A stretch of DNA of 64,000 nt from an uncultured delta proteobacterium (lineage in GTDB: Bacteria; Myxococcota_A; Polyangia; Polyangiales; Houyiibacteriaceae). The position numbers and the translations under genes were made by a program. Below, one piece after another: positions 1 to 64,000 of this stretch. Numbering within the stretch: position 1 is the stretch's first letter; every line of letters starts with the position of its first letter. A model generated the notes under the pieces. It saw only the letters and a program-made list of their open reading frames with translations. It was not told the DNA's origin and searched no databases. The DNA lies in NCBI GenBank assembly GCA_963699755.1, contig CAVOVB010000003.1, positions 96,001-160,000 on the forward strand, given 5' to 3'.

Positions 1-30
1 AGCTCGCCCTGCGCATCGACGAGTAGGCCA

Positions 31-765
31 ATGAAGAAGCCCTACGAGCTCTACTACTGGCCTATGCTTCCTGGTCGCGGGGAGTTCGTACGACTCGTGC
101 TCGAAGAAGCGGGAGCGCCCTATGTGGACGTGGCCCGCCTGCCAGAAGAAGAGGGCGGTGGGCTCGAGCCTCTCTTGCAGCTCGTGCGAGGCGAGCGGCC
201 CGGTCAGCCTGCCTATGCGCCACCGATTTTGCTGCATGGGGACTTCGTCCTCGCGCAGTCCGCAGCGATCTGCGCGTATCTCGGCGAACGGCACGGCCTG
301 GCGCCCGACGAGCCCGGCAAGCGGATGCAGGCCCTTCAGCTCCAGCTGACCATCGCCGACGTCAGCGACGAAGCCCACAACACACACCACCCAATCAGCG
401 CGGCCCTCTACTACGAAGATCAGAAGGACGCGGCACGCGAAGCGTCAAAGAGCTTTGTGGATCAGCGCCTACCGCGCTTTCTTCCCTACTTCGAGCGTGT
501 GCTCGAACGAAGCGCTGGGGAGTGGCTCATGGGCACTTCGCTCACCTATCCGGACCTGTCCCTCTTTCAACTCGCAGAGGGGCTCGCCTACGCCTTCCCG
601 AAGGGGTTTGCTCGAGTCGCGGAGTCGACCCCTTTGATCCTCGGCCTTCGAGACCGGGTTGCAACACGCCCTCGAATCGCTGCGTACCTCGCATCCGATC
701 GCCGCCTCCCTTTCAACGAGCACGGCGTATTCCGGCACTATCCAGAGCTCGACCTCCGCGACTGA
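31..765 (+). CDS. Glutathione S-transferase family protein
   Basis: N-terminal YELYYWPMLPGRGEFVRLVLEEAG, LAQSAAICAYL and C-terminal LTYPDLSLFQ are typical GST motifs. Confidence 0.9.
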   Translation: MKKPYELYYWPMLPGRGEFVRLVLEEAGAPYVDVARLPEEEGGGLEPLLQLVRGERPGQPAYAPPILLHGDFVLAQSAAICAYLGERHGLAPDEPGKRMQALQLQLTIADVSDEAHNTHHPISAALYYEDQKDAAREASKSFVDQRLPRFLPYFERVLERSAGEWLMGTSLTYPDLSLFQLAEGLAYAFPKGFARVAESTPLILGLRDRVATRPRIAAYLASDRRLPFNEHGVFRHYPELDLRD

Positions 766-808
766 TGGGACCCGCCATGGAACGACTACGACGGTGGCGA
801 CGCTGGCT

Positions 809-2944
809 CTACGCTTCCTGCATGGCGGCCTTGACCCGATTGGGGGTCATGGGCATGCGCTTGAGTCGGGCGCCGGTCGCGTCGTGGATTGCGTTGGCGA
901 CGACGGCGCCCATGACCACGATTGCCGGTTCTCCGCCGCCCTGCGGCGCAATGTCGTTGGCCTCGACGAGGAGGGTCTCGATTTTCGGTAGCCCGGAGAA
1001 ACGCGGAATCTCGTAGCGGTGAAAGTTCGTGTCGAGGATCTGCCCTCCGCGGAAATGAACCTCCTCGGAGAGCGCATAACCAAGTCCCATCGTGACGCAG
1101 CCTTCCATTTGGATGGTGGCGCCTTGAGGGTTGACCACGATGCCCATCTCCTGCGCGCTCAGCACACGCTTGACTTCGACTTCTCCGCTGCGCGCGTCGA
1201 CGAGGACCTCGGCGATGGCGGCCACGTAGGTTCCGGCGTCGATCCCGCAGGCCACGCCCAGACCACGCTTGCTCGGCGTCGCGGTGGGCTTCCAAGCGAA
1301 GCGTTTGGCGGCAGCCTTCAATACGCGGATCATTCGCGGATCTTTGAGGTGCTTGAGGCGGAACTCGATCGGGTCTGCGTTGGCCGCCGCGGCCATGGCG
1401 TCGATCTGTGATTCGCGCGCGAAGGTGTTGCTGTTGTTGCCGGGTGCGCGCCAGGCGCCCGTGGCAAAGGGATGCATTCCCGGACCGCCTCTCCAGCCCC
1501 GCGGTCGGACGGTCGTCCGATGATTCGGGATTTCGTAGAATTGCTCCGCGCCTCGTTCTCCGGCGAAGAGCACTTCGTAGTCCCAGAACGTCATCCGGCC
1601 CGACTTGTCGATGCCCGAGCGGACGTCGATGACCGCGGCGGGTCGGAAGGTGTCGTAGAAGAATTCTTCCTCGCGGCTGCGCATCACCTGCACCGGCCGG
1701 CCGACAGCCTGGGCAAGGCGCGCGGCCTCGACCGCCTGCGTGTTGCTCGTCTTGCCACCAAAACCACCACCGACGAACGGTGTGATGACGCGCACTTGTT
1801 CGGGCGATAGATCGATCGCCTGCGCGATCTTGTCACGCGCCCCGAACGGATTCTGCGTGGACGCCCACACCGTGCACTTGCCCCGTTCGATGTGCGCGAG
1901 GGCCGCGTGCGTCTCCATCGGTGCGTGCGCGACGTAGCCATCGAAGAATCTGGTTTCGATCGTGCGCGTCGCAAGCTTGCGTCCTCGTTCGAGATTGCCC
2001 GTTTTGGCTACGACATCTCCTCTGGGAGCGACGCGTATGAGATGCTCGTGGATGGTTTCATCGGTCACGGTCACCGAGGGCAGGTCGAACTTCGCGTTGA
2101 TCCGCCCGAGCGCCTCTTCGGCCAGGTCCGGCAGCTCGTGGAGCACCGCGATGAAGTCGCCGTTCTCGACCAGGTGCACACCATCCATCTTGCGGGCGCC
2201 CGAAGTGTCGACCTTCTTCAACCTGGCTCCGTGTGCGGGCGGTCGAAGAATCTTCGCGTAGAGCATGCTTGGTAAGCGGATGTCAGCAGCGTACTTGGCC
2301 TTGCCGGTTACCTTCTCGAGCGAGTCGCGGCGCAGCTTTGGCTGCCCCATGACGCGAAACTGGGAAACGTCCTTGAGCTCAGGCTTCACGGTCAGGTGTC
2401 GCGCGATCGGTTTACCCTTGGCGAGCTCGCCGTATGTGATGCGCTTTCTCTCGTTTTGTCGGTCGAAGATCACGCCATCTTTGGCTTCCAGTCGCGGGAC
2501 CGGAACGCTGAGCGCTGCAGATGCGAGCTCCAGGAGCACGCCGCGCGCCTCGGCAGCCGCCGCCCGCAGCACCGGGCCAAACGCCCGCGTGGTCAACGAA
2601 CCCCACGTCCCCATGTCCCAGGGGCAAAGATCCGTGTCGCCCATGAGCATGTCCACCATCTCATACGGTACATCGATCTCGTCGGCCATCATCTGGGCGA
2701 GCGAGGTGATCGGCCCCTGTCCCATCTCGATCTTGCCCGTCAAACACTGGACGCGCCCATCTTCTGAGATCTTCACGAACGCGTTGAAGTCGTTTGGCAC
2801 AGCGCTCGATTGCGCCTGGGCTCGATCGAGCAACTCGAGCGATCCACCAAACGTGACGAAGATCGTGATGCCGCCGCCGAAGCGCTTCAGAAACTCGCGT
2901 CGCGACTGCTGGAAGTCCGAGGTTTGCGCGTCGTTCGAGCTCAT
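809..2944 (-). CDS. Xanthine dehydrogenase family molybdopterin-binding subunit (isoquinoline 1-oxidoreductase beta-like), Tat-exported
   Basis: Motifs GKIEMGQG, GGGFGGK, AWRAPG, QMEG and GGGEP; twin-arginine SRREFLK. Start placed at ATG 2944, which overlaps the upstream stop (ATGA). Confidence 0.92.
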   Translation of the reverse strand: MSSNDAQTSDFQQSRREFLKRFGGGITIFVTFGGSLELLDRAQAQSSAVPNDFNAFVKISEDGRVQCLTGKIEMGQGPITSLAQMMADEIDVPYEMVDMLMGDTDLCPWDMGTWGSLTTRAFGPVLRAAAAEARGVLLELASAALSVPVPRLEAKDGVIFDRQNERKRITYGELAKGKPIARHLTVKPELKDVSQFRVMGQPKLRRDSLEKVTGKAKYAADIRLPSMLYAKILRPPAHGARLKKVDTSGARKMDGVHLVENGDFIAVLHELPDLAEEALGRINAKFDLPSVTVTDETIHEHLIRVAPRGDVVAKTGNLERGRKLATRTIETRFFDGYVAHAPMETHAALAHIERGKCTVWASTQNPFGARDKIAQAIDLSPEQVRVITPFVGGGFGGKTSNTQAVEAARLAQAVGRPVQVMRSREEEFFYDTFRPAAVIDVRSGIDKSGRMTFWDYEVLFAGERGAEQFYEIPNHRTTVRPRGWRGGPGMHPFATGAWRAPGNNSNTFARESQIDAMAAAANADPIEFRLKHLKDPRMIRVLKAAAKRFAWKPTATPSKRGLGVACGIDAGTYVAAIAEVLVDARSGEVEVKRVLSAQEMGIVVNPQGATIQMEGCVTMGLGYALSEEVHFRGGQILDTNFHRYEIPRFSGLPKIETLLVEANDIAPQGGGEPAIVVMGAVVANAIHDATGARLKRMPMTPNRVKAAMQEA

Positions 2945-3426
2945 GTCGTGGATTTCCCGTTCCGCAGCTCGGCTGCGGCAGACTCGATCGCGTCGATGAT
3001 GCGCGTCTGCGCCCCACAGCGACAGAGGTTCCGGTCCATGTCTTTGACGATGTCCGCGCGCGAGGGCTCGCGGTTCGACCGCAGCAAGCCATAAGCTGTT
3101 AGAATCATGCCCGGCGTGCAGAACCCGCACTGAAGCGCGTCGTGTTCGATGAACGCCTTCTGAAGCGGGTGAAGCTCACCGCCTTTGGCCAAGCCCTCGA
3201 TCGTGACGACCTTCTTGCCTCGAACACTGCGAACCTGCGCCATGCACGAGCGAACCGGGCTGTCGTCGACGAGGACCACACAGGCCCCACAGGAGCCGCG
3301 TCCGCAACCGTACTTCGGCCCGGTCTGCCCGAGCTCGGTCCGAAGCACCCACAGGAGCCTACGGGTCTCGTCTGCCTCGAGGCGGACGCGCTCGCCGTTG
3401 AGCTCAAAGGAAATCGTGGCGGCCAT
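2941..3426 (-). CDS. (2Fe-2S)-binding small subunit (IorA/CoxS-like)
   Basis: GCGRGSCGAC, QCGFCTPG and NLCRCG iron-sulfur motifs; coupled to the molybdenum subunit. Confidence 0.95.
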   Translation of the reverse strand: MAATISFELNGERVRLEADETRRLLWVLRTELGQTGPKYGCGRGSCGACVVLVDDSPVRSCMAQVRSVRGKKVVTIEGLAKGGELHPLQKAFIEHDALQCGFCTPGMILTAYGLLRSNREPSRADIVKDMDRNLCRCGAQTRIIDAIESAAAELRNGKSTT

Positions 3427-3494
3427 GGTATCCTCCCGCTTTGTTGGCTTGGCCGAGGAACTCAGCGAGTGTAGCGCAGGCAGGGGAGGGAGCG

Positions 3495-3920
3495 ATGCGA
3501 ATCATCGTCATCACGATTGGGGTGCTTGGGCTCATCGCTGTGGGCTGCACCAAGAAAGAACAGCCGAGTGCCGGAGGCACCGATGAGGGGATCGCTGCGA
3601 GCAAGGCCTGGCTCGCGCTCGTCGACGCCGAGCAGTACGAAGACAGTTGGGAGCAGGCCTGCGCCTTCTTTCGGGGCGTGGTGCCCAAAGACCAGTGGGT
3701 GACACAGGTCGCCGGTGTTCGTGCTCCGCTGGGCGCAGTCTCGAGTCGTGAGGTCGCCTCGGCCGAGTACACCACGAAGCTTCCCGGTGCACCGGACGGC
3801 GAGTATGTCGTCATTCAGTACCGGACGAAGTTCCAAAACAAGGCCGATGCCGTCGAAACCGTCACGCCCATGCGGGACAAGGATGGCGTCTATCGCGTGT
3901 CGGGGTACTACATTCGCTGA
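3495..3920 (+). CDS. DUF4019-like lipoprotein
   Basis: Lipobox IAVG-C; AWLALVDAEQYEDSW, LPGAPDGEYVVIQYRTKF, ETVTPM and C-terminal VSGYYIR; GGAGG RBS before ATG 3495. Confidence 0.8.
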   Translation: MRIIVITIGVLGLIAVGCTKKEQPSAGGTDEGIAASKAWLALVDAEQYEDSWEQACAFFRGVVPKDQWVTQVAGVRAPLGAVSSREVASAEYTTKLPGAPDGEYVVIQYRTKFQNKADAVETVTPMRDKDGVYRVSGYYIR

Positions 3921-4021
3921 GGCCTCGGCCAGCGTTTTCAGAGACGAAGGCAGCAGCCGACTCCAGCGCCCGCGTCGAACATGACTCATACATTCGCAGG
4001 CGATCAGGTATTGTACAGGTC

Positions 4022-5098
4022 ATGGCCCACAGCCCAAGCGACGAAGGCGCCCCAACCGACCTTCTCCAGCAGATGTTGGAGGACGCAAGGCGGGAGCATG
4101 CAAAGGAGATTCATGGGGAGCCGGTGGGGCCAGCGCCTGCGCTCCTCGATCTTCGCGTCGCAGCGGCAGAGCGACCGAGCCAGAGAGAAGTTCTGCTCGC
4201 AGAAATAGACCAGAAGATTTCTATGCTGGTCGACGAAGTCCTCCAAGATCCAACGGTTCAAAGGCTCGCGGAAGTCTGGACGGCGCTTTGGTACTTGGTG
4301 GAGCATGTCGACCTCGAAGAGAACCTGCGCGTCGCGTTCATCAACTGCTCGAAGGACGATCTCGCTAGCGACTTCGAAGACGCGATCGACGTGACCGTCT
4401 CGGGGCTCTACCGGCAGCTATGCGACCCCGGGCATCAACCGTCGGATGGTGCGCCGGTGAGCCTGATCGTCGCGGACTACGATTTCGACCACCACCAGCA
4501 GGACGTGGAGCTGCTTCGCCACTGCGCCGCGGTCGCTGCAGACGCGCATGCGCCCTTCCTCGCCAACGCATCGCCAGGGTTCATCGCTACTGAGGGCCCA
4601 CGCTATGCGGCATGGGATTCGTTCTGCGATTCAGAGGACGCCCGCTACGTCGCGTTGTGTTCCCCTGTCAATGAGAGCGCTGGAGTGCGAGCCTCCCATG
4701 ACTTCGCTGTCCAAATTGCAGAAACCTTCGCGAATCACCGTTGGTTCGACGAGTTGAGCGATTCCGTCGGATCGGCGCAACGTCCGAGACGCTTCGCCGA
4801 CACGCCAGAAGGGAATGCGATGGCGCTCGACTCTCTTGCCGGCGCCCGACTTTCGAACGTCTTGAACATTTCGCGCATTGCACATTTCATCGAGGCTCTC
4901 GGTCGAGAGCTTGGCGTGGAGCAGAGCGCAAGCTCGCTCGAGCGCGCCTTGCAGCAGTGGCTTAGGGACCAAGTCCCCGGCGCGCGCGTCAGCGTCTCTC
5001 AGGGCGACTACTATCGCTATGAGCTCGAGCTCCACCCGAGCAGCGCAGAGCCAGGGGTCACCGTTCGCGTCGCGGGCAGCCTCGGCGAGAGCGAGTGA
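4022..5098 (+). CDS. Orphan, internally shortened TssC/VipB-like sheath paralogue (358 aa)
   Basis: Collinear with TssC at 40858 (AEIDQKIS..EVL, SKDDLASDFED..SGLY, AHAPFLANASP, SAQRPRRFADTPEG) but with in-frame deletions. Confidence 0.8.
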   Translation: MAHSPSDEGAPTDLLQQMLEDARREHAKEIHGEPVGPAPALLDLRVAAAERPSQREVLLAEIDQKISMLVDEVLQDPTVQRLAEVWTALWYLVEHVDLEENLRVAFINCSKDDLASDFEDAIDVTVSGLYRQLCDPGHQPSDGAPVSLIVADYDFDHHQQDVELLRHCAAVAADAHAPFLANASPGFIATEGPRYAAWDSFCDSEDARYVALCSPVNESAGVRASHDFAVQIAETFANHRWFDELSDSVGSAQRPRRFADTPEGNAMALDSLAGARLSNVLNISRIAHFIEALGRELGVEQSASSLERALQQWLRDQVPGARVSVSQGDYYRYELELHPSSAEPGVTVRVAGSLGESE

Positions 5099-5132
5099 GG
5101 CGCAGCGCACTCGCCTCTTGGGCGCAGGGGCT

Positions 5133-7088
5133 TCACTCGGAGTCCAGGTCGAACTCGACCGCCTTCCGTTGCCCAGCCTTGAGCCGGACGACTTTGGTCT
5201 CGCTTGGGCCGGCTTGCCCAACGCTGATCTTGTAAGTGCCAGGTGGCATCGGTTCGCCCTTCAAAGGCGCGGGGCCCCATGGTTGCCCATTGATCCAAAT
5301 GTTGCCCCAAGGGAACACCGAGATCGTCAACCGAGCAGGCTTCGTTGCCGCGGGCTCGGGCTTGGGTCGGGCAGATCTTGGTTTCGCGGGCGCAGGGGGT
5401 TCTTTCGCTTCGTCCGCGGGCCGCGTCGTCGTCGTCACAGTCGGCGTCGGTTCCGCCCTCGGTTCCGGCGCCACCGGTTCAGTGCGTGGCTTCTCGGCCA
5501 CGTCCTCGCGCGCAGCCGGCGGATCTGCCTTCGCTTTCGGTTCGGGCGCGACCGCAATCGGTGGGGCCTCTGCCGCGGGCTCCTCACCTCGGGTCTCCGC
5601 TTGGCGAGCGCTGTCGGGTTCAGTTTGGCGCGCCCCTTGTTTAGCAGGATCGGAAGCTTCGCCAGACGGCCAGAACACCACGGCGGCCGATGCGACGAGC
5701 CCAAGGCCCAGGATCGACGCAGCCAGGGCGAGCCAGAGCTTGCGCCGCGGCCGAGTGCGCTCTCTCTTTTCGCCCGTGGGTCGCCTCTCATCGCGCAAGG
5801 TCGTGAGTGAATCGTCGAGCGACCGCGCATCGGCGGCCGCCGCGCCGATTCGTTGGTCGCCCCCTCTCGGCGGCCGTACGAGGTTCAAGGGCTCACTCGT
5901 GGGTTCATGCGAGGGCTCGCGGACGGGCTCACTCATAGGTTCACGGAGTAGTTGTGCAGGCGACTCAGGGGCTGAACGCGGCTCGTCCTTCCCCACCGTG
6001 CTCGACGCCCATGGTTCCACACCGCTCGCCGGCTCCGTTGGAGCAACCGCGACGGCGCCGCCGTCCGTATCGGCGTCGGGCAAGACCTCGGTTTTGGCGC
6101 TGATGCGCCCAGAGCCCTTCTTCGACCTCTTCTGCTTGGCCTCCTCGGCCAGTTGCCGCACCAACTGCCCGAGGTTCTGTCGGACGCGAGGTGATGGGGC
6201 GAACTCATCGAGTGCTTCGATGAGAGCCGCTGCGGTCGCAGGCCGCTTTTCTTTGTCCGGGTTGATCAACTGCTCGATCACGTCGCATAGGCCTGGTGGA
6301 GCGTCTGGCGCCAGCGACCGAAGCGACGGGTGCTCGCCCTTCAAGATCAGCATGATCGTGGCCGGGTCGTGCGGGCCCTCGTACGGGCGCCTTCCAGCAA
6401 GAGCCTCGAAGAGAACGACCCCCAGCGCAAAAAGATCGGCGCGGCCATCCGGGGATTCAGCCCGGAGCTGCTCGGGGGACATGTAGGGGATCTTGCCTTT
6501 GACGGCGCTCTGTTTGCGAGAGGTGTCGGAGATGGCTTTCGCAACACCAAAGTCGGTGAGCAGGATTTCCCCCTGTCGGCTGACCAGTACGTTCGAAGGC
6601 GAGATGTCCCTGTGCACGATGCCCTGCACGTCGTCTCCCGTCGTGTCGATGCCGGCCGTCGACGGCGGGTTGTGTGCGTGCTGGAGCGCTTCTGCGAGCT
6701 CGAGCCCGAACAGCGCGACGTACTCAGCGGGAAGCTTCTGCCCCTCCTGTCCATCGAGGATGCCCCGCAGGTCGAGGCCGTCGACGAGCTCGAGCGCCAT
6801 GTACGGGGTGCCTTCGATCTCTCCGAAGTCCATCACGCCCACGATGTTGCGGTGCCGTAGCTTCGCGGCGAGCGTCGCCTCGCGATAGAACAGACGAATG
6901 AAGTCCTCGTCGTCCCGAAAGAAGGGCAACACCAGCTTGAGGCATACCCGCTGCGAGAATCCTCCCGGCCCACTCTTCACGGCGACAAACGTCTCTGCCA
7001 TGCCGCCCACGCCAAGCCGCCGGACGAGCTTATACGGACCGAACTCCGCGCCCAGGACGTCACTCAGCGATGTTTCAGAGCGTCTCAC
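5133..7088 (-). CDS. Membrane Ser/Thr protein kinase with Pro-rich linker and C-terminal PEGA-like domain
   Basis: LGVGGMAE, VCLK, HRDISPSN, DFG and YMSPEQ; TM helix LWLALAASILGLGLVASAAVVFW; C-terminal LTISVFPWGNIWING. Confidence 0.93.
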   Translation of the reverse strand: MRRSETSLSDVLGAEFGPYKLVRRLGVGGMAETFVAVKSGPGGFSQRVCLKLVLPFFRDDEDFIRLFYREATLAAKLRHRNIVGVMDFGEIEGTPYMALELVDGLDLRGILDGQEGQKLPAEYVALFGLELAEALQHAHNPPSTAGIDTTGDDVQGIVHRDISPSNVLVSRQGEILLTDFGVAKAISDTSRKQSAVKGKIPYMSPEQLRAESPDGRADLFALGVVLFEALAGRRPYEGPHDPATIMLILKGEHPSLRSLAPDAPPGLCDVIEQLINPDKEKRPATAAALIEALDEFAPSPRVRQNLGQLVRQLAEEAKQKRSKKGSGRISAKTEVLPDADTDGGAVAVAPTEPASGVEPWASSTVGKDEPRSAPESPAQLLREPMSEPVREPSHEPTSEPLNLVRPPRGGDQRIGAAAADARSLDDSLTTLRDERRPTGEKRERTRPRRKLWLALAASILGLGLVASAAVVFWPSGEASDPAKQGARQTEPDSARQAETRGEEPAAEAPPIAVAPEPKAKADPPAAREDVAEKPRTEPVAPEPRAEPTPTVTTTTRPADEAKEPPAPAKPRSARPKPEPAATKPARLTISVFPWGNIWINGQPWGPAPLKGEPMPPGTYKISVGQAGPSETKVVRLKAGQRKAVEFDLDSE

Positions 7089-7208
7089 GTAGCTTCATCG
7101 CGCCGCGGCACCGATCAGGCGCAAATCGGACCCTGTCAGGGGCACCGCATTCTACGTTACGGGGGTGATTTTGAACAGTGAAGCCGCGCTGATCGCGCCT
7201 GGGGCACC

Positions 7209-8957
7209 TTAGAATGCGCCTCCCACACTGATATAGCCCCCGTTTCGCCCGGCGACGAGGTTCGGTGTGAGGCCCCTCACATGCTTCTTCTCGTCCTTTC
7301 GGAAGAGGTACACCAAGGGCATGGTCAAGAGGGGCGCGGCAGTCGTCCCCAACATGACGGCCCGGTTGATCGACCGGCCGCGGTCCACGCAGGCTTGGGC
7401 GCTGGCCTGATTGACCAGCAACTCGCATTTGTTGGAACCGCCCGGCACACCTTCCGCCCGCACTCCCGACACGATCGCGCCGACCGCCGCGCCAACACCA
7501 AGCCCTCCGGAAAGCCAGGCCCACCAAGGCGTCTTGCTTCGATAGGGGAGGACGAGGGGCATGGCCGTGACCGTCAGTACGCCGCCCACGGTGCCCATGA
7601 GCGGGATGGCGTTTCCGAGGTTGGTCCACTTGAGCTGGTCCGTCTGATCGTTTGGATTGAAGTCAGCAACCAAGGTGTCCCCCGCACCTCGCCTGGCGAT
7701 CAGCAAGCCGTAGCCCGCCAAGAGGCTAGCGCCACCCGCCGAAACGAGCGTGAGCCCGGAAATCCACTGGCCCCGAGGCGGCCGGTCGGCAGGCCAGCCC
7801 GACGGAGTGTCCTTTTCTTTCGTGACCTTTGGTGCCGCTCGAGCCTCGGCTCGCGCTGTCTCGCAGTCGATGGCAACGGGCTTGGGTCCGGTGAAGTCCG
7901 TGCATTCTCCGTTTGCAAGCGCCACCGCCGCAGCGGATGCGACCGATGACGTCGGACCACTTGGCGTCGTCGGAATCCGAACGCGGCCCCTCCTTCGTTC
8001 GGTTCCGCTGACGACCTGGAGCTCCATCATGTCGGTGCTTGGAACGGTGGCAAGCACGACCGCGCCGGCTCGGAGCACCTTTGCGATTTCTTGTGCATCC
8101 CGGGCCTGGCGCTCGGGCCCGGGCTTGTCGTCGTACTGCAAACGAAGAAGTGGCTCGGTGCGCACGACCCGGTCGAACTGAACGTCGACGAAGACCTCGG
8201 TCTTGCCGGATCGGACGCTCACCGGGTGGACGCGTCCGCGGCGTCCGGGATCACACTCCACCTGGACTTGATATTCGCCCGGGTAGAGGTCGCTCATTTC
8301 AAAGGGCGTCTTACCGAAGCGCAGCCCGTTGATACGCACATCGCAGTCCGTCGGGTCACTGCTGACGACCAGCGCGCCCGTCTGTTCTGGACCAGGCTGA
8401 CTTGCTTCTTTGTAGAGCGAGACAACGTTGGGTGGGTGCATGTGCTGGCTCGGCTCGCCCTGTGGCACGAGCCGGACGCATTCCTCGACCTGTGCCTTCG
8501 CCCGCGCACGATTCCCCGTCTCGAGAAGAGCTCGCACCATGTAGAGGCAGGTGTCGAGCACGTTTTGCGATCGGTTCTGGACGCGATTGAGCTCGTCGGC
8601 GGCCTTGCGAGAGAGCACCTGTGCCTCCTTGAGCTCTTTGAGGGCGGTCGCGTAATCACCCCTCGCAAGATGTCGTATCGCCTCGCGCGAACGGTTCACC
8701 CACTCCTGCACGTCCGAGTCGGTCACCCGCGTCGAGGGGGCAGAGCCCCTTTGCTCGAAGGCCGTCGCTGCCTGCTCGGGTGGCAACATTTGGATGCCCC
8801 GTCGCGACAAGGCATCCCCCAGGATGCCTACCGTCGGCTCCATCCACGAAGCATCTTCGGCGGCGGAGGACGGTACGACCACCCAGTCGGCAGACTGGGC
8901 AAGCGCCGTCGGCGTGTAGCCAAGCACGAGGGCAATGAGAGCCGCAATGAATCGCAT
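7209..8957 (-). CDS. Secreted helical-repeat + PEGA-domain protein with hydrophobic C-terminal helices and terminal beta-hairpin ending in Phe
   Basis: Signal peptide MRFIAALIALVLGYTPTALA; PEGA-like GALVVSSDPTDCDVRINGLRFGKTP; ends LTPNLVAGRNGGYISVGGAF. Confidence 0.75.
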   Translation of the reverse strand: MRFIAALIALVLGYTPTALAQSADWVVVPSSAAEDASWMEPTVGILGDALSRRGIQMLPPEQAATAFEQRGSAPSTRVTDSDVQEWVNRSREAIRHLARGDYATALKELKEAQVLSRKAADELNRVQNRSQNVLDTCLYMVRALLETGNRARAKAQVEECVRLVPQGEPSQHMHPPNVVSLYKEASQPGPEQTGALVVSSDPTDCDVRINGLRFGKTPFEMSDLYPGEYQVQVECDPGRRGRVHPVSVRSGKTEVFVDVQFDRVVRTEPLLRLQYDDKPGPERQARDAQEIAKVLRAGAVVLATVPSTDMMELQVVSGTERRRGRVRIPTTPSGPTSSVASAAAVALANGECTDFTGPKPVAIDCETARAEARAAPKVTKEKDTPSGWPADRPPRGQWISGLTLVSAGGASLLAGYGLLIARRGAGDTLVADFNPNDQTDQLKWTNLGNAIPLMGTVGGVLTVTAMPLVLPYRSKTPWWAWLSGGLGVGAAVGAIVSGVRAEGVPGGSNKCELLVNQASAQACVDRGRSINRAVMLGTTAAPLLTMPLVYLFRKDEKKHVRGLTPNLVAGRNGGYISVGGAF

Positions 8958-9023
8958 GGGGCGTACTATCTTTGTTTTGGGAGTCTGTTGCAACACCGTA
9001 TGAGGCATAGTCTCGTCTGTGAA

Positions 9024-9039
9024 AGCACGAGCTGTGCCA
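9024..9039 (-). promoter_or_regulatory. sigma-54 -24/-12 promoter for the PEGA protein/kinase operon
   Basis: Minus strand TGGCACAGCTCGTGCT keeps GG-N10-GC, 67 bp upstream of start 8957. Confidence 0.7.
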
Positions 9040-9089
9040 AGCGAAAACCTCCGGTATTTCGGCAAAGGCCAGCACCGACAGCCTGTCGA

Positions 9090-9107
9090 TGACGACCTTC
9101 GTCGTCA
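9090..9107. promoter_or_regulatory. Candidate enhancer (bEBP binding site), perfect palindrome
   Basis: TGACGAC-CTTC-GTCGTCA, 51 bp upstream of the promoter at 9039. Confidence 0.65.
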
Positions 9108-9252
9108 TGCATTTCAGCTGCGAGGGCGGTCGGTGCAGCTGTCTTTGTTCCAAAGGTTCGTGCCCGCACCAAGCGCATCTTCCCCCACTCTTGACTTGCA
9201 TCGGATCTTGTGGGCGAAATCCACAGATACCTGCGCCCGGGAGTAGCGCCGC

Positions 9253-10233
9253 ATGAAGTACCCCATCCTCAAGTCAGTCGTTGTGCTCTGCCTTGCCCCT
9301 TTGCTGGCCCACTGCGCGAGCGTTCAGAACGACGTTTGCCCTGCCGGGGAACAGTTGGCCTCGAGCGGCGATACCTGCGAGCCGATCGAATGCAACGGGG
9401 GCGAGCTCGAGGGAGATCTGTGTGTCTGTCCAGGAGAACAGGTCCTCGACGAAGTGACCTGCAGAGATCCGAACGACCCCTGCATTGGCCTTGGATGCAA
9501 TGATGGCAACGGCTGTACCGCGGACAACTGCAACCAGGGCGCCTGCTCGTTCGATGCAGTGCCCGACGGCGAGCCTTGTAGTTTCGGAGATGTCTCCGGC
9601 GTTTGTCTAGCGGGCGCCTGCGACGACGACCCCTGCGCAAGCATCGACTGCGACGACGGAAACCAGTGCACGATCAACGCCACTTGCAACCCCAGCAATG
9701 CACGGTGCGAGGGCGTTCGAGACGCGGCCGATGGCACAGCTTGCGACTTCGGCGAGCTTCCTGGCACCTGCGTATCTGGAAGGTGCGAGGACGCGATGCT
9801 CTGTGCAGGCAAGGATTGCAATGATGACAATCCATGCACCGAAGATGTTTGCGACCGCTTCACTGGAGAGTGCGCGAACCCTGGCCTGGTGGAGCTGACC
9901 CCATGTGAGCTGGAGGGAGTGACCGGAGAATGCATGTCTGCAGTCTGCGTGGGGCTTTGCGAGGATGCGGCCACGCGATGCGATGACCGTAGCGCGTGCA
10001 CGACGGACAGCTGTGATCCGGAGACCGGTTGCGTGAACACCGACAACTGCAACGACGGCAACTCGTGCACGGAAGACGTTTGCACGTCGCCAGCCACTGG
10101 CGCTTGTGTGAACAACATCAGGCCAAACGGAACCAAATGCGCCATCTCTGGCTCCGTCCTGCTTCTTGGCGAGTGCCAGAACGGTGTCTGCAGGAGCATC
10201 ATCATCATCGATCCTCCGCCGATCTTTCCCTGA
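9253..10233 (+). CDS. Cys-rich repeat lipoprotein (CxDGNxCTxDxC repeats), mature N-terminus C-ASV
   Basis: LLAH-C-ASVQ; repeats CNDGNGCTADNC, CDDGNQCT, CNDDNPCTEDVC and CNDGNSCTEDVC. Confidence 0.8.
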   Translation: MKYPILKSVVVLCLAPLLAHCASVQNDVCPAGEQLASSGDTCEPIECNGGELEGDLCVCPGEQVLDEVTCRDPNDPCIGLGCNDGNGCTADNCNQGACSFDAVPDGEPCSFGDVSGVCLAGACDDDPCASIDCDDGNQCTINATCNPSNARCEGVRDAADGTACDFGELPGTCVSGRCEDAMLCAGKDCNDDNPCTEDVCDRFTGECANPGLVELTPCELEGVTGECMSAVCVGLCEDAATRCDDRSACTTDSCDPETGCVNTDNCNDGNSCTEDVCTSPATGACVNNIRPNGTKCAISGSVLLLGECQNGVCRSIIIIDPPPIFP

Positions 10234-10274
10234 GTCAATGGCTTCTGCGTGAGGCTCCGGCGCCTGCCGGGCAG

Positions 10275-11663
10275 CTAGTTCGACTCGATCGCGCCGATGT
10301 CTGGGCCGGCGCCGCTTGGGCGAGGGTCGCCGTTGAAATCGACCTCAGGCGCCACCGCGACCTCGCCCGCGTCGATTGCTGGAGAGCCCTCGCTTAGCGT
10401 ATAGTCGCCCGCCCCGGCGTTGGTGAACATCGGATCACCGATGATGTTCCCAGGACCTGTCGACGTGATGTCGACGTCCGACAAGTTGTTCTTCGTGTCC
10501 GTACAGCCAATCAAGGTCTGGTCGTCGCCACTGGCCGGAAACTGGTTTCCAAAGATGATGTTGCTACTGACGACCGTGTCCAATGCGCATCCGATGATGC
10601 CGATGAAGTTCTCATTGACGGAGTTCCCGACGATCGTGTTGTAGCTGATCGTGGTGGTCGCCCCACTGTTCACCCGAATCGCGCCTTGGTATTCGCCAAG
10701 GTTGCTGTTGCCGATGATCAGATTGTTGCGGATGAGGCCCCCGCCGCTGATTCCGCCCCCGAAATTGCCGGCTATCGTGCTGCGCTCGATGACGGCAGCG
10801 GCGTCGAACGTCACGATCCCGAGGCCGCCGTTGTCGGACACGTTCGACTCGGTCACTGTGAGGTTCGAGCAACTGATGCCGTCCCCATCGTTGCGGTTGA
10901 ACGAGCTCCGGTGGACCGTGATTCGGCCGCTGCTGTCGCAGCTGAGGCCCCTGCCGGTCGATAGGTTGGTCACAGTCAGGCCATCGATCACGACATCGTC
11001 GTTGCCGGTAATCAAAACGCCGGGCTCGGTGCCGCTCGCAGCAGTGAGGTTGAGCGTGGCGCCTTCCCCAACCACGGTGACCGCCTTGTTCGCAATGGCG
11101 AGGCGCTGCATGTACTGACCGGGCAAGAGGCGGAGGTACGGCTTGGTGCCGCCGACGAGATTCACGGCGTCGGGCAAGAACGAGCAGGGGAACGAGCGGT
11201 TGCACATGCTGCCGCTTCCACTTGGCGATGCGTAGACCACGGACGCTTCTGCCACACAGGCGCCGGTCCCGATGTCGCACACCTCCGAGTCGCATTCGCT
11301 GTGCAGGTCGCAAGCCCGGCAGAGCAGGCTAGCCGCATCGCAGACCGGGGAGTTGGGCTCGTTGCAGTCATTGTTGTCGAAACACTCGACGCACCGGCCG
11401 GTCTCCGCGCAAATCGGAAACGATGAGTCCTTGGCGATACATTCGGTCGCACTCACACACGTTCGACACTCACCCTCGACACCACAGATCGGCGTAGACA
11501 CGCTGCATTCGGCATCGGACGTGCAATCGCCTCCGTTCGTCCCGCCGGAACCCCCTGAGCCACCCGGGTTCACCGCTTGCACCTCGGCACAGCCCATCGG
11601 GCTAGTCAGGACCAGGGCGAGCGCCGCGCAAGTCCATAGCCGAGGGACAGACACCATCTTCAT
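10275..11663 (-). CDS. Lipoprotein: Cys-rich repeats + right-handed beta-helix + choice-of-anchor Q-like C-terminus; mature N-terminus C-AEV
   Basis: PMG-C-AEVQAVNPGGSGG; Asn/Gly-rich beta-helix repeats; GSPAIDAG..D..G.PR..GPDIGAIE; GAGG RBS before ATG 11663. Confidence 0.8.
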   Translation of the reverse strand: MKMVSVPRLWTCAALALVLTSPMGCAEVQAVNPGGSGGSGGTNGGDCTSDAECSVSTPICGVEGECRTCVSATECIAKDSSFPICAETGRCVECFDNNDCNEPNSPVCDAASLLCRACDLHSECDSEVCDIGTGACVAEASVVYASPSGSGSMCNRSFPCSFLPDAVNLVGGTKPYLRLLPGQYMQRLAIANKAVTVVGEGATLNLTAASGTEPGVLITGNDDVVIDGLTVTNLSTGRGLSCDSSGRITVHRSSFNRNDGDGISCSNLTVTESNVSDNGGLGIVTFDAAAVIERSTIAGNFGGGISGGGLIRNNLIIGNSNLGEYQGAIRVNSGATTTISYNTIVGNSVNENFIGIIGCALDTVVSSNIIFGNQFPASGDDQTLIGCTDTKNNLSDVDITSTGPGNIIGDPMFTNAGAGDYTLSEGSPAIDAGEVAVAPEVDFNGDPRPSGAGPDIGAIESN

Positions 11664-12070
11664 TGCAACCTCATCGCCTAAGAGAGTCTCTACTTCGATG
11701 GCTACTCTACAGGTCCGGAGGGCGCGTCTCCAATGATTTTGCAGATTGGGGCATTGAGGCAACCACCACCCACTACTGCGGCTCTAGCGGACTAGCCAAG
11801 CCAAAGACAGCCTGGTGGCAGCGATTTCATGATCGCAATCACCGGGGAGACCGAATCGTCGTCCCGGCCAAGGGCCCGATTTCTAGGCTCGAAGCTCGTG
11901 CTGAAGTCAACCGCGCGGCGCCCAAGTTCTTCAAGCAGCCCACCCTAGACCTGTGCTGGTAGGGGTCCCGAAGACGCTCCCAAACGCTCGGTCAACTCGA
12001 TGACTCGCGACAACCCGGTGTTTGGATACGGTGACGACCAAGCGTTACGGGATACCTGGGAAGCCCTGAC

Positions 12071-12088
12071 TGACGACGTTGGTCGTCG
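12071..12088. promoter_or_regulatory. Candidate enhancer (bEBP binding site)
   Basis: TGACGAC-GTTG-GTCGTCG, one mismatch to the palindrome, 41 bp upstream of the promoter at 12129. Confidence 0.6.
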
Positions 12089-12128
12089 CGTCAGCTCACC
12101 GTTCCACGAAATCACTATAGATTCTCAT

Positions 12129-12144
12129 TGGCACGAGTCATGCT
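12129..12144 (+). promoter_or_regulatory. sigma-54 -24/-12 promoter
   Basis: TGGCACGAGTCATGCT, 44 bp before ATG 12188. Confidence 0.72.
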
Positions 12145-12187
12145 TAGCTTCCTCGTACAGCAGCCGAATCGAAAGGAGGCTACAGGG

Positions 12188-13039
12188 ATGGCTCAGAGCT
12201 CAGCGGGAACTTCGATCAGCGCGTCCGTCGGTCGTGACGGACTGAACTTTCGCTGGGACGTGGAGGTGGTCCAGCGGCTGCTCAACGGAAATTCGGAAGT
12301 CCTGGTGCCCCTTCGTCGCTTGATCGTAGATGGGCACATGGGGCCGCGCACCGAGGAGGCCATCTTAGAGTTTCAACGTCGCGCCGTGAATCTGAGCCGA
12401 CCAGACGGACGCGTTGACCCAAACGGCCGCACGTTCCGCGCGCTCATCACAGGTGCACGTCGTGATGGGCCCACGATGAAGAGCGGCAGAGCCTGGGTCG
12501 ATTGGGCGAACCGGTACGCAAAAAAGAGCACCCGGGTAGATGACTTGGCAGAGCCATTTCGATCCAATGCCAGAGCATTCATCAAAGCCGTAGAAGAAGC
12601 CGGCGCCAAGGTGTCGATTCGAACGACCAAGCGCAGCGCCAAGCGAGCGTACCTGTTCCACTGGTCTTGGAAGATAGCCTTGGGGAAATGCAAACCCAGC
12701 GACGCGACGCCCAGGCCGGGAGTGCCCATCGCATGGGATCACGGCGACCTCGCGGCGAGCAGGCAAGGCGCCAAGGAGATGGTGCAGAAGTTTAGGCTTG
12801 CGATCCCTCCCAACAGCGATTTGCCACCCTCTCTATCGAGCAATCATATTCGAGGCACCGCGATCGACATGTACATCACCTGGTCAGGGGCGCTGAACGT
12901 GAAGAAGAAGAACGGCAAGGTTGTCCGGGTGAAGTACGGCCATCCGAATCGCAACAGGGCATTGCATGATGTGGCCAGGTCATACGGGGTAATCAAGAAC
13001 ACCAGAGATGCGCCGCACTGGTCGCACAACGGACGTTAG
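12188..13039 (+). CDS. Peptidoglycan-binding domain + M15-like (LAS-type) Zn peptidase
   Basis: N-terminal ISASVG..DVEVVQRLLN..VDGHMGPRTEEAILEFQ; SNHIRGTAID (SxHxxGxAxD) and DAPHWS; AAGGAGG RBS; no signal peptide. Confidence 0.78.
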   Translation: MAQSSAGTSISASVGRDGLNFRWDVEVVQRLLNGNSEVLVPLRRLIVDGHMGPRTEEAILEFQRRAVNLSRPDGRVDPNGRTFRALITGARRDGPTMKSGRAWVDWANRYAKKSTRVDDLAEPFRSNARAFIKAVEEAGAKVSIRTTKRSAKRAYLFHWSWKIALGKCKPSDATPRPGVPIAWDHGDLAASRQGAKEMVQKFRLAIPPNSDLPPSLSSNHIRGTAIDMYITWSGALNVKKKNGKVVRVKYGHPNRNRALHDVARSYGVIKNTRDAPHWSHNGR

Positions 13040-13126
13040 GGCGGGCTGGCACCCATACATTGGCCCTGACGCGACTGGGTCTTTCCCAAACCCTGCGCGA
13101 CGGATACGCTCGACAAAGGAGCAGCC

Positions 13127-13627
13127 ATGACGATGACAGGATTCAATCACTCGGTGACTTGGCGAGAGTTTCGAACGGTGCCGACGAGGCAGGGGCGAGT
13201 CTCGGAGGACGCTTACATCAAGGCCAACAAGCGGGTCAGCTACGACTTCTCGGGCTCGGGTCGTAGCTACCGCGTCACGGGGGTGACGGCCGAGATCGTC
13301 GTGAATCGGTCGCAAAGTTGGGTGGTGCGAGGCGGTCAGAACGCCGACCTGTTGCGACACGAACAAGGCCACTTCGACATCACCGCTCTCGGGATGCGGG
13401 AAGAAGCCAATCGCATTGCCGCACTAACCGGCAGAAACGGCCGCGACCTCACACGCCAAGCCAACGCGATTCGCCGAGAGATCAACCGCAAGATCGCTGC
13501 CGCCAACAGGCGCTACGACGCTCGCACCAACCACAGCAGCAACAGAGCGGCGCAACAGCGTTGGTCGGCGAGTATTCGCAACGCGAAGTCGCGACCGGAT
13601 GGCACAATCAATAGTTTGCCGGGTTGA
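13127..13627 (+). CDS. DUF922-like predicted Zn metalloprotease (HExxH)
   Basis: VTWREF, SWV, LLRHEQGHFDI, YDARTNH and QQRW. Confidence 0.8.
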   Translation: MTMTGFNHSVTWREFRTVPTRQGRVSEDAYIKANKRVSYDFSGSGRSYRVTGVTAEIVVNRSQSWVVRGGQNADLLRHEQGHFDITALGMREEANRIAALTGRNGRDLTRQANAIRREINRKIAAANRRYDARTNHSSNRAAQQRWSASIRNAKSRPDGTINSLPG

Positions 13628-13710
13628 TAAATTGACCGTGGGTCTTGTCGAAACATCACGGTGAAATAGAGCAATCCGCTTCGCTCCGCACCGAACCGAA
13701 GGAGGGTATC

Positions 13711-14220
13711 ATGGCTGTGAAACTGGTTGGATTTGACCACAAGGTCAGGTGGAGCGAGTTTGAACCGAGGTCGTCGACAGCGAAACCCACCGAGGCGGCC
13801 TATATCTTTGCAAAATTTCAGGTCCGCTACGGTTACGCCTACAATGACGACGAGGAAGGGAAGCATTGGGTCACATGGGTCCAAGCTACGGCCACCGTTG
13901 AACCCGAAAGCTGGGTGATTCGAGGCCAGGAAGACGACGAGCTCCTGCGCCACGAACAAGGCCATTTCGACATCGTGGCATTGTCTATGCGCGAGGCGGC
14001 CTACCTCACCAGCAAGCTCAAGGGCAACAGCGCGGGCGACCTCGAGAAACAGAAAACCGCGATCACAGCAAAGTTCGAAAAGAGCATGCAGGCTGTGAGT
14101 GCACGTTACGATGAGCAAACCGACCACAGCCGAAAAGCAGCCGCGCAGCGGCGCTGGCTTAGAAGCATTCGCAAAGCGAAGAAGAAGGCGACCGGAAGAC
14201 TCAGCGATTTGCCGGATTGA
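13711..14220 (+). CDS. Second DUF922-like predicted Zn metalloprotease (tandem paralogue)
   Basis: VRWSEF, SWV, LLRHEQGHFDI, YDEQTDH and QRRW; GGAGG RBS before ATG 13711. Confidence 0.8.
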   Translation: MAVKLVGFDHKVRWSEFEPRSSTAKPTEAAYIFAKFQVRYGYAYNDDEEGKHWVTWVQATATVEPESWVIRGQEDDELLRHEQGHFDIVALSMREAAYLTSKLKGNSAGDLEKQKTAITAKFEKSMQAVSARYDEQTDHSRKAAAQRRWLRSIRKAKKKATGRLSDLPD

Positions 14221-14270
14221 GCGCGTCCCTCAGACGGATCAATTCAATCCCGCCTCCCCGCCGCCGCCCT

Positions 14271-14290
14271 GAACCTTCCCACGTTGAAAT
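14271..14290 (-). repeat. REP-like 20-mer; exact inverted copy of 17305-17324
   Basis: GAACCTTCCCACGTTGAAAT is the reverse complement of ATTTCAACGTGGGAAGGTTC. Confidence 0.85.
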
Positions 14291-14300
14291 CCCGCCCCGG

Positions 14301-14640
14301 CACATGGTGGTGACGGATGTTCGCTGCGTGCTTCCCGACTTCATGATGGGCTTGGACCGGAGCTTGGCGATGTGCATCAAGGAGCTCCGAGACTGGGACG
14401 AGGTGGTGTGGGAGCCCAACGTTCAGTACGTCGCCGTCGAGCTCGGCGGTCCTTTGGAAATCCTCGACAAGGCTGCTTCTACCGTCCTCAACCCCGTAAG
14501 TAGGTGCAGGCCTGGTACGCACGCCTGAGCGCTGGCCCGGTGTGCTGAGCGCGCTCGGGCAACTTCGACAGGGGACGCTTACTGCCAAGCGAACTCGGGT
14601 GTGGTTCAAGGACAAGGCGCCGACGAAGGTGACGCTCTGA
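14301..14640 (+). pseudogene. HUH/Y1 (RAYT-like) tyrosine transposase remnant, middle part
   Basis: HMVVTD..LPDFM..DKAASTVLNPV, then a frameshift near 14500 into AGLVRTPERWPG..WFKDKAP. 5'-truncated, with Ser at the expected catalytic Tyr position. Confidence 0.7.
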
Positions 14641-14701
14641 TAGACCATGCCTTTGGCATTGAGGGTGTCGTCGGTGATTCGGTGATCCAGCCCCAGGGGC
14701 G

Positions 14702-14953
14702 ATGCAAGCCTTCGGGCTCCAGCTCCGCGGGGCCGACCTGGTCGTCATGATTCCCCAAATCACCAGCGGGCCCCAAGTGCTCCGGTTCCGACGAGGTGGC
14801 GCTGGTATCGCTTCCGCCCCGGGACAGCCGAGTTACCAGGACGGCGGTTACCCACCGCAAGGTGGCCGAGGCGGCATCGTTCTCCCCGACAACGACCCCA
14901 ATCCGGCGAACGACCCCTTCTTGCCGGGCGGCGACAGCTTCGAGTTCGACTGA
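14702..14953 (+). pseudogene. Probable 3' fragment of an unknown gene
   Basis: Protein-like composition, starts right after the transposase remnant, no RBS, upstream in-frame stop. Confidence 0.3.
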
Positions 14954-15024
14954 CACGCCGTAGCCCTTTCTCAAATCCCGCGGGTCGGCTCAGATCTTCG
15001 TAACGCCGTCCGAGGGCGACCTAG

Positions 15025-16380
15025 TTACTGAGGCTGCACCTCGAACGCTCCCACGTCGCACATCGATGTTTCTCCTGCAGGGCGCCGTCTTCCACGCTGG
15101 TCGGTCGTGAGCGGTGCTCCATCCGCATCGACACACACCGATTCCGCGATTCGGTCGATGGCCTCACTGCCGGCGAGAAGCGCATGAGTCTTTGTGAGCC
15201 CCCCGTTGTTCGCTAGCTCTCCAAGTGCCAAGGCGGTCGTGCTCACGTCGAACCGATCGCCCTTGGCACCATCCAGGCCACAGGTGTTGCGAGGGCTCTC
15301 GATATTGCCGCCGCCCGAGGTCACACGGCCTGCCCCGGTACATGCAGTGTAAATCTCGTCGTCCCGGGCGACGATCAAGCTATTCGACACGATCAGAAGT
15401 GCGTTCTCCTTGATGTCAATCGTCGAGAAACCGACTCCCATGGCTACCGTGGAATTGATCAAGGTCAACGTCCCGCTGGACTGCGTGATTGCCGAGTTGT
15501 TCGACGCGTTGTTCCCCGAAACCGTGCTGTTTATCAGGGTCGCCGTCCCAACATTGAACACGCCAGCGCTCTGCGAGCTGTTCTCGGTAACCGCGCTGGT
15601 GATCATGATCATCGTCCCGTAGTTGCTGATCGCATGTGGGCTAGACCCGCCGTTGCTCGACACGGCGGTGTCGATCAAGGTCAACTCACCTGTGCTGTAG
15701 ATGCCGCTGCCGTCTGCGTTGTCGACGCCGCCGTTCTCCGAGACCCTGCTTCGGTTCAACGTCAATGCACCGGTGGTGTAGATGCCAGCTCCGAGGTAGG
15801 CGCTGCTGTCCCGCACGGTGCTGTCGGTCAGGATCAACGTCCCGTCGCTGAAGATACCGCCTCCTTTTTCGTCTTCCTCCACAAGACCACCCGCGATCGT
15901 GATCTGGTGCAGTTCCACCGTGACGCCTAGCGCAACAGAAAACACCCGATGGGCGCTGCCGGCATCCACGATGAAATCGCCCAGGCCGTAGATCTTGACG
16001 TCGTTGCCGATGACGATCTCCTGGGTTGTCATCACTGGGTCGGAACCGACGCAGTTGATGGCATAGGGGCCCCCACCTGCATCAATGGCCTGGACGAGGG
16101 CAGCCTCGGTGCAGGGTACGAGCTCGGCGCACTCGCCTCCTTTGCACACGCCATCGGTGCACGGCTCGTCATCGCTAAGCGGCGTGAACTCGCACACACT
16201 GTCCGCTGTGCAGTTGTTCTCGGTGCACTCGTTGCCGTCATCGCAACTCTCGTCGCTGTCGCACTCGGGTCCCCCGCCGACTCCACCAGAGCCACCCCCG
16301 TTCGCAATGACATTGGCACATCCGACCACGCCCAGTGAGGACAAGGCCACAAGACATACGAATCTAACCAGGTAGTGCAT
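15025..16380 (-). CDS. Lipoprotein: Cys-rich repeat + beta-helix + choice-of-anchor Q domain; mature N-terminus C-ANV
   Basis: VVG-C-ANVIANGGGSGG; CDDGNECTENNC; GGGIF/GAGIY repeats; LGELANNGGLTKTHALLAGSEAID..DQRG..CDVGAFE. Confidence 0.85.
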   Translation of the reverse strand: MHYLVRFVCLVALSSLGVVGCANVIANGGGSGGVGGGPECDSDESCDDGNECTENNCTADSVCEFTPLSDDEPCTDGVCKGGECAELVPCTEAALVQAIDAGGGPYAINCVGSDPVMTTQEIVIGNDVKIYGLGDFIVDAGSAHRVFSVALGVTVELHQITIAGGLVEEDEKGGGIFSDGTLILTDSTVRDSSAYLGAGIYTTGALTLNRSRVSENGGVDNADGSGIYSTGELTLIDTAVSSNGGSSPHAISNYGTMIMITSAVTENSSQSAGVFNVGTATLINSTVSGNNASNNSAITQSSGTLTLINSTVAMGVGFSTIDIKENALLIVSNSLIVARDDEIYTACTGAGRVTSGGGNIESPRNTCGLDGAKGDRFDVSTTALALGELANNGGLTKTHALLAGSEAIDRIAESVCVDADGAPLTTDQRGRRRPAGETSMCDVGAFEVQPQ

Positions 16381-16473
16381 GAGAAACGCTCCAAGCCGGA
16401 TGCCGGTCTAAATACCTGCGGACCGTATCACGGATCGCAAATCCGGTAGAAAAGCCCCACCCTGTATGACCCC

Positions 16474-16493
16474 GAACTTGGCCACGTTGAAAC
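16474..16493 (-). repeat. Degenerate copy of the REP-like 20-mer
   Basis: GAACTTGGCCACGTTGAAAC, 16/20 identical to 14271-14290. Confidence 0.6.
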
Positions 16494-16528
16494 CCGGAGG
16501 AAACGCGTCCCAGGTTCGAACGGAGGCA

Positions 16529-16970
16529 ATGCGCGGCACGATCGAGGTTGAGCGCCCCCGTTCTGGTTCAAGGAGCACGCGCCAGAGAAGGGAGCCTTGT
16601 GCTCAGTGTTCCGCCGCACGTATTGGATCGAGGTGGCTACCTTCCGGCGCTCCAGGCGCTGCTCGGACGTCGCCTTTCCGAGGTGCGCGCCGAGCTCCGT
16701 CGCCAAGGGCGGGGATACCTCGGCCGCGTCCGTGTGCGCAAGACCCGGGCGACCGATCGGCCCACGACGAAGAAGCTGCGGTGCGGGCTCAGCCCGACGT
16801 TTTCTGAGGTGACCTGTGCGGCGTGGCTCGCCACGGTCAAGCAGCTCCGTGCCTTCCGTCGGGCGTATCGCGTGGTGTACCAAGTGTGGCGCAGCGGGGA
16901 CCGAAGCGTAGAGTTCCCGATGGGCACCTGGTGGGTCGTGCGACACGCCGGGGCTGCTGCGGCGACGTAG
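16529..16970 (+). pseudogene. C-terminal remnant of a RAYT-like transposase (second copy)
   Basis: MRGTIEVERP/WFKEHAP aligns with GTLTAKRT.VWFKDKAP of the first remnant; frameshifted; ends LRAFRRAYR..W..G..VEFPMGTWW. Confidence 0.6.
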
Positions 16971-17170
16971 CGAGGGGAAAGCCACACTTCAAGCTCGCGC
17001 GTCGGTTCTCATCAGACCGAGGAGCAAAGGTGCGACCCGAACGGTGCAAGTGCGCCAAGTGACAAGCTGCCGATGACCGATGGGCAAGACGAAGTGCCCG
17101 GGTCACACAAAGGCGTTGCCCGTTTGCGTCGAACGGGATGGAGGGGATGCCGGACGAGAACTCGGTTCGA

Positions 17171-17330
17171 GTTCGCACGTGGGAAGCTTTGCGCGCCGGC
17201 AGCCTCACGACGCCGAGTCGCCGCCTCCCGAGCACCTCCGCACCATTTCAATGTGGGGGGGTCGGATTGGAAGGTTGGGGTTCGGAAAGGTTCGGCTTCG
17301 CACCATTTCAACGTGGGAAGGTTCGCGCGG
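17171..17330 (+). repeat. Cluster of REP-like motifs (ACGTGGGAAG core), left flank of the 17433 gene
   Basis: Cores at 17177-17186 and 17311-17320, a variant near 17245-17260, and 19-mer CGACGCCGAGTCGCCGCCT at 17208-17226. Confidence 0.75.
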
Positions 17331-17432
17331 TCCCACAAAGTGCGATGGGCGGCTTGGCATGCTTGACTTTCACGCTCGTCTTTGAGTTGATCTGCCCTTC
17401 GCAGAGTTGCGGAACGAAACCTGATAAAGATC

Positions 17433-18098
17433 TTGAACCTCCACGCCGCGTGCGCTTTGGTGCTCGCCTTGTTGCTGAGTAGTTGCGCAAATGTCGAACA
17501 GCCCGCAGGCAGCGGAGGGATCGGCGGGAACGGCAGCGGCGGGTCGGGCGGCGCCGGCGGTACAGCTGGGGCCGGCGGTTCGGCGCAAGCGTGCGGTTCT
17601 CCGTCCGCTGCTTTTGCGGTGTGTGGATCCATCACAAGTCAGGCTCCGCCTGATGGTTCTCGCGTGCTCGTCATTTGGGCCGTCGAGCCCTCGGGGTACA
17701 AGTTTGGAGAGGGGACAACATCGGGTGACCAGTACGTCGTCGAGTTCGAGTCCGCTCCGTCCGCGGAGGCCCTGTTCAACGGGATTCTCGGCATTGGCAT
17801 CGTTCTGGTCGTACCCCCCGAACTAGGCGATCTTCCCGATGGCCCGCTCGAGCAAGGCTTGGACCCCTTGAGCGAGAATTGGACCGCGCTTGGAATGACC
17901 GACGCCATCATCTATCGGACCAGTGGATCGTTAGGAGACTGGGATCTCGCCTTCCCGCCAAACGACTACGCCTGCGGGGCATGCATATTCCTCGAACAAG
18001 GCTTCGATGAGTTCGCGCCTTTCAGTTGCGAAGATGGGTTGGATCTCCAGGGCTCCTCAAATCCGGGCGATCTGGTGTACATGTGCAACTTCACCTAA
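17433..18098 (+). CDS. Lipoprotein of unknown function with Gly-rich tether; mature N-terminus C-ANV
   Basis: LLLSS-C-ANVEQPAGSGGIGGNGSGG; TTG start. Confidence 0.75.
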   Translation: MNLHAACALVLALLLSSCANVEQPAGSGGIGGNGSGGSGGAGGTAGAGGSAQACGSPSAAFAVCGSITSQAPPDGSRVLVIWAVEPSGYKFGEGTTSGDQYVVEFESAPSAEALFNGILGIGIVLVVPPELGDLPDGPLEQGLDPLSENWTALGMTDAIIYRTSGSLGDWDLAFPPNDYACGACIFLEQGFDEFAPFSCEDGLDLQGSSNPGDLVYMCNFT

Positions 18099-18182
18099 GC
18101 CCGGGTAGATGTGAGGCGACCACATGGTCCGCTTCCCCGAAGGCAAGTAACGTCGATGTGGCGGAGATTTCCAGGCGGACTT

Positions 18183-18394
18183 TTCCCACGCTCGAATTGC
18201 GGGAAGTCAACGTGCCGACGTGCTCAGCGGCAGAAACTCACGGGCTCTTACTGGGTTCGAATTGTGAAAACGCTGCGGTGACGGTTTTCCCACGTTCAAA
18301 TTGCGCCGACGTGGGAAGATTCGCGGCTCCCCGACGCCGAGTCGCCGCCTGCCGACCGCCTCCCGCACCGTTTCAACCTGGGAAGGTTCGCGGC
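18183..18394. repeat. Cluster of REP-like motifs, right flank of the 17433 gene, including an inverted doublet
   Basis: TTCCCACGT 18287-18295 pairs with ACGTGGGAA 18309-18317; the 19-mer recurs at 18332-18350; TTTCAACCTGGGAAGGTTCG at 18371-18390. Confidence 0.75.
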
Positions 18395-18465
18395 TAAGAT
18401 GCGTGTCGCCAGCCGCGTATGGGTCGTGGTCGTGGACGCGCGATTTCCGGCCGTAACAGGTGAGA

Positions 18466-19215
18466 CTATTTGCCGTGCTCCCAATCGTCGATCTTCACCT
18501 CGATCGGAGTGCTGTCCGCGATTTCACCCAGGATTCGCCGCAGCGCAGCGAGATTGGAGCCTCCAAGACGGAAGAAGAACAAGCCTTTGTCTGTCGCGTT
18601 TGGGGGCATCGTGCAGACTAGCGTTGTGTCTCTAGTCTCCATCACTTTGCAGTAGCGCTGCGAAGCAACTGGAGGTGTGAACCCGAGACTTGCTAAGGCA
18701 GCATCCAGCTGGCTGGAAACGGTGTCTTCATTTCCGCGAAATTCGCCTTCGCAATAATGAGAGGCAGCGACCACGCTGAAGACGAGCGCCGCCGAATAGG
18801 CGATCTCTTCACGCAGCGTCTCGAACAACGGATCAGCCTCGGTATCGTCCAGCGGTCCCACGAGCACCAAAGCATCATCACGGACAGGTTTGTCGAGGTC
18901 GTAGTACCGCGCCGTCGGCGCAAACTCGTCGTCAGACGCCGCGATCAGAAAGAGCCCCGGGGGCGTCTCGACTTGGCTCTCATGGGCTTCCATCACTTGT
19001 CGCAGGTTGAAGCCGTCGAGCATCGTGTCTAGCGGACCGAGATCGTGACCCATCGTGCGCAGGAACCATAGATAGAAGCCTGGCAGTCGCCCACCTGACA
19101 GTCGGTCTAGTCGCTGAATCTCGTCTTCGCTGGCGCCCACGCACCGACGCGGAAAGCCGGGCACCACGCGACTCAGGAACGCTTGAATTTCGCCCTCTGG
19201 ATCTTGCAATGACAT
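18466..19215 (-). CDS. SMI1/KNR4 (SUKH) family immunity protein
   Basis: GASEDEIQRLDRLSGGRLPGFYLWFLRTMG; directly downstream of the toxin gene. Confidence 0.8.
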   Translation of the reverse strand: MSLQDPEGEIQAFLSRVVPGFPRRCVGASEDEIQRLDRLSGGRLPGFYLWFLRTMGHDLGPLDTMLDGFNLRQVMEAHESQVETPPGLFLIAASDDEFAPTARYYDLDKPVRDDALVLVGPLDDTEADPLFETLREEIAYSAALVFSVVAASHYCEGEFRGNEDTVSSQLDAALASLGFTPPVASQRYCKVMETRDTTLVCTMPPNATDKGLFFFRLGGSNLAALRRILGEIADSTPIEVKIDDWEHGK

Positions 19216-19245
19216 CTCTGTTCTCCGCGCTTACCGATTGAGTCC

Positions 19246-20433
19246 TTAGCATTTTCCACATGTGACCTTCGCGCTCGCTGGCGTATCCTCGCATTCCTTC
19301 TCAAGCTGGTTGCACATCATGGCGGTGAGCATCGCCTGGCAGGTCGCGCAAGGCGGCACAGCCTTCTCTCCTCCGAAGGATTCTAGCTCCGCCTCGGAAA
19401 GGCTTCCGTCCTCGAGCACTCTTCGGACCGCGATGTTTTGCACGACACCTGGACTACACTTGCCCTTGGCGAGCCGCTCCGTCATCGCCTTGGGCCTGCA
19501 TCCGTGGTCGATGGTAAGTAACATGGCCTGTTGTGCCGCGCAGGTGCCTGGGAGGTTCCTCGATTCGCCTGGTTTGCCCTTCTTCTTCCAATCGTCATAG
19601 GCCCTCGTCATCTTGTCATACACGCTGCCTATCCCGGTGGCGAGCCTCTCTGTGGCGAATCGGAGTTTCCTGGCGTCTGAACGGGCCTTTGGCATGCCCT
19701 TCCCCTCGTCGTAGTGGTGATAGTCCTTGAGCTTCGCACGAAGAGCTTTCTGCTGCTTGTTCGATTGAGCGAAGTATATGTCGGAACACGTCTTGCACTC
19801 GACAGCGCCCAGCATGCCATACGCTCTTTTCTCAGCCTCGGTCTCGAGTTTCATCTCGGCGACGGCCGACTGCACGGAGCTGCACGCGCTCTTCGTCGCA
19901 CCGCTCTCCTTGAGCTGCGCGTCTTCCTGGTTCTCCACCCGGTCTTTGTGCGCCTTGTCGCAGATCGGACATTTCTCATCGCCCCACAATGCCACGAGAT
20001 CTGGTCCCTGTATGACGCCCTGAAGCGTAGCCGAGTTCGGCGGGTTCCCACTCGGCCCGCAGTTGTTGAGCATTGGGTCGCTGAGGAGTTGGACGTTCTT
20101 GCCCTCGATCTTCACGTCCAGCGCACCCGGCCCTACGAACTTGGTGGGTCCGTGCGTGTTCGACGACACGATGCCGCCGCCTGTTCCCTTCGAAGCGATG
20201 TCGCCTTGGCTCGCAAACGTCGCCCCCTTGATCGCAACCGGCTTCCCCTGGATCTTCACCTTCTTCGAGTACCCCTTCGGACTGAGGCTGCTTCGGCCGA
20301 TGTTCGGCAGTGGCGTGGGGACGAACGGCGCGGGTGGTCCGGGCATCTTGCAGACGTTCGGAACCGTCGCAGCAGCAATACCGTTGCTTCCTTTCGTCAC
20401 GGGCGTTTTGGGGGGGTTGATCGCGACACTCAT
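19246..20433 (-). CDS. PAAR-like DUF4150 spike protein with C-terminal deaminase-like toxin domain
   Basis: PNVCKMPGPPAPFVPTPLPN..DVKIEGKNVQLLSDPMLNN; C-terminal GTCAAQ...PPCATCQ. Confidence 0.85.
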   Translation of the reverse strand: MSVAINPPKTPVTKGSNGIAAATVPNVCKMPGPPAPFVPTPLPNIGRSSLSPKGYSKKVKIQGKPVAIKGATFASQGDIASKGTGGGIVSSNTHGPTKFVGPGALDVKIEGKNVQLLSDPMLNNCGPSGNPPNSATLQGVIQGPDLVALWGDEKCPICDKAHKDRVENQEDAQLKESGATKSACSSVQSAVAEMKLETEAEKRAYGMLGAVECKTCSDIYFAQSNKQQKALRAKLKDYHHYDEGKGMPKARSDARKLRFATERLATGIGSVYDKMTRAYDDWKKKGKPGESRNLPGTCAAQQAMLLTIDHGCRPKAMTERLAKGKCSPGVVQNIAVRRVLEDGSLSEAELESFGGEKAVPPCATCQAMLTAMMCNQLEKECEDTPASAKVTCGKC

Positions 20434-20446
20434 CTTAAATCACCTT

Positions 20447-21493
20447 TCAACTCACGTTCGCGTCCTGCAAAACCATGGCGCCCCGAAGACCGCTTTCCGA
20501 GCCCGCCATGATGAGGGCGCGCGGACCTGGGGCATAGCCGCGCACAAACGACTGCGCAGCCAACACTGACGCGAGACATGGGAACGCCGCACCGACGTCG
20601 CCCCAGAGGTCGCTTGGCGCTTCGTAGGTGAGGTCCTTCATCGCCGCGTAGGCTCGCATCGCCATGAACCCGAACTCCTCGCTTCGATAGCGCTCACCGT
20701 TGATGTCCGAATATACCGTGTCCGCGCCCTCCTGCGGAAGGCGGAGCCCACTTGCAGCGCGGAGGACGGCTTCCGCCATGCCGACACCAAAAGAGCCGGT
20801 GTCGCTGTCGCGGAGAAGCGTCTCTTGCGCGGTCCCCGCGCCCGAAACGGAGGCCAGGCAGGGAAGGCCGAGGATGTTTCGCAACCTCGCGCTCGTGAGG
20901 GCGAGGCATCCGACGCCTTCGCCGGGAAAGAAGCCGGCGCGTACTCCGGGCTGTGCGAATTGAAGCCTGCTCTCGAGCCACATGAACGTGTCGGTATGGT
21001 TGTAGCTATCGGCGCCGATGACTAGGAAGAGGGTGTCGGGCCTGCGCACGGATTCCTGCACGACTCGCTCGATCGCGGCGATCGCCCCGGCGTGCCCTCG
21101 GCCCGCGACGTCGACCGTGGCCTGGATGCCCACGGTTCCTAGGTGTTTCCGGATGCCGTCTGCAAGCCAGGCAGCGTCGCCGTCCGAAAACCCAGGCCGC
21201 GCCTCCGGCAGGGCAACAAAGACTTGGTATCCGCCGCGGGGAGTCTTGTCCCCCAGCTTCGCGAGAACTTCGTCGATCACGCTCTTGACCATCGGCAACA
21301 GCCGTTCCCGCCCCTCGAGTGCGAATCGAAGCTTCGGATCGGCCGCGAGCACCAGCAGCTCGCCCGTCACAGACACGAAAGGGTATTCGCGAAGGCGGGA
21401 GACTCCCGCGCGCACAGCAGCGGCGCTATGCTCGGCCGTGAGCCCGAGCGGCGTCCGTGCCCCCGTGGCGACGACGTCCGCCAACGCAGTCAC
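20447..21493 (-). CDS. Thiolase/3-oxoacyl-ACP-synthase-like T6SS accessory protein (PRK06147-type)
   Basis: GARTPLGL..AAVRAG, GADSY, GFFPGEG, SDINGERYR and WGDVGAA; lies between DUF2169 and DUF4150. Confidence 0.85.
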   Translation of the reverse strand: MTALADVVATGARTPLGLTAEHSAAAVRAGVSRLREYPFVSVTGELLVLAADPKLRFALEGRERLLPMVKSVIDEVLAKLGDKTPRGGYQVFVALPEARPGFSDGDAAWLADGIRKHLGTVGIQATVDVAGRGHAGAIAAIERVVQESVRRPDTLFLVIGADSYNHTDTFMWLESRLQFAQPGVRAGFFPGEGVGCLALTSARLRNILGLPCLASVSGAGTAQETLLRDSDTGSFGVGMAEAVLRAASGLRLPQEGADTVYSDINGERYRSEEFGFMAMRAYAAMKDLTYEAPSDLWGDVGAAFPCLASVLAAQSFVRGYAPGPRALIMAGSESGLRGAMVLQDANVS

Positions 21494-21521
21494 ACCCGCC
21501 TCCGGTGGTCAGGTCCCATGC

Positions 21522-22526
21522 TCACGCCGCCACCTCCTCGATTCTGGTGATATCGAGATAGTCGGCCTCCGGCGCTTTCACCGGCAGCGAGGCCTGCCAA
21601 GTCATCATCAGTTGCTTCTCTTCCGCGTCGATGGTCGCGCTCACCAACTTCCCTTGATGCGACTCGCGCCGTGTCGTGAAGTAGGTCGTGAACCTGAAGT
21701 CCAAGGTCGGGAGCGCGAAGCTCAGCAGGCCCTCGGGTGTCATGTTGAGCAACGCGACTTTTTCGCCTCCGCGCAGGTGCTGCGGCAGGCGCTGATCGGC
21801 CGGTGCGCACAAGACGAACCGCTCGTCGTAGTCGGCGGGCAAGAGCGGCTTCCGCGTATCGACCCACTTCGCATCGTAGGTTCCCGCGAGCTCGAGGCGC
21901 GGCGACCAGTAGCTTGCAATGGCGCCGAAGCCAGCGGGCCCGGTCTTCGCTGGGTTGCCGTTCGGATATTCGACGCAATGCGCCGGGGTGTTGAGCAGCC
22001 GCCCGCTGCGTTTCGCGACACCTTTGCCGACGGGGTTTCTCATGTCGATCAGCTGGTTCCGAAGATCCGGGTCCTCCGTGTCGGTACCCCCGTAGGCCCA
22101 TTCGTAGGTGATCGGCTTGCTGGTAAACGGGACGGCCTTGCTCGTGCCAAGGCCGCTGATTCCGCTTGTGTAGACACGCGTGCCGTGGACCACCAGGGAC
22201 TTGGTCAGAGTGCCGATGCGCAGTGCTACGTCTACGCGATGTGCAGGCTTGCCTTTGGGTGCGTGAGCGTGTGCGTTGACGATGACGTCGGTTCCGGGCT
22301 TTTTCGCCACGAGGTCCGCCTCGTAGCGCACGCTGGAGAGACCCGGCTCGCCCCAGTACTCCGGCGCGTGTAGCGGTTCGGGTTGCTCGTCAGCGAGGGT
22401 GAGCTTGCCGTCATTCGCGATGTCGAAGGTGGCCTTGACCACGACGATCCAGTGGTGGGCGCCGTCCCTGTCGCGTACCCAGGTCCGCCCGGCGGAATAC
22501 GGGGTGTTGTTCTCTACTGCCCACAT
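21522..22526 (-). CDS. DUF2169 T6SS adaptor/chaperone
   Basis: WIVVVKATF, KPGTDVIVNAHAHAP, NPVGKG, GTYDAKW, APADQ and LRGGE. Confidence 0.9.
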   Translation of the reverse strand: MWAVENNTPYSAGRTWVRDRDGAHHWIVVVKATFDIANDGKLTLADEQPEPLHAPEYWGEPGLSSVRYEADLVAKKPGTDVIVNAHAHAPKGKPAHRVDVALRIGTLTKSLVVHGTRVYTSGISGLGTSKAVPFTSKPITYEWAYGGTDTEDPDLRNQLIDMRNPVGKGVAKRSGRLLNTPAHCVEYPNGNPAKTGPAGFGAIASYWSPRLELAGTYDAKWVDTRKPLLPADYDERFVLCAPADQRLPQHLRGGEKVALLNMTPEGLLSFALPTLDFRFTTYFTTRRESHQGKLVSATIDAEEKQLMMTWQASLPVKAPEADYLDITRIEEVAA

Positions 22527-22536
22527 AACGACGCCC

Positions 22537-23901
22537 CTACCATTGGCTGAACTTTCTAATGAAGCTTCCCGAGCTCAGCGATGCAACCCCGGCGATCTGT
22601 TCTCGTTGCCGCGCCGTAAACGCTCGGGTGTCGACGTAGGCCGCCCCGCCCGTTCGAATCGCAAGGCTCAGCGCGACCATGTGTCGATCACGAAGCGCGC
22701 CGCAGTCGAGATACTCGGCCACCGCGGCCCCCGACCAGGGTTGCCCGGCCAGATGCCGCTTGGTCTCATCGAGGCGGGGGCGCTCGCTTTTCCACCATTG
22801 CCGAATCGCCTCGGCGTTCGGCGTCGGCAAGGCATCCTCCGGCTTCAACGTCAAGTCGTCTTCGAGGTCTTCATCGAGTGGTGGCAGCTCTTCCTCTTCA
22901 GTTTCCTCCTCGCTTTCCTCTTCGACGATGAAGGCGTCGTCTCTCAGGTCGAGCCCAGCGATCAGCGACACCGCTTCCGCCGCGAGCTTCGCTTCGACCT
23001 CGTCCACGCCCTCCTGAAGATACGGCAGCAGCCGATCGACTAGGCCCGGGTTTCCCGAGAACCCAAGTGCGCGCAAGGCAGGGGCCCGGTGCGAATCGAG
23101 GGGCAGGGCTTCGACGAGTCGATCGTGTTGTGGAGGGCCGCCAAGCGCCGCGTACAGCTCCATCGCCGTCGGGTTGGGCGCCGAAGGGTCGAGCGCGAGG
23201 CGCTCGCAGAGATTCCACGCCTCGGCCGAGCCGTAGTGCAGGGCGGTGACCAATGCGACGTCGCGCACCTCGGGCTCGGCTTGCAGGAGCAACCATTGAA
23301 TCCCCCCCAGGTGGGTTGCTCGGTCGGAACGCCGGGCCGCCCGAGCAGCGGCACAGGCCTCCATAGGGTCTTCGCTATTCAACGATGCGACCAGCGAGTC
23401 GACCTGGAGCCCGCGTACGGCGATGGCCTCGAGAATCGCTACTCGCTCCGCGCTCGTGCTGGCGGCAGCGAGCAGATCCATGAGCCAGGCGTCGACCTTC
23501 GGCGCGCTCGAAAGCCCGCAGGCACGGCTGGCCGCGTCGCGAACCGCGACCGAAGGATGGGAAAAGTAGGGCACGACCAGGTCTCGCCGCTCCGAGGCGA
23601 GCAGCGCCAAGACCACGGCAATCGTACGTGCAGGCTCCTCCGAATCCGCGCGGTCGAGCTCGGCAGCAAGCATCTGAGCAATCACGGTAGGTCCGCCCAC
23701 CACCAAACCATCCACGCAAGCAAGAAGCTTCTGCTCAGGGCCGCTGGCGAGCTCTTCGAGATTGTACTCCGGGTCTTCGAGCGCCGACTCGAACGCCTCG
23801 GCGGCAAACTCCGCTTCGTCGACGTACTCCTCCATGACGTCCCAGAGGATGCGTTCGGCCTCCGGATGGAGCTCTTCGACGATGCCTCCCGTGGCTTCCA
23901 T
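22537..23901 (-). CDS. TIGR02270-type HEAT-repeat protein
   Basis: ILWDVMEEYVDEAEF, EQKLLACVDGL, ALGFSG, AAEAVSLIAG and LPTPNAEAIRQWW. Confidence 0.8.
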   Translation of the reverse strand: MEATGGIVEELHPEAERILWDVMEEYVDEAEFAAEAFESALEDPEYNLEELASGPEQKLLACVDGLVVGGPTVIAQMLAAELDRADSEEPARTIAVVLALLASERRDLVVPYFSHPSVAVRDAASRACGLSSAPKVDAWLMDLLAAASTSAERVAILEAIAVRGLQVDSLVASLNSEDPMEACAAARAARRSDRATHLGGIQWLLLQAEPEVRDVALVTALHYGSAEAWNLCERLALDPSAPNPTAMELYAALGGPPQHDRLVEALPLDSHRAPALRALGFSGNPGLVDRLLPYLQEGVDEVEAKLAAEAVSLIAGLDLRDDAFIVEEESEEETEEEELPPLDEDLEDDLTLKPEDALPTPNAEAIRQWWKSERPRLDETKRHLAGQPWSGAAVAEYLDCGALRDRHMVALSLAIRTGGAAYVDTRAFTARQREQIAGVASLSSGSFIRKFSQW

Positions 23902-24410
23902 TAGTTGATCCGAACCACGCCGCCCTTGATGCGATTGACCCCCTTGGAGCGTGTTTCCACGTGGGTACCCCTCACCACGATGCGGCCGTTGCGCCGCAAA
24001 GTGATGCTGGCTTCGCCGCAGCGAAGGACGATTTCATCTTTGGCGTCAAAGACGACGCTTCGCCCATCGACCACGGCCTCGAGCTTACCTTCAGATCGCT
24101 CCTGTTCGACTTCCAAAGCGCCGTGGCGTTCTTGAAGCAGACCTACGATGATCGGCCGGTCGGAGCGCTCGGCTTCGAAGACGAGCAGTACTTCCTGACC
24201 CCGGTCGACCGCGGCCGCGGTGGCGCTGGCGTCGAGCGCCACGGTCGTCCGCGCGGCGATTGGCCCGTGCGGGTTCGACGCGTGATCGACGATCGGACCT
24301 TCGCGCTCGCTCCAGCCCACCAGCCTTCCAACCCGGTTTCCGGTCAGCTTCACCGGGCGCGAGAAATCAATCTCGAGCAGTTCAAGACCCTTTTTTACCG
24401 CCTTAGTCAT
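23901..24410 (-). CDS. DUF6484-like protein (VgrG C-terminal/gp5-like beta-strand repeats)
   Basis: VLLVFE..DRPIIVGLL; EIVLRCGEASITLRRNGRIVVRG..NRIKGGVVRIN. Confidence 0.8.
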   Translation of the reverse strand: MTKAVKKGLELLEIDFSRPVKLTGNRVGRLVGWSEREGPIVDHASNPHGPIAARTTVALDASATAAAVDRGQEVLLVFEAERSDRPIIVGLLQERHGALEVEQERSEGKLEAVVDGRSVVFDAKDEIVLRCGEASITLRRNGRIVVRGTHVETRSKGVNRIKGGVVRIN

Positions 24411-24438
24411 CGTTTCCTCGTCTCACGTTGTCGCTCGT

Positions 24439-24642
24439 TTACACGAAGTGGATCACCACGTCCCAGACCTTGGGCCCCAACCAGAAACCCGCGATCGTCA
24501 TTCCGCCCGCGAGCGCCCAGATCACGGAGTCGCTCAGACCCCAGGCGTTGAACCAGTGCGCCGCAAAGTAGGTCCCCACGCCGCCGATCAGGGCGCCCAG
24601 GATGCGGACGATTGGACTCGTATTCTTGTCCTCTGAGCTCAT
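24439..24642 (-). CDS. Small two-TM membrane protein
   Basis: 67 aa with two hydrophobic segments; co-oriented and tightly packed after vgrG. Confidence 0.6.
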   Translation of the reverse strand: MSSEDKNTSPIVRILGALIGGVGTYFAAHWFNAWGLSDSVIWALAGGMTIAGFWLGPKVWDVVIHFV

Positions 24643-24654
24643 TTTATCTCGCCG

Positions 24655-26874
24655 TCAGTTGTTGCCGATCTTGCTGCCCTTGATCACCACGTCACCCGAG
24701 CCCTTGATGTTGATCTTTTTGCCCTTGATCGTGATATCGCCGTTCTTTTTCATCGTGATCTGAGCCTCACCGACCTTGATCATCAGCTCCTCTTTCACCT
24801 CGAACACGGCCTTCTTCTCGACGTTCATCGCCAGCTCTTCTCCGGCCTTGATGTTCATGTCTTTCCCAGAGCTGATGTCCATGTTCTCGTCTGCGATCGA
24901 TTCGATGTTCTTTTGAGCCTTGATCGTGATGTTCTTGGCTGACTGCAGCTTGGCGCTGAGCCCCGCCGTCGCGCTCCAGGCCCCGACGGCCACGCAGCTT
25001 CTCGAAGCGCCGACCTTCTCGCTCATCAGGCCACCGACGGTAATGGCGTTCATTCCGCCGACAATCTGATCGAATTTTTGGCCGACGTTGAGCTTCTTGT
25101 TCTGGCCGACCGTTACGCTCATGTCGCTGCCGATGGTTTGGTCAAAGTTGACGGCAACCGTAGTTTCCTTGTTGTTGCTGACTGTCTCGCTCTTGTCGTG
25201 TCCGACCTCGATCTTCTGATCGTTACCGACGCTTCGGGTTTCGTCGTTACCGACGGTCAAGACCTTGTCGTTGCCGATTTCCGATCCCTGATCGTTCTTC
25301 ACTGTCTCCCGGAGGTTCTTCTGCGCCTGCAAGAACACCTCTTCTTGTCCTGCCTTGTCTTCAAACGTCAGCTCGTTGTATCCGCCGCCGCCCGGACTGC
25401 TCTGCGTGCGGATGGTGCTCTTCGTCATCGCGCCCGGCATCTCGTACGAAGTAAGGTTCTCCCCGTTGTACACGGTGCCGGTGACGATGGGTCGGTCGGG
25501 GTCGCCCTGCACGAAGGCGACGGTGACCTCCATCCCGATACGCGGAATGAACACGAAGCCCCAGCCGGCACCGGCCCAGGGCTGGACGACGCGCATGAAG
25601 CACGAGCTATGGTCGTCCTTGTTCCCCTGGCGATCCCAGTGAAACTGGGCTTTGATCCGCCCGTGCTTGTCGGTGTGAATCTCCTGGCCGCTCGGTCCCA
25701 CCACCGTGGCGGTTTCGATGCCGGTCACGTGGGGACGAGGGGTCCGGCGTTCAGGTCGAAAAGGCGTCTCGGCTGGGATGCACAAGAAGCTGTTGCTGTA
25801 GGCGTCGGCGCCCTCGCCGGGCGAAAGGGAGTGACTCACCCGAGTAATGAGGTAATCGCCCTCCAGGTCGTGGTCGACTAGGCCAAATAATCCGCCCGCG
25901 GTGAACCCGATGGCTGTGCCGCCTCCATGCATGACGAGATTGTCGCGCGCAGATGCCTCGCGCCGAATCTGGCATTGCTCCGGCGCGTCGTTGGACTGAT
26001 AACCGTCGTTGTCCGAGTAGTCGCAGAGAGTCGGAGGCGTGAGGTCGTGTTGGTAGATCTCGCGGCAAGGCCCAATCGCTGCGCCGTCCACGACATCTCC
26101 TCCGGTCTCGCCTTCCTTCTCTGCCTCGATCGGTTGAGATGGAAGGGTCCAGTTGAAGTGGCGCATCGCCACCTTGGTGGGACGAACCGAGAACTGTCGA
26201 ACGAAACGATGCACACCCTCGCGAGCGCCCCTTTGCGACGAGAACCGCACGTCCTTGCCATCAACGGACTGGATCTCGACGCTGCTCTTGGGGTCATCGG
26301 TCAGAAACATCGTCTCTGCAGAGCCTTCGCGGTCGAAACGATAGATGATGCCTTCCTCTTCCATCAGTCGCTCGCAGAAGGTGAAGTCGCTTTCGTCGTA
26401 CTGGACCCTGTACTCGCACTTCGGGTAGCTGCGCCCAAGGTCAGTATCGTGGCTGCGCTCGTACGCAGACAGTCCGGCCGACAGCACCTCGTCGAGGATC
26501 TCGGGCACCGTCATATCTTGAAAGATTCGGGTCTGCCGGTTCTGCGAGAGCATCCAAAAGGCCGCCGCCGCTTCGATCGAGATGCTCATGAACCGGTTGG
26601 TCGCCGCGACATCCTCGATCCAGTGCACAATTCCGGGGTACGGGCTGCTCAGGTCGCCGCGTTCAATGGTCACGGTGCACGGTTCACCAAGCATTTCAGT
26701 TGGGTCCGCGTCGACATCGTCGGTCTGCAGAGACAACGAGAGACGGTAGGGATCGTTGAGCGTTTCGATGATGGTCGCGTCGACCACCTTCCACTCGGCG
26801 CTCGACGCATCGCATTCGAATTTACAGAGTATGTCTCCGGTATCCTGTGCAGATTCTTCGGCGGGGCTCATCAT
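24655..26874 (-). CDS. tssI: T6SS spike protein VgrG
   Basis: RIFQDMTVPEI, YRVQYDESDFTFCERLMEEEGI, QFHWDR, IPRIGMEV, GDPDRP and gp5 C-terminal repeats; no evolved toxin domain. Confidence 0.97.
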   Translation of the reverse strand: MMSPAEESAQDTGDILCKFECDASSAEWKVVDATIIETLNDPYRLSLSLQTDDVDADPTEMLGEPCTVTIERGDLSSPYPGIVHWIEDVAATNRFMSISIEAAAAFWMLSQNRQTRIFQDMTVPEILDEVLSAGLSAYERSHDTDLGRSYPKCEYRVQYDESDFTFCERLMEEEGIIYRFDREGSAETMFLTDDPKSSVEIQSVDGKDVRFSSQRGAREGVHRFVRQFSVRPTKVAMRHFNWTLPSQPIEAEKEGETGGDVVDGAAIGPCREIYQHDLTPPTLCDYSDNDGYQSNDAPEQCQIRREASARDNLVMHGGGTAIGFTAGGLFGLVDHDLEGDYLITRVSHSLSPGEGADAYSNSFLCIPAETPFRPERRTPRPHVTGIETATVVGPSGQEIHTDKHGRIKAQFHWDRQGNKDDHSSCFMRVVQPWAGAGWGFVFIPRIGMEVTVAFVQGDPDRPIVTGTVYNGENLTSYEMPGAMTKSTIRTQSSPGGGGYNELTFEDKAGQEEVFLQAQKNLRETVKNDQGSEIGNDKVLTVGNDETRSVGNDQKIEVGHDKSETVSNNKETTVAVNFDQTIGSDMSVTVGQNKKLNVGQKFDQIVGGMNAITVGGLMSEKVGASRSCVAVGAWSATAGLSAKLQSAKNITIKAQKNIESIADENMDISSGKDMNIKAGEELAMNVEKKAVFEVKEELMIKVGEAQITMKKNGDITIKGKKINIKGSGDVVIKGSKIGNN

Positions 26875-26961
26875 GCTCTCCTATTCTGCGCGACTATAGA
26901 CTCAACACGACGTCAGCTGGCAGGGCTAGTTCGATGCGACCCTGCGTTGCGCGGGCTTTGA

Positions 26962-26997
26962 GCGGAGGCGCCGGAGCCAGTGACTCGGCGCCTCCGC
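26962..26997. terminator. GC-rich hairpin downstream of hcp (attenuator or mRNA stabiliser)
   Basis: 12-bp perfect stem GCGGAGGCGCCG / CGGCGCCTCCGC with 12-nt loop; no U-tract on the minus strand. Confidence 0.5.
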
Positions 26998-27035
26998 CAG
27001 GGCTCCCACGGGGGTCGTCGCCCTTGATGCCTGCC

Positions 27036-27527
27036 CTATCCCTGGTCGCGCCAGTTGTCCTGGTGCGAAGCGCCCGTGGATTCATAGGTTTGGATCATGT
27101 TGTTGTAGACGAAGCTGATCGTCTCCGTCGGCGGCTCTGCCTGGCCTGCGCCGCCCATCGCGTCGGGAGAGCTGAAATCTATCCCAGAGACCCGGGCTTC
27201 GCTGATCTCGACCGTGTAGAATTCCTCTGTAGTGCCGTCGCCCGCCGGCGATGGTCGGAAGAACTTGAAGGTGCCTTCGATTTGCTCGTTATTGCAAAGC
27301 GCCTTCCACAGAAGGGGTGTCGCTTTGTCGACGCGCTTGACGATTCGAATCGGCTCGTAGTTGCGCTTACCCGAGGGCCTTCCCGAGAACGCTTCCGACG
27401 CGGACTGAACACCGCAGTCGAAGCTGAAGCATTCGATCGTGTCCTCGCGACCGAGCGTTGTGACCGAGCTTTCGCCTTGAATATCCTCGCCGTTGGCCTT
27501 GAGGGTGAGATGAACTGTCATTGCCAT
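27036..27527 (-). CDS. tssD: T6SS tube protein Hcp
   Basis: IQGES..GREDTIEC, KRVDKATPLLWKAL and ETISFVY; GGAGG RBS. Confidence 0.97.
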   Translation of the reverse strand: MAMTVHLTLKANGEDIQGESSVTTLGREDTIECFSFDCGVQSASEAFSGRPSGKRNYEPIRIVKRVDKATPLLWKALCNNEQIEGTFKFFRPSPAGDGTTEEFYTVEISEARVSGIDFSSPDAMGGAGQAEPPTETISFVYNNMIQTYESTGASHQDNWRDQG

Positions 27528-27598
27528 GAGAACTTCCTCCGTTTGTTTGCTTTGTGGCGCCCCGGGTGCCTAAGGCGGCCGGGCTGACTACTTAGCGA

Positions 27599-27614
27599 TG
27601 CACGGCTCGTGCCA
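27599..27614 (-). promoter_or_regulatory. sigma-54 -24/-12 promoter of the hcp-vgrG operon
   Basis: Minus strand TGGCACGAGCCGTGCA. Confidence 0.78.
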
Positions 27615-27664
27615 ACGGAAAAGCGCAACGATCTCATGCACGGCGCTGCTGGGCCCACTTTGCC

Positions 27665-27682
27665 TGACGTCGTTCGTCGTCA
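27665..27682. promoter_or_regulatory. Candidate enhancer (bEBP binding site)
   Basis: TGACGTC-GTTC-GTCGTCA, one mismatch, 51 bp upstream of the promoter at 27614. Confidence 0.65.
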
Positions 27683-27735
27683 GGCCCAAGTCTCGAATGC
27701 GGGCGGTTGTCACGCCAGGTCGGAGCTACTACCGA

Positions 27736-28836
27736 CTATTGGCAACAGACCGTAGTGGCCCCTAGTCCCGTGACTCCGCCGCTCAGTTCAACTGCCGTAG
27801 GCGAACAGCTGCCGTCGTCCAGCTTCTCAATGCTCTCCGCCAACCACGAATCTAGGTCTGTCTTGTCTGTCAGACAGTATTCGCCCGACGATAGGCGCGT
27901 TGGGTTTGTATGCTCCCAGGTGAGAAGGCAACCCGGATTCTTGAACTTCCGGATTGTTAGCTCACAGCGACCCCCGGAAGGCTGGCAGACACATGACTCT
28001 GCGCATTCTCGTGTGTCGGAAAAGCCCACGTAATAGATCGTCTTGTTCGGGAAGCCGGTTGGACAGGTTTGATCTCCAGCTTGTCGGTAGCAGAGCCCAT
28101 CGAGCAGCCCGGGCTCCGGTATAGGCACACAGGTCTGCCCCGGATCGCATGCACCAGTCCCGCGTGTGAAGCCGTAGCAGAGGGAGATGCTCTCGGACCA
28201 TGTCGGCACGGGGATGCTCGACGTAACCGTGCCTTCGCCGCACGACGTGGCTGGTCCCCCAAATCGTACGACGCTACCGAAGCCGAGTGGTTTCGAGGTG
28301 CCGTAACACTCGTCGAGATCGCCTCTGCCCCCTGCTATGTCCGGGCCAGAGCAATCGAAGTTGCTCCGGTCACTCCTAATGATGCTCGTAGGGCAAACCG
28401 TGGTCGCCGAGCCGCAGCCGCAACCGCAGGACGGGCTGCCGGCTTGAATCCCGGCGAACAGCGACGCAGCCTCGTCCGGGAATGCTCCTTCGCAGCCTGT
28501 TGCGCGGTCGGCCAGCGCAAAGGGGCCCTCCCAGCCCGACCCAGGGTTTCCTACGCAAGCGTTCGCACCGCCGCAGCGTTCGGCGATTGTCCCGCCGACA
28601 CCACCAGTGCCTCCAGCAGCAGCTTCGCCACCGGCACCGCCAGTCCCTGGAGCGCCGGCTTCACCACCGGCACCGCCGGTCCCTGCAGCGCCGGCTTTAC
28701 CACCGGCACCGCCAATGCCTCCAGCACCGCCTGCGCCTCCGAACCCAGGCTCCGCCGTCATCGACACATCGGCGCAACCCGCAAGCTGGGAACTGGGAAG
28801 AGTCAGGCAAACGCAAAAGATCCATGTCTTGTTCAT
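27736..28836 (-). CDS. Cys-rich lipoprotein with long Gly/Ala tether; mature N-terminus C-ADV
   Basis: LAG-C-ADVSMTAEPGFGGAGG; many Cys; ends TVCCQ; GAGG RBS. Confidence 0.78.
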   Translation of the reverse strand: MNKTWIFCVCLTLPSSQLAGCADVSMTAEPGFGGAGGAGGIGGAGGKAGAAGTGGAGGEAGAPGTGGAGGEAAAGGTGGVGGTIAERCGGANACVGNPGSGWEGPFALADRATGCEGAFPDEAASLFAGIQAGSPSCGCGCGSATTVCPTSIIRSDRSNFDCSGPDIAGGRGDLDECYGTSKPLGFGSVVRFGGPATSCGEGTVTSSIPVPTWSESISLCYGFTRGTGACDPGQTCVPIPEPGLLDGLCYRQAGDQTCPTGFPNKTIYYVGFSDTRECAESCVCQPSGGRCELTIRKFKNPGCLLTWEHTNPTRLSSGEYCLTDKTDLDSWLAESIEKLDDGSCSPTAVELSGGVTGLGATTVCCQ

Positions 28837-28900
28837 CGCAACCTCGGGACCCTCGTACAACGGGGGTTTCGACTCGGTTCGTCAAGGGCATTAGCCCAGC

Positions 28901-29620
28901 TCATCGACACTCCTGCGTTCTCTCTTGGGTTGTCCGCCTGTCACAAAGGGACAAGTCTGAGAAGCATATGTAGTACTCAGCCGTAGCACCGCAGATCGGC
29001 GCCGAAGTCGTGTTCCAACCGGATCCCGTGCACAAACCGCCACCGTCGATTTCTGGTGGCCGACAGTTTCCATCTCCGATTCGGGTGTATTTGAGCTCAA
29101 CCTCAGTGTCGCAGTTGAAGTCCCAAGTCCGATCGGACGCTTCGGCAGGTTGAAACGACTCGCCCGGATTCCGCTCTGCCAGAGCATCATTGCAATCCCC
29201 CCCTTTATGAGGGCTCGTTGCGCTGCAGTTGAATGGTGAGTAGCCGTCCTCGTCGGCATCAATGAGCGTGTTCGAGCAGCCGTCTTTGGAGTCGCAGTTA
29301 TCGAACGTGCATGGATCCCCATCGTCACAACCGGCCTCACAAAGGTTGCCACCAAGTCCGCCGGTCCCCGCAGCTCCACCACTGCCCGCAGCTCCGCCAC
29401 TGCCAGCCGCTCCACCGCTACCGGCCGCTCCACCGCTACCGGCCGCTCCGCCACTACCGGCCGCTCCGCCACTACCGGCCGCCCCTTGCCTGCCAGCGAC
29501 GCCTCCGCCACCGCCTGAGCCTCCGGTCCCGGGCTTCATGGTTGCCACCACATCGGAGCAGCTCGCCACCAACGCCAAGCACAGAGCAACGGACGCCCAG
29601 AAGAGCCAAGTCTTCTTCAC
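28901..29620 (-). CDS. Cys-rich lipoprotein with (GGAAGS)n tether and MopE-like DxDxDG..DCND motif; mature N-terminus C-SDV
   Basis: VAS-C-SDVVATMKPGTGG; CDDGDPCTFDNC; DADEDGY..DCNDALAERNPG; GGAGG RBS before GTG 29620. Confidence 0.78.
   Translation of the reverse strand: MKKTWLFWASVALCLALVASCSDVVATMKPGTGGSGGGGGVAGRQGAAGSGGAAGSGGAAGSGGAAGSGGAAGSGGAAGSGGAAGTGGLGGNLCEAGCDDGDPCTFDNCDSKDGCSNTLIDADEDGYSPFNCSATSPHKGGDCNDALAERNPGESFQPAEASDRTWDFNCDTEVELKYTRIGDGNCRPPEIDGGGLCTGSGWNTTSAPICGATAEYYICFSDLSLCDRRTTQERTQECR
29367..29485 (-). repeat. Coding 18-bp tandem repeat (about 6 copies, GGAAGS)
   Basis: CCGGCCGCTCC(G/A)CC(A/G)CTA units with synonymous variation; boundaries approximate. Confidence 0.8.
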
Positions 29621-29785
29621 CACGACCTCCACCATCGCGTCAATAGACACTCAATTTTGCCTGTTTCGTCAAGGGTTACTTTCCCCGGGTCAACGAACAG
29701 GTATGTATGCACCGGCCGGAATAGGTGAGGAAACAGACCGGGTGCATGGGTGACGGCTGCTGGCGTTACTGCGAAAAGCGCGGGC

Positions 29786-30079
29786 ATGCCGTGGGAGAAC
29801 ACCCGCCCCGTGGACCAAAGACTCAAGCTCATCGAAGCGCGCCTGAGCGGCGAGCACACCATGGTCATGCGGTGCCGCATGTTCGGGATCAGCACGAAAA
29901 CCGGATATGAGTGGTGGCATCGGTTCGAGCAGCAAGGTATCCCGGGCGTACTCGACCGAAGTCGAGCGAGCCACAGTCATCCCAGTCCCACAGTCGAAGA
30001 CATGGTCATGCTGGTCATCGGCGCCTGTCGCCACCACCCCACGTGGGAGCCTCGCAAGCTCCGGGCATCGCTACGCTGA
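29786..30079 (+). mobile_element. IS481-family transposase N-terminal remnant
   Basis: MPWENTRPVDQRLKLI..CRMFGISTKTGYEWWHRF..G..DRSRA..HP..HPTW.PRKL; no DDE domain. Confidence 0.8.
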
Positions 30080-30426
30080 CAGTCGAAGCGAGTCTCGTGG
30101 GAGGATCGTGCTCTGGGAACAACTGGACCAGCAACAGCAAGAACAACGCCGTCCCGGATAGCACTTGCCGCGCGTACCCAGCGGACGTCGTGCAGGGCAA
30201 CAATCCAGCAATCACTGACAGTCCGGTTGCGCTGGACGGGGCGTTGTGTGAGTACGGCGGTTCGACGTTGACGATCAGACCCACGAATCAGGCGATCGAC
30301 CTTGCTCCGGAATCTTTTGCACCTTGCAAGACGACCAACACGGATCAGCGAGGCCTCGGATTCTCGCGCCTGGTCGATAAGCCCTCAGCAAGTGAGTGCA
30401 ACGCCGGGTCCGTCGAGCACGAGTAA
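30080..30426 (+). pseudogene. 3' fragment of a Cys-containing extracellular-type protein fused behind the IS remnant
   Basis: Open frame with Ser/Thr/Asn/Cys-rich sequence and no start of its own. Confidence 0.4.
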
Positions 30427-30582
30427 GAGCCAGCGACGAGGCCGCGCCGACTTTTGACGCGCTCGTTCGCCTTGAATTCACCAGGCAGGGTCATTGATTG
30501 GCTACGCGCCCAGTGAAATGCGTTGTTGACCAACGACTGACCATTGCAAAGCATCGCGCGAATCTCTACCATCGCCCCCTAA

Positions 30583-31131
30583 ATGGTGATTCCCAGAATT
30601 GTCTTCTGTTTGGCGGCGGTTTGTGTGCTCGCGGCCTGCAACAAGTCCACTGTCTGCACGGTGCCTGAGCCTGCCAATCTATGGGTGCGTGGGTCGGCTG
30701 ACTTGAACCCCGACGCTTCGGGTGATCCCCTGCCGACCCTGGTCCGGGTGTATCAGCTGAGCAATCTCGGCGAGCTCGAGCAGGCTTCGTTCGAGCAGAT
30801 GATGCGGAAGCCGGAGGAAGTGCTTGGCGAGACGCTTCTCGCGACCGAAGAGGTAACCGTCTATCCGGGCCGGTCGACGTTTCGCTCATTCGAGCGTGAC
30901 CCAGGCGCCAACTATGTGATCGGGGTCGCGGTCGTGCGGCAGCCTGGCGGAACGCAATGGCGCGCGGTCTTGCCGATGCCGACCTGTGGCAAGAAGGCAG
31001 GCGCGCGGCCGATGGTGCGCTTCGTCGTCGATGGCTATGCCATTGAAGGCGCGATCGATCGCGAGAGCAGTCCCGAGGGTTGCAAGGACGAAGACATCGA
31101 GTGTCTGCGCGAGCGGGCGGGCGATGAATAA
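30583..31131 (+). CDS. tssJ: T6SS outer-membrane lipoprotein TssJ
   Basis: LAA-C; LNPDASGDPLPTLVRVYQL; first gene of tssJKLM. Confidence 0.93.
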   Translation: MVIPRIVFCLAAVCVLAACNKSTVCTVPEPANLWVRGSADLNPDASGDPLPTLVRVYQLSNLGELEQASFEQMMRKPEEVLGETLLATEEVTVYPGRSTFRSFERDPGANYVIGVAVVRQPGGTQWRAVLPMPTCGKKAGARPMVRFVVDGYAIEGAIDRESSPEGCKDEDIECLRERAGDE

Positions 31132-31165
31132 ACGTGCACGGCGTGATGGCTAGGCAGGGCAAGCA

Positions 31166-32518
31166 ATGAAACCGCCGTCGAGAGTGATTTGGAGTGAAGG
31201 GCTGCTGATGACGCCTCAGCACATGCAGCAGCTCGACCGCTTTCACGAGGAGCGTCTGAACGCGCGGCTCGATGCGATCGATCACGAGAGCTGGGGCGTA
31301 CTGGCTTGCGAGCTCGACATGCCGGCGCTCGATTCGGGCATGGTCGCGATTCGGGAGTTCGACGGGGTGCTTCCCGACGGAACCCCCATCGCCTTCGATG
31401 CGACCAGTCGCGAGGCCCCGCCATCGCGCCCTGTCGAGGAACACTTGGCTGCCCATCAAGCGGTCCTCGAGGTCTACATCGGCCTCGCCCGCACACACGA
31501 AGCCCGCAACAACCTGGGCGCCTCCAAGGGGAGCCTCACTCGGTACTTCCCCGTGACCGACCTGATGCACGACCGCTACGGGGAAGCGCAGCCTCAGGAG
31601 GTCGACGTCGCCTGCTCGAACCTTCGAATCCTCTTCGGCGATGAGCCCCGCGAGGACTACAGCACCATCAAAGTCGCTGAAATCCGACGCGCTGCGGACG
31701 GTCGGCTGGTCTTGGCCGACGACTACATCGTCCCCTGCCTCCGGGCGTCCGCCTCGCCCGTGCTCGCGCGCTTGCTCGACGGTTTGCTCACCTCGATGAA
31801 CGCGCGGAGGACGGCGCTGCTCCAAACAGTACGTCAGCGTGATGATTCCACGGTCGAGTTCAACGCGACTGACGTGACCCGCTACTTGCTCCTCGCCACG
31901 ATCAACAGCTACCTCCCGGTCTTGCGGCACGCCGTGGTGGCGGGCGATCTTTCGGCCAAGTCCGTCTACCTGCTACTCTGTGAATTGGCCGGCCAGCTTT
32001 CGACATTCTCGACGCAGTTCGACCCGAACGATGTCCCGAAGTTCGTGTACGAGGATCTACGCTCCACCTACGGCACGATTTTCAATGCGCTCGACGGACT
32101 GCTCAAGGCGACTTTGGCTAAGCGCTACGTCGAGGTTTCCCTAGCGTCGCGGGGCGACGCGATGCACATCGGCGAGATTCAGGACGAGCGGTTCCTTCAG
32201 TGCAGCCAGTTCGTCTTGGGCGTTCAGTCGTCGGTCGCCGAGAGCCAGGTCTCCTCGGTGCTGCCGAGGGTCGCCAAGCTGGCCAGCGTCTCCGACATCA
32301 ACTCCTTGCTCGCCGCAGCCACGTCGGGTGTCGAGCTTCATGCAACCAACAAGGCTCCTCCTCAGATCCCCACGAAGGCAGGCATGACCTACTTTTTGGT
32401 GGTCGCCGACAAGTTGTACTGGAGAAACATCCTGCTCGAGCGGCGGCTCGCGATGTACCTCCCAAGCCCGTTCACGCCGACCGACACCCAGGTGCGGATC
32501 TACGGAATTCTGAGCTAG
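31166..32518 (+). CDS. tssK: T6SS baseplate TssK
   Basis: RVIWSEGLLMTPQHMQQLDR, GVLPDGT and APPQIP. Confidence 0.96.
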   Translation: MKPPSRVIWSEGLLMTPQHMQQLDRFHEERLNARLDAIDHESWGVLACELDMPALDSGMVAIREFDGVLPDGTPIAFDATSREAPPSRPVEEHLAAHQAVLEVYIGLARTHEARNNLGASKGSLTRYFPVTDLMHDRYGEAQPQEVDVACSNLRILFGDEPREDYSTIKVAEIRRAADGRLVLADDYIVPCLRASASPVLARLLDGLLTSMNARRTALLQTVRQRDDSTVEFNATDVTRYLLLATINSYLPVLRHAVVAGDLSAKSVYLLLCELAGQLSTFSTQFDPNDVPKFVYEDLRSTYGTIFNALDGLLKATLAKRYVEVSLASRGDAMHIGEIQDERFLQCSQFVLGVQSSVAESQVSSVLPRVAKLASVSDINSLLAAATSGVELHATNKAPPQIPTKAGMTYFLVVADKLYWRNILLERRLAMYLPSPFTPTDTQVRIYGILS

Positions 32519-32530
32519 CAGGCGAACGCC

Positions 32531-33211
32531 ATGGACCGCGTCAACGAAGTCACCAGAGACGTTCTTTCCACCGTAGGGCAGCTGCGCTCGGTCGAGGAAA
32601 TGGCGCTCGGGGATCCAAGTGCCCTCCAGGGTCAACTCCGTTCGTTGATCACAGACGCCATGCGCCAGGCCGCGACCCTCGGGTTCGCGCAGCACGACGT
32701 CCAGGACATCGGGTACGCGCTGACGGCCCTGGTCGATGAAGTCATCATGCTCAAGGGCGGGCACCTCCGAGACTACTGGGCCGCCCACATGCTTCAGCTC
32801 GAGCTCTTCAACGAGGCCACCGCTGGGCAGGGGTTGTTCGACCGAGTCCAGGTCTTGCTGACGGACCCAAGCCGGATTGAAGTGCTTCAAATCTACTACC
32901 TCGTCCTGCTCTTCGGCTTTCAAGGGAAGTACCGAGTGCGCGGCGGCGAGATCGAGCTTGCCGATGTGACCGACCGCGTGCGCGACTCGATTCGCCGGAC
33001 CGGCACCCGAAAAGAGACCCTGCTTTCGCCCCACGGAGACAGGCCCGACTCACGAGCCGAGGGGATCAAGTCGAATCGCTCGCTCATCTGGGCAGCGCTC
33101 GGCGTGCTCGGGCTCGCCTTCCTCATCTACGTGGGGATGGCCTGGTCGTTGTCCTCGAAGGTCGACAGCGTGAGCGATGACTTCCAGGCGTTGAGCGCCG
33201 AGGTGGATTAG
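32531..33211 (+). CDS. tssL: T6SS TssL/DotU (short, no OmpA domain)
   Basis: YALTALVDE, W..LQLELF..AG, YYLVLLFGFQGKY and C-terminal TM. Confidence 0.95.
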   Translation: MDRVNEVTRDVLSTVGQLRSVEEMALGDPSALQGQLRSLITDAMRQAATLGFAQHDVQDIGYALTALVDEVIMLKGGHLRDYWAAHMLQLELFNEATAGQGLFDRVQVLLTDPSRIEVLQIYYLVLLFGFQGKYRVRGGEIELADVTDRVRDSIRRTGTRKETLLSPHGDRPDSRAEGIKSNRSLIWAALGVLGLAFLIYVGMAWSLSSKVDSVSDDFQALSAEVD

Positions 33212-33220
33212 GAGCGCACC

Positions 33221-36200
33221 GTGCTGAAGTATCTCATCGCCGCCATCGTGATCGTTGCCAGCTGGCTGGCCTGGTGGCTCGTCGAAGGGCTTCCGTTCTG
33301 GCTGCCGATCGCGCTCACGGTCGTGGCGGTGCTCGCCGTGATCGGGGTCATCGTCTATGCGCGAATCCAGTCGGCGAAGGCAGCGCGCGAGCTCGAAAAT
33401 GCGCTTGCGATGCAGGCCTCGCAGCAAATGCAGAGCGCGAGGCCGGATCTTCAGCCCGAGCTCGACGAGGTCCGAGCGGAGTTCAACAAAGCGATCAACG
33501 CGCTCAAAAGCTCGAAGCTCGGCCGAGGCCGCCGAGACGCGCTCTATATCTTGCCCTGGTACCTGATCATCGGCCCGCCAGGGTCGGGCAAGACGACGGC
33601 ACTTCGCAACTCGGGCCTCGAGTTTCCTCAACTTGCAGGCGGCAATCGCGGAGTTCGCGGCATCGGCGGGACGCGCAACTGCGATTGGTGGCTGACCAAC
33701 GAGGCGGTGCTCCTAGACACGGCAGGTCGATGGTCGACGCAGGAAGAGGACCACGACGAGTGGCTCGGTTTCCTCGGGATGCTGCGGAAGTACCGGAAGC
33801 GAAAGCCTCTGAACGGAATCATCGTCACGCTGAGCGTCGTGGAGCTGGCCGAGGCGTCCAGCGAGCAGCTCTCCGAGATCGCCAAGCGGATGCGCGAGCG
33901 TGTCGACGAGGCGATGGCCGAGCTGAAAATGGCGCTTCCGGTCTACGTGCTCTTCACCAAGTGCGATTTGATGTCGGGGTTCGTCGAAACCTTTGGGAGC
34001 CTGTCCAAAGACGAACGCAGCGTCGTCTGGGGCTTCACCGTGCCTCTGAGAGAGGACGGGAACCCGGGCGCCATGTTCGAGGAGCATTTCGAGGAATTGC
34101 TTCGCGCCTTGCAAGGCTTCTGCGTCGGCAGGCTCGATGAGGAGCGCCAGCTCGAGAAGCGGCACAAGGTGTTTGGCCTTCCCCAGCAACTCGGGGAGCT
34201 GAACCGCTGCTTCACCGATTTCATCAAGCAGCTCTTTGCCGAAAACGTGTTCAGCGACACGCCGATGATGCGGGGCGTCTATTTCGCAAGTGGGACCCAA
34301 GAGGGGCGCCCATTTGATCTGATTCTGCAGCGGCTCGCGAGCGCCTACAACTTGCATGGGATCGCCGAGCAAGAGCACCATGTCGAGCCCAAGGGCTATT
34401 TCCTGCGCGATCTGTTCCGCAAGGTCATTTTCCCCGATCGCAATCTCGCGCTCCGTAGCGAGGCAGAGCGCAAGCGCCAGCGCAACATCTACTACGCTGC
34501 AGTGGGTTCCGTGTTCATGCTCGCGGGGCTTCTTTTGACGTTGCCCGCCATCTCCTGCGTCGGGAACCGCCGGATGATCAATCGCGTCGCCGAAGAAGGC
34601 GAAACCCTTGCGGGCGAGGTCCAGAAGGCCAAGCGAGCCATGCTCTCGCCGAAGGCATACATACCTTTGGTGCAGGAGCTCGCGACTTTGCGAGAGTACG
34701 ACCAAGACGGCGCGCCGGTGAAGATGCGCTCCGGTCTCTATCAGGGTGACGACGTGCTCGCGTCGGCAGCGGAGCTTTTCGGCAACGTGTTTCAAAGCAA
34801 TGTGGTCCGTCCTCTGTATGAAGAGGAGACGGCCCGCATGGCGGACTTCGGACGTGTTTACGATGCGGATCCGAACGCGATTCCAACCGGGGGCGAATAC
34901 GTCGACAATCTCGATCGGCTCCGGCTGCACTTGTTGCTCACATCTCCCAAGGAAGATGACGAACCCCCACTGAGCGAAGAGGATCTCGCGAACTCGCTGG
35001 CCGATGCGATTGCCGAGCGCTGGGCGGTCGCCAAGGAGCTGCCCAGGATGGGCAACGACGAGGATGAAGAAGGCGATTCAGAGGCGAAGCAAGCAGCCCT
35101 TGCGTATGTGACAATTCTGTCGGAAAGCGACACGCTCGGGTTCCGGCGCGAGACCGGCGTCGTCGAGCGAGCCCGCAGCGGCTTGTCCCGCGTCTCCGGG
35201 GTCGACTTGGTCATCGATGGCCTCGTCCGCCGCTACCAGAGTGCGGGCCCTGAGATCACCGTCCGGCGGATCGTGGGCAGCGGTGTTCCCGCGCTCCGAG
35301 GCCGACGCGCCGTCCGTCCGGCATTCACGAAGCGAGTTTGGGAGGAGCATCTGCGCGACCTGTTTTCGGGTGAAGCCGAGGGCTTGGTCGGGGACATGTG
35401 GGTGCTTGGCGAGTACGCCACCCGAACCGCAACCGACGCGGACGTCGATGTGGAGACCTATCTCAAGCAACTGCGGTCCCGCTACTTCGAGCGATACATC
35501 GACGAATGGCGCGAGTTCATTCGAGGCCTCGAAGTGGATCCACCAATTGAGACCACCGCGGCCCTCGGGGCCTTGCAGGACTTGACCCGGGGGCGCCCCA
35601 CCGCCTACGGGCGACTGTTCATCGAGATCAATCGAAACGTCGATCTCCGCGAGAAGAAGGCTGCCCTCGTCGAAAAGGTGGAGGGGGCGATCGAGAAGAC
35701 TGCGAAAAGCGCCGGTCTCCGGCGCCCGGCGGATTCGGAGGACCTCCGCGAGGAGGATGTCTACGGCGCGTTTCGTGATTTCGTTCGATTCGGCGTGCCC
35801 GAGACGCCCGAGGAAGAAGGCGCAGCCCCGCAGCCAACCGCCCTCGACATCTACGACGAGCAGCTGCTCTTCCTTCGCAATGCCCTTCAGGCAAAAATCG
35901 ACGACCCATCGAGCTCCAGCCTTTCGCAGGACTTGACTGTCGCTCGAGCGGAAACCACCGGCTTGATCAACGAGCAAGACGTCGGCTGGCGCCCCGCATT
36001 CGAGGCACTTCTCTGGCCCCCGATCGAGGGCGCCTCGATGAGTTACAGCCACGCGGTTGCATCGGTCGCGGGGCGAGCCTGGTGCAATGCGGTTTCTGCA
36101 CCCTACCGGCAAACGCTTCACGGTCGCTACCCGCTTCGCGAAGGAGCGGAAGACGTGCCCATCGCGGACTTCGCCGCGTTCTACCGCCCCAACGACGGGA

Positions 36201-36823
36201 TTCTCTGGAAGTTCTACGGGGACTATCTCAAGGGCCGCATTCCGCGGCGCGGCGATTCATTCGAGTTCACCACGACACTCGGAATGCCGGCGAGCCAAGT
36301 GCATACGCAATCCTTGCGCCGGTATCTCGACCGAGGGTGGAAAATCACCCAGTCGCTCTTTCCCTCGGGGAGCGCCGACCCTCGCGTCGACTTCGACGTC
36401 CGTATTCGGCCAGCACCGAGGGTCGCCGAGCAGGTGTTGGCGATCGGTGGACGTACGATCCGTTACTACAATGGTCCCGAAGAATGGACCCGGATGTCTT
36501 GGCCGGGCGATTCGCCGGGCGAAGGCGCTTCCATCCAGATTCGAGGCGCTGGCGGAATGCGTGAGACGATCACACGCGAAGACGGCTGGGGCTTGTTTCG
36601 TTTGATTGAAGAAGGGAGCGCGAAGCGGATCGACAGCCGCACCTTCACGGTCATCTGGAGGCTTCGAAGTCACGACGTGGATGTCCAGATCGACTTCCGC
36701 ATGGCGCGCCGCAATTCGCCCTTTTTCGCGACAGATGGCCGGAAGGTCTTGGACATCTTTCGGGGCCAGGATGTCGAAGCGCCGCGGGAAATCGTAACCG
36801 GCCGAAACCTTTGCGGCGGGTGA
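33221..36823 (+). CDS. tssM: T6SS membrane complex TssM/IcmF
   Basis: LPWYLIIGPPGSGKTT, CDWW, LLDTAGR, PVYVLFTKCDL and RGVYFASGTQEG. Confidence 0.97.
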   Translation: MLKYLIAAIVIVASWLAWWLVEGLPFWLPIALTVVAVLAVIGVIVYARIQSAKAARELENALAMQASQQMQSARPDLQPELDEVRAEFNKAINALKSSKLGRGRRDALYILPWYLIIGPPGSGKTTALRNSGLEFPQLAGGNRGVRGIGGTRNCDWWLTNEAVLLDTAGRWSTQEEDHDEWLGFLGMLRKYRKRKPLNGIIVTLSVVELAEASSEQLSEIAKRMRERVDEAMAELKMALPVYVLFTKCDLMSGFVETFGSLSKDERSVVWGFTVPLREDGNPGAMFEEHFEELLRALQGFCVGRLDEERQLEKRHKVFGLPQQLGELNRCFTDFIKQLFAENVFSDTPMMRGVYFASGTQEGRPFDLILQRLASAYNLHGIAEQEHHVEPKGYFLRDLFRKVIFPDRNLALRSEAERKRQRNIYYAAVGSVFMLAGLLLTLPAISCVGNRRMINRVAEEGETLAGEVQKAKRAMLSPKAYIPLVQELATLREYDQDGAPVKMRSGLYQGDDVLASAAELFGNVFQSNVVRPLYEEETARMADFGRVYDADPNAIPTGGEYVDNLDRLRLHLLLTSPKEDDEPPLSEEDLANSLADAIAERWAVAKELPRMGNDEDEEGDSEAKQAALAYVTILSESDTLGFRRETGVVERARSGLSRVSGVDLVIDGLVRRYQSAGPEITVRRIVGSGVPALRGRRAVRPAFTKRVWEEHLRDLFSGEAEGLVGDMWVLGEYATRTATDADVDVETYLKQLRSRYFERYIDEWREFIRGLEVDPPIETTAALGALQDLTRGRPTAYGRLFIEINRNVDLREKKAALVEKVEGAIEKTAKSAGLRRPADSEDLREEDVYGAFRDFVRFGVPETPEEEGAAPQPTALDIYDEQLLFLRNALQAKIDDPSSSSLSQDLTVARAETTGLINEQDVGWRPAFEALLWPPIEGASMSYSHAVASVAGRAWCNAVSAPYRQTLHGRYPLREGAEDVPIADFAAFYRPNDGILWKFYGDYLKGRIPRRGDSFEFTTTLGMPASQVHTQSLRRYLDRGWKITQSLFPSGSADPRVDFDVRIRPAPRVAEQVLAIGGRTIRYYNGPEEWTRMSWPGDSPGEGASIQIRGAGGMRETITREDGWGLFRLIEEGSAKRIDSRTFTVIWRLRSHDVDVQIDFRMARRNSPFFATDGRKVLDIFRGQDVEAPREIVTGRNLCGG

Positions 36824-36829
36824 GGGGTC

Positions 36830-37729
36830 ATGAGCTCGATTGCCTTTTTCGGAAAGATGCCAAAGGCCGCAGACTTCGTTCGGCGAGGCGTCTCGACACC
36901 GGCAATGCGCGACTTCGAGAACTGGTTTCACAGCGCCTACACCGAGCTTCGGGGAGCGGGAGCGCCAGGCTTAATGCATCAGTGCCATTTGATTCTTCCC
37001 ATCCGGAACGACGTTAACGGTGTGATGGCCGTGCTCGCCGTGCCGAGCCGCGATCGAATCGGGCGTGAGTTTCCGGTCGTCGTAGCCGCCTTCGTTGCGC
37101 GTGAACGACTGCCTCGACGCTTCGCCCCCCTCATCCTGGCTTTCACGCGCTTCTGGGACGCCACGCGGGCAGCGATCGATGACCATCAAGAAGGAGAACC
37201 AGAAGCTCTTTGGCAGGCGATCCAGTCTCTGTCGCCACCGAGCGCGGCCGAGCTTTCCGAGGCGGAGACGCGCTGCGCCGAGCTCCTGCAAAACCTCGGT
37301 GCACGACAAATGGAGCAGGAATGCTTCTCGGAGCCCAACGACCGCTTCTACGCGTATCACACGCTTCGCCTTGCGATTCGGGATGCCTCCGACAGCCGGG
37401 TCTTGATGTGCCCAGCCGCAGGTCATCCAGGCTATCGCGCCTTCTGGGTCGAGACCGTGGAGCGCGGAACGGCGCACAAAGTCCCGCTGCCCACCATGTG
37501 GCTCGAAGGCGCCAGCGCCCCACGGGGCACCCTGGTGGCGCTGGGGAAGGCGCCGAGCGCCATGCTTCGCTATGTCACCGGTCACGGGCACCAATCGAAT
37601 TCGCTCTGGCCCCTCACAACGCAGAATACCGGCGCCCAGGAACGCTCCAAGATCGCTCTTGCTGGCGAGGACTGGGAGGACACGGACCAGAACTTAAGTA
37701 GACTGATCGATGTAGTCCTGGGTACTTAG
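36830..37729 (+). CDS. tagF: T6SS regulator TagF
   Basis: FFGKMPKAADF and PSRDRIGREFP; follows tssM. Confidence 0.88.
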   Translation: MSSIAFFGKMPKAADFVRRGVSTPAMRDFENWFHSAYTELRGAGAPGLMHQCHLILPIRNDVNGVMAVLAVPSRDRIGREFPVVVAAFVARERLPRRFAPLILAFTRFWDATRAAIDDHQEGEPEALWQAIQSLSPPSAAELSEAETRCAELLQNLGARQMEQECFSEPNDRFYAYHTLRLAIRDASDSRVLMCPAAGHPGYRAFWVETVERGTAHKVPLPTMWLEGASAPRGTLVALGKAPSAMLRYVTGHGHQSNSLWPLTTQNTGAQERSKIALAGEDWEDTDQNLSRLIDVVLGT

Positions 37730-37762
37730 AGCTCAGGTCTCCTCTTCCTAGCGTGACGCAAG

Positions 37763-40153
37763 ATGACGGAACCAACGCCCGAGCCGAATGTTTCGCAGCC
37801 ACCGGTCGCCGAGCAACCTGCGGCCGATCCGATCGAAGCGAAGCTCGCGGAGCTGTCGGAGCCCTTCGTAGCGCCGATCCAAGGTTCCAACCCGGCAGGG
37901 GAAAACGCGAGATTCGACGAGCGGCACGAAGCGATTCGAAACCAGGTCGACAAGCTTGGTAGGCCCGAGGCCGAAGAGCTGGACTGGGGTCTCATCGAGG
38001 AGGCAGGACGCGCGCTCCTGACCGAGAAGTCGAAGGACTATTTGATCGCGAGTTACTTCGGCGTGGCGGCCTATGTGCGGACTGGGCCCCGGGGGCTCAT
38101 CGAAGGGCTGTGCGCACTCTCCGCCTTGCTCGAGCACTACTGGGACAATGGCTTCCCTCCGCCAGACCGTTTGCGCGCGCGAGTCAATGCAATCGATTGG
38201 TTCGTCGATCGAGTCGGCGCGTTCGGCGACCGAGCACCCAAGACGGTTCAGCAGGACGATCTCCAAATGCTGAGCCGCGCCGCCAAGAGGTTCCAAGGCT
38301 TAGTCCTCGATCGCTTTGGAGAGGAGATCCCGAACATCTACGGCTTGAAAGAGACGCTCGAGCGACTCGAGCTCTCGATTGTTGGGCAATCTGACGGCCA
38401 GCCGCATGCCCAGGACGGGCAGCCTGGGGCACCTTCGGCTGCTGATCCAAGCCCCGCACCGTCCTCCGCCGCGACATCTTTGGGCCCTGCACCGCCCGAA
38501 GGGGGTGCTCCGGTTGCGCCGCAGCCGGCCGGAGGTTCCCCCGAGGCGAAGCTCGCCGCGCTGGCCCAGGCGTTCACGGACCCCATCCCCGGTGGGAGCA
38601 GGGCCGGCGAGAATGCGCGCCATGACGAAAAGCACGAGGCGATTCGAAACGAAGTCGACAAGCTAGGAAAGCCCACAGCGGAGGAAGTGGACTGGGAGCT
38701 CGTCCGTGAGGTGGGGGGTGCGCTGCTCACCAGCAAGTCGAAGGACTTCTTGATCGCAAGCTACTTCGCGGTGGCTTCCTACGTTCGGGGAGGGGTCGAG
38801 GGCCTGGTGACTGGGCTCGCGGCGCTCTCGGCCCTCCTGCGCAACTACTGGGACGACGGCTATCCACCGGTCGCTCGCATTCGCGCGAGAGCGAATGCGC
38901 TCGATTGGTTCATCGACCGGGTCGAATCACTCGGAGACCTCGCCCCCAAATCCGTCAAGGCGGGCGATCTCGAGCTGCTCGGCTTTGCGGCCAAGCAGCT
39001 CGAGGAGCTGGTCTTGGAACGCTTCGAGGACGAGAGCCCCAACGTCCACCGGTTGAAGGAGATTCTGCAACAAATCGAGCTGGCTGTCGCGAAGCAGGCG
39101 CCCGCCCAGCCCGTAGCCCCGACCCAAAGCCCCAGTCCCAGTCCGGCCAGAACCCAGCCCGAAGCCCCGACACAAGGCCAACCGACGCCGGTTGCGGCCG
39201 TCCAGCTCGCGACGCCAACAGCGCAGCTGAACGATCCGGCACAGGTCAATAAGTTCCTCAGGGAACTGGGTGAATCGGTACACAAGGCATCCCGCGCGCT
39301 ATTCAAGGCGTCCAAAGAAGACCCCCTCGCATACCGTCTCTGCCGTCTGGGCCTGTACGTGTCTTTCCAGCAGGCTCCGCCCGCAACCAATGGAAACCAA
39401 ACCATGGTGCCCCCTCCGCCTCCCGATCGAGAAGCCCATCTGAATGCTCTTCTCAGCGCACGGAACTGGCCGGTGCTCCTCGACGAAGCCGAGTCAGGGT
39501 TGGCGAGCGCGCGCCTCTGGCTCGATCAGCATCGCTACGTGGCTCTGGCGCTCGCGGGTCTGGGCCATGAAAAGGCCAAGGAGACGGTCGTTGCGGAGAC
39601 TGCCGCGCTCATCCGGCGCCTTCCCGAGCTGCCGGAACTTGCCTTCAGCGACGGCTTTCCATTTGCGAGTCCTGCAACCCGGGACTGGCTGGGCTCCCTG
39701 TCTCCAAACGCCACGGAATCGACTGGGCTTGGGGTGACCGATTCCGCTGAGCCCGGGGCCTTCGAGGAGAGACTCGCGGAGGCCCATAAGCTAGCCGTCG
39801 GCGGAAAGCTCGGAGAGGCGGTCGAGAAACTCGGCCGCGTGATCGACTCCGGAGCGACCTCGGGCCGGGATCGGTTCCGCGCCAAGCTTGCCATGGCAAA
39901 CGCCTGTTCCCGAGCTGGCTCCGCCGCGCTTGCCGAAGGCATTCTAGCCAGCTTAAGTGAGGAAATTCGGCAGTTTCGGCTCCAAGAATGGGAACCTAAG
40001 ATGGCTGAAGCATGTTATCGTGCGCGCTACGAGGCCTTGGCTGCAATGGCAGGTGAGAGCGCAAAGTCGAGAGATGAGCTCGTGGATATTTACCGCCAGC
40101 TCTGCGGAGTAGCCCCTGCGGCGGCATTGAAATTGGGCAAACCCCCAGGTTGA
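37763..40153 (+). CDS. tssA: T6SS TssA with two tandem ImpA_N domains and VasJ-like C-terminal region
   Basis: PI.G...AGENAR.DE.HEAIRN.VDKL..DW..SKD..IASYF..YWD.G.PP..RAR.NA.DWF occurs twice; later LWLDQHRY and LAFSDGFPFA. Confidence 0.92.
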   Translation: MTEPTPEPNVSQPPVAEQPAADPIEAKLAELSEPFVAPIQGSNPAGENARFDERHEAIRNQVDKLGRPEAEELDWGLIEEAGRALLTEKSKDYLIASYFGVAAYVRTGPRGLIEGLCALSALLEHYWDNGFPPPDRLRARVNAIDWFVDRVGAFGDRAPKTVQQDDLQMLSRAAKRFQGLVLDRFGEEIPNIYGLKETLERLELSIVGQSDGQPHAQDGQPGAPSAADPSPAPSSAATSLGPAPPEGGAPVAPQPAGGSPEAKLAALAQAFTDPIPGGSRAGENARHDEKHEAIRNEVDKLGKPTAEEVDWELVREVGGALLTSKSKDFLIASYFAVASYVRGGVEGLVTGLAALSALLRNYWDDGYPPVARIRARANALDWFIDRVESLGDLAPKSVKAGDLELLGFAAKQLEELVLERFEDESPNVHRLKEILQQIELAVAKQAPAQPVAPTQSPSPSPARTQPEAPTQGQPTPVAAVQLATPTAQLNDPAQVNKFLRELGESVHKASRALFKASKEDPLAYRLCRLGLYVSFQQAPPATNGNQTMVPPPPPDREAHLNALLSARNWPVLLDEAESGLASARLWLDQHRYVALALAGLGHEKAKETVVAETAALIRRLPELPELAFSDGFPFASPATRDWLGSLSPNATESTGLGVTDSAEPGAFEERLAEAHKLAVGGKLGEAVEKLGRVIDSGATSGRDRFRAKLAMANACSRAGSAALAEGILASLSEEIRQFRLQEWEPKMAEACYRARYEALAAMAGESAKSRDELVDIYRQLCGVAPAAALKLGKPPG

Positions 40154-40195
40154 CCTGTATGACGGTCGAGGCGCCGATTCGAAGAGGAGTGAACG

Positions 40196-40804
40196 ATGGC
40201 CAAGAAAGAACAGACCGTAGCGCCCAAAGAGCGGGTCAACATCACATACAAAGCCAAGGTTGGTGACGCGACCGAAGAGCGCGAGCTCCCTCTCAAAATC
40301 CTGGCGGTCGGTGACTACACGGGTAGGCCTGATGAGCGGCAAGTCGAGGACCGCGACCCAATCAACATCGACAAGGACAACTTCAACGCCGTGATGGCAG
40401 AGCAGAAGCTGGCGGTCGAAGTATCCGTGCCCGACCGTCTGAGCGGAGATGGGGATCTCGGCGTTTCGCTGAAGTTCGAGACTTTGAAAGATTTCACTCC
40501 TGCAGGCCTCGCGAAGCAGGTTCCCGAGCTAAAAGATCTGCTGGCGATGCGAGAAGCCCTCGTCGCTGTGCGTGGGCCCCTCGGCGGGTTCCCAAAGTTC
40601 AGGCGCGCAGTTGAGGCGATCCTCAAGGACCCGGAGAAAGTGGCCCGCTTGATGGCGGAGCTGAAGGAAGACGAAAGCGTCGCAACGCCTGCCGAGGCAA
40701 GTGCTTCGGCTGCGACGGAAGGCGAAGCACCGAGCGGGGGTGAAGGTGGCGGGGAGCCCAGTGAAGAAGGAGAACCCTCCGGCGAGGGTCCGCAGCAGGG
40801 CTGA
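40196..40804 (+). CDS. tssB: T6SS sheath small subunit TssB with acidic low-complexity tail
   Basis: VAPKERVNITY, ELPLKILAVGDY, INIDKDNFN and QVPEL. Confidence 0.97.
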   Translation: MAKKEQTVAPKERVNITYKAKVGDATEERELPLKILAVGDYTGRPDERQVEDRDPINIDKDNFNAVMAEQKLAVEVSVPDRLSGDGDLGVSLKFETLKDFTPAGLAKQVPELKDLLAMREALVAVRGPLGGFPKFRRAVEAILKDPEKVARLMAELKEDESVATPAEASASAATEGEAPSGGEGGGEPSEEGEPSGEGPQQG

Positions 40805-40857
40805 CGAGCAGCGTCCCCGAGACGTTTTGCGACAGTAGGAGAATGTGGAGAGCAAGC

Positions 40858-42333
40858 ATGGCCGAACAAGAGGAACAAGCGAAACAAGTCATCGTCGAGG
40901 AAGACTCCTTGCTCGAACAGATGCTCGAGGATGCGAAGGTCAGGCCTGACGATGAGGCATACGGCACCACGGCTCTCGGGCTGAAGCAACTACTCCGGGA
41001 GATGCTTGCCCCCGACAAGAAGGGCGGGCGGGTCGACAAGAAGGCCGTCGATCGGATGATCGCCGAAATCGACGCGCGTCTCTCGAAGCAGGTCAACGAG
41101 GTACTTCACCACCCCGATGTGCAGAAGCTAGAGTCTGCGTGGCGCGGATTGAAGTACCTCGTCGACCAAGTCGACTTCCGCGAGAACACCAAGGTCGAGT
41201 TCCTCAACGTCTCCAAAGATGACCTCACGGCTGATTTCGAAGATACGCCGGAGATCCCGAAGTCGGGTCTGTACCAGAAAGTTTATGCTCGCGAATACGG
41301 CGTCTTCGGCGGCTCTCCTGTCGGATTGATCGTCGCAAACTACGAGTTCGATCAGAGCCAGGGTGACATCGAGCTCTTGCGCAATTGTGCCGCGGTATCG
41401 GCCATGGCACACGCGCCGTTTGTAACCAACGCGTCGCCAAAGTTCTTTGGTTGCGACAGCTGGCTGGAAGTGCCCAAGCTCCGCGATCTCCAAGCGATCT
41501 TCGAGAGCCCCAAATATGCGGCTTGGAATTCGTTCCGCGAGAGCGAAGACGCTCGATACGTGGGTCTCGTGGGGCCTCGATTCTTGCTTCGACGCACCTA
41601 CGGTCAGGAAAACATTCCCGTCAAGGAGTTCAACTTCGAGGAGGACGTGGTCGGAAATCACGACTCTTATCTTTGGGGAGGCTCCGCGACAGCGTTAGCC
41701 ACTCGCGTCGCGAATTCCTTCGCGAACTTCCGCTGGTGTCCCAATATCATTGGTCCCAACGCGGGAGGCGCGGTCGAGAATCTGCCGCTCCATCAATATG
41801 AGGCGATGGGTGAGCTGCAAACAAAGATCCCCACCGAGGTTCAGCTCACCTTGCGCCGCGAGTTCGAGATGTCCGAGCAAGGGTTCATCGGCCTCACCTA
41901 CCGCAAGGACACCGACAACGCGGCGTTCTTCTCGGCCAACTCAGCCCAGAAGCCGAAGCGTTTCCCGGACACGCCCGAGGGCAAGACGGCGGAAACCAAC
42001 TACCGGCTCGGAACGATGCTTCCCTACGTTTTCATCGTTTCGCGGCTGGCTCACTACCTCAAGGTGCTCCAGACCGAGCACATCGGGAGCTGGAAAGAGC
42101 GTGCCGACCTCGAGCGAGAGCTCAACAAGTGGATCTCGCAGTATGTCACCGAGATGGACAACCCGGCTCCGGCCGTCCGCGCTAGGAAGCCGCTACGAGA
42201 AGCGCGAGTCGCCGTCGAGAACGTCGATGGTCAGCCTGGCTGGTACCGTTGCAAGCTCGAGGTGAGGCCCTTCTTCAAGTACATGGGCGCCGACTTCACG
42301 CTTTCGCTCGTTGGCAAGCTCGACAAGGAGTAG
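40858..42333 (+). CDS. tssC: T6SS sheath large subunit TssC
   Basis: LESAWRGLKYLV, AMAHAPF, SEDARYVGL, PTEVQ, SRLAHYLKV and KPLREA. Confidence 0.98.
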   Translation: MAEQEEQAKQVIVEEDSLLEQMLEDAKVRPDDEAYGTTALGLKQLLREMLAPDKKGGRVDKKAVDRMIAEIDARLSKQVNEVLHHPDVQKLESAWRGLKYLVDQVDFRENTKVEFLNVSKDDLTADFEDTPEIPKSGLYQKVYAREYGVFGGSPVGLIVANYEFDQSQGDIELLRNCAAVSAMAHAPFVTNASPKFFGCDSWLEVPKLRDLQAIFESPKYAAWNSFRESEDARYVGLVGPRFLLRRTYGQENIPVKEFNFEEDVVGNHDSYLWGGSATALATRVANSFANFRWCPNIIGPNAGGAVENLPLHQYEAMGELQTKIPTEVQLTLRREFEMSEQGFIGLTYRKDTDNAAFFSANSAQKPKRFPDTPEGKTAETNYRLGTMLPYVFIVSRLAHYLKVLQTEHIGSWKERADLERELNKWISQYVTEMDNPAPAVRARKPLREARVAVENVDGQPGWYRCKLEVRPFFKYMGADFTLSLVGKLDKE

Positions 42334-42340
42334 CTCGACT

Positions 42341-43546
42341 TCATTTTTTCGGCTCTGCCGGGTATCGCAGCACCGCCGTATCGGCCTTTGGCCCATCGGG
42401 CCAGTACACGGTGCGGGTCCGCTCGATGAGGAGCGACTTGTGACGGTCCTCGAGCGCGCCGTCCAGTGTTTTCGTTTCAATCTCGACTTTTGGTGGCGCG
42501 TGGCCTGACCAGAGGCCGACGCTCAGTGTTCCGGAATGCGCGTCGCCTCGAATTCGCACGTAGTCTCCATACGGGTTTCGAATGCGCAGGTCCTTTAGCC
42601 CCCATGCGACTGCGGTGTCGAGCCCGCGCCCTGCGTATCTGGGTCGCTTGGAGTGGACGTAGTGCTCGAGAATCTCGAAGCCAGCATGAAGAGCCGCGGC
42701 ATGAAGTGCGGTGGCAACCTGGCAAACGCCGCCGCCGATCCCGTCTACGACACGGCCACGGGCGATTTCGTTGGCAGGCATGAAGCCGTGCTGAAAGCTG
42801 CGGTCGCCTACGATCTCGTTGAACGACAGCTCTCCGTGAGGTTCGATTACCACGCCATCGAGAGCCTTGGCGGCCTGCTCGATGTTATAGCCTCTGCTCC
42901 ACGAGCGACCCACCTTCCGATAGCTCGACGTGTGATGTCCGAGCCGTTGCGAGAATGTCCCCGGGCGAGCGCCCGCAACGAGCCCTCTGAGAACGGGCTT
43001 GCGTGTGGGCAGCGTGACGACGACTTGCCCGGTTGGAACCGATTGTTTCAGGACTTTGAGCGCACCATGGAGGTCGAGGGTTCTCCGGTTCGCAGGCGGA
43101 TTGCCGTCGCCGTCCTCCGGCGTGATGCTTTCGCGAAGCGCAAAGGTCGTTGCGAGGAGTTGGGCGTGATCCACCTCGGCTGACCAGTACACGGCCTGCA
43201 ACCCGTCGCCCGAGTTTCGATTGCTCGCTCGCACGACGGCGGCGAGGAGCTCGTCGAGCGAGAACCTGGCGCCAAGTTCGGCTCGCGTCTTGCGGTATGG
43301 ACGTCCGTCGACCAGGAGCGTGACCTCGGTGGATTGCCAACGAGCACGATAGATATCGGCCCAGTCTTCGACATGGGAGAGCGGGACTGAGAGCTCGTTG
43401 ATGCGCACCAGATCGATCGCGAGTGCCTCGCTGATGGCCGCCGATCCTCCGATGACCACCAGGGTCAGCACGGCGACGATCAAGCGACGAGCGAGAGCAG
43501 ATCGCCGCCGCTGTCGAGTGAACCGCGTCTGGGCTTTTCGTATCAC
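42341..43546 (-). CDS. VanW family protein, N-terminally membrane anchored
   Basis: NI..AA..LDGVVIEP..SFNEIVGDR, GIGGGVCQVATAL, H..HS and DL.IRN; GAGGAG RBS before GTG 43546. Confidence 0.88.
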   Translation of the reverse strand: MIRKAQTRFTRQRRRSALARRLIVAVLTLVVIGGSAAISEALAIDLVRINELSVPLSHVEDWADIYRARWQSTEVTLLVDGRPYRKTRAELGARFSLDELLAAVVRASNRNSGDGLQAVYWSAEVDHAQLLATTFALRESITPEDGDGNPPANRRTLDLHGALKVLKQSVPTGQVVVTLPTRKPVLRGLVAGARPGTFSQRLGHHTSSYRKVGRSWSRGYNIEQAAKALDGVVIEPHGELSFNEIVGDRSFQHGFMPANEIARGRVVDGIGGGVCQVATALHAAALHAGFEILEHYVHSKRPRYAGRGLDTAVAWGLKDLRIRNPYGDYVRIRGDAHSGTLSVGLWSGHAPPKVEIETKTLDGALEDRHKSLLIERTRTVYWPDGPKADTAVLRYPAEPKK

Positions 43547-43603
43547 CGTGAAGTACACTCCTCGGAGGCAGTCGGGTACAGGCCGCCCGGTAGAGACTAT
43601 CGC

Positions 43604-45247
43604 GTGAATCAATACGATGTAAGCCGCGTCATCGATCAGTTGCTTCGCCAGCATGAAGCCGGGATCAAGATGTACCTGGTCTGCCGGCTTGGAGGGCCGG
43701 AGCCATTGTCCGACGTCTATGGCAAGTTTCGAGAGGCGCTGGCGCGAGGTTCGTCAACCGAGCTACACAAGGCGCCAAGCTTGCCTGCGTTTGCCTATGC
43801 GGAGGCCCGGCGTGCCGCAATGGGGCAGGGCGAGGGTTCGGAGCCGACCGGCTTCGAGAGGATTCCATGGGTGCCGACCCCCGAGGGCCGGCCGCCGCGC
43901 TACGGTGAGCTGCTCGACCGGCTCCGCGCCGAGCTCCGGGGAGAGCTTGCAGAGGCGCTCGAGCTGCACCATGCCCGCGGTCTGGGCGTCGACGACATCG
44001 CCTACGTCATGGGCGAGAGCTCCGCGGTCGCGGCACAGTACCTCGCCGAAGGGACCCGCATCGTCGGGACTCTCGGAAGGACCCTCGACCCCGAGCCAGC
44101 GGTCGAAACCATGGTCCAGGACGCGTTTAGGCCCCGAACGGAAGCCGACCCCGCCGATGCGCTACGCTTTCATGCAAGGCCGGTACGCTTGATAGAGGGC
44201 GCTCTCATCGGCGGCCGGTTCGCGGTTTCGTCTTCCGCGCAGACCAGCGCCTCGGCGTCCGTCTACCTCGCGAACGACGCGAGCGTTCCAGGGGAATCCG
44301 TCGTCCTCCACCTTCTGCACCGAACCGCTTCGACGACCGCCGCACGCAACGGCATGCTGCGAAAGTTGCGGCTGCTCGAGTCGGTCGTCCACACATCGAT
44401 CGGTCGGATACTCGACTACGGCTGGCATGCCGACCATCTCTGGTATGCGACGCCTTGGTACGAGGGCCACACCCTCGAGCAGCTGACGCTTCAGGGCGTG
44501 CTGACGCCAAGCGAAGCGATCGACATTTTCGCGCCCCTGGCCAGGGCTCTTGCGGCCTTGCACGAGCACGGCGTCGTGCATCGGGAGATCACGAGCCGCA
44601 ACGCATTGATTCTTCGCGTCGGAACGAAGGGAGCATATGAAACACTTCCCATACTGACCGGATTCGATACCTGGCTGCTCGGCGAGGTGTCGGTCGCCGA
44701 AGAACCCCGATCTCTGTCGCCCGAGGTCGCCAAGCGGCTTTCTCGGGGTGACCCATGCGGCGCACCCACGCCGAGTGAGGATGTCTTCGCCCTGGCTCTG
44801 ATGCTCCTACAGGCGCTTGGTCACGGGCCTCGTGCTCCTGCGGACGATCCATGGCCTGCGTTCCTCGCTCGTCGTGCAGAATCGCCGATTCAAGTCGGTG
44901 ATTCCGCGGGGGTAGCACCGTTCGCAAGCTTACTTCAGCGGGCTCTTTCGATGGCGCCCGAGGCTCGACCGAGCGCCGCCAAGCTTGCGGGGGCACTCGA
45001 GCGGGCGAGGCCGGAAGTTGCGGAGAGAAAGGCCCGCCGTCGGCTCTTCGTACCCATCTCGGTGGTCGCCGTCGCCGCTATCTTGCTGCTAGTCACCTAT
45101 TTTGTGCGTCAGTCCCGTCTCCGGCTGATCGATGAAACACTCGAGGCGGCGGACGCCCAGGTCCTCAGCGAAGAGCTCGAAGCGGAGAAGGTCAGAAGCC
45201 GTGAGCTCGAAAGCGAACTGAGCGCGAAGGACAGGCCCGAGCCCTGA
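43604..45247 (+). CDS. ECF-sigma-like domain fused to a degenerate Ser/Thr kinase (pseudokinase), TM helix and coiled tail
   Basis: Region-4-like EALELHHARGLGVDDIAYVMGES; kinase fold with HRE for HRD, no Gly loop, no VAIK Lys and no DFG. Confidence 0.72.
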   Translation: MNQYDVSRVIDQLLRQHEAGIKMYLVCRLGGPEPLSDVYGKFREALARGSSTELHKAPSLPAFAYAEARRAAMGQGEGSEPTGFERIPWVPTPEGRPPRYGELLDRLRAELRGELAEALELHHARGLGVDDIAYVMGESSAVAAQYLAEGTRIVGTLGRTLDPEPAVETMVQDAFRPRTEADPADALRFHARPVRLIEGALIGGRFAVSSSAQTSASASVYLANDASVPGESVVLHLLHRTASTTAARNGMLRKLRLLESVVHTSIGRILDYGWHADHLWYATPWYEGHTLEQLTLQGVLTPSEAIDIFAPLARALAALHEHGVVHREITSRNALILRVGTKGAYETLPILTGFDTWLLGEVSVAEEPRSLSPEVAKRLSRGDPCGAPTPSEDVFALALMLLQALGHGPRAPADDPWPAFLARRAESPIQVGDSAGVAPFASLLQRALSMAPEARPSAAKLAGALERARPEVAERKARRRLFVPISVVAVAAILLLVTYFVRQSRLRLIDETLEAADAQVLSEELEAEKVRSRELESELSAKDRPEP

Positions 45248-45249
45248 TT

Positions 45250-46182
45250 CTAGTCGGCGTCGCTCTGGCTCTTTTCGGTTTGAAGGTCGCCGCGCACCTC
45301 GCGCATACCTGCCCACAGCGAATCCTTTGTATAGACGAAGTACGCGCCCGTGAACTCAAGCTCGCGCCTGGCGTCGGACTTGCGGAAGAGGCGCGGGTTG
45401 TCCTCGTTACCATCGGGGGGAAGGTCATTCGCCGCGAGCTGCTCATTGACCAGCAGGCCCTCATCGGTGATTTCGTAGGTCGAGACGAGCTCGAAGCGCC
45501 TGATCCACCCGGACTTCAGGCGGACCTGTTGGGCGCGAGCCAGGCTGATCTCCGCCTCTCCGTCGCATTGATTGTTCGCGTCGCGCATCTCGAGCGGTAC
45601 GAAGCGGCCATCGTGTAGGAGCAGTAGCTTGAGACTGCGGTCGCACTTGCCCGACTCTACACCCGGCCCGCATTCTGCACCCTGAGCGAAGAGGAGATCC
45701 TCCCCGCGAACGGTCTGAAGCTCCACTTGCGTTTGCTCTGGTGGAAGACGTACCGTTCCAATTCCAAGCACGGAATTGGCCCGTTTCGAAGTATGGACGA
45801 GCGCCACCAAGAGCGTGCGGTCCCCGTTGCTGAACTCCTCGACGGGGATGGACAGAAGCCCGAAGCCGTCAGGCAAGGGGTCGACGCTGAGCTCGTCGGG
45901 GCGAATCGGAATGTCCCGCGCCGTGCCCGGCCGGGCAGCCTTCGCGCAGCGCAGCGGAAGCTCGGTGGGTTCGAACGATCGGCCGGTGCAGTCCTGACCG
46001 CGCTGCTCCGCATGGAAGAGGAGGTCGATCCACTCGCCTAACGGAACTTGGTCGACGCTTGCGTACGTCCTCGAAGGACTCTGGCTGCAAACTGCCGGCC
46101 GTGAGCCGAGGGTGTTCGAGGAGCAACCAGCGATCGCCAGGAGCCCGCAAGCGAAGAGAACGATTTCGGTGCTGACTTTCAC
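45250..46182 (-). CDS. Lipoprotein of unknown function, last gene of the tssEFGH-fha operon
   Basis: IAG-C-SSN; GTG start overlaps the fha stop (GTGA). Confidence 0.75.
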   Translation of the reverse strand: MKVSTEIVLFACGLLAIAGCSSNTLGSRPAVCSQSPSRTYASVDQVPLGEWIDLLFHAEQRGQDCTGRSFEPTELPLRCAKAARPGTARDIPIRPDELSVDPLPDGFGLLSIPVEEFSNGDRTLLVALVHTSKRANSVLGIGTVRLPPEQTQVELQTVRGEDLLFAQGAECGPGVESGKCDRSLKLLLLHDGRFVPLEMRDANNQCDGEAEISLARAQQVRLKSGWIRRFELVSTYEITDEGLLVNEQLAANDLPPDGNEDNPRLFRKSDARRELEFTGAYFVYTKDSLWAGMREVRGDLQTEKSQSDAD

Positions 46183-47570
46183 TTCGTATCCTGGCTCCCC
46201 ATCAGCGCTAGGTAAGCGCGAATGAACTTTCGCCCAAAGAGCTTTCGGGTGAATCGATCTTCTTCGGTGGTGGATTCGTACGTCCGCTTGTACCGTGACC
46301 AAGCCATGATGGGCGCGATGGGCCAGACCCTCATCAACAGTGAAAGCATTTCCTGGCCTCGCACAGCAATCGCGCTGGAAGTCGAGGAAGAGGTGTTTGC
46401 GCCCGCGGCAGCGATAGAGCTGGGCGAGAAACCCTCCAGGAGCTCCCGCGCCCCTTCTACCGAGGCACCCAGTAGAGCGACTTGATGCAGTGCGAAGCCC
46501 GCAAACGCGCGCCGCAGGTCGTTGAGCCTTTCACTACGGTCGGCGTCGGGCTCCATTAGGTGTGCAATCACCTCATCGAGCGCTTGGGCGCGATCCAATG
46601 CGGAGTCGTCGTAGCTGAGGTGCAAGCCCATCTCTTTTCCGAACTGATCGTAGCCCTTTCGGAGCTCGAGAAACGAGCCTGCAAAGACCTCTAGGATCGC
46701 GCCGATGTGCTCCATCGCGATCGCGGGACTCGTCCGCTGTGGGGAAGAAATCTGCGGGTTGTGAGTGAGGCGCTGCAGCCACTCTTCGATGTCGAAGCAA
46801 CCAGCCATCATTCGGTCCACGCCCATTTCGCTCAGCATCTTTCCGAACTCGGGTTCACGGGTCAGCTGAGGGAACTCGCTTACCATGAAAAACGCGGTCA
46901 TCTCGCGCATGGCAGGCGGCGAAGATTCGATTTTCTGGCGGAGCACACCCAGGCACTGCGTCCAGCTCTGACGGTAGGTGTCGTAGATCGTTTTTGCTGC
47001 CTGCACCGCCATCAGCGGTTCGTCCAGAGTGGCACTCTGCTCGGTTGGGTCCGACGGGGGCGTTGCCGGGACGACCGGCGCAGGCGGAGCCTGCGGACGG
47101 CCCGATGGGCTTGGTGCCGGCATCGCCGGGCTATGCAAGGAGGCGGGCGGTATGCCTCCCGCGAAGGGGGAAGTCCCGGGTGCGCCACCCAGCCCGACTT
47201 GCGGCAGGCTCGTCACAAACTGGGTCTTGATCTTCGGTTTCACGGCCATCCCGGCTTCGGCGCCATCAGTCCATTGGAGCCGGATCTCGAGCGGACCGAT
47301 CGAGAGCTTGGACTGAGGGCCTTGCACTCGAACCGGTGTCCGTTGCGGAACACGCTTGCCGTCCAAATTCGTGCCGTTCGTCGAGCCGAGGTCGACGTAG
47401 ATGATCTCACTCCGGTCGAACTTGATTACCCCATGCCATTGGGAGACGAAGCCGTAGTCGAGCGCAAGATCGTTCAACGCGTTCCGGCCAAGCCGGACGG
47501 GCGCCGTCGGGAACAGGTGGGTCTCCTCCAGCCCTTCTGGGCTTTCACGAAAGCGAACGAGTAGGGCCAT
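46179..47570 (-). CDS. tagH: T6SS FHA-domain protein (TagH/Fha)
   Basis: LGRN..VSQWHG..DLGSTNGT; Pro-rich linker; HQVAL..FGRKFIRAY C-terminus. Confidence 0.88.
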   Translation of the reverse strand: MALLVRFRESPEGLEETHLFPTAPVRLGRNALNDLALDYGFVSQWHGVIKFDRSEIIYVDLGSTNGTNLDGKRVPQRTPVRVQGPQSKLSIGPLEIRLQWTDGAEAGMAVKPKIKTQFVTSLPQVGLGGAPGTSPFAGGIPPASLHSPAMPAPSPSGRPQAPPAPVVPATPPSDPTEQSATLDEPLMAVQAAKTIYDTYRQSWTQCLGVLRQKIESSPPAMREMTAFFMVSEFPQLTREPEFGKMLSEMGVDRMMAGCFDIEEWLQRLTHNPQISSPQRTSPAIAMEHIGAILEVFAGSFLELRKGYDQFGKEMGLHLSYDDSALDRAQALDEVIAHLMEPDADRSERLNDLRRAFAGFALHQVALLGASVEGARELLEGFSPSSIAAAGANTSSSTSSAIAVRGQEMLSLLMRVWPIAPIMAWSRYKRTYESTTEEDRFTRKLFGRKFIRAYLALMGSQDTK

Positions 47571-47584
47571 GGTCGGTCGGGAGC

Positions 47585-50206
47585 TTACACCGAGTCGACG
47601 TTTACGCGAAACGAGCCGTCGTCGCCCAGAGAGATGTCGACGCCTCCGACCTTGCCCCCCTTGGACATGACCGAGAGCAGCTCCTTGGCCAGCAGCGGAG
47701 TCAGGCTCCCCCGCATGATGTGATCAACGTTGCGGGCGCCGGTTTCGACCTCCGTGCAGCGCTTGGCGATCTCGTCGATGACTTCGTCGGACACCGTCGG
47801 GCGCACGCCATGGCCCTGCTCGATTCGGTCCCCGAGCTTGTTCAGCTTCAGCGTCGTGATCGATCGTAGCGTGTCTGGATCGAGAGGCCGGAATGCGACC
47901 ACCGTCATGCGACCGACCAGCGCCGGCTTGAAGTGGAGGTTGAGCTCTGGCCGAATGGCCGAGACGACGTCCTCCGGATTCACTTCCTCGTCCGTATCGT
48001 AGATCTGCATGATGCTATCGGTGGCGAGGTTGCTCGTCATGATGATCAAGGTGTTGCGGAAGTTGATCTGACGGCCTTCGCCATCGTTGCAAAAACCCTT
48101 GTCGAAAATCTGATAGAACAGATTCATCACTTGCGGGTCCGCCTTTTCGCATTCGTCCAGGAGCACGACCGAATAGGGACGCTGCCGGACGGCTTCGGTG
48201 AGCAGGCCGCCTTCGCCGTAGCCCACGTATCCCGGTGGTGATCCGATGAGCCGAGAAACCGTGTGCTTCTCGGTGAACTCGGTCATGTTGATCGTCGTGA
48301 CAAAGCGCTCGTGGCCGTAAAGGAAGTCGGTCAATGCGAGCGCGGTCTCCGTCTTGCCGACACCGCTGGGCCCGACGAACAGCATGACACCAATCGGGCT
48401 GTTCGGATCGCCGATGCCGGCATACGATGAACGCACCGCTTCAGCGACGGCAGCGAGGCCGTGATCTTGCCCCTTCACCCGCTCACGAAGGCGGTCTTCG
48501 AGCTCGACGACAACCGGAAGATTGCCGCGTTGCATCTTGCCGAGAGGGACACCCGTCCACGAGGAGACCGTTCGCGCCACCGCCTCTGCCGTCACGTCGA
48601 CGCTGATCAGCGCCTCATCCTCGGTGCGGCCCGTGTCGGTCGTGTCGGGGGCTGCCTCCGATGTTGCCGCATCGGTGTTGCCCTCTTCGAGCTCCTTTCG
48701 GCGTTGAAGAAGCGCGGTCACCTCTTCGCGTTCCTTCTTCCAGCGTTCCGCCAGGGCATCGCGCTCGCCACGGGTGGCGTTGAGCTTCTCCTCTGTCGAA
48801 GTGATTCGAGCTTCGAGGTCTGCGTATCCCTGGCTTTGATCCCGATTCACCGCGGCGAGCTCACGCTCGAGCGCGGCCACTTCTTCGTCGAGCTCGACCA
48901 AGCCTTCGGGCCTTGCCTCGTATTCGACACGGACTCGCGCCGAAGTCGTATCGATCAGATCGACAGCCTTGTCGGGAAGCTGCCGGCCGGAGATGTACCG
49001 ATGCGAGAGCTCCGCAGCAGCGGTCACGGCTTCGTCGAGGATACGAACACCATGGGCTTTTTCGTAGATGCTCTTGAGCCCACGTAGCATCACCGACGTG
49101 TCGTCCGTCGACGGCTCGTCGACCTTCACCGGTTGGAAACGGCGTTCGAGAGCCGCGTCCTTTTCGAAGTACTTCTTGTACTCGGACCAGGTGGTTGCCG
49201 CGACCGTGCGAAGCTCTCCTCGTGCGAGCGCTGGCTTGAGGAGGTTGGCCGCGTCTGACCCTCCTGCCGCGCCTCCTGCGCCGATGAGCGTATGCGCCTC
49301 GTCGATGAAGAGAATCGTCGGTTTTTCGGATCCTTTGATCTCCTCCAGGACGCCCTTGAGGCGGTTCTCGAACTCACCCCGGACGCTCGCGCCGGCTTGA
49401 AGAAGCCCAAGGTCGAGCCCGTAGAGCTCTGCATTTCTGAGATTCTCGGGCACATTGCCGCTTACGATTTGCAGCGCCAGGCCCTCCACCAATGCGGTCT
49501 TTCCGACGCCAGGCTCGCCGACGATGATCGGATTGTTTTTCCGGCGCCTGCACAGGATGTCGATGGCTTGGCGGATCTCTCGGTGCCTCCCAAAAATCGG
49601 GTCGATCTTGCCCGCCCGCGCCTTCTCGGTGAAGTTCTCGCAGAATCGGTCGATCGCGCCCCCTCCACCTACCGCAGCTCGCTTTGTCCCCGCGGGCGTC
49701 TTGCCGATCGGCTCGGCTTCAGGCGCTTCCTTCGAGAGGGAAAGGAGCTCGACGATTTCTTTGCCGAGGGCCTCTGCCGAAATCGCTCGGAGCTCGGGAA
49801 CCTTGGTGGCGAGATAGCGGTCGGGTTCGCGGATCAATTGATAGAGCAGCATTCCGGTGCGAATCGAAGTCTCGCCGTGCTCGACACTTGCCGTGATCCA
49901 GGTGTCTTCCAGCCAGCGAAAGAGAATCGGCGAAAATACGGGACGGGCGGTCGAGCCCGTCGGCGCTCGTCCGAGAGCATCGCGGAGACGTCGGAGAAGC
50001 GACTCCCGATTTTGCGCATACTGGTGCAAGATACCCGACGCTTCTCCGTCGGGATCGGACAGCATCTGTTCCAGCATGTGCTCGACAGTCGCTTCGGCAT
50101 GTTGGGAAGATGCCGCGCGCCCCACGGCAGCGTTGAGCATGCGCTGGGCGGTCGGGGTCATGATTTGAACGAGTCTGGCTGGATCTGTTCGCACAGGGGC
50201 CTCCAA
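47585..50206 (-). CDS. tssH: T6SS ATPase ClpV
   Basis: Two AAA modules GEPGVGKT and [16 protein letters not shown] and GARNVD. Confidence 0.97.
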
Positions 50207-50212
50207 TGTTGT

Positions 50213-51238
50213 TCATACGAGGGATCGATTGATCCCCGAGATTCTTCCTACGTCCCGCATGATCAGGACCTCGTTCCCGTGAAAGCCGGCGAGGTGCGCC
50301 GCGCCCAGTCGCGAGAAGCCAATTCTCATCGTTTGTGCTGCGCTCTCATGCAGCTCCAGCTCGACGTCGTACTCGAGCGGATCACGGAGAACGAGGCTAA
50401 CGGCTGCTCGCAATCGATCCAATAGAAGCTGACCCTCGGCAAATAGGTCGGCTTGCTCACGCGTCAGGATGCCGAGGCGAATCGCAAACCTCCCGCGCCG
50501 GTCGTATACGCGACGACCCAAGACCGTGAGCTCTCCGAGTGCATGATTTCGCGTCCCCAGCCGGGTATATTGGTCCTCGTCGACCATCAGCCACTGGCCG
50601 GCGAGCTCGCGAATTCGTACCTCGAGGTCAGGGAGCTCGTCGCGGAGAACCGCCAACACAGCCACCCGCAACGCCGCAGCACCCCGGGCACGTTTCGCCA
50701 GGATCGGGATGAGAACCATCAGGTGCCGTGCTTGAAGCGCTAGGTCTGGATCCGGGTGGACACCGGCCAAGCCGAGAAGGCGGAGAAGCCAGGGATCGGA
50801 TGCGTCGGAACGATGTTCCCGCGCGGGATTGAGTCGATTGACGGACCGGTACAGGAGCGAGACCGCGCGGTGATGGAACAGATCGAGGAAGTCGCGTTGG
50901 GTACCCTGCTCGAACGTGTCGACCAACACGCCCTCGGCGATGTACGGCGGGAGCGGCGATGCTGTCCCCGATAGGCCCAAGAACGTCGTCAGCACTTCGA
51001 AGCGGCGAGGGTCTTCCGCGATCTCCACGCTTCGAACATCGGCCGAGTGGAATCCCAAATCGGGGTCGTGCCGGAAGCGAATGCCTTCTCGATTCGGAGG
51101 CCCCTCGCCGCCGAGCGCGCTGGCGCCCACCGTCACACGCTCGAGAAAAGACACCAACCCGAAGAACGAGCGCGGCGCAGCAGCGCGGTACTCCTCCCAG
51201 GTCAAAGCAGTGGCTGGGTTCCTGTCTCTGGCTTCCAT
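50213..51238 (-). CDS. tssG: T6SS baseplate TssG
   Basis: FLGLSGTASPLP and DFLDLFHHR; start overlaps the tssF 3' end. Confidence 0.94.
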   Translation of the reverse strand: MEARDRNPATALTWEEYRAAAPRSFFGLVSFLERVTVGASALGGEGPPNREGIRFRHDPDLGFHSADVRSVEIAEDPRRFEVLTTFLGLSGTASPLPPYIAEGVLVDTFEQGTQRDFLDLFHHRAVSLLYRSVNRLNPAREHRSDASDPWLLRLLGLAGVHPDPDLALQARHLMVLIPILAKRARGAAALRVAVLAVLRDELPDLEVRIRELAGQWLMVDEDQYTRLGTRNHALGELTVLGRRVYDRRGRFAIRLGILTREQADLFAEGQLLLDRLRAAVSLVLRDPLEYDVELELHESAAQTMRIGFSRLGAAHLAGFHGNEVLIMRDVGRISGINRSLV

Positions 51239-52938
51239 CCGATGCTCTTGTTGGAGGGGTAAAGGTTGATGGTGAGTCTTTGAAAGCAATTGATCGGGCT
51301 CTCCGACGTCAACAGGCGTTGGAGAGCGCATCCGAAAAGATAGGCGTCACCGATTTCAGCGAAGCCAGTTTCATCCAGCTCCACCTCGGTGTGGAGCCCG
51401 ACCATTGGAACCCTTTCGAACACCCGGCGCTCGCGGGTTGCGCGCACGCTCCGAATTGCCGCAATCCTGAGTCGATTTGCCTCGTAGAGCTGCTGGTCGG
51501 TTTCCTCGTGGACGTTGTAGAGGGTAAGCAGCGAGCTTAGGACATTGGCGTGGGCGAGGCTCCTGGTGTTGAGCGCCAGGTGAGACACCAATCGCCAGTG
51601 CTTTTCGGCGCCGATGGGAGGGCGAGTCGGCCTGGTGACACGCGTGATGTTTCGGAAGCTGGCGACCGTGGGCGAGCCGGATGTTGGCTGACAGATGTCG
51701 CCCGGCCGCAGCTCCGAAGGCAACTGCCGGTTGGTGCAGCTGAGCTCGCTCGAGAGCACACGTTCTTCGAGATCCGGCGGGACATCGGACGGCGTGAGGA
51801 CTGAGAGATAGGCATCTATCGCGTTGTCGATCGGAGAACGGTCTCGTCTCACGCTATAGTACCGCTGCGCGTTACGGGGCCTATTCAAATGAGAGAAGGC
51901 GAAAAAGGGGTCGTACGTGATTCGCCTCGAACCACGCTGGTCGATCCCGGTGACCGAGTTGACGCTGTAGATCTCCGTATGATGTGGGTCTCGGTTCAAT
52001 GCTCTGAGCAGGTACTCGTGCTCTCTCGAGCTCTGCTTGATCGGCGCGCCATCGGCTTCGAAGAGATTGACCACGGGGGTGCAATGAGGCTGGAACAGGT
52101 CTGAGGTCAGGCGCTCGGGCAACTTTGGCGGATCGCGGAAGTGGAAGACCAGATCGAAGTTTTCCCCAAGTACTCCCTCCGGCAACTTCAGGAAGCCGGG
52201 AACGTCGACGAAGAGAAGCTTCGCCGGCATGGTGAAGTACTCCTGTAGAAGGCAGAGGCCTTCGGGCACCGTGTCGGGCCAAGGAAGAAGCCGAAAGCCT
52301 GCGCCCACGCCGGGTAGCTCGACCTTGTTCGCAAGAGGATACGCGTGACCTCGCGTCTCGAGCTCGGCCGCGGTCAGGTATTCGGCCAGCCAGAAGAAGA
52401 CGGTCGACGCAAGCCCAAGCGGGCCATCCAAAAATAGCCGAAGGCGTCCGTGTTCAGGCCATTTGGGCTCGCTCTCCGCCCGGAAGCGCAACCGAATTTT
52501 CGGCCGGCTCTCGGTCGAGGGGTCCATCGTGGCGCCTTCGAGGCGCATGGGGAGAAGGTCGACCGGCGCGATCGTACGAAACGTGCACTGTGTCCCCTGG
52601 ACGGCGCGACTGGCCAGCTCCGTTCCCGACGCGACCTGGTAGTGCCCACGGATCGCCGCTGCATTCGCCGAGAACTGGACGGTGGAGCAGGCGGGCACCT
52701 GCCGAAAGAGCTGAGGGACGGTGAGCTGTCCGAGCGAGTCGATGACCTCAGGTAGGGCGTCATCGGCCCGCTCCCGGATTCGGGCGGTCAGAAATGCGAA
52801 ACCTTCGAGAAGCCGCTCGACTTCCGGGTCTCCCTCTCGATCGGCAAGCGCCCTCGTCAACGTGGGATTGGCGCGAGCGAACTCTCGGCCGAGCTCGCGG
52901 AGATAGGTCAATTCGCTCTGGTAGTACTTGCTGAACAT
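51202..52938 (-). CDS. tssF: T6SS baseplate TssF
   Basis: YYQSELTYLRELGREFA, DPEVERLLEGFAFLTARI, CTPVVNLF and WRLVSHLALN. Confidence 0.97.
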   Translation of the reverse strand: MFSKYYQSELTYLRELGREFARANPTLTRALADREGDPEVERLLEGFAFLTARIRERADDALPEVIDSLGQLTVPQLFRQVPACSTVQFSANAAAIRGHYQVASGTELASRAVQGTQCTFRTIAPVDLLPMRLEGATMDPSTESRPKIRLRFRAESEPKWPEHGRLRLFLDGPLGLASTVFFWLAEYLTAAELETRGHAYPLANKVELPGVGAGFRLLPWPDTVPEGLCLLQEYFTMPAKLLFVDVPGFLKLPEGVLGENFDLVFHFRDPPKLPERLTSDLFQPHCTPVVNLFEADGAPIKQSSREHEYLLRALNRDPHHTEIYSVNSVTGIDQRGSRRITYDPFFAFSHLNRPRNAQRYYSVRRDRSPIDNAIDAYLSVLTPSDVPPDLEERVLSSELSCTNRQLPSELRPGDICQPTSGSPTVASFRNITRVTRPTRPPIGAEKHWRLVSHLALNTRSLAHANVLSSLLTLYNVHEETDQQLYEANRLRIAAIRSVRATRERRVFERVPMVGLHTEVELDETGFAEIGDAYLFGCALQRLLTSESPINCFQRLTINLYPSNKSIGWKPETGTQPLL

Positions 52939-52939
52939 C

Positions 52940-53317
52940 TCAGCGGCTCACCTTGAAGCGGTTCCCCGGCTGTAACGCGGTCCGCACGTGGAACGGGGTC
53001 TTGTCGGCATCGGTGAGACGCGCCGACACATCGAAGTAGAGAACGAACGGGTCATCGGAAGGGAAGAATCGCACCTTCACTTTGGAGAGCCTCGGCTCGT
53101 ACTTGAGGATGACGTCGCGAATCGCGTTCTGAAGTGCATGCAAGCCGTCCGGAAGCATGTGCACGATGTCGGTCAGGTCAGGCAACCCGTAGTCCGGGTG
53201 CGTCACGGAGAGGCCTTCGCGCGTGTTGAGCAAGATCTGTAGATGCTCCGCGATCGACTGCGTCTCGTCCACGCTTCGTCGATCGGTCCCGAGCCTTCGC
53301 AAGAAACGTTCGCTCAT
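52940..53317 (-). CDS. tssE: T6SS baseplate TssE (gp25-like)
   Basis: HLQILLNTREG, DYGLPD and YEPRL. Confidence 0.95.
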   Translation of the reverse strand: MSERFLRRLGTDRRSVDETQSIAEHLQILLNTREGLSVTHPDYGLPDLTDIVHMLPDGLHALQNAIRDVILKYEPRLSKVKVRFFPSDDPFVLYFDVSARLTDADKTPFHVRTALQPGNRFKVSR

Positions 53318-54906
53318 CGCGCCCGCTTCTCGCTTCCTTCGTGCGGTTTGATGTCCAACGTGGCCATCCGGCTGATCAGGCTAGTCCGTGAGATACTAAG
53401 CTCCCTGGCCGTCTGGGCCACCACGCCTTCGCATTTCAGGAGGGCGTCCCGGATGATCTCACGTTCGATCGCATCGAGATCGGTGCGCCGTTCTGCCAGT
53501 TGTTCCCAGCGCTCCCGGACCGCGTACGCAGGGGGAGTGCCGCTCGGCTCGGCGCTCTGTGTTGCGGGAGCGCTCGGAAGGACCGCACGCGAGGCCTTCC
53601 GTGGAGGAAGGTCGAGGTGACGCGCTTCGATGAGCTCAGCTTCCTCATTCGCCGCACCGGCCCTGTTCTTCGCACGCTCGAGCACCGCTTCCAGCTCACG
53701 AATATTTCCGGCCCACTCGAGGTGAGGCGCTTTGAGCAGGGCGAGAGCGTCTCCGTCCAAAGCCCAATCCCTACGCGGATCTGTCCTCGTCAGGTAGCGA
53801 ATCGCGATGTCGGGGATGTCAGCTCGGCGTTCCCGCAATGGCGGAAGAGTCAGCGGCACGGTCGCCAGTCGGAAGTACAAATCCTGCCGGAATCGGGTGT
53901 CCGCAATCGCCCTGCCGATGTCTCCATTCGTGACCGAGATGAGACGAAGCTCCGCCTTCTTCGGATCGAGGCCCTGGTAGCCAAGTGGCCGGTACGTGCC
54001 GAACTGCGTGAAGTCGAGAAGCAGCTGTTGGGCATGAGGCGACAAATTGAGAACTTCGTCGAGGATGAGCGTGCCCTTGTCGGCGTACTCGACCAGGCCT
54101 TTTCGCTTCGAAACGGCACCGGAGAACGCGCCTCGCTCGTGACCGAATAGTTCCGAGGCGATCGTGTTCAGGTCGTCGCTGAATCCCAGCGTCGCCCGGA
54201 CGATCGGCGCACGATTGCTCGCGCGCGCGATCGCAGTCGCGAGCTGCGTCTTGCCTGTTCCCGATTCGCCGAGAATCATGATCGATGCATTGCTTCGAAT
54301 CGCGGCGCGCACTTCATCTCGAAGCGCCCGCATGCTCCTCGGTGCGAGGAGCTCATCGAGATCCAGATACGTCGAAGGATCCTGCCGCGCTTGCTGTTCC
54401 CGCAGATGCTCTTGGGCCTTTTCGACCAGTGCTTGTTGGGCCGTCATGGCGCCAAGCAAGGTGGCGACGTACTCGAGAAACTCCAGCACCGCGCTGCGGG
54501 TTCCCTGATCATCCGGAAAATCCAAGTAGATCGCGGCGACGAGTCGCCGATTCCCTCGCGGGGTCGTTGGGGGTGCCCAGAGCGGAATCGCCGCGAAGGA
54601 TCCGGTGTCGGCATAGGGGACAGGGCCGGCGATCGTTCGGCGTCGGTCCTCCACCTCGCTTAGGACAGTGGTGACGTGCGCTGCAAGAATGGCGGGGGGG
54701 ACGGCGTGGAAGCTGCTCGTCCGAGCATGATGGATCGACCCGCTTCCTTTGGACTCGAACGTGCTCCAAGCCGAGGTTGCGCCCAGCACCACACACAGGG
54801 CGTCGAGGGTTTCCTCGATCAGGCGGGCGTTCTGAAGGCCGCTGACGAGAGCCGCGACCACCGCGCGCATCCGCGGCCACGGATATGTTTCGTCCACCAT
54901 CGGCAT
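53314..54906 (-). CDS. sigma-54-dependent activator (GAF-like + AAA + Fis HTH), VasH/Sfa-like
   Basis: GESGTGKT, ELFGHERGAFSGA, LILDEV, FRQDLYFRL, GNIRELE and HTH; ATGA-coupled to tssE. Confidence 0.93.
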   Translation of the reverse strand: MPMVDETYPWPRMRAVVAALVSGLQNARLIEETLDALCVVLGATSAWSTFESKGSGSIHHARTSSFHAVPPAILAAHVTTVLSEVEDRRRTIAGPVPYADTGSFAAIPLWAPPTTPRGNRRLVAAIYLDFPDDQGTRSAVLEFLEYVATLLGAMTAQQALVEKAQEHLREQQARQDPSTYLDLDELLAPRSMRALRDEVRAAIRSNASIMILGESGTGKTQLATAIARASNRAPIVRATLGFSDDLNTIASELFGHERGAFSGAVSKRKGLVEYADKGTLILDEVLNLSPHAQQLLLDFTQFGTYRPLGYQGLDPKKAELRLISVTNGDIGRAIADTRFRQDLYFRLATVPLTLPPLRERRADIPDIAIRYLTRTDPRRDWALDGDALALLKAPHLEWAGNIRELEAVLERAKNRAGAANEEAELIEARHLDLPPRKASRAVLPSAPATQSAEPSGTPPAYAVRERWEQLAERRTDLDAIEREIIRDALLKCEGVVAQTARELSISRTSLISRMATLDIKPHEGSEKRAR

Positions 54907-55040
54907 CAGGCGACCACGAGATTACCTGTTCACGACCGTCCCGACCATAGGCTCCTCGAAATTGGTCACCTCTCGGTTGGGCGCCCGTGAATACTCGCGT
55001 TTTAGTTCGGAAATTGGAGCGGTTCGAGTAACCTGCCGCG

Positions 55041-55757
55041 ATGAGTAGCTCGTCCCGACTCCAACTCCCAGTGACCCTGCTGCTTGCGCTCTTGGCCAGT
55101 GCTTGTGCGGACGTTCAGCCGTCTGCACCCATCGGCTGCGCCAACAACTTCGATTGCGAACCGACCGACTATTGTGTGGCTGAGACCTGCGGTGGACCTG
55201 GCACCTGCCTGGCGCGGCCGGCCGACTGCTCCCCGAACGTGAGCTTCGTTTGCGGCTGTGACGGTGTGACCTACGACAACGCATGCGAGGCGAGCAGAGC
55301 CGGCGCTCGCATTGCCAACGTCGGGGAATGCGTCTGCGACACCAACGAAGATTGCAACGAAAGCGACTACTGTGACGGCGAGAGCTGCGAAGGCGCCGGC
55401 ACCTGTGAAGCCAAGCCTACGGACTGCCCGGCGGTGTTTGATCCGGTCTGTGGTTGCGACGGTGTGAACTACGACAGCGAGTGTCTCGCGGAGTCGTTGG
55501 GGGTACGGATCGAGTCAGCGGGACCTTGCCCCTGTGCCCCGGACGCGGTCGATTGCTGTGACACCAACGACGACTGCCTTGCGACTGAGTACTGTGCAGC
55601 CGAGATCTGCGCTGGCCCGGGGAATTGCGAGATTCGGCCGACGGTCTGCCCTCTGGTCCTAGCCCCCGTGTGCGGCTGCGACGGCGGAACCTACAGCAAC
55701 TCATGCGTCGCAGCGACGGCTGGTGTAAGGGTGAGCTTCTCCGGGGAATGCCCATAG
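55041..55757 (+). CDS. Lipoprotein with three Kazal-like repeats; mature N-terminus C-ADV
   Basis: ASA-C-ADVQ; VCGCDGxxYxxxC three times. Confidence 0.85.
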   Translation: MSSSSRLQLPVTLLLALLASACADVQPSAPIGCANNFDCEPTDYCVAETCGGPGTCLARPADCSPNVSFVCGCDGVTYDNACEASRAGARIANVGECVCDTNEDCNESDYCDGESCEGAGTCEAKPTDCPAVFDPVCGCDGVNYDSECLAESLGVRIESAGPCPCAPDAVDCCDTNDDCLATEYCAAEICAGPGNCEIRPTVCPLVLAPVCGCDGGTYSNSCVAATAGVRVSFSGECP

Positions 55758-56050
55758 GGAGTTGGCAGTTTGGGCGGCGCGAGCGGATTCGGGCCAATTC
55801 GCAACGGAGCGACTTCTTCACGACCCGCTGAGAATCGAATAGCACGGTGACGAGCTCAGTCGTTCACCATCGTTGGCAGGCGCCATCGCGAGCCTAACGG
55901 ACGGCGCGGGGACACCTGAGCCCATGCGGGGTTCTTTGCCGCGAATCTCGAAATCAAGGCTAGGCGAATAGATTGCGCGTCCCCCAGCCTGCGGTGCAGA
56001 ACTTTCGGAGACCGATTCGGTGTTCAACGACAAAATCGCGATCAAATAGC

Positions 56051-56066
56051 TGGCACGCGATGTGCT
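56051..56066 (+). promoter_or_regulatory. sigma-54 -24/-12 promoter
   Basis: TGGCACGCGATGTGCT, 39 bp before ATG 56105. Confidence 0.7.
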
Positions 56067-56104
56067 TCCGCTTCTGATGTTACAGCATCGTCGGGAGGTG
56101 ACTA

Positions 56105-58228
56105 ATGCGTCTGACTCTGAAATTGCGCTTGGTGCTGGGGCTGGTGGCCGTTGTATTTGTGGCGGCTGGGGGGTGTGCGGATGTGACTCCTGCTGTAGGG
56201 TCCGGCGGTAGTGGAGGTGCCACGGGCAGTGGCGGCGGTGCTGGTAGCGGAGGGATCGACTGTTTCAACGCCTTGTGCGATCCGATCGGCGACCGCTGTT
56301 GCCCTGCGGCGTGTATGCCAGGCAATGACTTCGATTGCTGCGAAGCCGCTACCTGCAGCACCGTGTCCGACGCTTGTTGCTCAAGTACTTGTGCGGAAGC
56401 CGACGACGTCGACTGCTGTGACGAAGCTGCGTGCAGCAACAGTTCCGACGGCTGCTGTCCGGCGACGTGCACCCCCGCGAATGACGTGGACTGCTGTGAC
56501 ACCCCTTGCAGCCAGGCTGCCGATGGGTGCTGCGGGAACATGTGCACGTCGGCCAACGACGCGGATTGCTGCGCAGTAGCTACCTGCGATCCGACGCCAG
56601 ATGGCTGCTGCTCGGACGCTTGCACGGCAGCCAACGATCAAGATTGCTGCAGCATCGTCGCATGCAACAACGACTTCTCTGACAATTGTTGCCCAGACGC
56701 TTGTGCTCCAACCGAAGACATCGATTGTTTCAACGCGCCCGATTCGATTGTTGTCACGCCGAGCGACCCCTCGATTGCTTTGGGGGAAACTCAGCAGTTC
56801 ACCGCAACGGCTGTCTACGGCGGTAGCCCCGTAGAGATCACTGCCTACGCGCTATGGTCTTCTTCCAACGAGGGTGTCGCTACCGTAAGCAACAATGGGC
56901 TGGTCACGAGCGTCCTTTCAGGAACCACGACCATCTCAGCGGGCATCCCAGGCGCATCCAGCGCGCCCGTCGGATCGACCACTCTGCGCGTCACCGATGC
57001 CGAGCTCCGGTCGATCTCCATCGTTCCAGTGGACCCGTCGATCACGCTCGGGACAAAGCAACAATTCACGGCGACTGGCACGTACACCGATGGAGGCCAG
57101 GTGGACCTTACCACTCAGGTGCAGTGGAGCTCTTCGGTCCCGACCGTGGCGACGGTAAGTGATGCGCCCGGGAGCGACGGGTTGGCAACGAGTATCACGG
57201 TAGGCCGAACAACGATCACGGCCACAGATACCGCGTCCGCCATCCTCGGAGAGAGCGATTTGGACGTGACAGGACCCACGACGAACCGCGCCTATGTTGC
57301 AAACTCGAGCGACGGGTCCGTCTCAGTTATCGACATCGTAGATGGGAAGGTCATCGATACGATTACTGTAAACACTGGGCCGTTTGCCATGGCGGCGCAT
57401 CCCACAGCGAATCTCGTGTACGTGACTCACAACCAACTCGACATCGTCTCAGTAATCGACACGACGACCAACCAGGTGCTCACCACCGTCAATGTCGGCG
57501 ACAACCCTTATGATGTCGCTGTCAATGACGTTCGGAACAAGGCCTACATTGCGAATCCTGGCGCCTGGGGTTCCGGTGATGACACGGTGACGATCATCAA
57601 CACGACGAATCAGCAAGTGATCAAAACCGTGGTCGTGGGACAAGACCCGGCCGCGGTTGATGTGACCGACCACGGGAATTCCACGGGAGCATTTGTCGCC
57701 CTCAGGGGTCAGGTGAAAGTGATTGATGTTGCCACTGATAACGTGTCCCATACCATCCCGCTTCCCGCGGGAACGACAGGCACCGCATGCCCGTCGGGCG
57801 TCGCCTATCAGCGAGCAACTTACATCATGCGGGTCTTGCACAACATCTGTAACGCGCCGCTCAGCGCAAAGCCCTATATCAACGACGTCGTGTCGACGAC
57901 CAAGGCCGTCGACACCACATACCGAATCGAATCTGCCGGCGCGGGCACCGATGTGACGGTCAATCCGGGAGTCGGCGGATGGACCTATGTGACGCATGCA
58001 AGTCAAAACACGCTTTCGGTCACCGAGTACGTCTTCGATACCTTGGAAGCGGAGGTTCCCGTGGGCGAGTTCCCCACGAAGGTTCAGTTCGTAGGGCCGC
58101 CCCACAACAAAGTGCTGGTGTCGAACTGCACTAGTGGAGACGTCTCGGTCGTGGATGTAGCCACCAATACCGTTACTAAGACCATTGATGTCGGTGGCTG
58201 CCCGCGTGGAATCGCCGTGATTCCTTAG
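56105..58228 (+). CDS. Surface lipoprotein: vicinal-Cys repeats + two Big_2 Ig-like domains + YVTN/YncE beta-propeller; mature N-terminus C-ADV
   Basis: AGG-C-ADVTPAVGSGG; QQFTAT..WSSS..VATVS twice; AYVANS..VSVID repeats; GGAGG RBS. Confidence 0.88.
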   Translation: MRLTLKLRLVLGLVAVVFVAAGGCADVTPAVGSGGSGGATGSGGGAGSGGIDCFNALCDPIGDRCCPAACMPGNDFDCCEAATCSTVSDACCSSTCAEADDVDCCDEAACSNSSDGCCPATCTPANDVDCCDTPCSQAADGCCGNMCTSANDADCCAVATCDPTPDGCCSDACTAANDQDCCSIVACNNDFSDNCCPDACAPTEDIDCFNAPDSIVVTPSDPSIALGETQQFTATAVYGGSPVEITAYALWSSSNEGVATVSNNGLVTSVLSGTTTISAGIPGASSAPVGSTTLRVTDAELRSISIVPVDPSITLGTKQQFTATGTYTDGGQVDLTTQVQWSSSVPTVATVSDAPGSDGLATSITVGRTTITATDTASAILGESDLDVTGPTTNRAYVANSSDGSVSVIDIVDGKVIDTITVNTGPFAMAAHPTANLVYVTHNQLDIVSVIDTTTNQVLTTVNVGDNPYDVAVNDVRNKAYIANPGAWGSGDDTVTIINTTNQQVIKTVVVGQDPAAVDVTDHGNSTGAFVALRGQVKVIDVATDNVSHTIPLPAGTTGTACPSGVAYQRATYIMRVLHNICNAPLSAKPYINDVVSTTKAVDTTYRIESAGAGTDVTVNPGVGGWTYVTHASQNTLSVTEYVFDTLEAEVPVGEFPTKVQFVGPPHNKVLVSNCTSGDVSVVDVATNTVTKTIDVGGCPRGIAVIP

Positions 58229-58494
58229 TATCAGAAGCATGATGCTTAGGCTTTCGCGCCACAAGATGGCCTGGACCGGGCTTCCCAACCGAGGCTTCAG
58301 CGTTGGTCATCGAGCTGCCCTCTCTGGTTTGGCAGTGGCCGGCCGTTACGTCTTGCAAGATGACATCGGCGGCGACGTGCCCGCGTGCTCGAGCCGCATG
58401 CCAAGTGCGAGACACCTATTTGGCCAGTCCCCTTGAGCCTAGGCGTGTATCGATTGCGTTTCGACGAGCGCAAAGCGGTGCGCCGCCAGGCTGA

Positions 58495-59319
58495 TCAGTC
58501 ACACGGAATGTACTTGCGCGATCCGACGTACATGATTCCCCCATCGAAGCTCACATTGCTCGAGTACGCGTTGGCGCCGCTCGGATGGAACGTGATGCTG
58601 TTCCCTTGCACCCCGTATCTGCCCTCCTCGCGATCTTCGCTCATCACGGACTGACCCGCGGCGCTTACGGATGAAGCGCTGTAGTACGAATAGCTACCGT
58701 CCGGGTGGATGCGTAGCTTTGCTTCGGTAAACGATGAGCCATATCCCCCACTCGAGCTGAAGTATGTCCAACAACCGTGAATCCGCTGTGGCGACGCAGA
58801 GCCCACAGCGGGTTTGGAGAAGCTCAAAGACTTCTCGATTGCGCGCGCCACGGTTTGGATGCGTTTGAAGGCTTGCCCAACGCCGACCGTGCCCATCACC
58901 ACGCCGACGCCGTACTTTCCGATCACTGCTCGAAGCTGCCCCGGGTTTGATTGGGCACCGTTGGTGACTTCAACGTCGACCTGAACCACGTTTCCTTTGG
59001 CGGTAGGCTTGCCTGTGGGACGCATGCTGAGCCCCTCTCCCAGATCTTGCGTCTGTCGAAACTCCGCAAGCGCTTGCTTCGGCGTCAGCTTTTCTGCAGC
59101 CATCGAGATGAAGCCGTCAAAGCCCTCTGCTCCGACCAGGAAGTAGTCTCCGGAGAGCAACCCCATCCAACCCTTGGGAAGCCGAAAGGAGACGCCGTGG
59201 CTCGGAATCTCGAGGCTGACAGGACCTTGGTACTTGGTGCCTGGCGCCAGTTCCTCGGCCAATGCAATCGATGGAAGCCCAAGCATGAGCAGAACAAAAA
59301 GGGAAAGTCGGAGTTTCAT
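58495..59319 (-). CDS. Secreted protein of unknown function
   Basis: Signal peptide MKLRLSLFVLLMLGLPSIALA; GGAGG RBS. Confidence 0.7.
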   Translation of the reverse strand: MKLRLSLFVLLMLGLPSIALAEELAPGTKYQGPVSLEIPSHGVSFRLPKGWMGLLSGDYFLVGAEGFDGFISMAAEKLTPKQALAEFRQTQDLGEGLSMRPTGKPTAKGNVVQVDVEVTNGAQSNPGQLRAVIGKYGVGVVMGTVGVGQAFKRIQTVARAIEKSLSFSKPAVGSASPQRIHGCWTYFSSSGGYGSSFTEAKLRIHPDGSYSYYSASSVSAAGQSVMSEDREEGRYGVQGNSITFHPSGANAYSSNVSFDGGIMYVGSRKYIPCD

Positions 59320-59488
59320 TCCACACCTCCAGGCGGTCGAAACTACCACGTGATGGCAGTAGGCTGCGACTGCTGTCGCATACGTAATTCTTCACCCACC
59401 GTGAAGGGTCGCTCGAGAAGCCGAATGTCAAAAAGTGACGAGCTGAGATATAGTCCTTCCGCGCGAGACGGCGCGGGAGGGTTGTTCG

Positions 59489-60118
59489 ATGAGGGTTTCG
59501 ATGCTGCGCACTTGGGCTGCCTGCCTGCTCTGCTTCGCCTTGGCCATAGGAACGCCGACTGCGGCTGAGAAACGCGAGGAATCGGATTCCGAATCGTACG
59601 TGGCGCCGAAGGGCAAGGCCGTGGTGGTCCTCGTGCGCAACCGCGCCCTTCTGGGTACAGTGAAGTTCAGAATCATCGACCAGAAGCGTAGATGCTACGG
59701 CGTGCTCAAAGGCAGAAGTCACGTGGGGATGGTCATCAAGCCGGGCAAGCACAAGTTGTACATTCTCGCGGCCAAACGACTGATTCAGGCAGAACGAGTC
59801 GACGCGAACGTCGCTGCCGGGCGCTCCTACATCATCGAAACACGTCCTCGGGCCAAAATGAAAGAACGTGTGGACGTCGAAACCGTGCGGCGCGGGACGC
59901 CCCGCTTCGATGAGGCGACGCATTGGATTGCGGGAACGAAGAGCATTTCGCGCAATCTCAGCGAGTGTACGCAGTGGGTCGCCAAGAAGAGCAGCAAAGT
60001 CTCAGCCGCGATCACCGCCGCCGAGCAAGAGTGGGAGATGAGTGGCGATTTCTACCAAAACGCGCGCACGCTCACACCCAAAGATGGTCGGACGAAAAGC
60101 GAGATCTTGGATCTCTGA
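59489..60118 (+). CDS. Secreted protein, possibly DUF2846-like
   Basis: Signal peptide; KAVVVLVR..PGKHKL..GRSYII. Confidence 0.6.
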   Translation: MRVSMLRTWAACLLCFALAIGTPTAAEKREESDSESYVAPKGKAVVVLVRNRALLGTVKFRIIDQKRRCYGVLKGRSHVGMVIKPGKHKLYILAAKRLIQAERVDANVAAGRSYIIETRPRAKMKERVDVETVRRGTPRFDEATHWIAGTKSISRNLSECTQWVAKKSSKVSAAITAAEQEWEMSGDFYQNARTLTPKDGRTKSEILDL

Positions 60119-60177
60119 AGGACATCGTCGTGTTCCGACCGGATCTGGCCGTCGGCGTCCCCGGATTGGCGGGTGCG

Positions 60178-61236
60178 TCAGACGTCGGTTCGTTCGGTCC
60201 CTGGAAGCTCCAGGATGAGATCCTTGCCGTACGCGGTAGACGGGGTTTGGAACCCTGGTTTGTGCTCGCCGTTGCAGATCTTCTGCGCGATGGCCAAGGA
60301 CATCCGAGCCGTGAGAGTGTAACCCTCTGGTGTGCGCAATCGAGAGACTGCGGTGCGGCCGTCCGCTGTTCGCACCTCGCCCCAGAGCTCGTTGACGGCG
60401 TTCTCACGCGCGGCGTCGTCTGGCCCGGCCGGCCCGGCTTCGATTCGCTTCTTGATCAGGTTCTGCACCGGGCGGGTGCCCAGCAAGGGAAGAAGGGGCC
60501 GGGCAAGCCGCAGAACACGGGCTAGCCCTTGCGGGAACCCCATGTAGACGATGATGTTGGGGATGCCGGTGCTCCTGTAGGCCGTGACGACGTCGCCCCA
60601 GGGGATCGACATGCAGTGTGCCGGCCTGCCGTCGCCGAAATCGACGATGCGGGTTTTCCACGCCGCCGGAACCTGCTCCAACTTGCCGTCGCGACGGATC
60701 GTCCCGCCGCGGTGAACGTTCTGAGCCATCGTCTTGGCAGTGCCATGCGAGACCCCGCCGCCACGTCCGCGAAACGCGAGCTCGAGGTGCGTGGCATCCG
60801 GGCAACGCGACTTCAGATGCGCAGCCAGACAATCGGAGGGCACGACGTCGAACCCCGTCCCCGGGAGCAACATGATGGATGCACGCTTGGCCGCTTCGTC
60901 CATCGCCCAGAGGCCTTCATATACCTCGGCCTCGCCGGTAATGTCGGTGTAGTGCGTGCCGGTGTCGATGCAGGCGCGGGCCATCGGTTCATAAGTCTGC
61001 GCAAATGGACCCGCACAATGGATCACCACGTCCACGTCGCGAAGGGCGTCTCGGATCGATTGTCCGTCGGAAAGATCGGCGGGCACCCAAGCGAACCCGT
61101 AGCGCTCCGCTTGGTCTGCAAGCCGCTCGGGGTTCCGTCCGGAGAGAACCACATCGACGCCGTCTTCCTTTGCGAAGCGCGCGATCAAATTGCCGGTGTA
61201 TCCATACGAACCGTAAACCAGAATCTTGCCAGGCAT
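60178..61236 (-). CDS. Saccharopine dehydrogenase family NAD(P)-binding oxidoreductase
   Basis: VYGSYGYTG, HCAGPF, HYTDITGE and GFDVVPSD. Confidence 0.92.
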   Translation of the reverse strand: MPGKILVYGSYGYTGNLIARFAKEDGVDVVLSGRNPERLADQAERYGFAWVPADLSDGQSIRDALRDVDVVIHCAGPFAQTYEPMARACIDTGTHYTDITGEAEVYEGLWAMDEAAKRASIMLLPGTGFDVVPSDCLAAHLKSRCPDATHLELAFRGRGGGVSHGTAKTMAQNVHRGGTIRRDGKLEQVPAAWKTRIVDFGDGRPAHCMSIPWGDVVTAYRSTGIPNIIVYMGFPQGLARVLRLARPLLPLLGTRPVQNLIKKRIEAGPAGPDDAARENAVNELWGEVRTADGRTAVSRLRTPEGYTLTARMSLAIAQKICNGEHKPGFQTPSTAYGKDLILELPGTERTDV

Positions 61237-61281
61237 CTTGTGTGGGTTCCTTCTAGCACCGGCAGCCGCTAACGGGCAGGG

Positions 61282-63615
61282 CTACTTGGGGCGGCTGACC
61301 CAGAGCACGGCGCCCCGGGCCCCAGCGAGGGTCACGGTCAGGACATCGCCATTCAACTCCGCCGCCATCGACTGACCTGTCTCGGGATCCAAGAGGAACG
61401 CTCCGGTGAATGCACCCCTGATTCGAAGCATGTCGCTGCGCCGCTCGTAGCTTTCGTTGAAAAGGAAGTAGACGTCGCCGTTGCTGACTTGGCGGCGCTC
61501 GACCGATAACTGGAGACCGTCCGGGTCGACTGGGCTGAGGGACGGTGTCACGCCCGCGTTTGCGATTGCCACTGGGACGTCGGACACGGATGGAGCCATG
61601 ATCACCAGTGAACGCAGGCTTTCCACTAGCGCTTCGACCTCGGCGTCTCTCGCTTGGGCGTCGACGAGGCCGTCCGAGCGTTCAGGGAGCTCTCCGATCC
61701 AGACGACAGGGACTCCGGCGTCCGCTGCGCGTTCGATGCCGGCGAGCAGCTCGGGAGCGGCGGCGTGAGCGCCGTCGACCAGGAGCGTTCGATAGGAGCC
61801 TTGTCCGACTCGCAGGACACCCTCGGCGCTCGTCGACGAGGCGAGCGCCGACCGGCTTACCCTGTCGTAGGAGAACCCGGCACGTCGCAGGGCCGTGCTC
61901 GCATCTGACTCCAAGGCGCCAGGCGTCACGCCGAAGCTCACCAAGTTCGCCGCTTTCCAGTCCGAGTAGAGCCACGCAACTTCGGCCCCCGCCGATCCCC
62001 GGCTCAGCGCGTAGCTCAACCTGGCCGCCATGCGATTCAAGGTTGGAAGTGACGTCCAGATGGGCGCTTCAGGGTGGATGTCGAAGCTCAGGTCGATTGG
62101 CCCCGTTGCGAAGGCGCTGTCCTCGAGCGGATGGAACGGGAACCAACGCTGCCCGTCCTGGTGCGCGTAAGGGTATGCGTTCCCGTGATGGACCAGTCGA
62201 TTGATGCCTGCGCTGAACGCTCGGCCGATGACGATGCGCGCTTCGTCTTCGGTCAATTGCCGTGCGCCGAGCGACACCAGAGTTTCGCTGCTGGTGTAGC
62301 GCCTGCCTTCGAGATGGGCGGCGGACGCTGCCAGTCGGAGGAAGTCGTACGAGCCTCCGCCGTAGAGTCCTTCCGATTCGGGCACATCGGCCATCGCGTA
62401 CGCTTCCAAGACATCACCGTATCCGCCGTGCGCCTGCAAGCGGAGCTCGATGTCCCGATCTCGGAGCCAGGTGCGCAAAGGCTCGATCAGCTCCTCCGCG
62501 AACAGTCTGCTTCGGAAGGTCTCGTAGTCCTCCCGCGCACGGAGGCCCCGTTCGTCATCGGCGCGGTAGCGAGCCACGCTCTGGCCGCTGAGGATGTTCG
62601 CGTATTCGGATTCGCCGCCTTCGAAGAATAGGAAGGGGAGGAGGGGCGCGATCTCGTACCCAAGCGAGCTCTCGAACTGCGATGCGAAGTTGCTCGTCCA
62701 AGGCAGCTCGCCCACGAGCTCGAAGCTGTCGACGAAAACGGCGCGAGGCGGGCAGTCAGCCACTGCGTCAATCCAGGCAGCAAACTCCGAGTCGAGGAAC
62801 GCTTCGACACCCCGGCGATCCAAGTGGTCGATCACGCGCGCGTCCTCGAGCTCGCCTGGGTAGGCGCCACCCGCGGGGAAGTGCAAGGTCCTGTTTTCGT
62901 AAATGGCAAAGACCCGATGAGCTCCAGCGGGGACGTCCCAGCTCAGCGTGCCATCCTCCACTTGGGACCAAAGGTCGACGATGTCCCCCAGCGTCGCCGG
63001 CAAGCCTGGCGGCTCGTCGATGAGCGCGGCGCCAAGGACAGCCACCAAGACGAGCTCTTCGTCAAAACCATCGATCGCCGGGAGCACGTTGTTGGTGATT
63101 CCGATCCAAGCCGGCGGCTGCGCAACGGGCAAGGGGCCGCCATAGCTCGACGGGCCGTCGATCGTGAGCTCTGCGGCGATCAGTTGCCGCTCGCCATCGT
63201 CGCCCATACCCACGCCACCGGTGGACCATCCACTTCCAAGCGTGATGTCCCAGTGAAGGCCAAGCTCCTGCGCCGCGCAGGCGGCGGTCCGGAGTCGCTC
63301 GAGAAAAGTCGCGTCGCCGACCCCTCGAATGCGAGCGTCTTCCCGCAGGTCGGCATTCGTGATGGCGGACATGAAAGGCTGAATCTCGATGGCGCTATAC
63401 CCAAGCTCCGCGAACTGGGTCAGCTGGTCCACGAGCGTGGCGTCCTCTACCGAGGCGCCCGGCCACCACCAGCGAGTCTCAGGGCCAAACTCGACGGGCG
63501 GATTGGCGAAGAGCGCTGGGGAGAAAGCGTCGTCGTCGATGCCGCCCGGGCTTGTAGACCCTTTGCAACTCAGAGACGCCAGCAGGAGGCCCGCGATGAT
63601 CAAAGGTCGAAGCAC
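61282..63615 (-). CDS. Glycoside hydrolase family 106 (alpha-L-rhamnosidase-like) lipoprotein
   Basis: SLS-C-KGS; RWWWPG, LGSGW..GG, FVDSFE, DVPESE, ASAAH and GINRLVHHG. Confidence 0.8.
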   Translation of the reverse strand: MLRPLIIAGLLLASLSCKGSTSPGGIDDDAFSPALFANPPVEFGPETRWWWPGASVEDATLVDQLTQFAELGYSAIEIQPFMSAITNADLREDARIRGVGDATFLERLRTAACAAQELGLHWDITLGSGWSTGGVGMGDDGERQLIAAELTIDGPSSYGGPLPVAQPPAWIGITNNVLPAIDGFDEELVLVAVLGAALIDEPPGLPATLGDIVDLWSQVEDGTLSWDVPAGAHRVFAIYENRTLHFPAGGAYPGELEDARVIDHLDRRGVEAFLDSEFAAWIDAVADCPPRAVFVDSFELVGELPWTSNFASQFESSLGYEIAPLLPFLFFEGGESEYANILSGQSVARYRADDERGLRAREDYETFRSRLFAEELIEPLRTWLRDRDIELRLQAHGGYGDVLEAYAMADVPESEGLYGGGSYDFLRLAASAAHLEGRRYTSSETLVSLGARQLTEDEARIVIGRAFSAGINRLVHHGNAYPYAHQDGQRWFPFHPLEDSAFATGPIDLSFDIHPEAPIWTSLPTLNRMAARLSYALSRGSAGAEVAWLYSDWKAANLVSFGVTPGALESDASTALRRAGFSYDRVSRSALASSTSAEGVLRVGQGSYRTLLVDGAHAAAPELLAGIERAADAGVPVVWIGELPERSDGLVDAQARDAEVEALVESLRSLVIMAPSVSDVPVAIANAGVTPSLSPVDPDGLQLSVERRQVSNGDVYFLFNESYERRSDMLRIRGAFTGAFLLDPETGQSMAAELNGDVLTVTLAGARGAVLWVSRPK

Positions 63616-63751
63616 GCTGCCTTTCTAGCAGGTATCGAGCCGGAATGGGTGTCACGAGCCTTCCGGAAGCGCGCTGCGCTCCCTCGTCGGTAAAGAATTG
63701 CGTATGGACATCGATCTGGGGTCGTGGTCTGGTTCGATTCGAGGAGGAGTC

Positions 63752-64000
63752 ATGGGAAGTCATCGCGTCGTGGTCATCGGAACTGGCGCCGGCGGCCTGA
63801 CCGCCAGCGCGTTTCTTGCCAAGCAGGGGTTCGAGGTCATCGCAGTCGAACGCTCGCCCCATGTCGGCGGCCTGCTCAACTCGTTTTCCCTTCAGGGCTA
63901 CGTCTTTGATCCAGGCGTTCACTACCTCGGTCAGTGTGGTCCGGGTCAAGCGATGGATCGCCTGCTCGAAGCGCTCGGCCTCAGCGCCGCCGAGCTGATG
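63752..64000 (+). CDS. Phytoene desaturase family FAD-dependent oxidoreductase (runs off the window)
   Basis: MGSHRVVVIGTGAGGLTAS..ER..VGG..GYVFDPGVHY; GAGGAG RBS; absent from the ORF track because it has no stop in the window. Confidence 0.85.
   Translation, partial: MGSHRVVVIGTGAGGLTASAFLAKQGFEVIAVERSPHVGGLLNSFSLQGYVFDPGVHYLGQCGPGQAMDRLLEALGLSAAELM

What the first reader, a model, noticed from the sequence alone, without database searches (positions are those of the whole stretch)
9253..58228. Eight unrelated lipoproteins share a C-[AS]-[DENS]-V tag right after the lipidated Cys: candidate new sorting or docking signal
Seen: the mature N-termini are C-ASVQ (9253), C-AEVQ (11663), C-ANVI (16380), C-ANVE (17433), C-ADVS (28836), C-SDVV (29620), C-ADVQ (55041) and C-ADVT (56105). 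Six continue into a Gly-rich tether. Their cargo domains differ: CxDGNxCT repeats, beta-helix/choice-of-anchor Q, Kazal, Ig plus beta-propeller, MopE-like and unknown. The four other lipoproteins here lack the motif (C-TKK 3495, C-NKS TssJ, C-SSN 46182, C-KGS 63615). Known: residues just after the Cys steer lipoprotein sorting (the Lol +2 rule; the Bacteroidota surface export signal). Inference: this is a modular, polymorphic set of surface sensors or adhesins that all dock on one partner or export route, and it clusters around the T6SS. I know of no description of this tag.
Basis: partly seen in the sequence, partly recalled or inferred. Interest (0 to 1): 0.85.

Follow-up and report, generated by a model that had tools for sequence, protein, structure and literature searches.

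The report
Valine-4 tag on myxobacterial lipoproteins
Eight predicted lipid-anchored proteins encoded around a bacterial injection system all carry a valine three residues after their anchor cysteine; the valine, but not the full four-letter tag, recurs in relatives and is likely part of a wider myxobacterial sorting or docking cue rather than a signal specific to the injection system.

Summary
All eight tags are at the stated genes. C-[AS]-[DENS]-V occurs in 8 of 12 predicted lipoproteins in the window and 2 of 520 elsewhere in the genome. The cluster survives a post-hoc permutation test (1 of 1000 after merging the one clearly duplicated pair) but not if all four neighbour pairs are merged.

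The strict tag is over-fitted. Six of 6 full-length orthologues keep Val at +4, but only 2 of 6 keep the strict motif. Among distant homologues of one cargo, tethered forms have V/I/L at +4 in 22 of 34; the strict motif occurs in 0 of 109.

It is not a T6SS tag: only 1 of 8 lipoproteins flanking close relatives' T6SS loci has it. Same-cargo paralogues in this genome lack it (0 of 11). A weak link to PEGA/TPR-kinase gene modules appears in three tests; a complex prediction gave no answer.

Best reading: a local, homogeneous case of a broader Myxococcota Cys-small-x-aliphatic N-terminus, likely a sorting or docking cue, on accessory adhesin-like lipoproteins collected in a variable island. The scan's earlier notes hold no record of this motif.

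The parts
9253..10233 (+). Lipoprotein, tag CASV (9313-9324), Dicty-type CxDGNxCT repeats, His at -1 of the lipobox; divergent from the PEGA/TPR gene
   Evidence: orthologues CAGV, CASV, CTSV, CASV
10275..11663 (-). Lipoprotein, tag CAEV (11580-11591), Gly tether, Cys repeats, beta-helix and choice-of-anchor Q
   Evidence: closest homologue P0149 starts CARV
15025..16380 (-). Lipoprotein, tag CANV (16309-16320), Gly tether, choice-of-anchor Q
   Evidence: three paralogues in the genome start CGET, CGDG, CTDD
17433..18098 (+). Lipoprotein, tag CANV (17484-17495), Gly tether, unassigned Myxococcota domain; start codon uncertain; flanked by short repeats
   Evidence: a paralogue with 85% identical cargo starts CSEE
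27736..28836 (-). Lipoprotein, tag CADV (28765-28776), Gly tether, Cys-rich Myxococcota domain; lies in the hcp-tssJ gap
   Evidence: homologues CSDS, CGGS, CGDG, CAEV, CAEV
28901..29620 (-). Lipoprotein, tag CSDV (29549-29560), Gly tether, Dicty repeat; signal peptide homologous to that of 28836
55041..55757 (+). Lipoprotein, tag CADV (55104-55115), three Kazal domains
   Evidence: four paralogues start CDTS, CGKE, CGSS, CGET
56105..58228 (+). Lipoprotein, tag CADV (56174-56185), Gly tether, Cys repeats, two Ig (Big_2) domains and a YVTN beta-propeller
   Evidence: full-length orthologue P0126 (60%) starts CVGV
29750..30426 (+). IS481 transposase fragment overlapping the C-terminal remnant of a choice-of-anchor Q protein, directly upstream of tssJ; likely a ninth lipoprotein that lost its start
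   Evidence: 32% identical, E 4e-10, to the CSDV lipoprotein in the same slot of G073
7209..8957 (-). PEGA/TPR protein with four C-terminal hydrophobic helices and a terminal beta-hairpin ending G-x-F; candidate partner, binding untested
5133..7088 (-). Ser/Thr kinase downstream of the PEGA/TPR gene
   Evidence: the same pairing recurs in relatives
53314..54906 (-). Sigma54-dependent activator heading tssE-F-G-clpV; paralogues sit in kinase-PEGA modules
18466..53317 (.). Type VI secretion cluster (PAAR-like protein, adaptors, vgrG, hcp, tssJKLM, tagF, tssABC, fha, clpV, tssGFE)

Best explanation
The eight genes are predicted accessory, cysteine-rich lipoproteins gathered in variable slots around a type VI secretion cluster, and their shared Val at +4 is likely a selected sorting or docking cue of a wider Myxococcota pattern, Cys-small-x-(V/L/I), not a T6SS-specific tag. 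Shown: the motif, its local enrichment, retention of Val+4 in close orthologues, the position-specific aliphatic +4 in tethered homologues, and the variability of the slots. Inferred: after lipidation and signal cleavage, the +2 to +4 residues next to the acyl chains would be read by envelope trafficking machinery or by the PEGA/TPR protein of the kinase-PEGA-sigma54 module. That would route these proteins differently from the genome's majority class (Asp/Ser/Gly/Glu at +4), probably to the outer membrane surface, where the Gly tether would display an adhesin or sensor domain. The unusual uniformity in this genome is partly due to local duplication (shown for 28836/29620) and partly unexplained.
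For: Enrichment survives post-hoc correction: 0 of 300, and 1 of 1000 after merging the homologous pair. Codons vary synonymously and 27 of 28 signal-peptide pairs score like background. Six of 6 full-length orthologues, from three of the genes, keep Val+4 while +2 or +3 changed in 4 of 6. In 109 lipoprotein homologues of 11663 (of 150 hits, cluster representatives at 50% identity), tethered forms have V/I/L at +4 in 22 of 34, against 0, 5, 5 and 0 of 34 at +2, +3, +5 and +6, and 11 of 75 in untethered forms. Aliphatic +4 is commoner next to PEGA genes in three samples: 9 of 24 vs 2 of 22 families in the genus, 4 of 15 vs 43 of 505 in this genome at 1 kb, p 0.038, and 3 of 22 vs 0 of 29 in two other genera, p 0.074. 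Residues +2 to +7 steer lipoprotein sorting in E. coli, P. aeruginosa and M. xanthus (PMC3222651, passages).
Against: Same-cargo paralogues in this genome lack Val+4 (0 of 11), including one with 85% identical cargo. The three closest homologues of 28836 lack it. More distant 9253 homologues have it in 1 of 4, and the copy syntenic with the kinase-PEGA pair in G021 reads CADS. Most PEGA-neighbour lipoproteins lack an aliphatic +4, and the in-genome signal fades at 5 kb (p 0.16). Four of the six orthologues belong to one gene and are kin. Significance is lost if the four neighbour pairs are counted once each (81% of 300; 74% of 100 in a two-position version). The lipoprotein calls come from a home-made scan with false positives.
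Confidence: 0.45

Rival explanations
1. Common descent without function: one or a few signal-plus-tether cassettes were duplicated and re-fused to different cargoes in this island, and Val+4 is a passenger.
For: The tags come in four neighbour pairs (CA[SE]VQ, CANV, C[AS]DV, CADVxP). 28836/29620 share 34 of 60 signal-peptide bases. The G073 CSDV module scores as homologous to both (p 0.002-0.005) but carries another cargo. A CSDV start with His at -1 sits on two different cargoes. The hcp-tssJ gap is empty in L122 and L123 and filled differently in L124 and G073.
Against: The other 27 of 28 signal-peptide pairs are background-like, so neutral drift should also have erased +4. Neighbouring lipoproteins elsewhere in the genome share +2 to +4 no more than by chance: 1 of 199 pairs share all three, 0.5 expected. 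The +4 bias is position-specific in distant homologues.
Confidence: 0.25
2. Biophysical or processing preference: an aliphatic residue at +4 dips into the membrane interface or suits the lipid-transfer and cleavage enzymes when a disordered tether follows; no dedicated reader exists.
For: The bias is strongest in tethered forms (22 of 34 vs 11 of 75) and tolerates V, L or I. The strict motif occurs sporadically on unrelated proteins such as a sulfatase-like protein.
Against: Cys-rich or tethered lipoproteins elsewhere in the same genome rarely use it (V/I/L in 9 of 183), and it would not explain clustering at one locus.
Confidence: 0.12
3. One reading: a T6SS-linked tag by which all eight dock on TssJ/TssM or another locus-encoded partner.
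For: 8 of the 10 strict matches in the genome lie within 47 kb around the T6SS. G073 has a CSDV lipoprotein directly upstream of tssJ. T6SS-encoded contact lipoproteins exist (TasL, PMC9040878, abstract).
Against: 1 of 8 non-core lipoproteins flanking T6SS genes in G015, G021, G073, G084 and L124 has Val+4. The more distant T6SS loci fetched had no strict match. Strict matches occur in genomes where TssC was not found (G001, G003, G093, G096). Those loci are fragmentary, so flanks may be missing.
Confidence: 0.1
4. Chance: a post-hoc motif fitted to about four independent events.
For: With four pairs merged, 74-81% of permutations do as well.
Against: Only one pair is demonstrably homologous; with it merged, 1 of 1000 permutations reaches the score. 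Orthologues keep Val+4.
Confidence: 0.08

Closest known systems
N-terminal lipoprotein sorting rules: E. coli Asp+2, P. aeruginosa Lys+3/Ser+4, M. xanthus Lys+2 (inner membrane) and Ala+7 (FibA, extracellular matrix) (PMC3222651, passages)
   Same: Information lies in the first residues after the lipidated Cys; M. xanthus belongs to the same phylum.
   Different: None of these residues matches. Here the conserved feature is an aliphatic residue at +4 after a small +2, and no function has been tested.
Bacteroidota lipoprotein export signal, K-(D/E)2 or Q-A-(D/E)2 (PMC5080379, abstract)
   Same: A short N-terminal motif shared by unrelated cargoes that are thought to be surface-displayed.
   Different: That signal is charged and acidic and proven by reporter fusion. 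This one is aliphatic at +4, in another phylum, and unproven.
T6SS accessory lipoproteins TasL, TagM1, TagQ, TagV (PMC9040878, abstract; PMC13584744, passages)
   Same: Lipoproteins encoded with a T6SS; TasL is an adhesin-like contact factor.
   Different: No sequence comparison with them was made here. The window's lipoproteins are not conserved across relatives' T6SS loci, and the passages read mention no shared N-terminal tag.
MYXO-CTERM / myxosortase (PMC11980579, search listing and start of abstract)
   Same: A Myxococcota sorting tag shared by many unrelated surface proteins.
   Different: It is C-terminal and processed by a protease. None of the eight hit such a model in NCBIfam.

Membership tests
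Bacterial lipoprotein (signal peptidase II substrate) | Short n-region, hydrophobic h-region and lipobox Cys | tested here: met
   Own scan; three of eight are atypical (His at -1, polar h-region, uncertain start); SignalP6 not available
Bacterial lipoprotein (signal peptidase II substrate) | Lipidation and cleavage at that Cys | not testable with these tools
   Needs labelling or mass spectrometry
E. coli Lol-avoidance (+2 rule) | Asp at +2 | tested here: not met
   0 of 8; Ala or Ser at +2
P. aeruginosa +3/+4 retention signal | Lys+3 Ser+4 | tested here: not met
   0 of 8
M. xanthus sorting signals | Lys+2 (inner membrane) or Ala+7 (extracellular matrix) | tested here: not met
   Lys+2 in 0 of 8; Ala+7 in 1 of 8, against 70 of 532 genome-wide
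Bacteroidota lipoprotein export signal | K-(D/E)2 or Q-A-(D/E)2 near the Cys | tested here: not met
   Absent from the first ten mature residues of all 8 (read)
T6SS accessory contact lipoprotein (TasL-like) | Encoded in or beside the T6SS cluster | tested here: met
T6SS accessory contact lipoprotein (TasL-like) | Conserved with the T6SS in relatives | tested here: inconclusive
   9253-like genes lie at the T6SS in G015 and L124, a Kazal homologue in L124, and a choice-of-anchor gene in G073; none in L122, L123 or the fetched G084 and G021 stretches; loci are fragmentary
T6SS accessory contact lipoprotein (TasL-like) | Needed for contact-dependent killing | not testable with these tools
   Uncultured organism
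MYXO-CTERM proteins | C-terminal Cys motif, membrane helix and basic tail | tested here: not met
   No such NCBIfam hit for the eight; C-termini

The most novel reading that the evidence does not exclude
Cys-small-x-(V/L/I) is an undescribed Myxococcota lipoprotein export or docking signal read by the PEGA/TPR helix-plus-beta-hairpin protein family. It couples swappable surface sensors to a Ser/Thr kinase and sigma54 activator, and this genome has wired a whole set of such sensors to its T6SS for target recognition.
Probability: 0.15. Interest if true: 0.75.

Novelty: new variant of a known kind. Interest (0 to 1): 0.4.

Why it matters
A single-residue +4 cue would be directly testable in M. 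xanthus and would help predict localisation for hundreds of hypothetical proteins. A proven reader would give a function to the PEGA/TPR family found in 34 of 40 genomes of this genus. As it stands the evidence is comparative only, and the strong T6SS claim is not supported.

Tried and rejected
A DNA-level motif or shared upstream element: wobble positions differ and no repeat family links the eight starts.

Genus-wide DNA pattern searches. The first was too loose to use. The second listed 150 matches, 15 were not shown, and it catches about half of lipoproteins. I judged the rows by eye and fetched 18 places; 6 were credible lipoproteins with the tag or its Lys variant. Listed matches showed no cluster of real tags outside G000, but many assemblies are fragmentary.

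A locus-encoded LolA: two LolA matches, both on another contig.

Complex prediction of the PEGA/TPR protein with the first 50 mature residues of 9253: no answer, score 0.00, which is no evidence either way. TssJ/TssM were not modelled (one job only).

Fold search of the PEGA/TPR model: no match at E<=0.001. The model of the 17433 cargo had pLDDT 45 and was not searched; Atlas hits were under 0.9. The homologue search for 56105 was swamped by Ig repeats and gave one full-length orthologue among 120 listed.

No RNA holder listed. The N-terminal alignment A3 was built but not searched. Literature searches listed no paper on this tag; supplements were not read and subscription journals are missing.
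Full report
Setting. The window lies on contig C3 of a 5.35 Mb genome in 11 contigs, 100% complete with 9% contamination. Records with the nearest TssM (76%) are titled Myxococcota, and more distant ones Polyangiales or Sandaracinaceae. The best sequencing-run holders are sediment metagenomes. Pfam and NCBIfam show a full T6SS between 18466 and 53317, a Ser/Thr kinase (5133-7088), a PEGA/TPR protein (7209-8957) and a sigma54 activator (53314-54906).

The observation. All eight N-termini are as described. With a home-made lipobox scan, the strict motif is in 8 of 12 window lipoproteins and 2 of 520 elsewhere; Val+4 is in 8 of 12 and 20 of 520. Among Cys-rich or Gly-tethered lipoproteins outside the window, +4 is Asp, Ser, Gly or Glu in 123 of 183 and Val in 2 of 183. 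A permutation that allows any position, residue and run gave 0 of 300. The scan includes false positives, which inflate the background of hydrophobic +4 residues.

Independence. The tags fall into four neighbour pairs. Only 28836/29620 have homologous signal peptides (34 of 60 bases); the other 27 of 28 pairs are background-like. Merging that pair leaves 7 of 11, reached by 1 of 1000 permutations. Merging all four pairs removes significance (81% of 300; 74% of 100). Codons vary at wobble positions, so the motif is a protein feature. Neighbouring lipoproteins elsewhere in the genome do not share +2 to +4 above chance.

What is conserved. Full-length orthologues read CAGV, CASV, CTSV and CASV for 9253, CVGV for 56105 (60% identity) and CARV for 11663 (58%). 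Val+4 is kept in 6 of 6 and the strict motif in 2 of 6. Of 150 hits for 11663, 109 had a lipobox. None has the strict motif, Val is the commonest +4 residue (20 of 109), and among the 34 with a tether V/I/L occurs at +4 in 22, against 0, 5, 5 and 0 at +2, +3, +5 and +6. The real signature is therefore C-[GSA]-x-[VLI]. Against universality: 0 of 11 same-cargo paralogues in this genome have Val+4, including one 85% identical in cargo to 17433. The three closest homologues of 28836 lack it, while two distant ones elsewhere read CAEV. More distant 9253 homologues read CSDV, CAQS, CADS and CSSA. No close orthologue was found for 29620, 16380 or 55041 with an N-terminus, and none was sought beyond this genome and the fetched loci.

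T6SS link. TssC was found in 3 of 54 other genomes of the genus, and G084 has most of the cluster without a TssC match. Non-core lipoproteins flanking these and metagenomic T6SS loci start CAQS, CGSG, CSDG, CGDG, CSDV, CGPA, CGSD and CSSA: 1 of 8 has Val+4. The hcp-tssJ gap is empty in L122 and L123 and holds different lipoproteins in L124 and G073. Here it holds two tagged genes, an IS481 fragment and a choice-of-anchor remnant homologous to the CSDV gene of G073. Strict matches also occur in genomes without a TssC match, on a sulfatase-like protein, large beta-propeller-like proteins and others (these cargo labels are my reading of the sequences, not a family scan). The island is a hot spot for accessory lipoproteins, but the tag does not follow the T6SS.

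PEGA/TPR link. The 7209-8957 family is in 34 of 40 other genomes of the genus, often with the kinase and the sigma54 activator. I fetched 40 of the 91 places listed. Within 4 kb, 9 of 24 lipoprotein families include an aliphatic +4, against 2 of 22 farther away. In this genome outside the window it is 4 of 15 within 1 kb of a PEGA gene against 43 of 505 (p 0.038), fading to p 0.16 at 5 kb. In two other genera it is 3 of 22 against 0 of 29 (p 0.074). All three point the same way and all are weak. The model of the protein (pLDDT 88.9) shows an alpha/beta region, TPR-like helices, a PEGA domain, four C-terminal helices and a terminal beta-hairpin. The family ends in a G-x-F-like strand, which suggests outer-membrane insertion (inference from known Bam signals, recalled). 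An earlier scan note describes a comparable kinase-TPR-sigma54-lipoprotein cluster in Myxococcota; it is an unchecked lead.

Mechanism. Shown: motif, enrichment, conservation of Val+4, slot variability. Inferred: the residues next to the acyl chains act as a trafficking or docking cue that sets these proteins apart from the acidic or Ser/Gly +4 majority, and the tether displays adhesin or sensor domains at the surface. Confidence is 0.45. Descent of shuffled cassettes is 0.25, a biophysical preference 0.12, a T6SS-specific tag 0.10 and chance 0.08.

Comparison. The tag fails the defining residues of the E. coli, P. aeruginosa and M. xanthus rules (PMC3222651, passages) and of the Bacteroidota export signal (PMC5080379, abstract and outline). 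It would work like them but is none of them. TasL (PMC9040878, abstract and outline) and TagM1, TagQ and TagV (PMC13584744, passages) are functional analogues for T6SS-linked lipoproteins. PMC11784454 (passages) gave background only. Six literature searches listed no description of this tag; supplements were not read.

Verdict. The pattern is real and not chance in this genome, but it is narrower than its true consensus and not tied to the T6SS. It is a candidate new variant of N-terminal lipoprotein sorting cues, with comparative support only. Interest 0.4.

Noticed in passing
window 29750-30426: An IS481 fragment overlaps the C-terminal remnant of a choice-of-anchor Q protein just upstream of tssJ; the intact counterpart in G073 starts CSDV.
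   Followed up: yes
window 7209-8957: PEGA/TPR protein family with four C-terminal hydrophobic helices and a terminal beta-hairpin ending G-x-F; no PDB fold match at E<=0.001; in 34 of 40 genomes of the genus, often with a Ser/Thr kinase and a sigma54 activator.
   Followed up: partly
window 9253-9312; G000 C10:259471; L051, L124, L132, L140, L163: A recurring atypical lipobox with His at -1 on Cys-rich accessory lipoproteins of this genus; 5 of 532 in G000, two of them doubtful.
   Followed up: partly
window 17199-17327, 18323-18394, 14266-14290: Short direct and inverted repeats flank the 17433 gene; one contig of another study joins 16951 to 18329, skipping it (only 29 letters on the short side, so weak).
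   Followed up: partly
window 4022-5098: A second, degenerate TssC (VipB)-like gene outside the main T6SS operons.
   Followed up: no
window 18466-24410: PAAR-like (Tox-PAAR) protein with an unassigned C-terminal domain and a downstream candidate immunity gene, behind DUF2169, PRK06147-like, TIGR02270 and DUF6484 genes.
   Followed up: no
window 12128-14220: A peptidoglycan-binding protein followed by two DUF922 genes, between motif lipoproteins.
   Followed up: no
window 42341-46182: VanW-like gene, a kinase-like gene with a weak Pkinase hit and lipoprotein 46182 lie inside the T6SS and are conserved there in G015 and G021 (the first two also in G073).
   Followed up: partly
G000 C1:289366-296309: Another kinase-PEGA-sigma54 module whose neighbouring lipoproteins start CTSV and CTEL, a second small local cluster with aliphatic +4.
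   Followed up: partly
G000 C1, C7, C8: Near-identical lipoproteins recur on different contigs (CTKVGPKS three times), in line with the 9% contamination figure.
   Followed up: no
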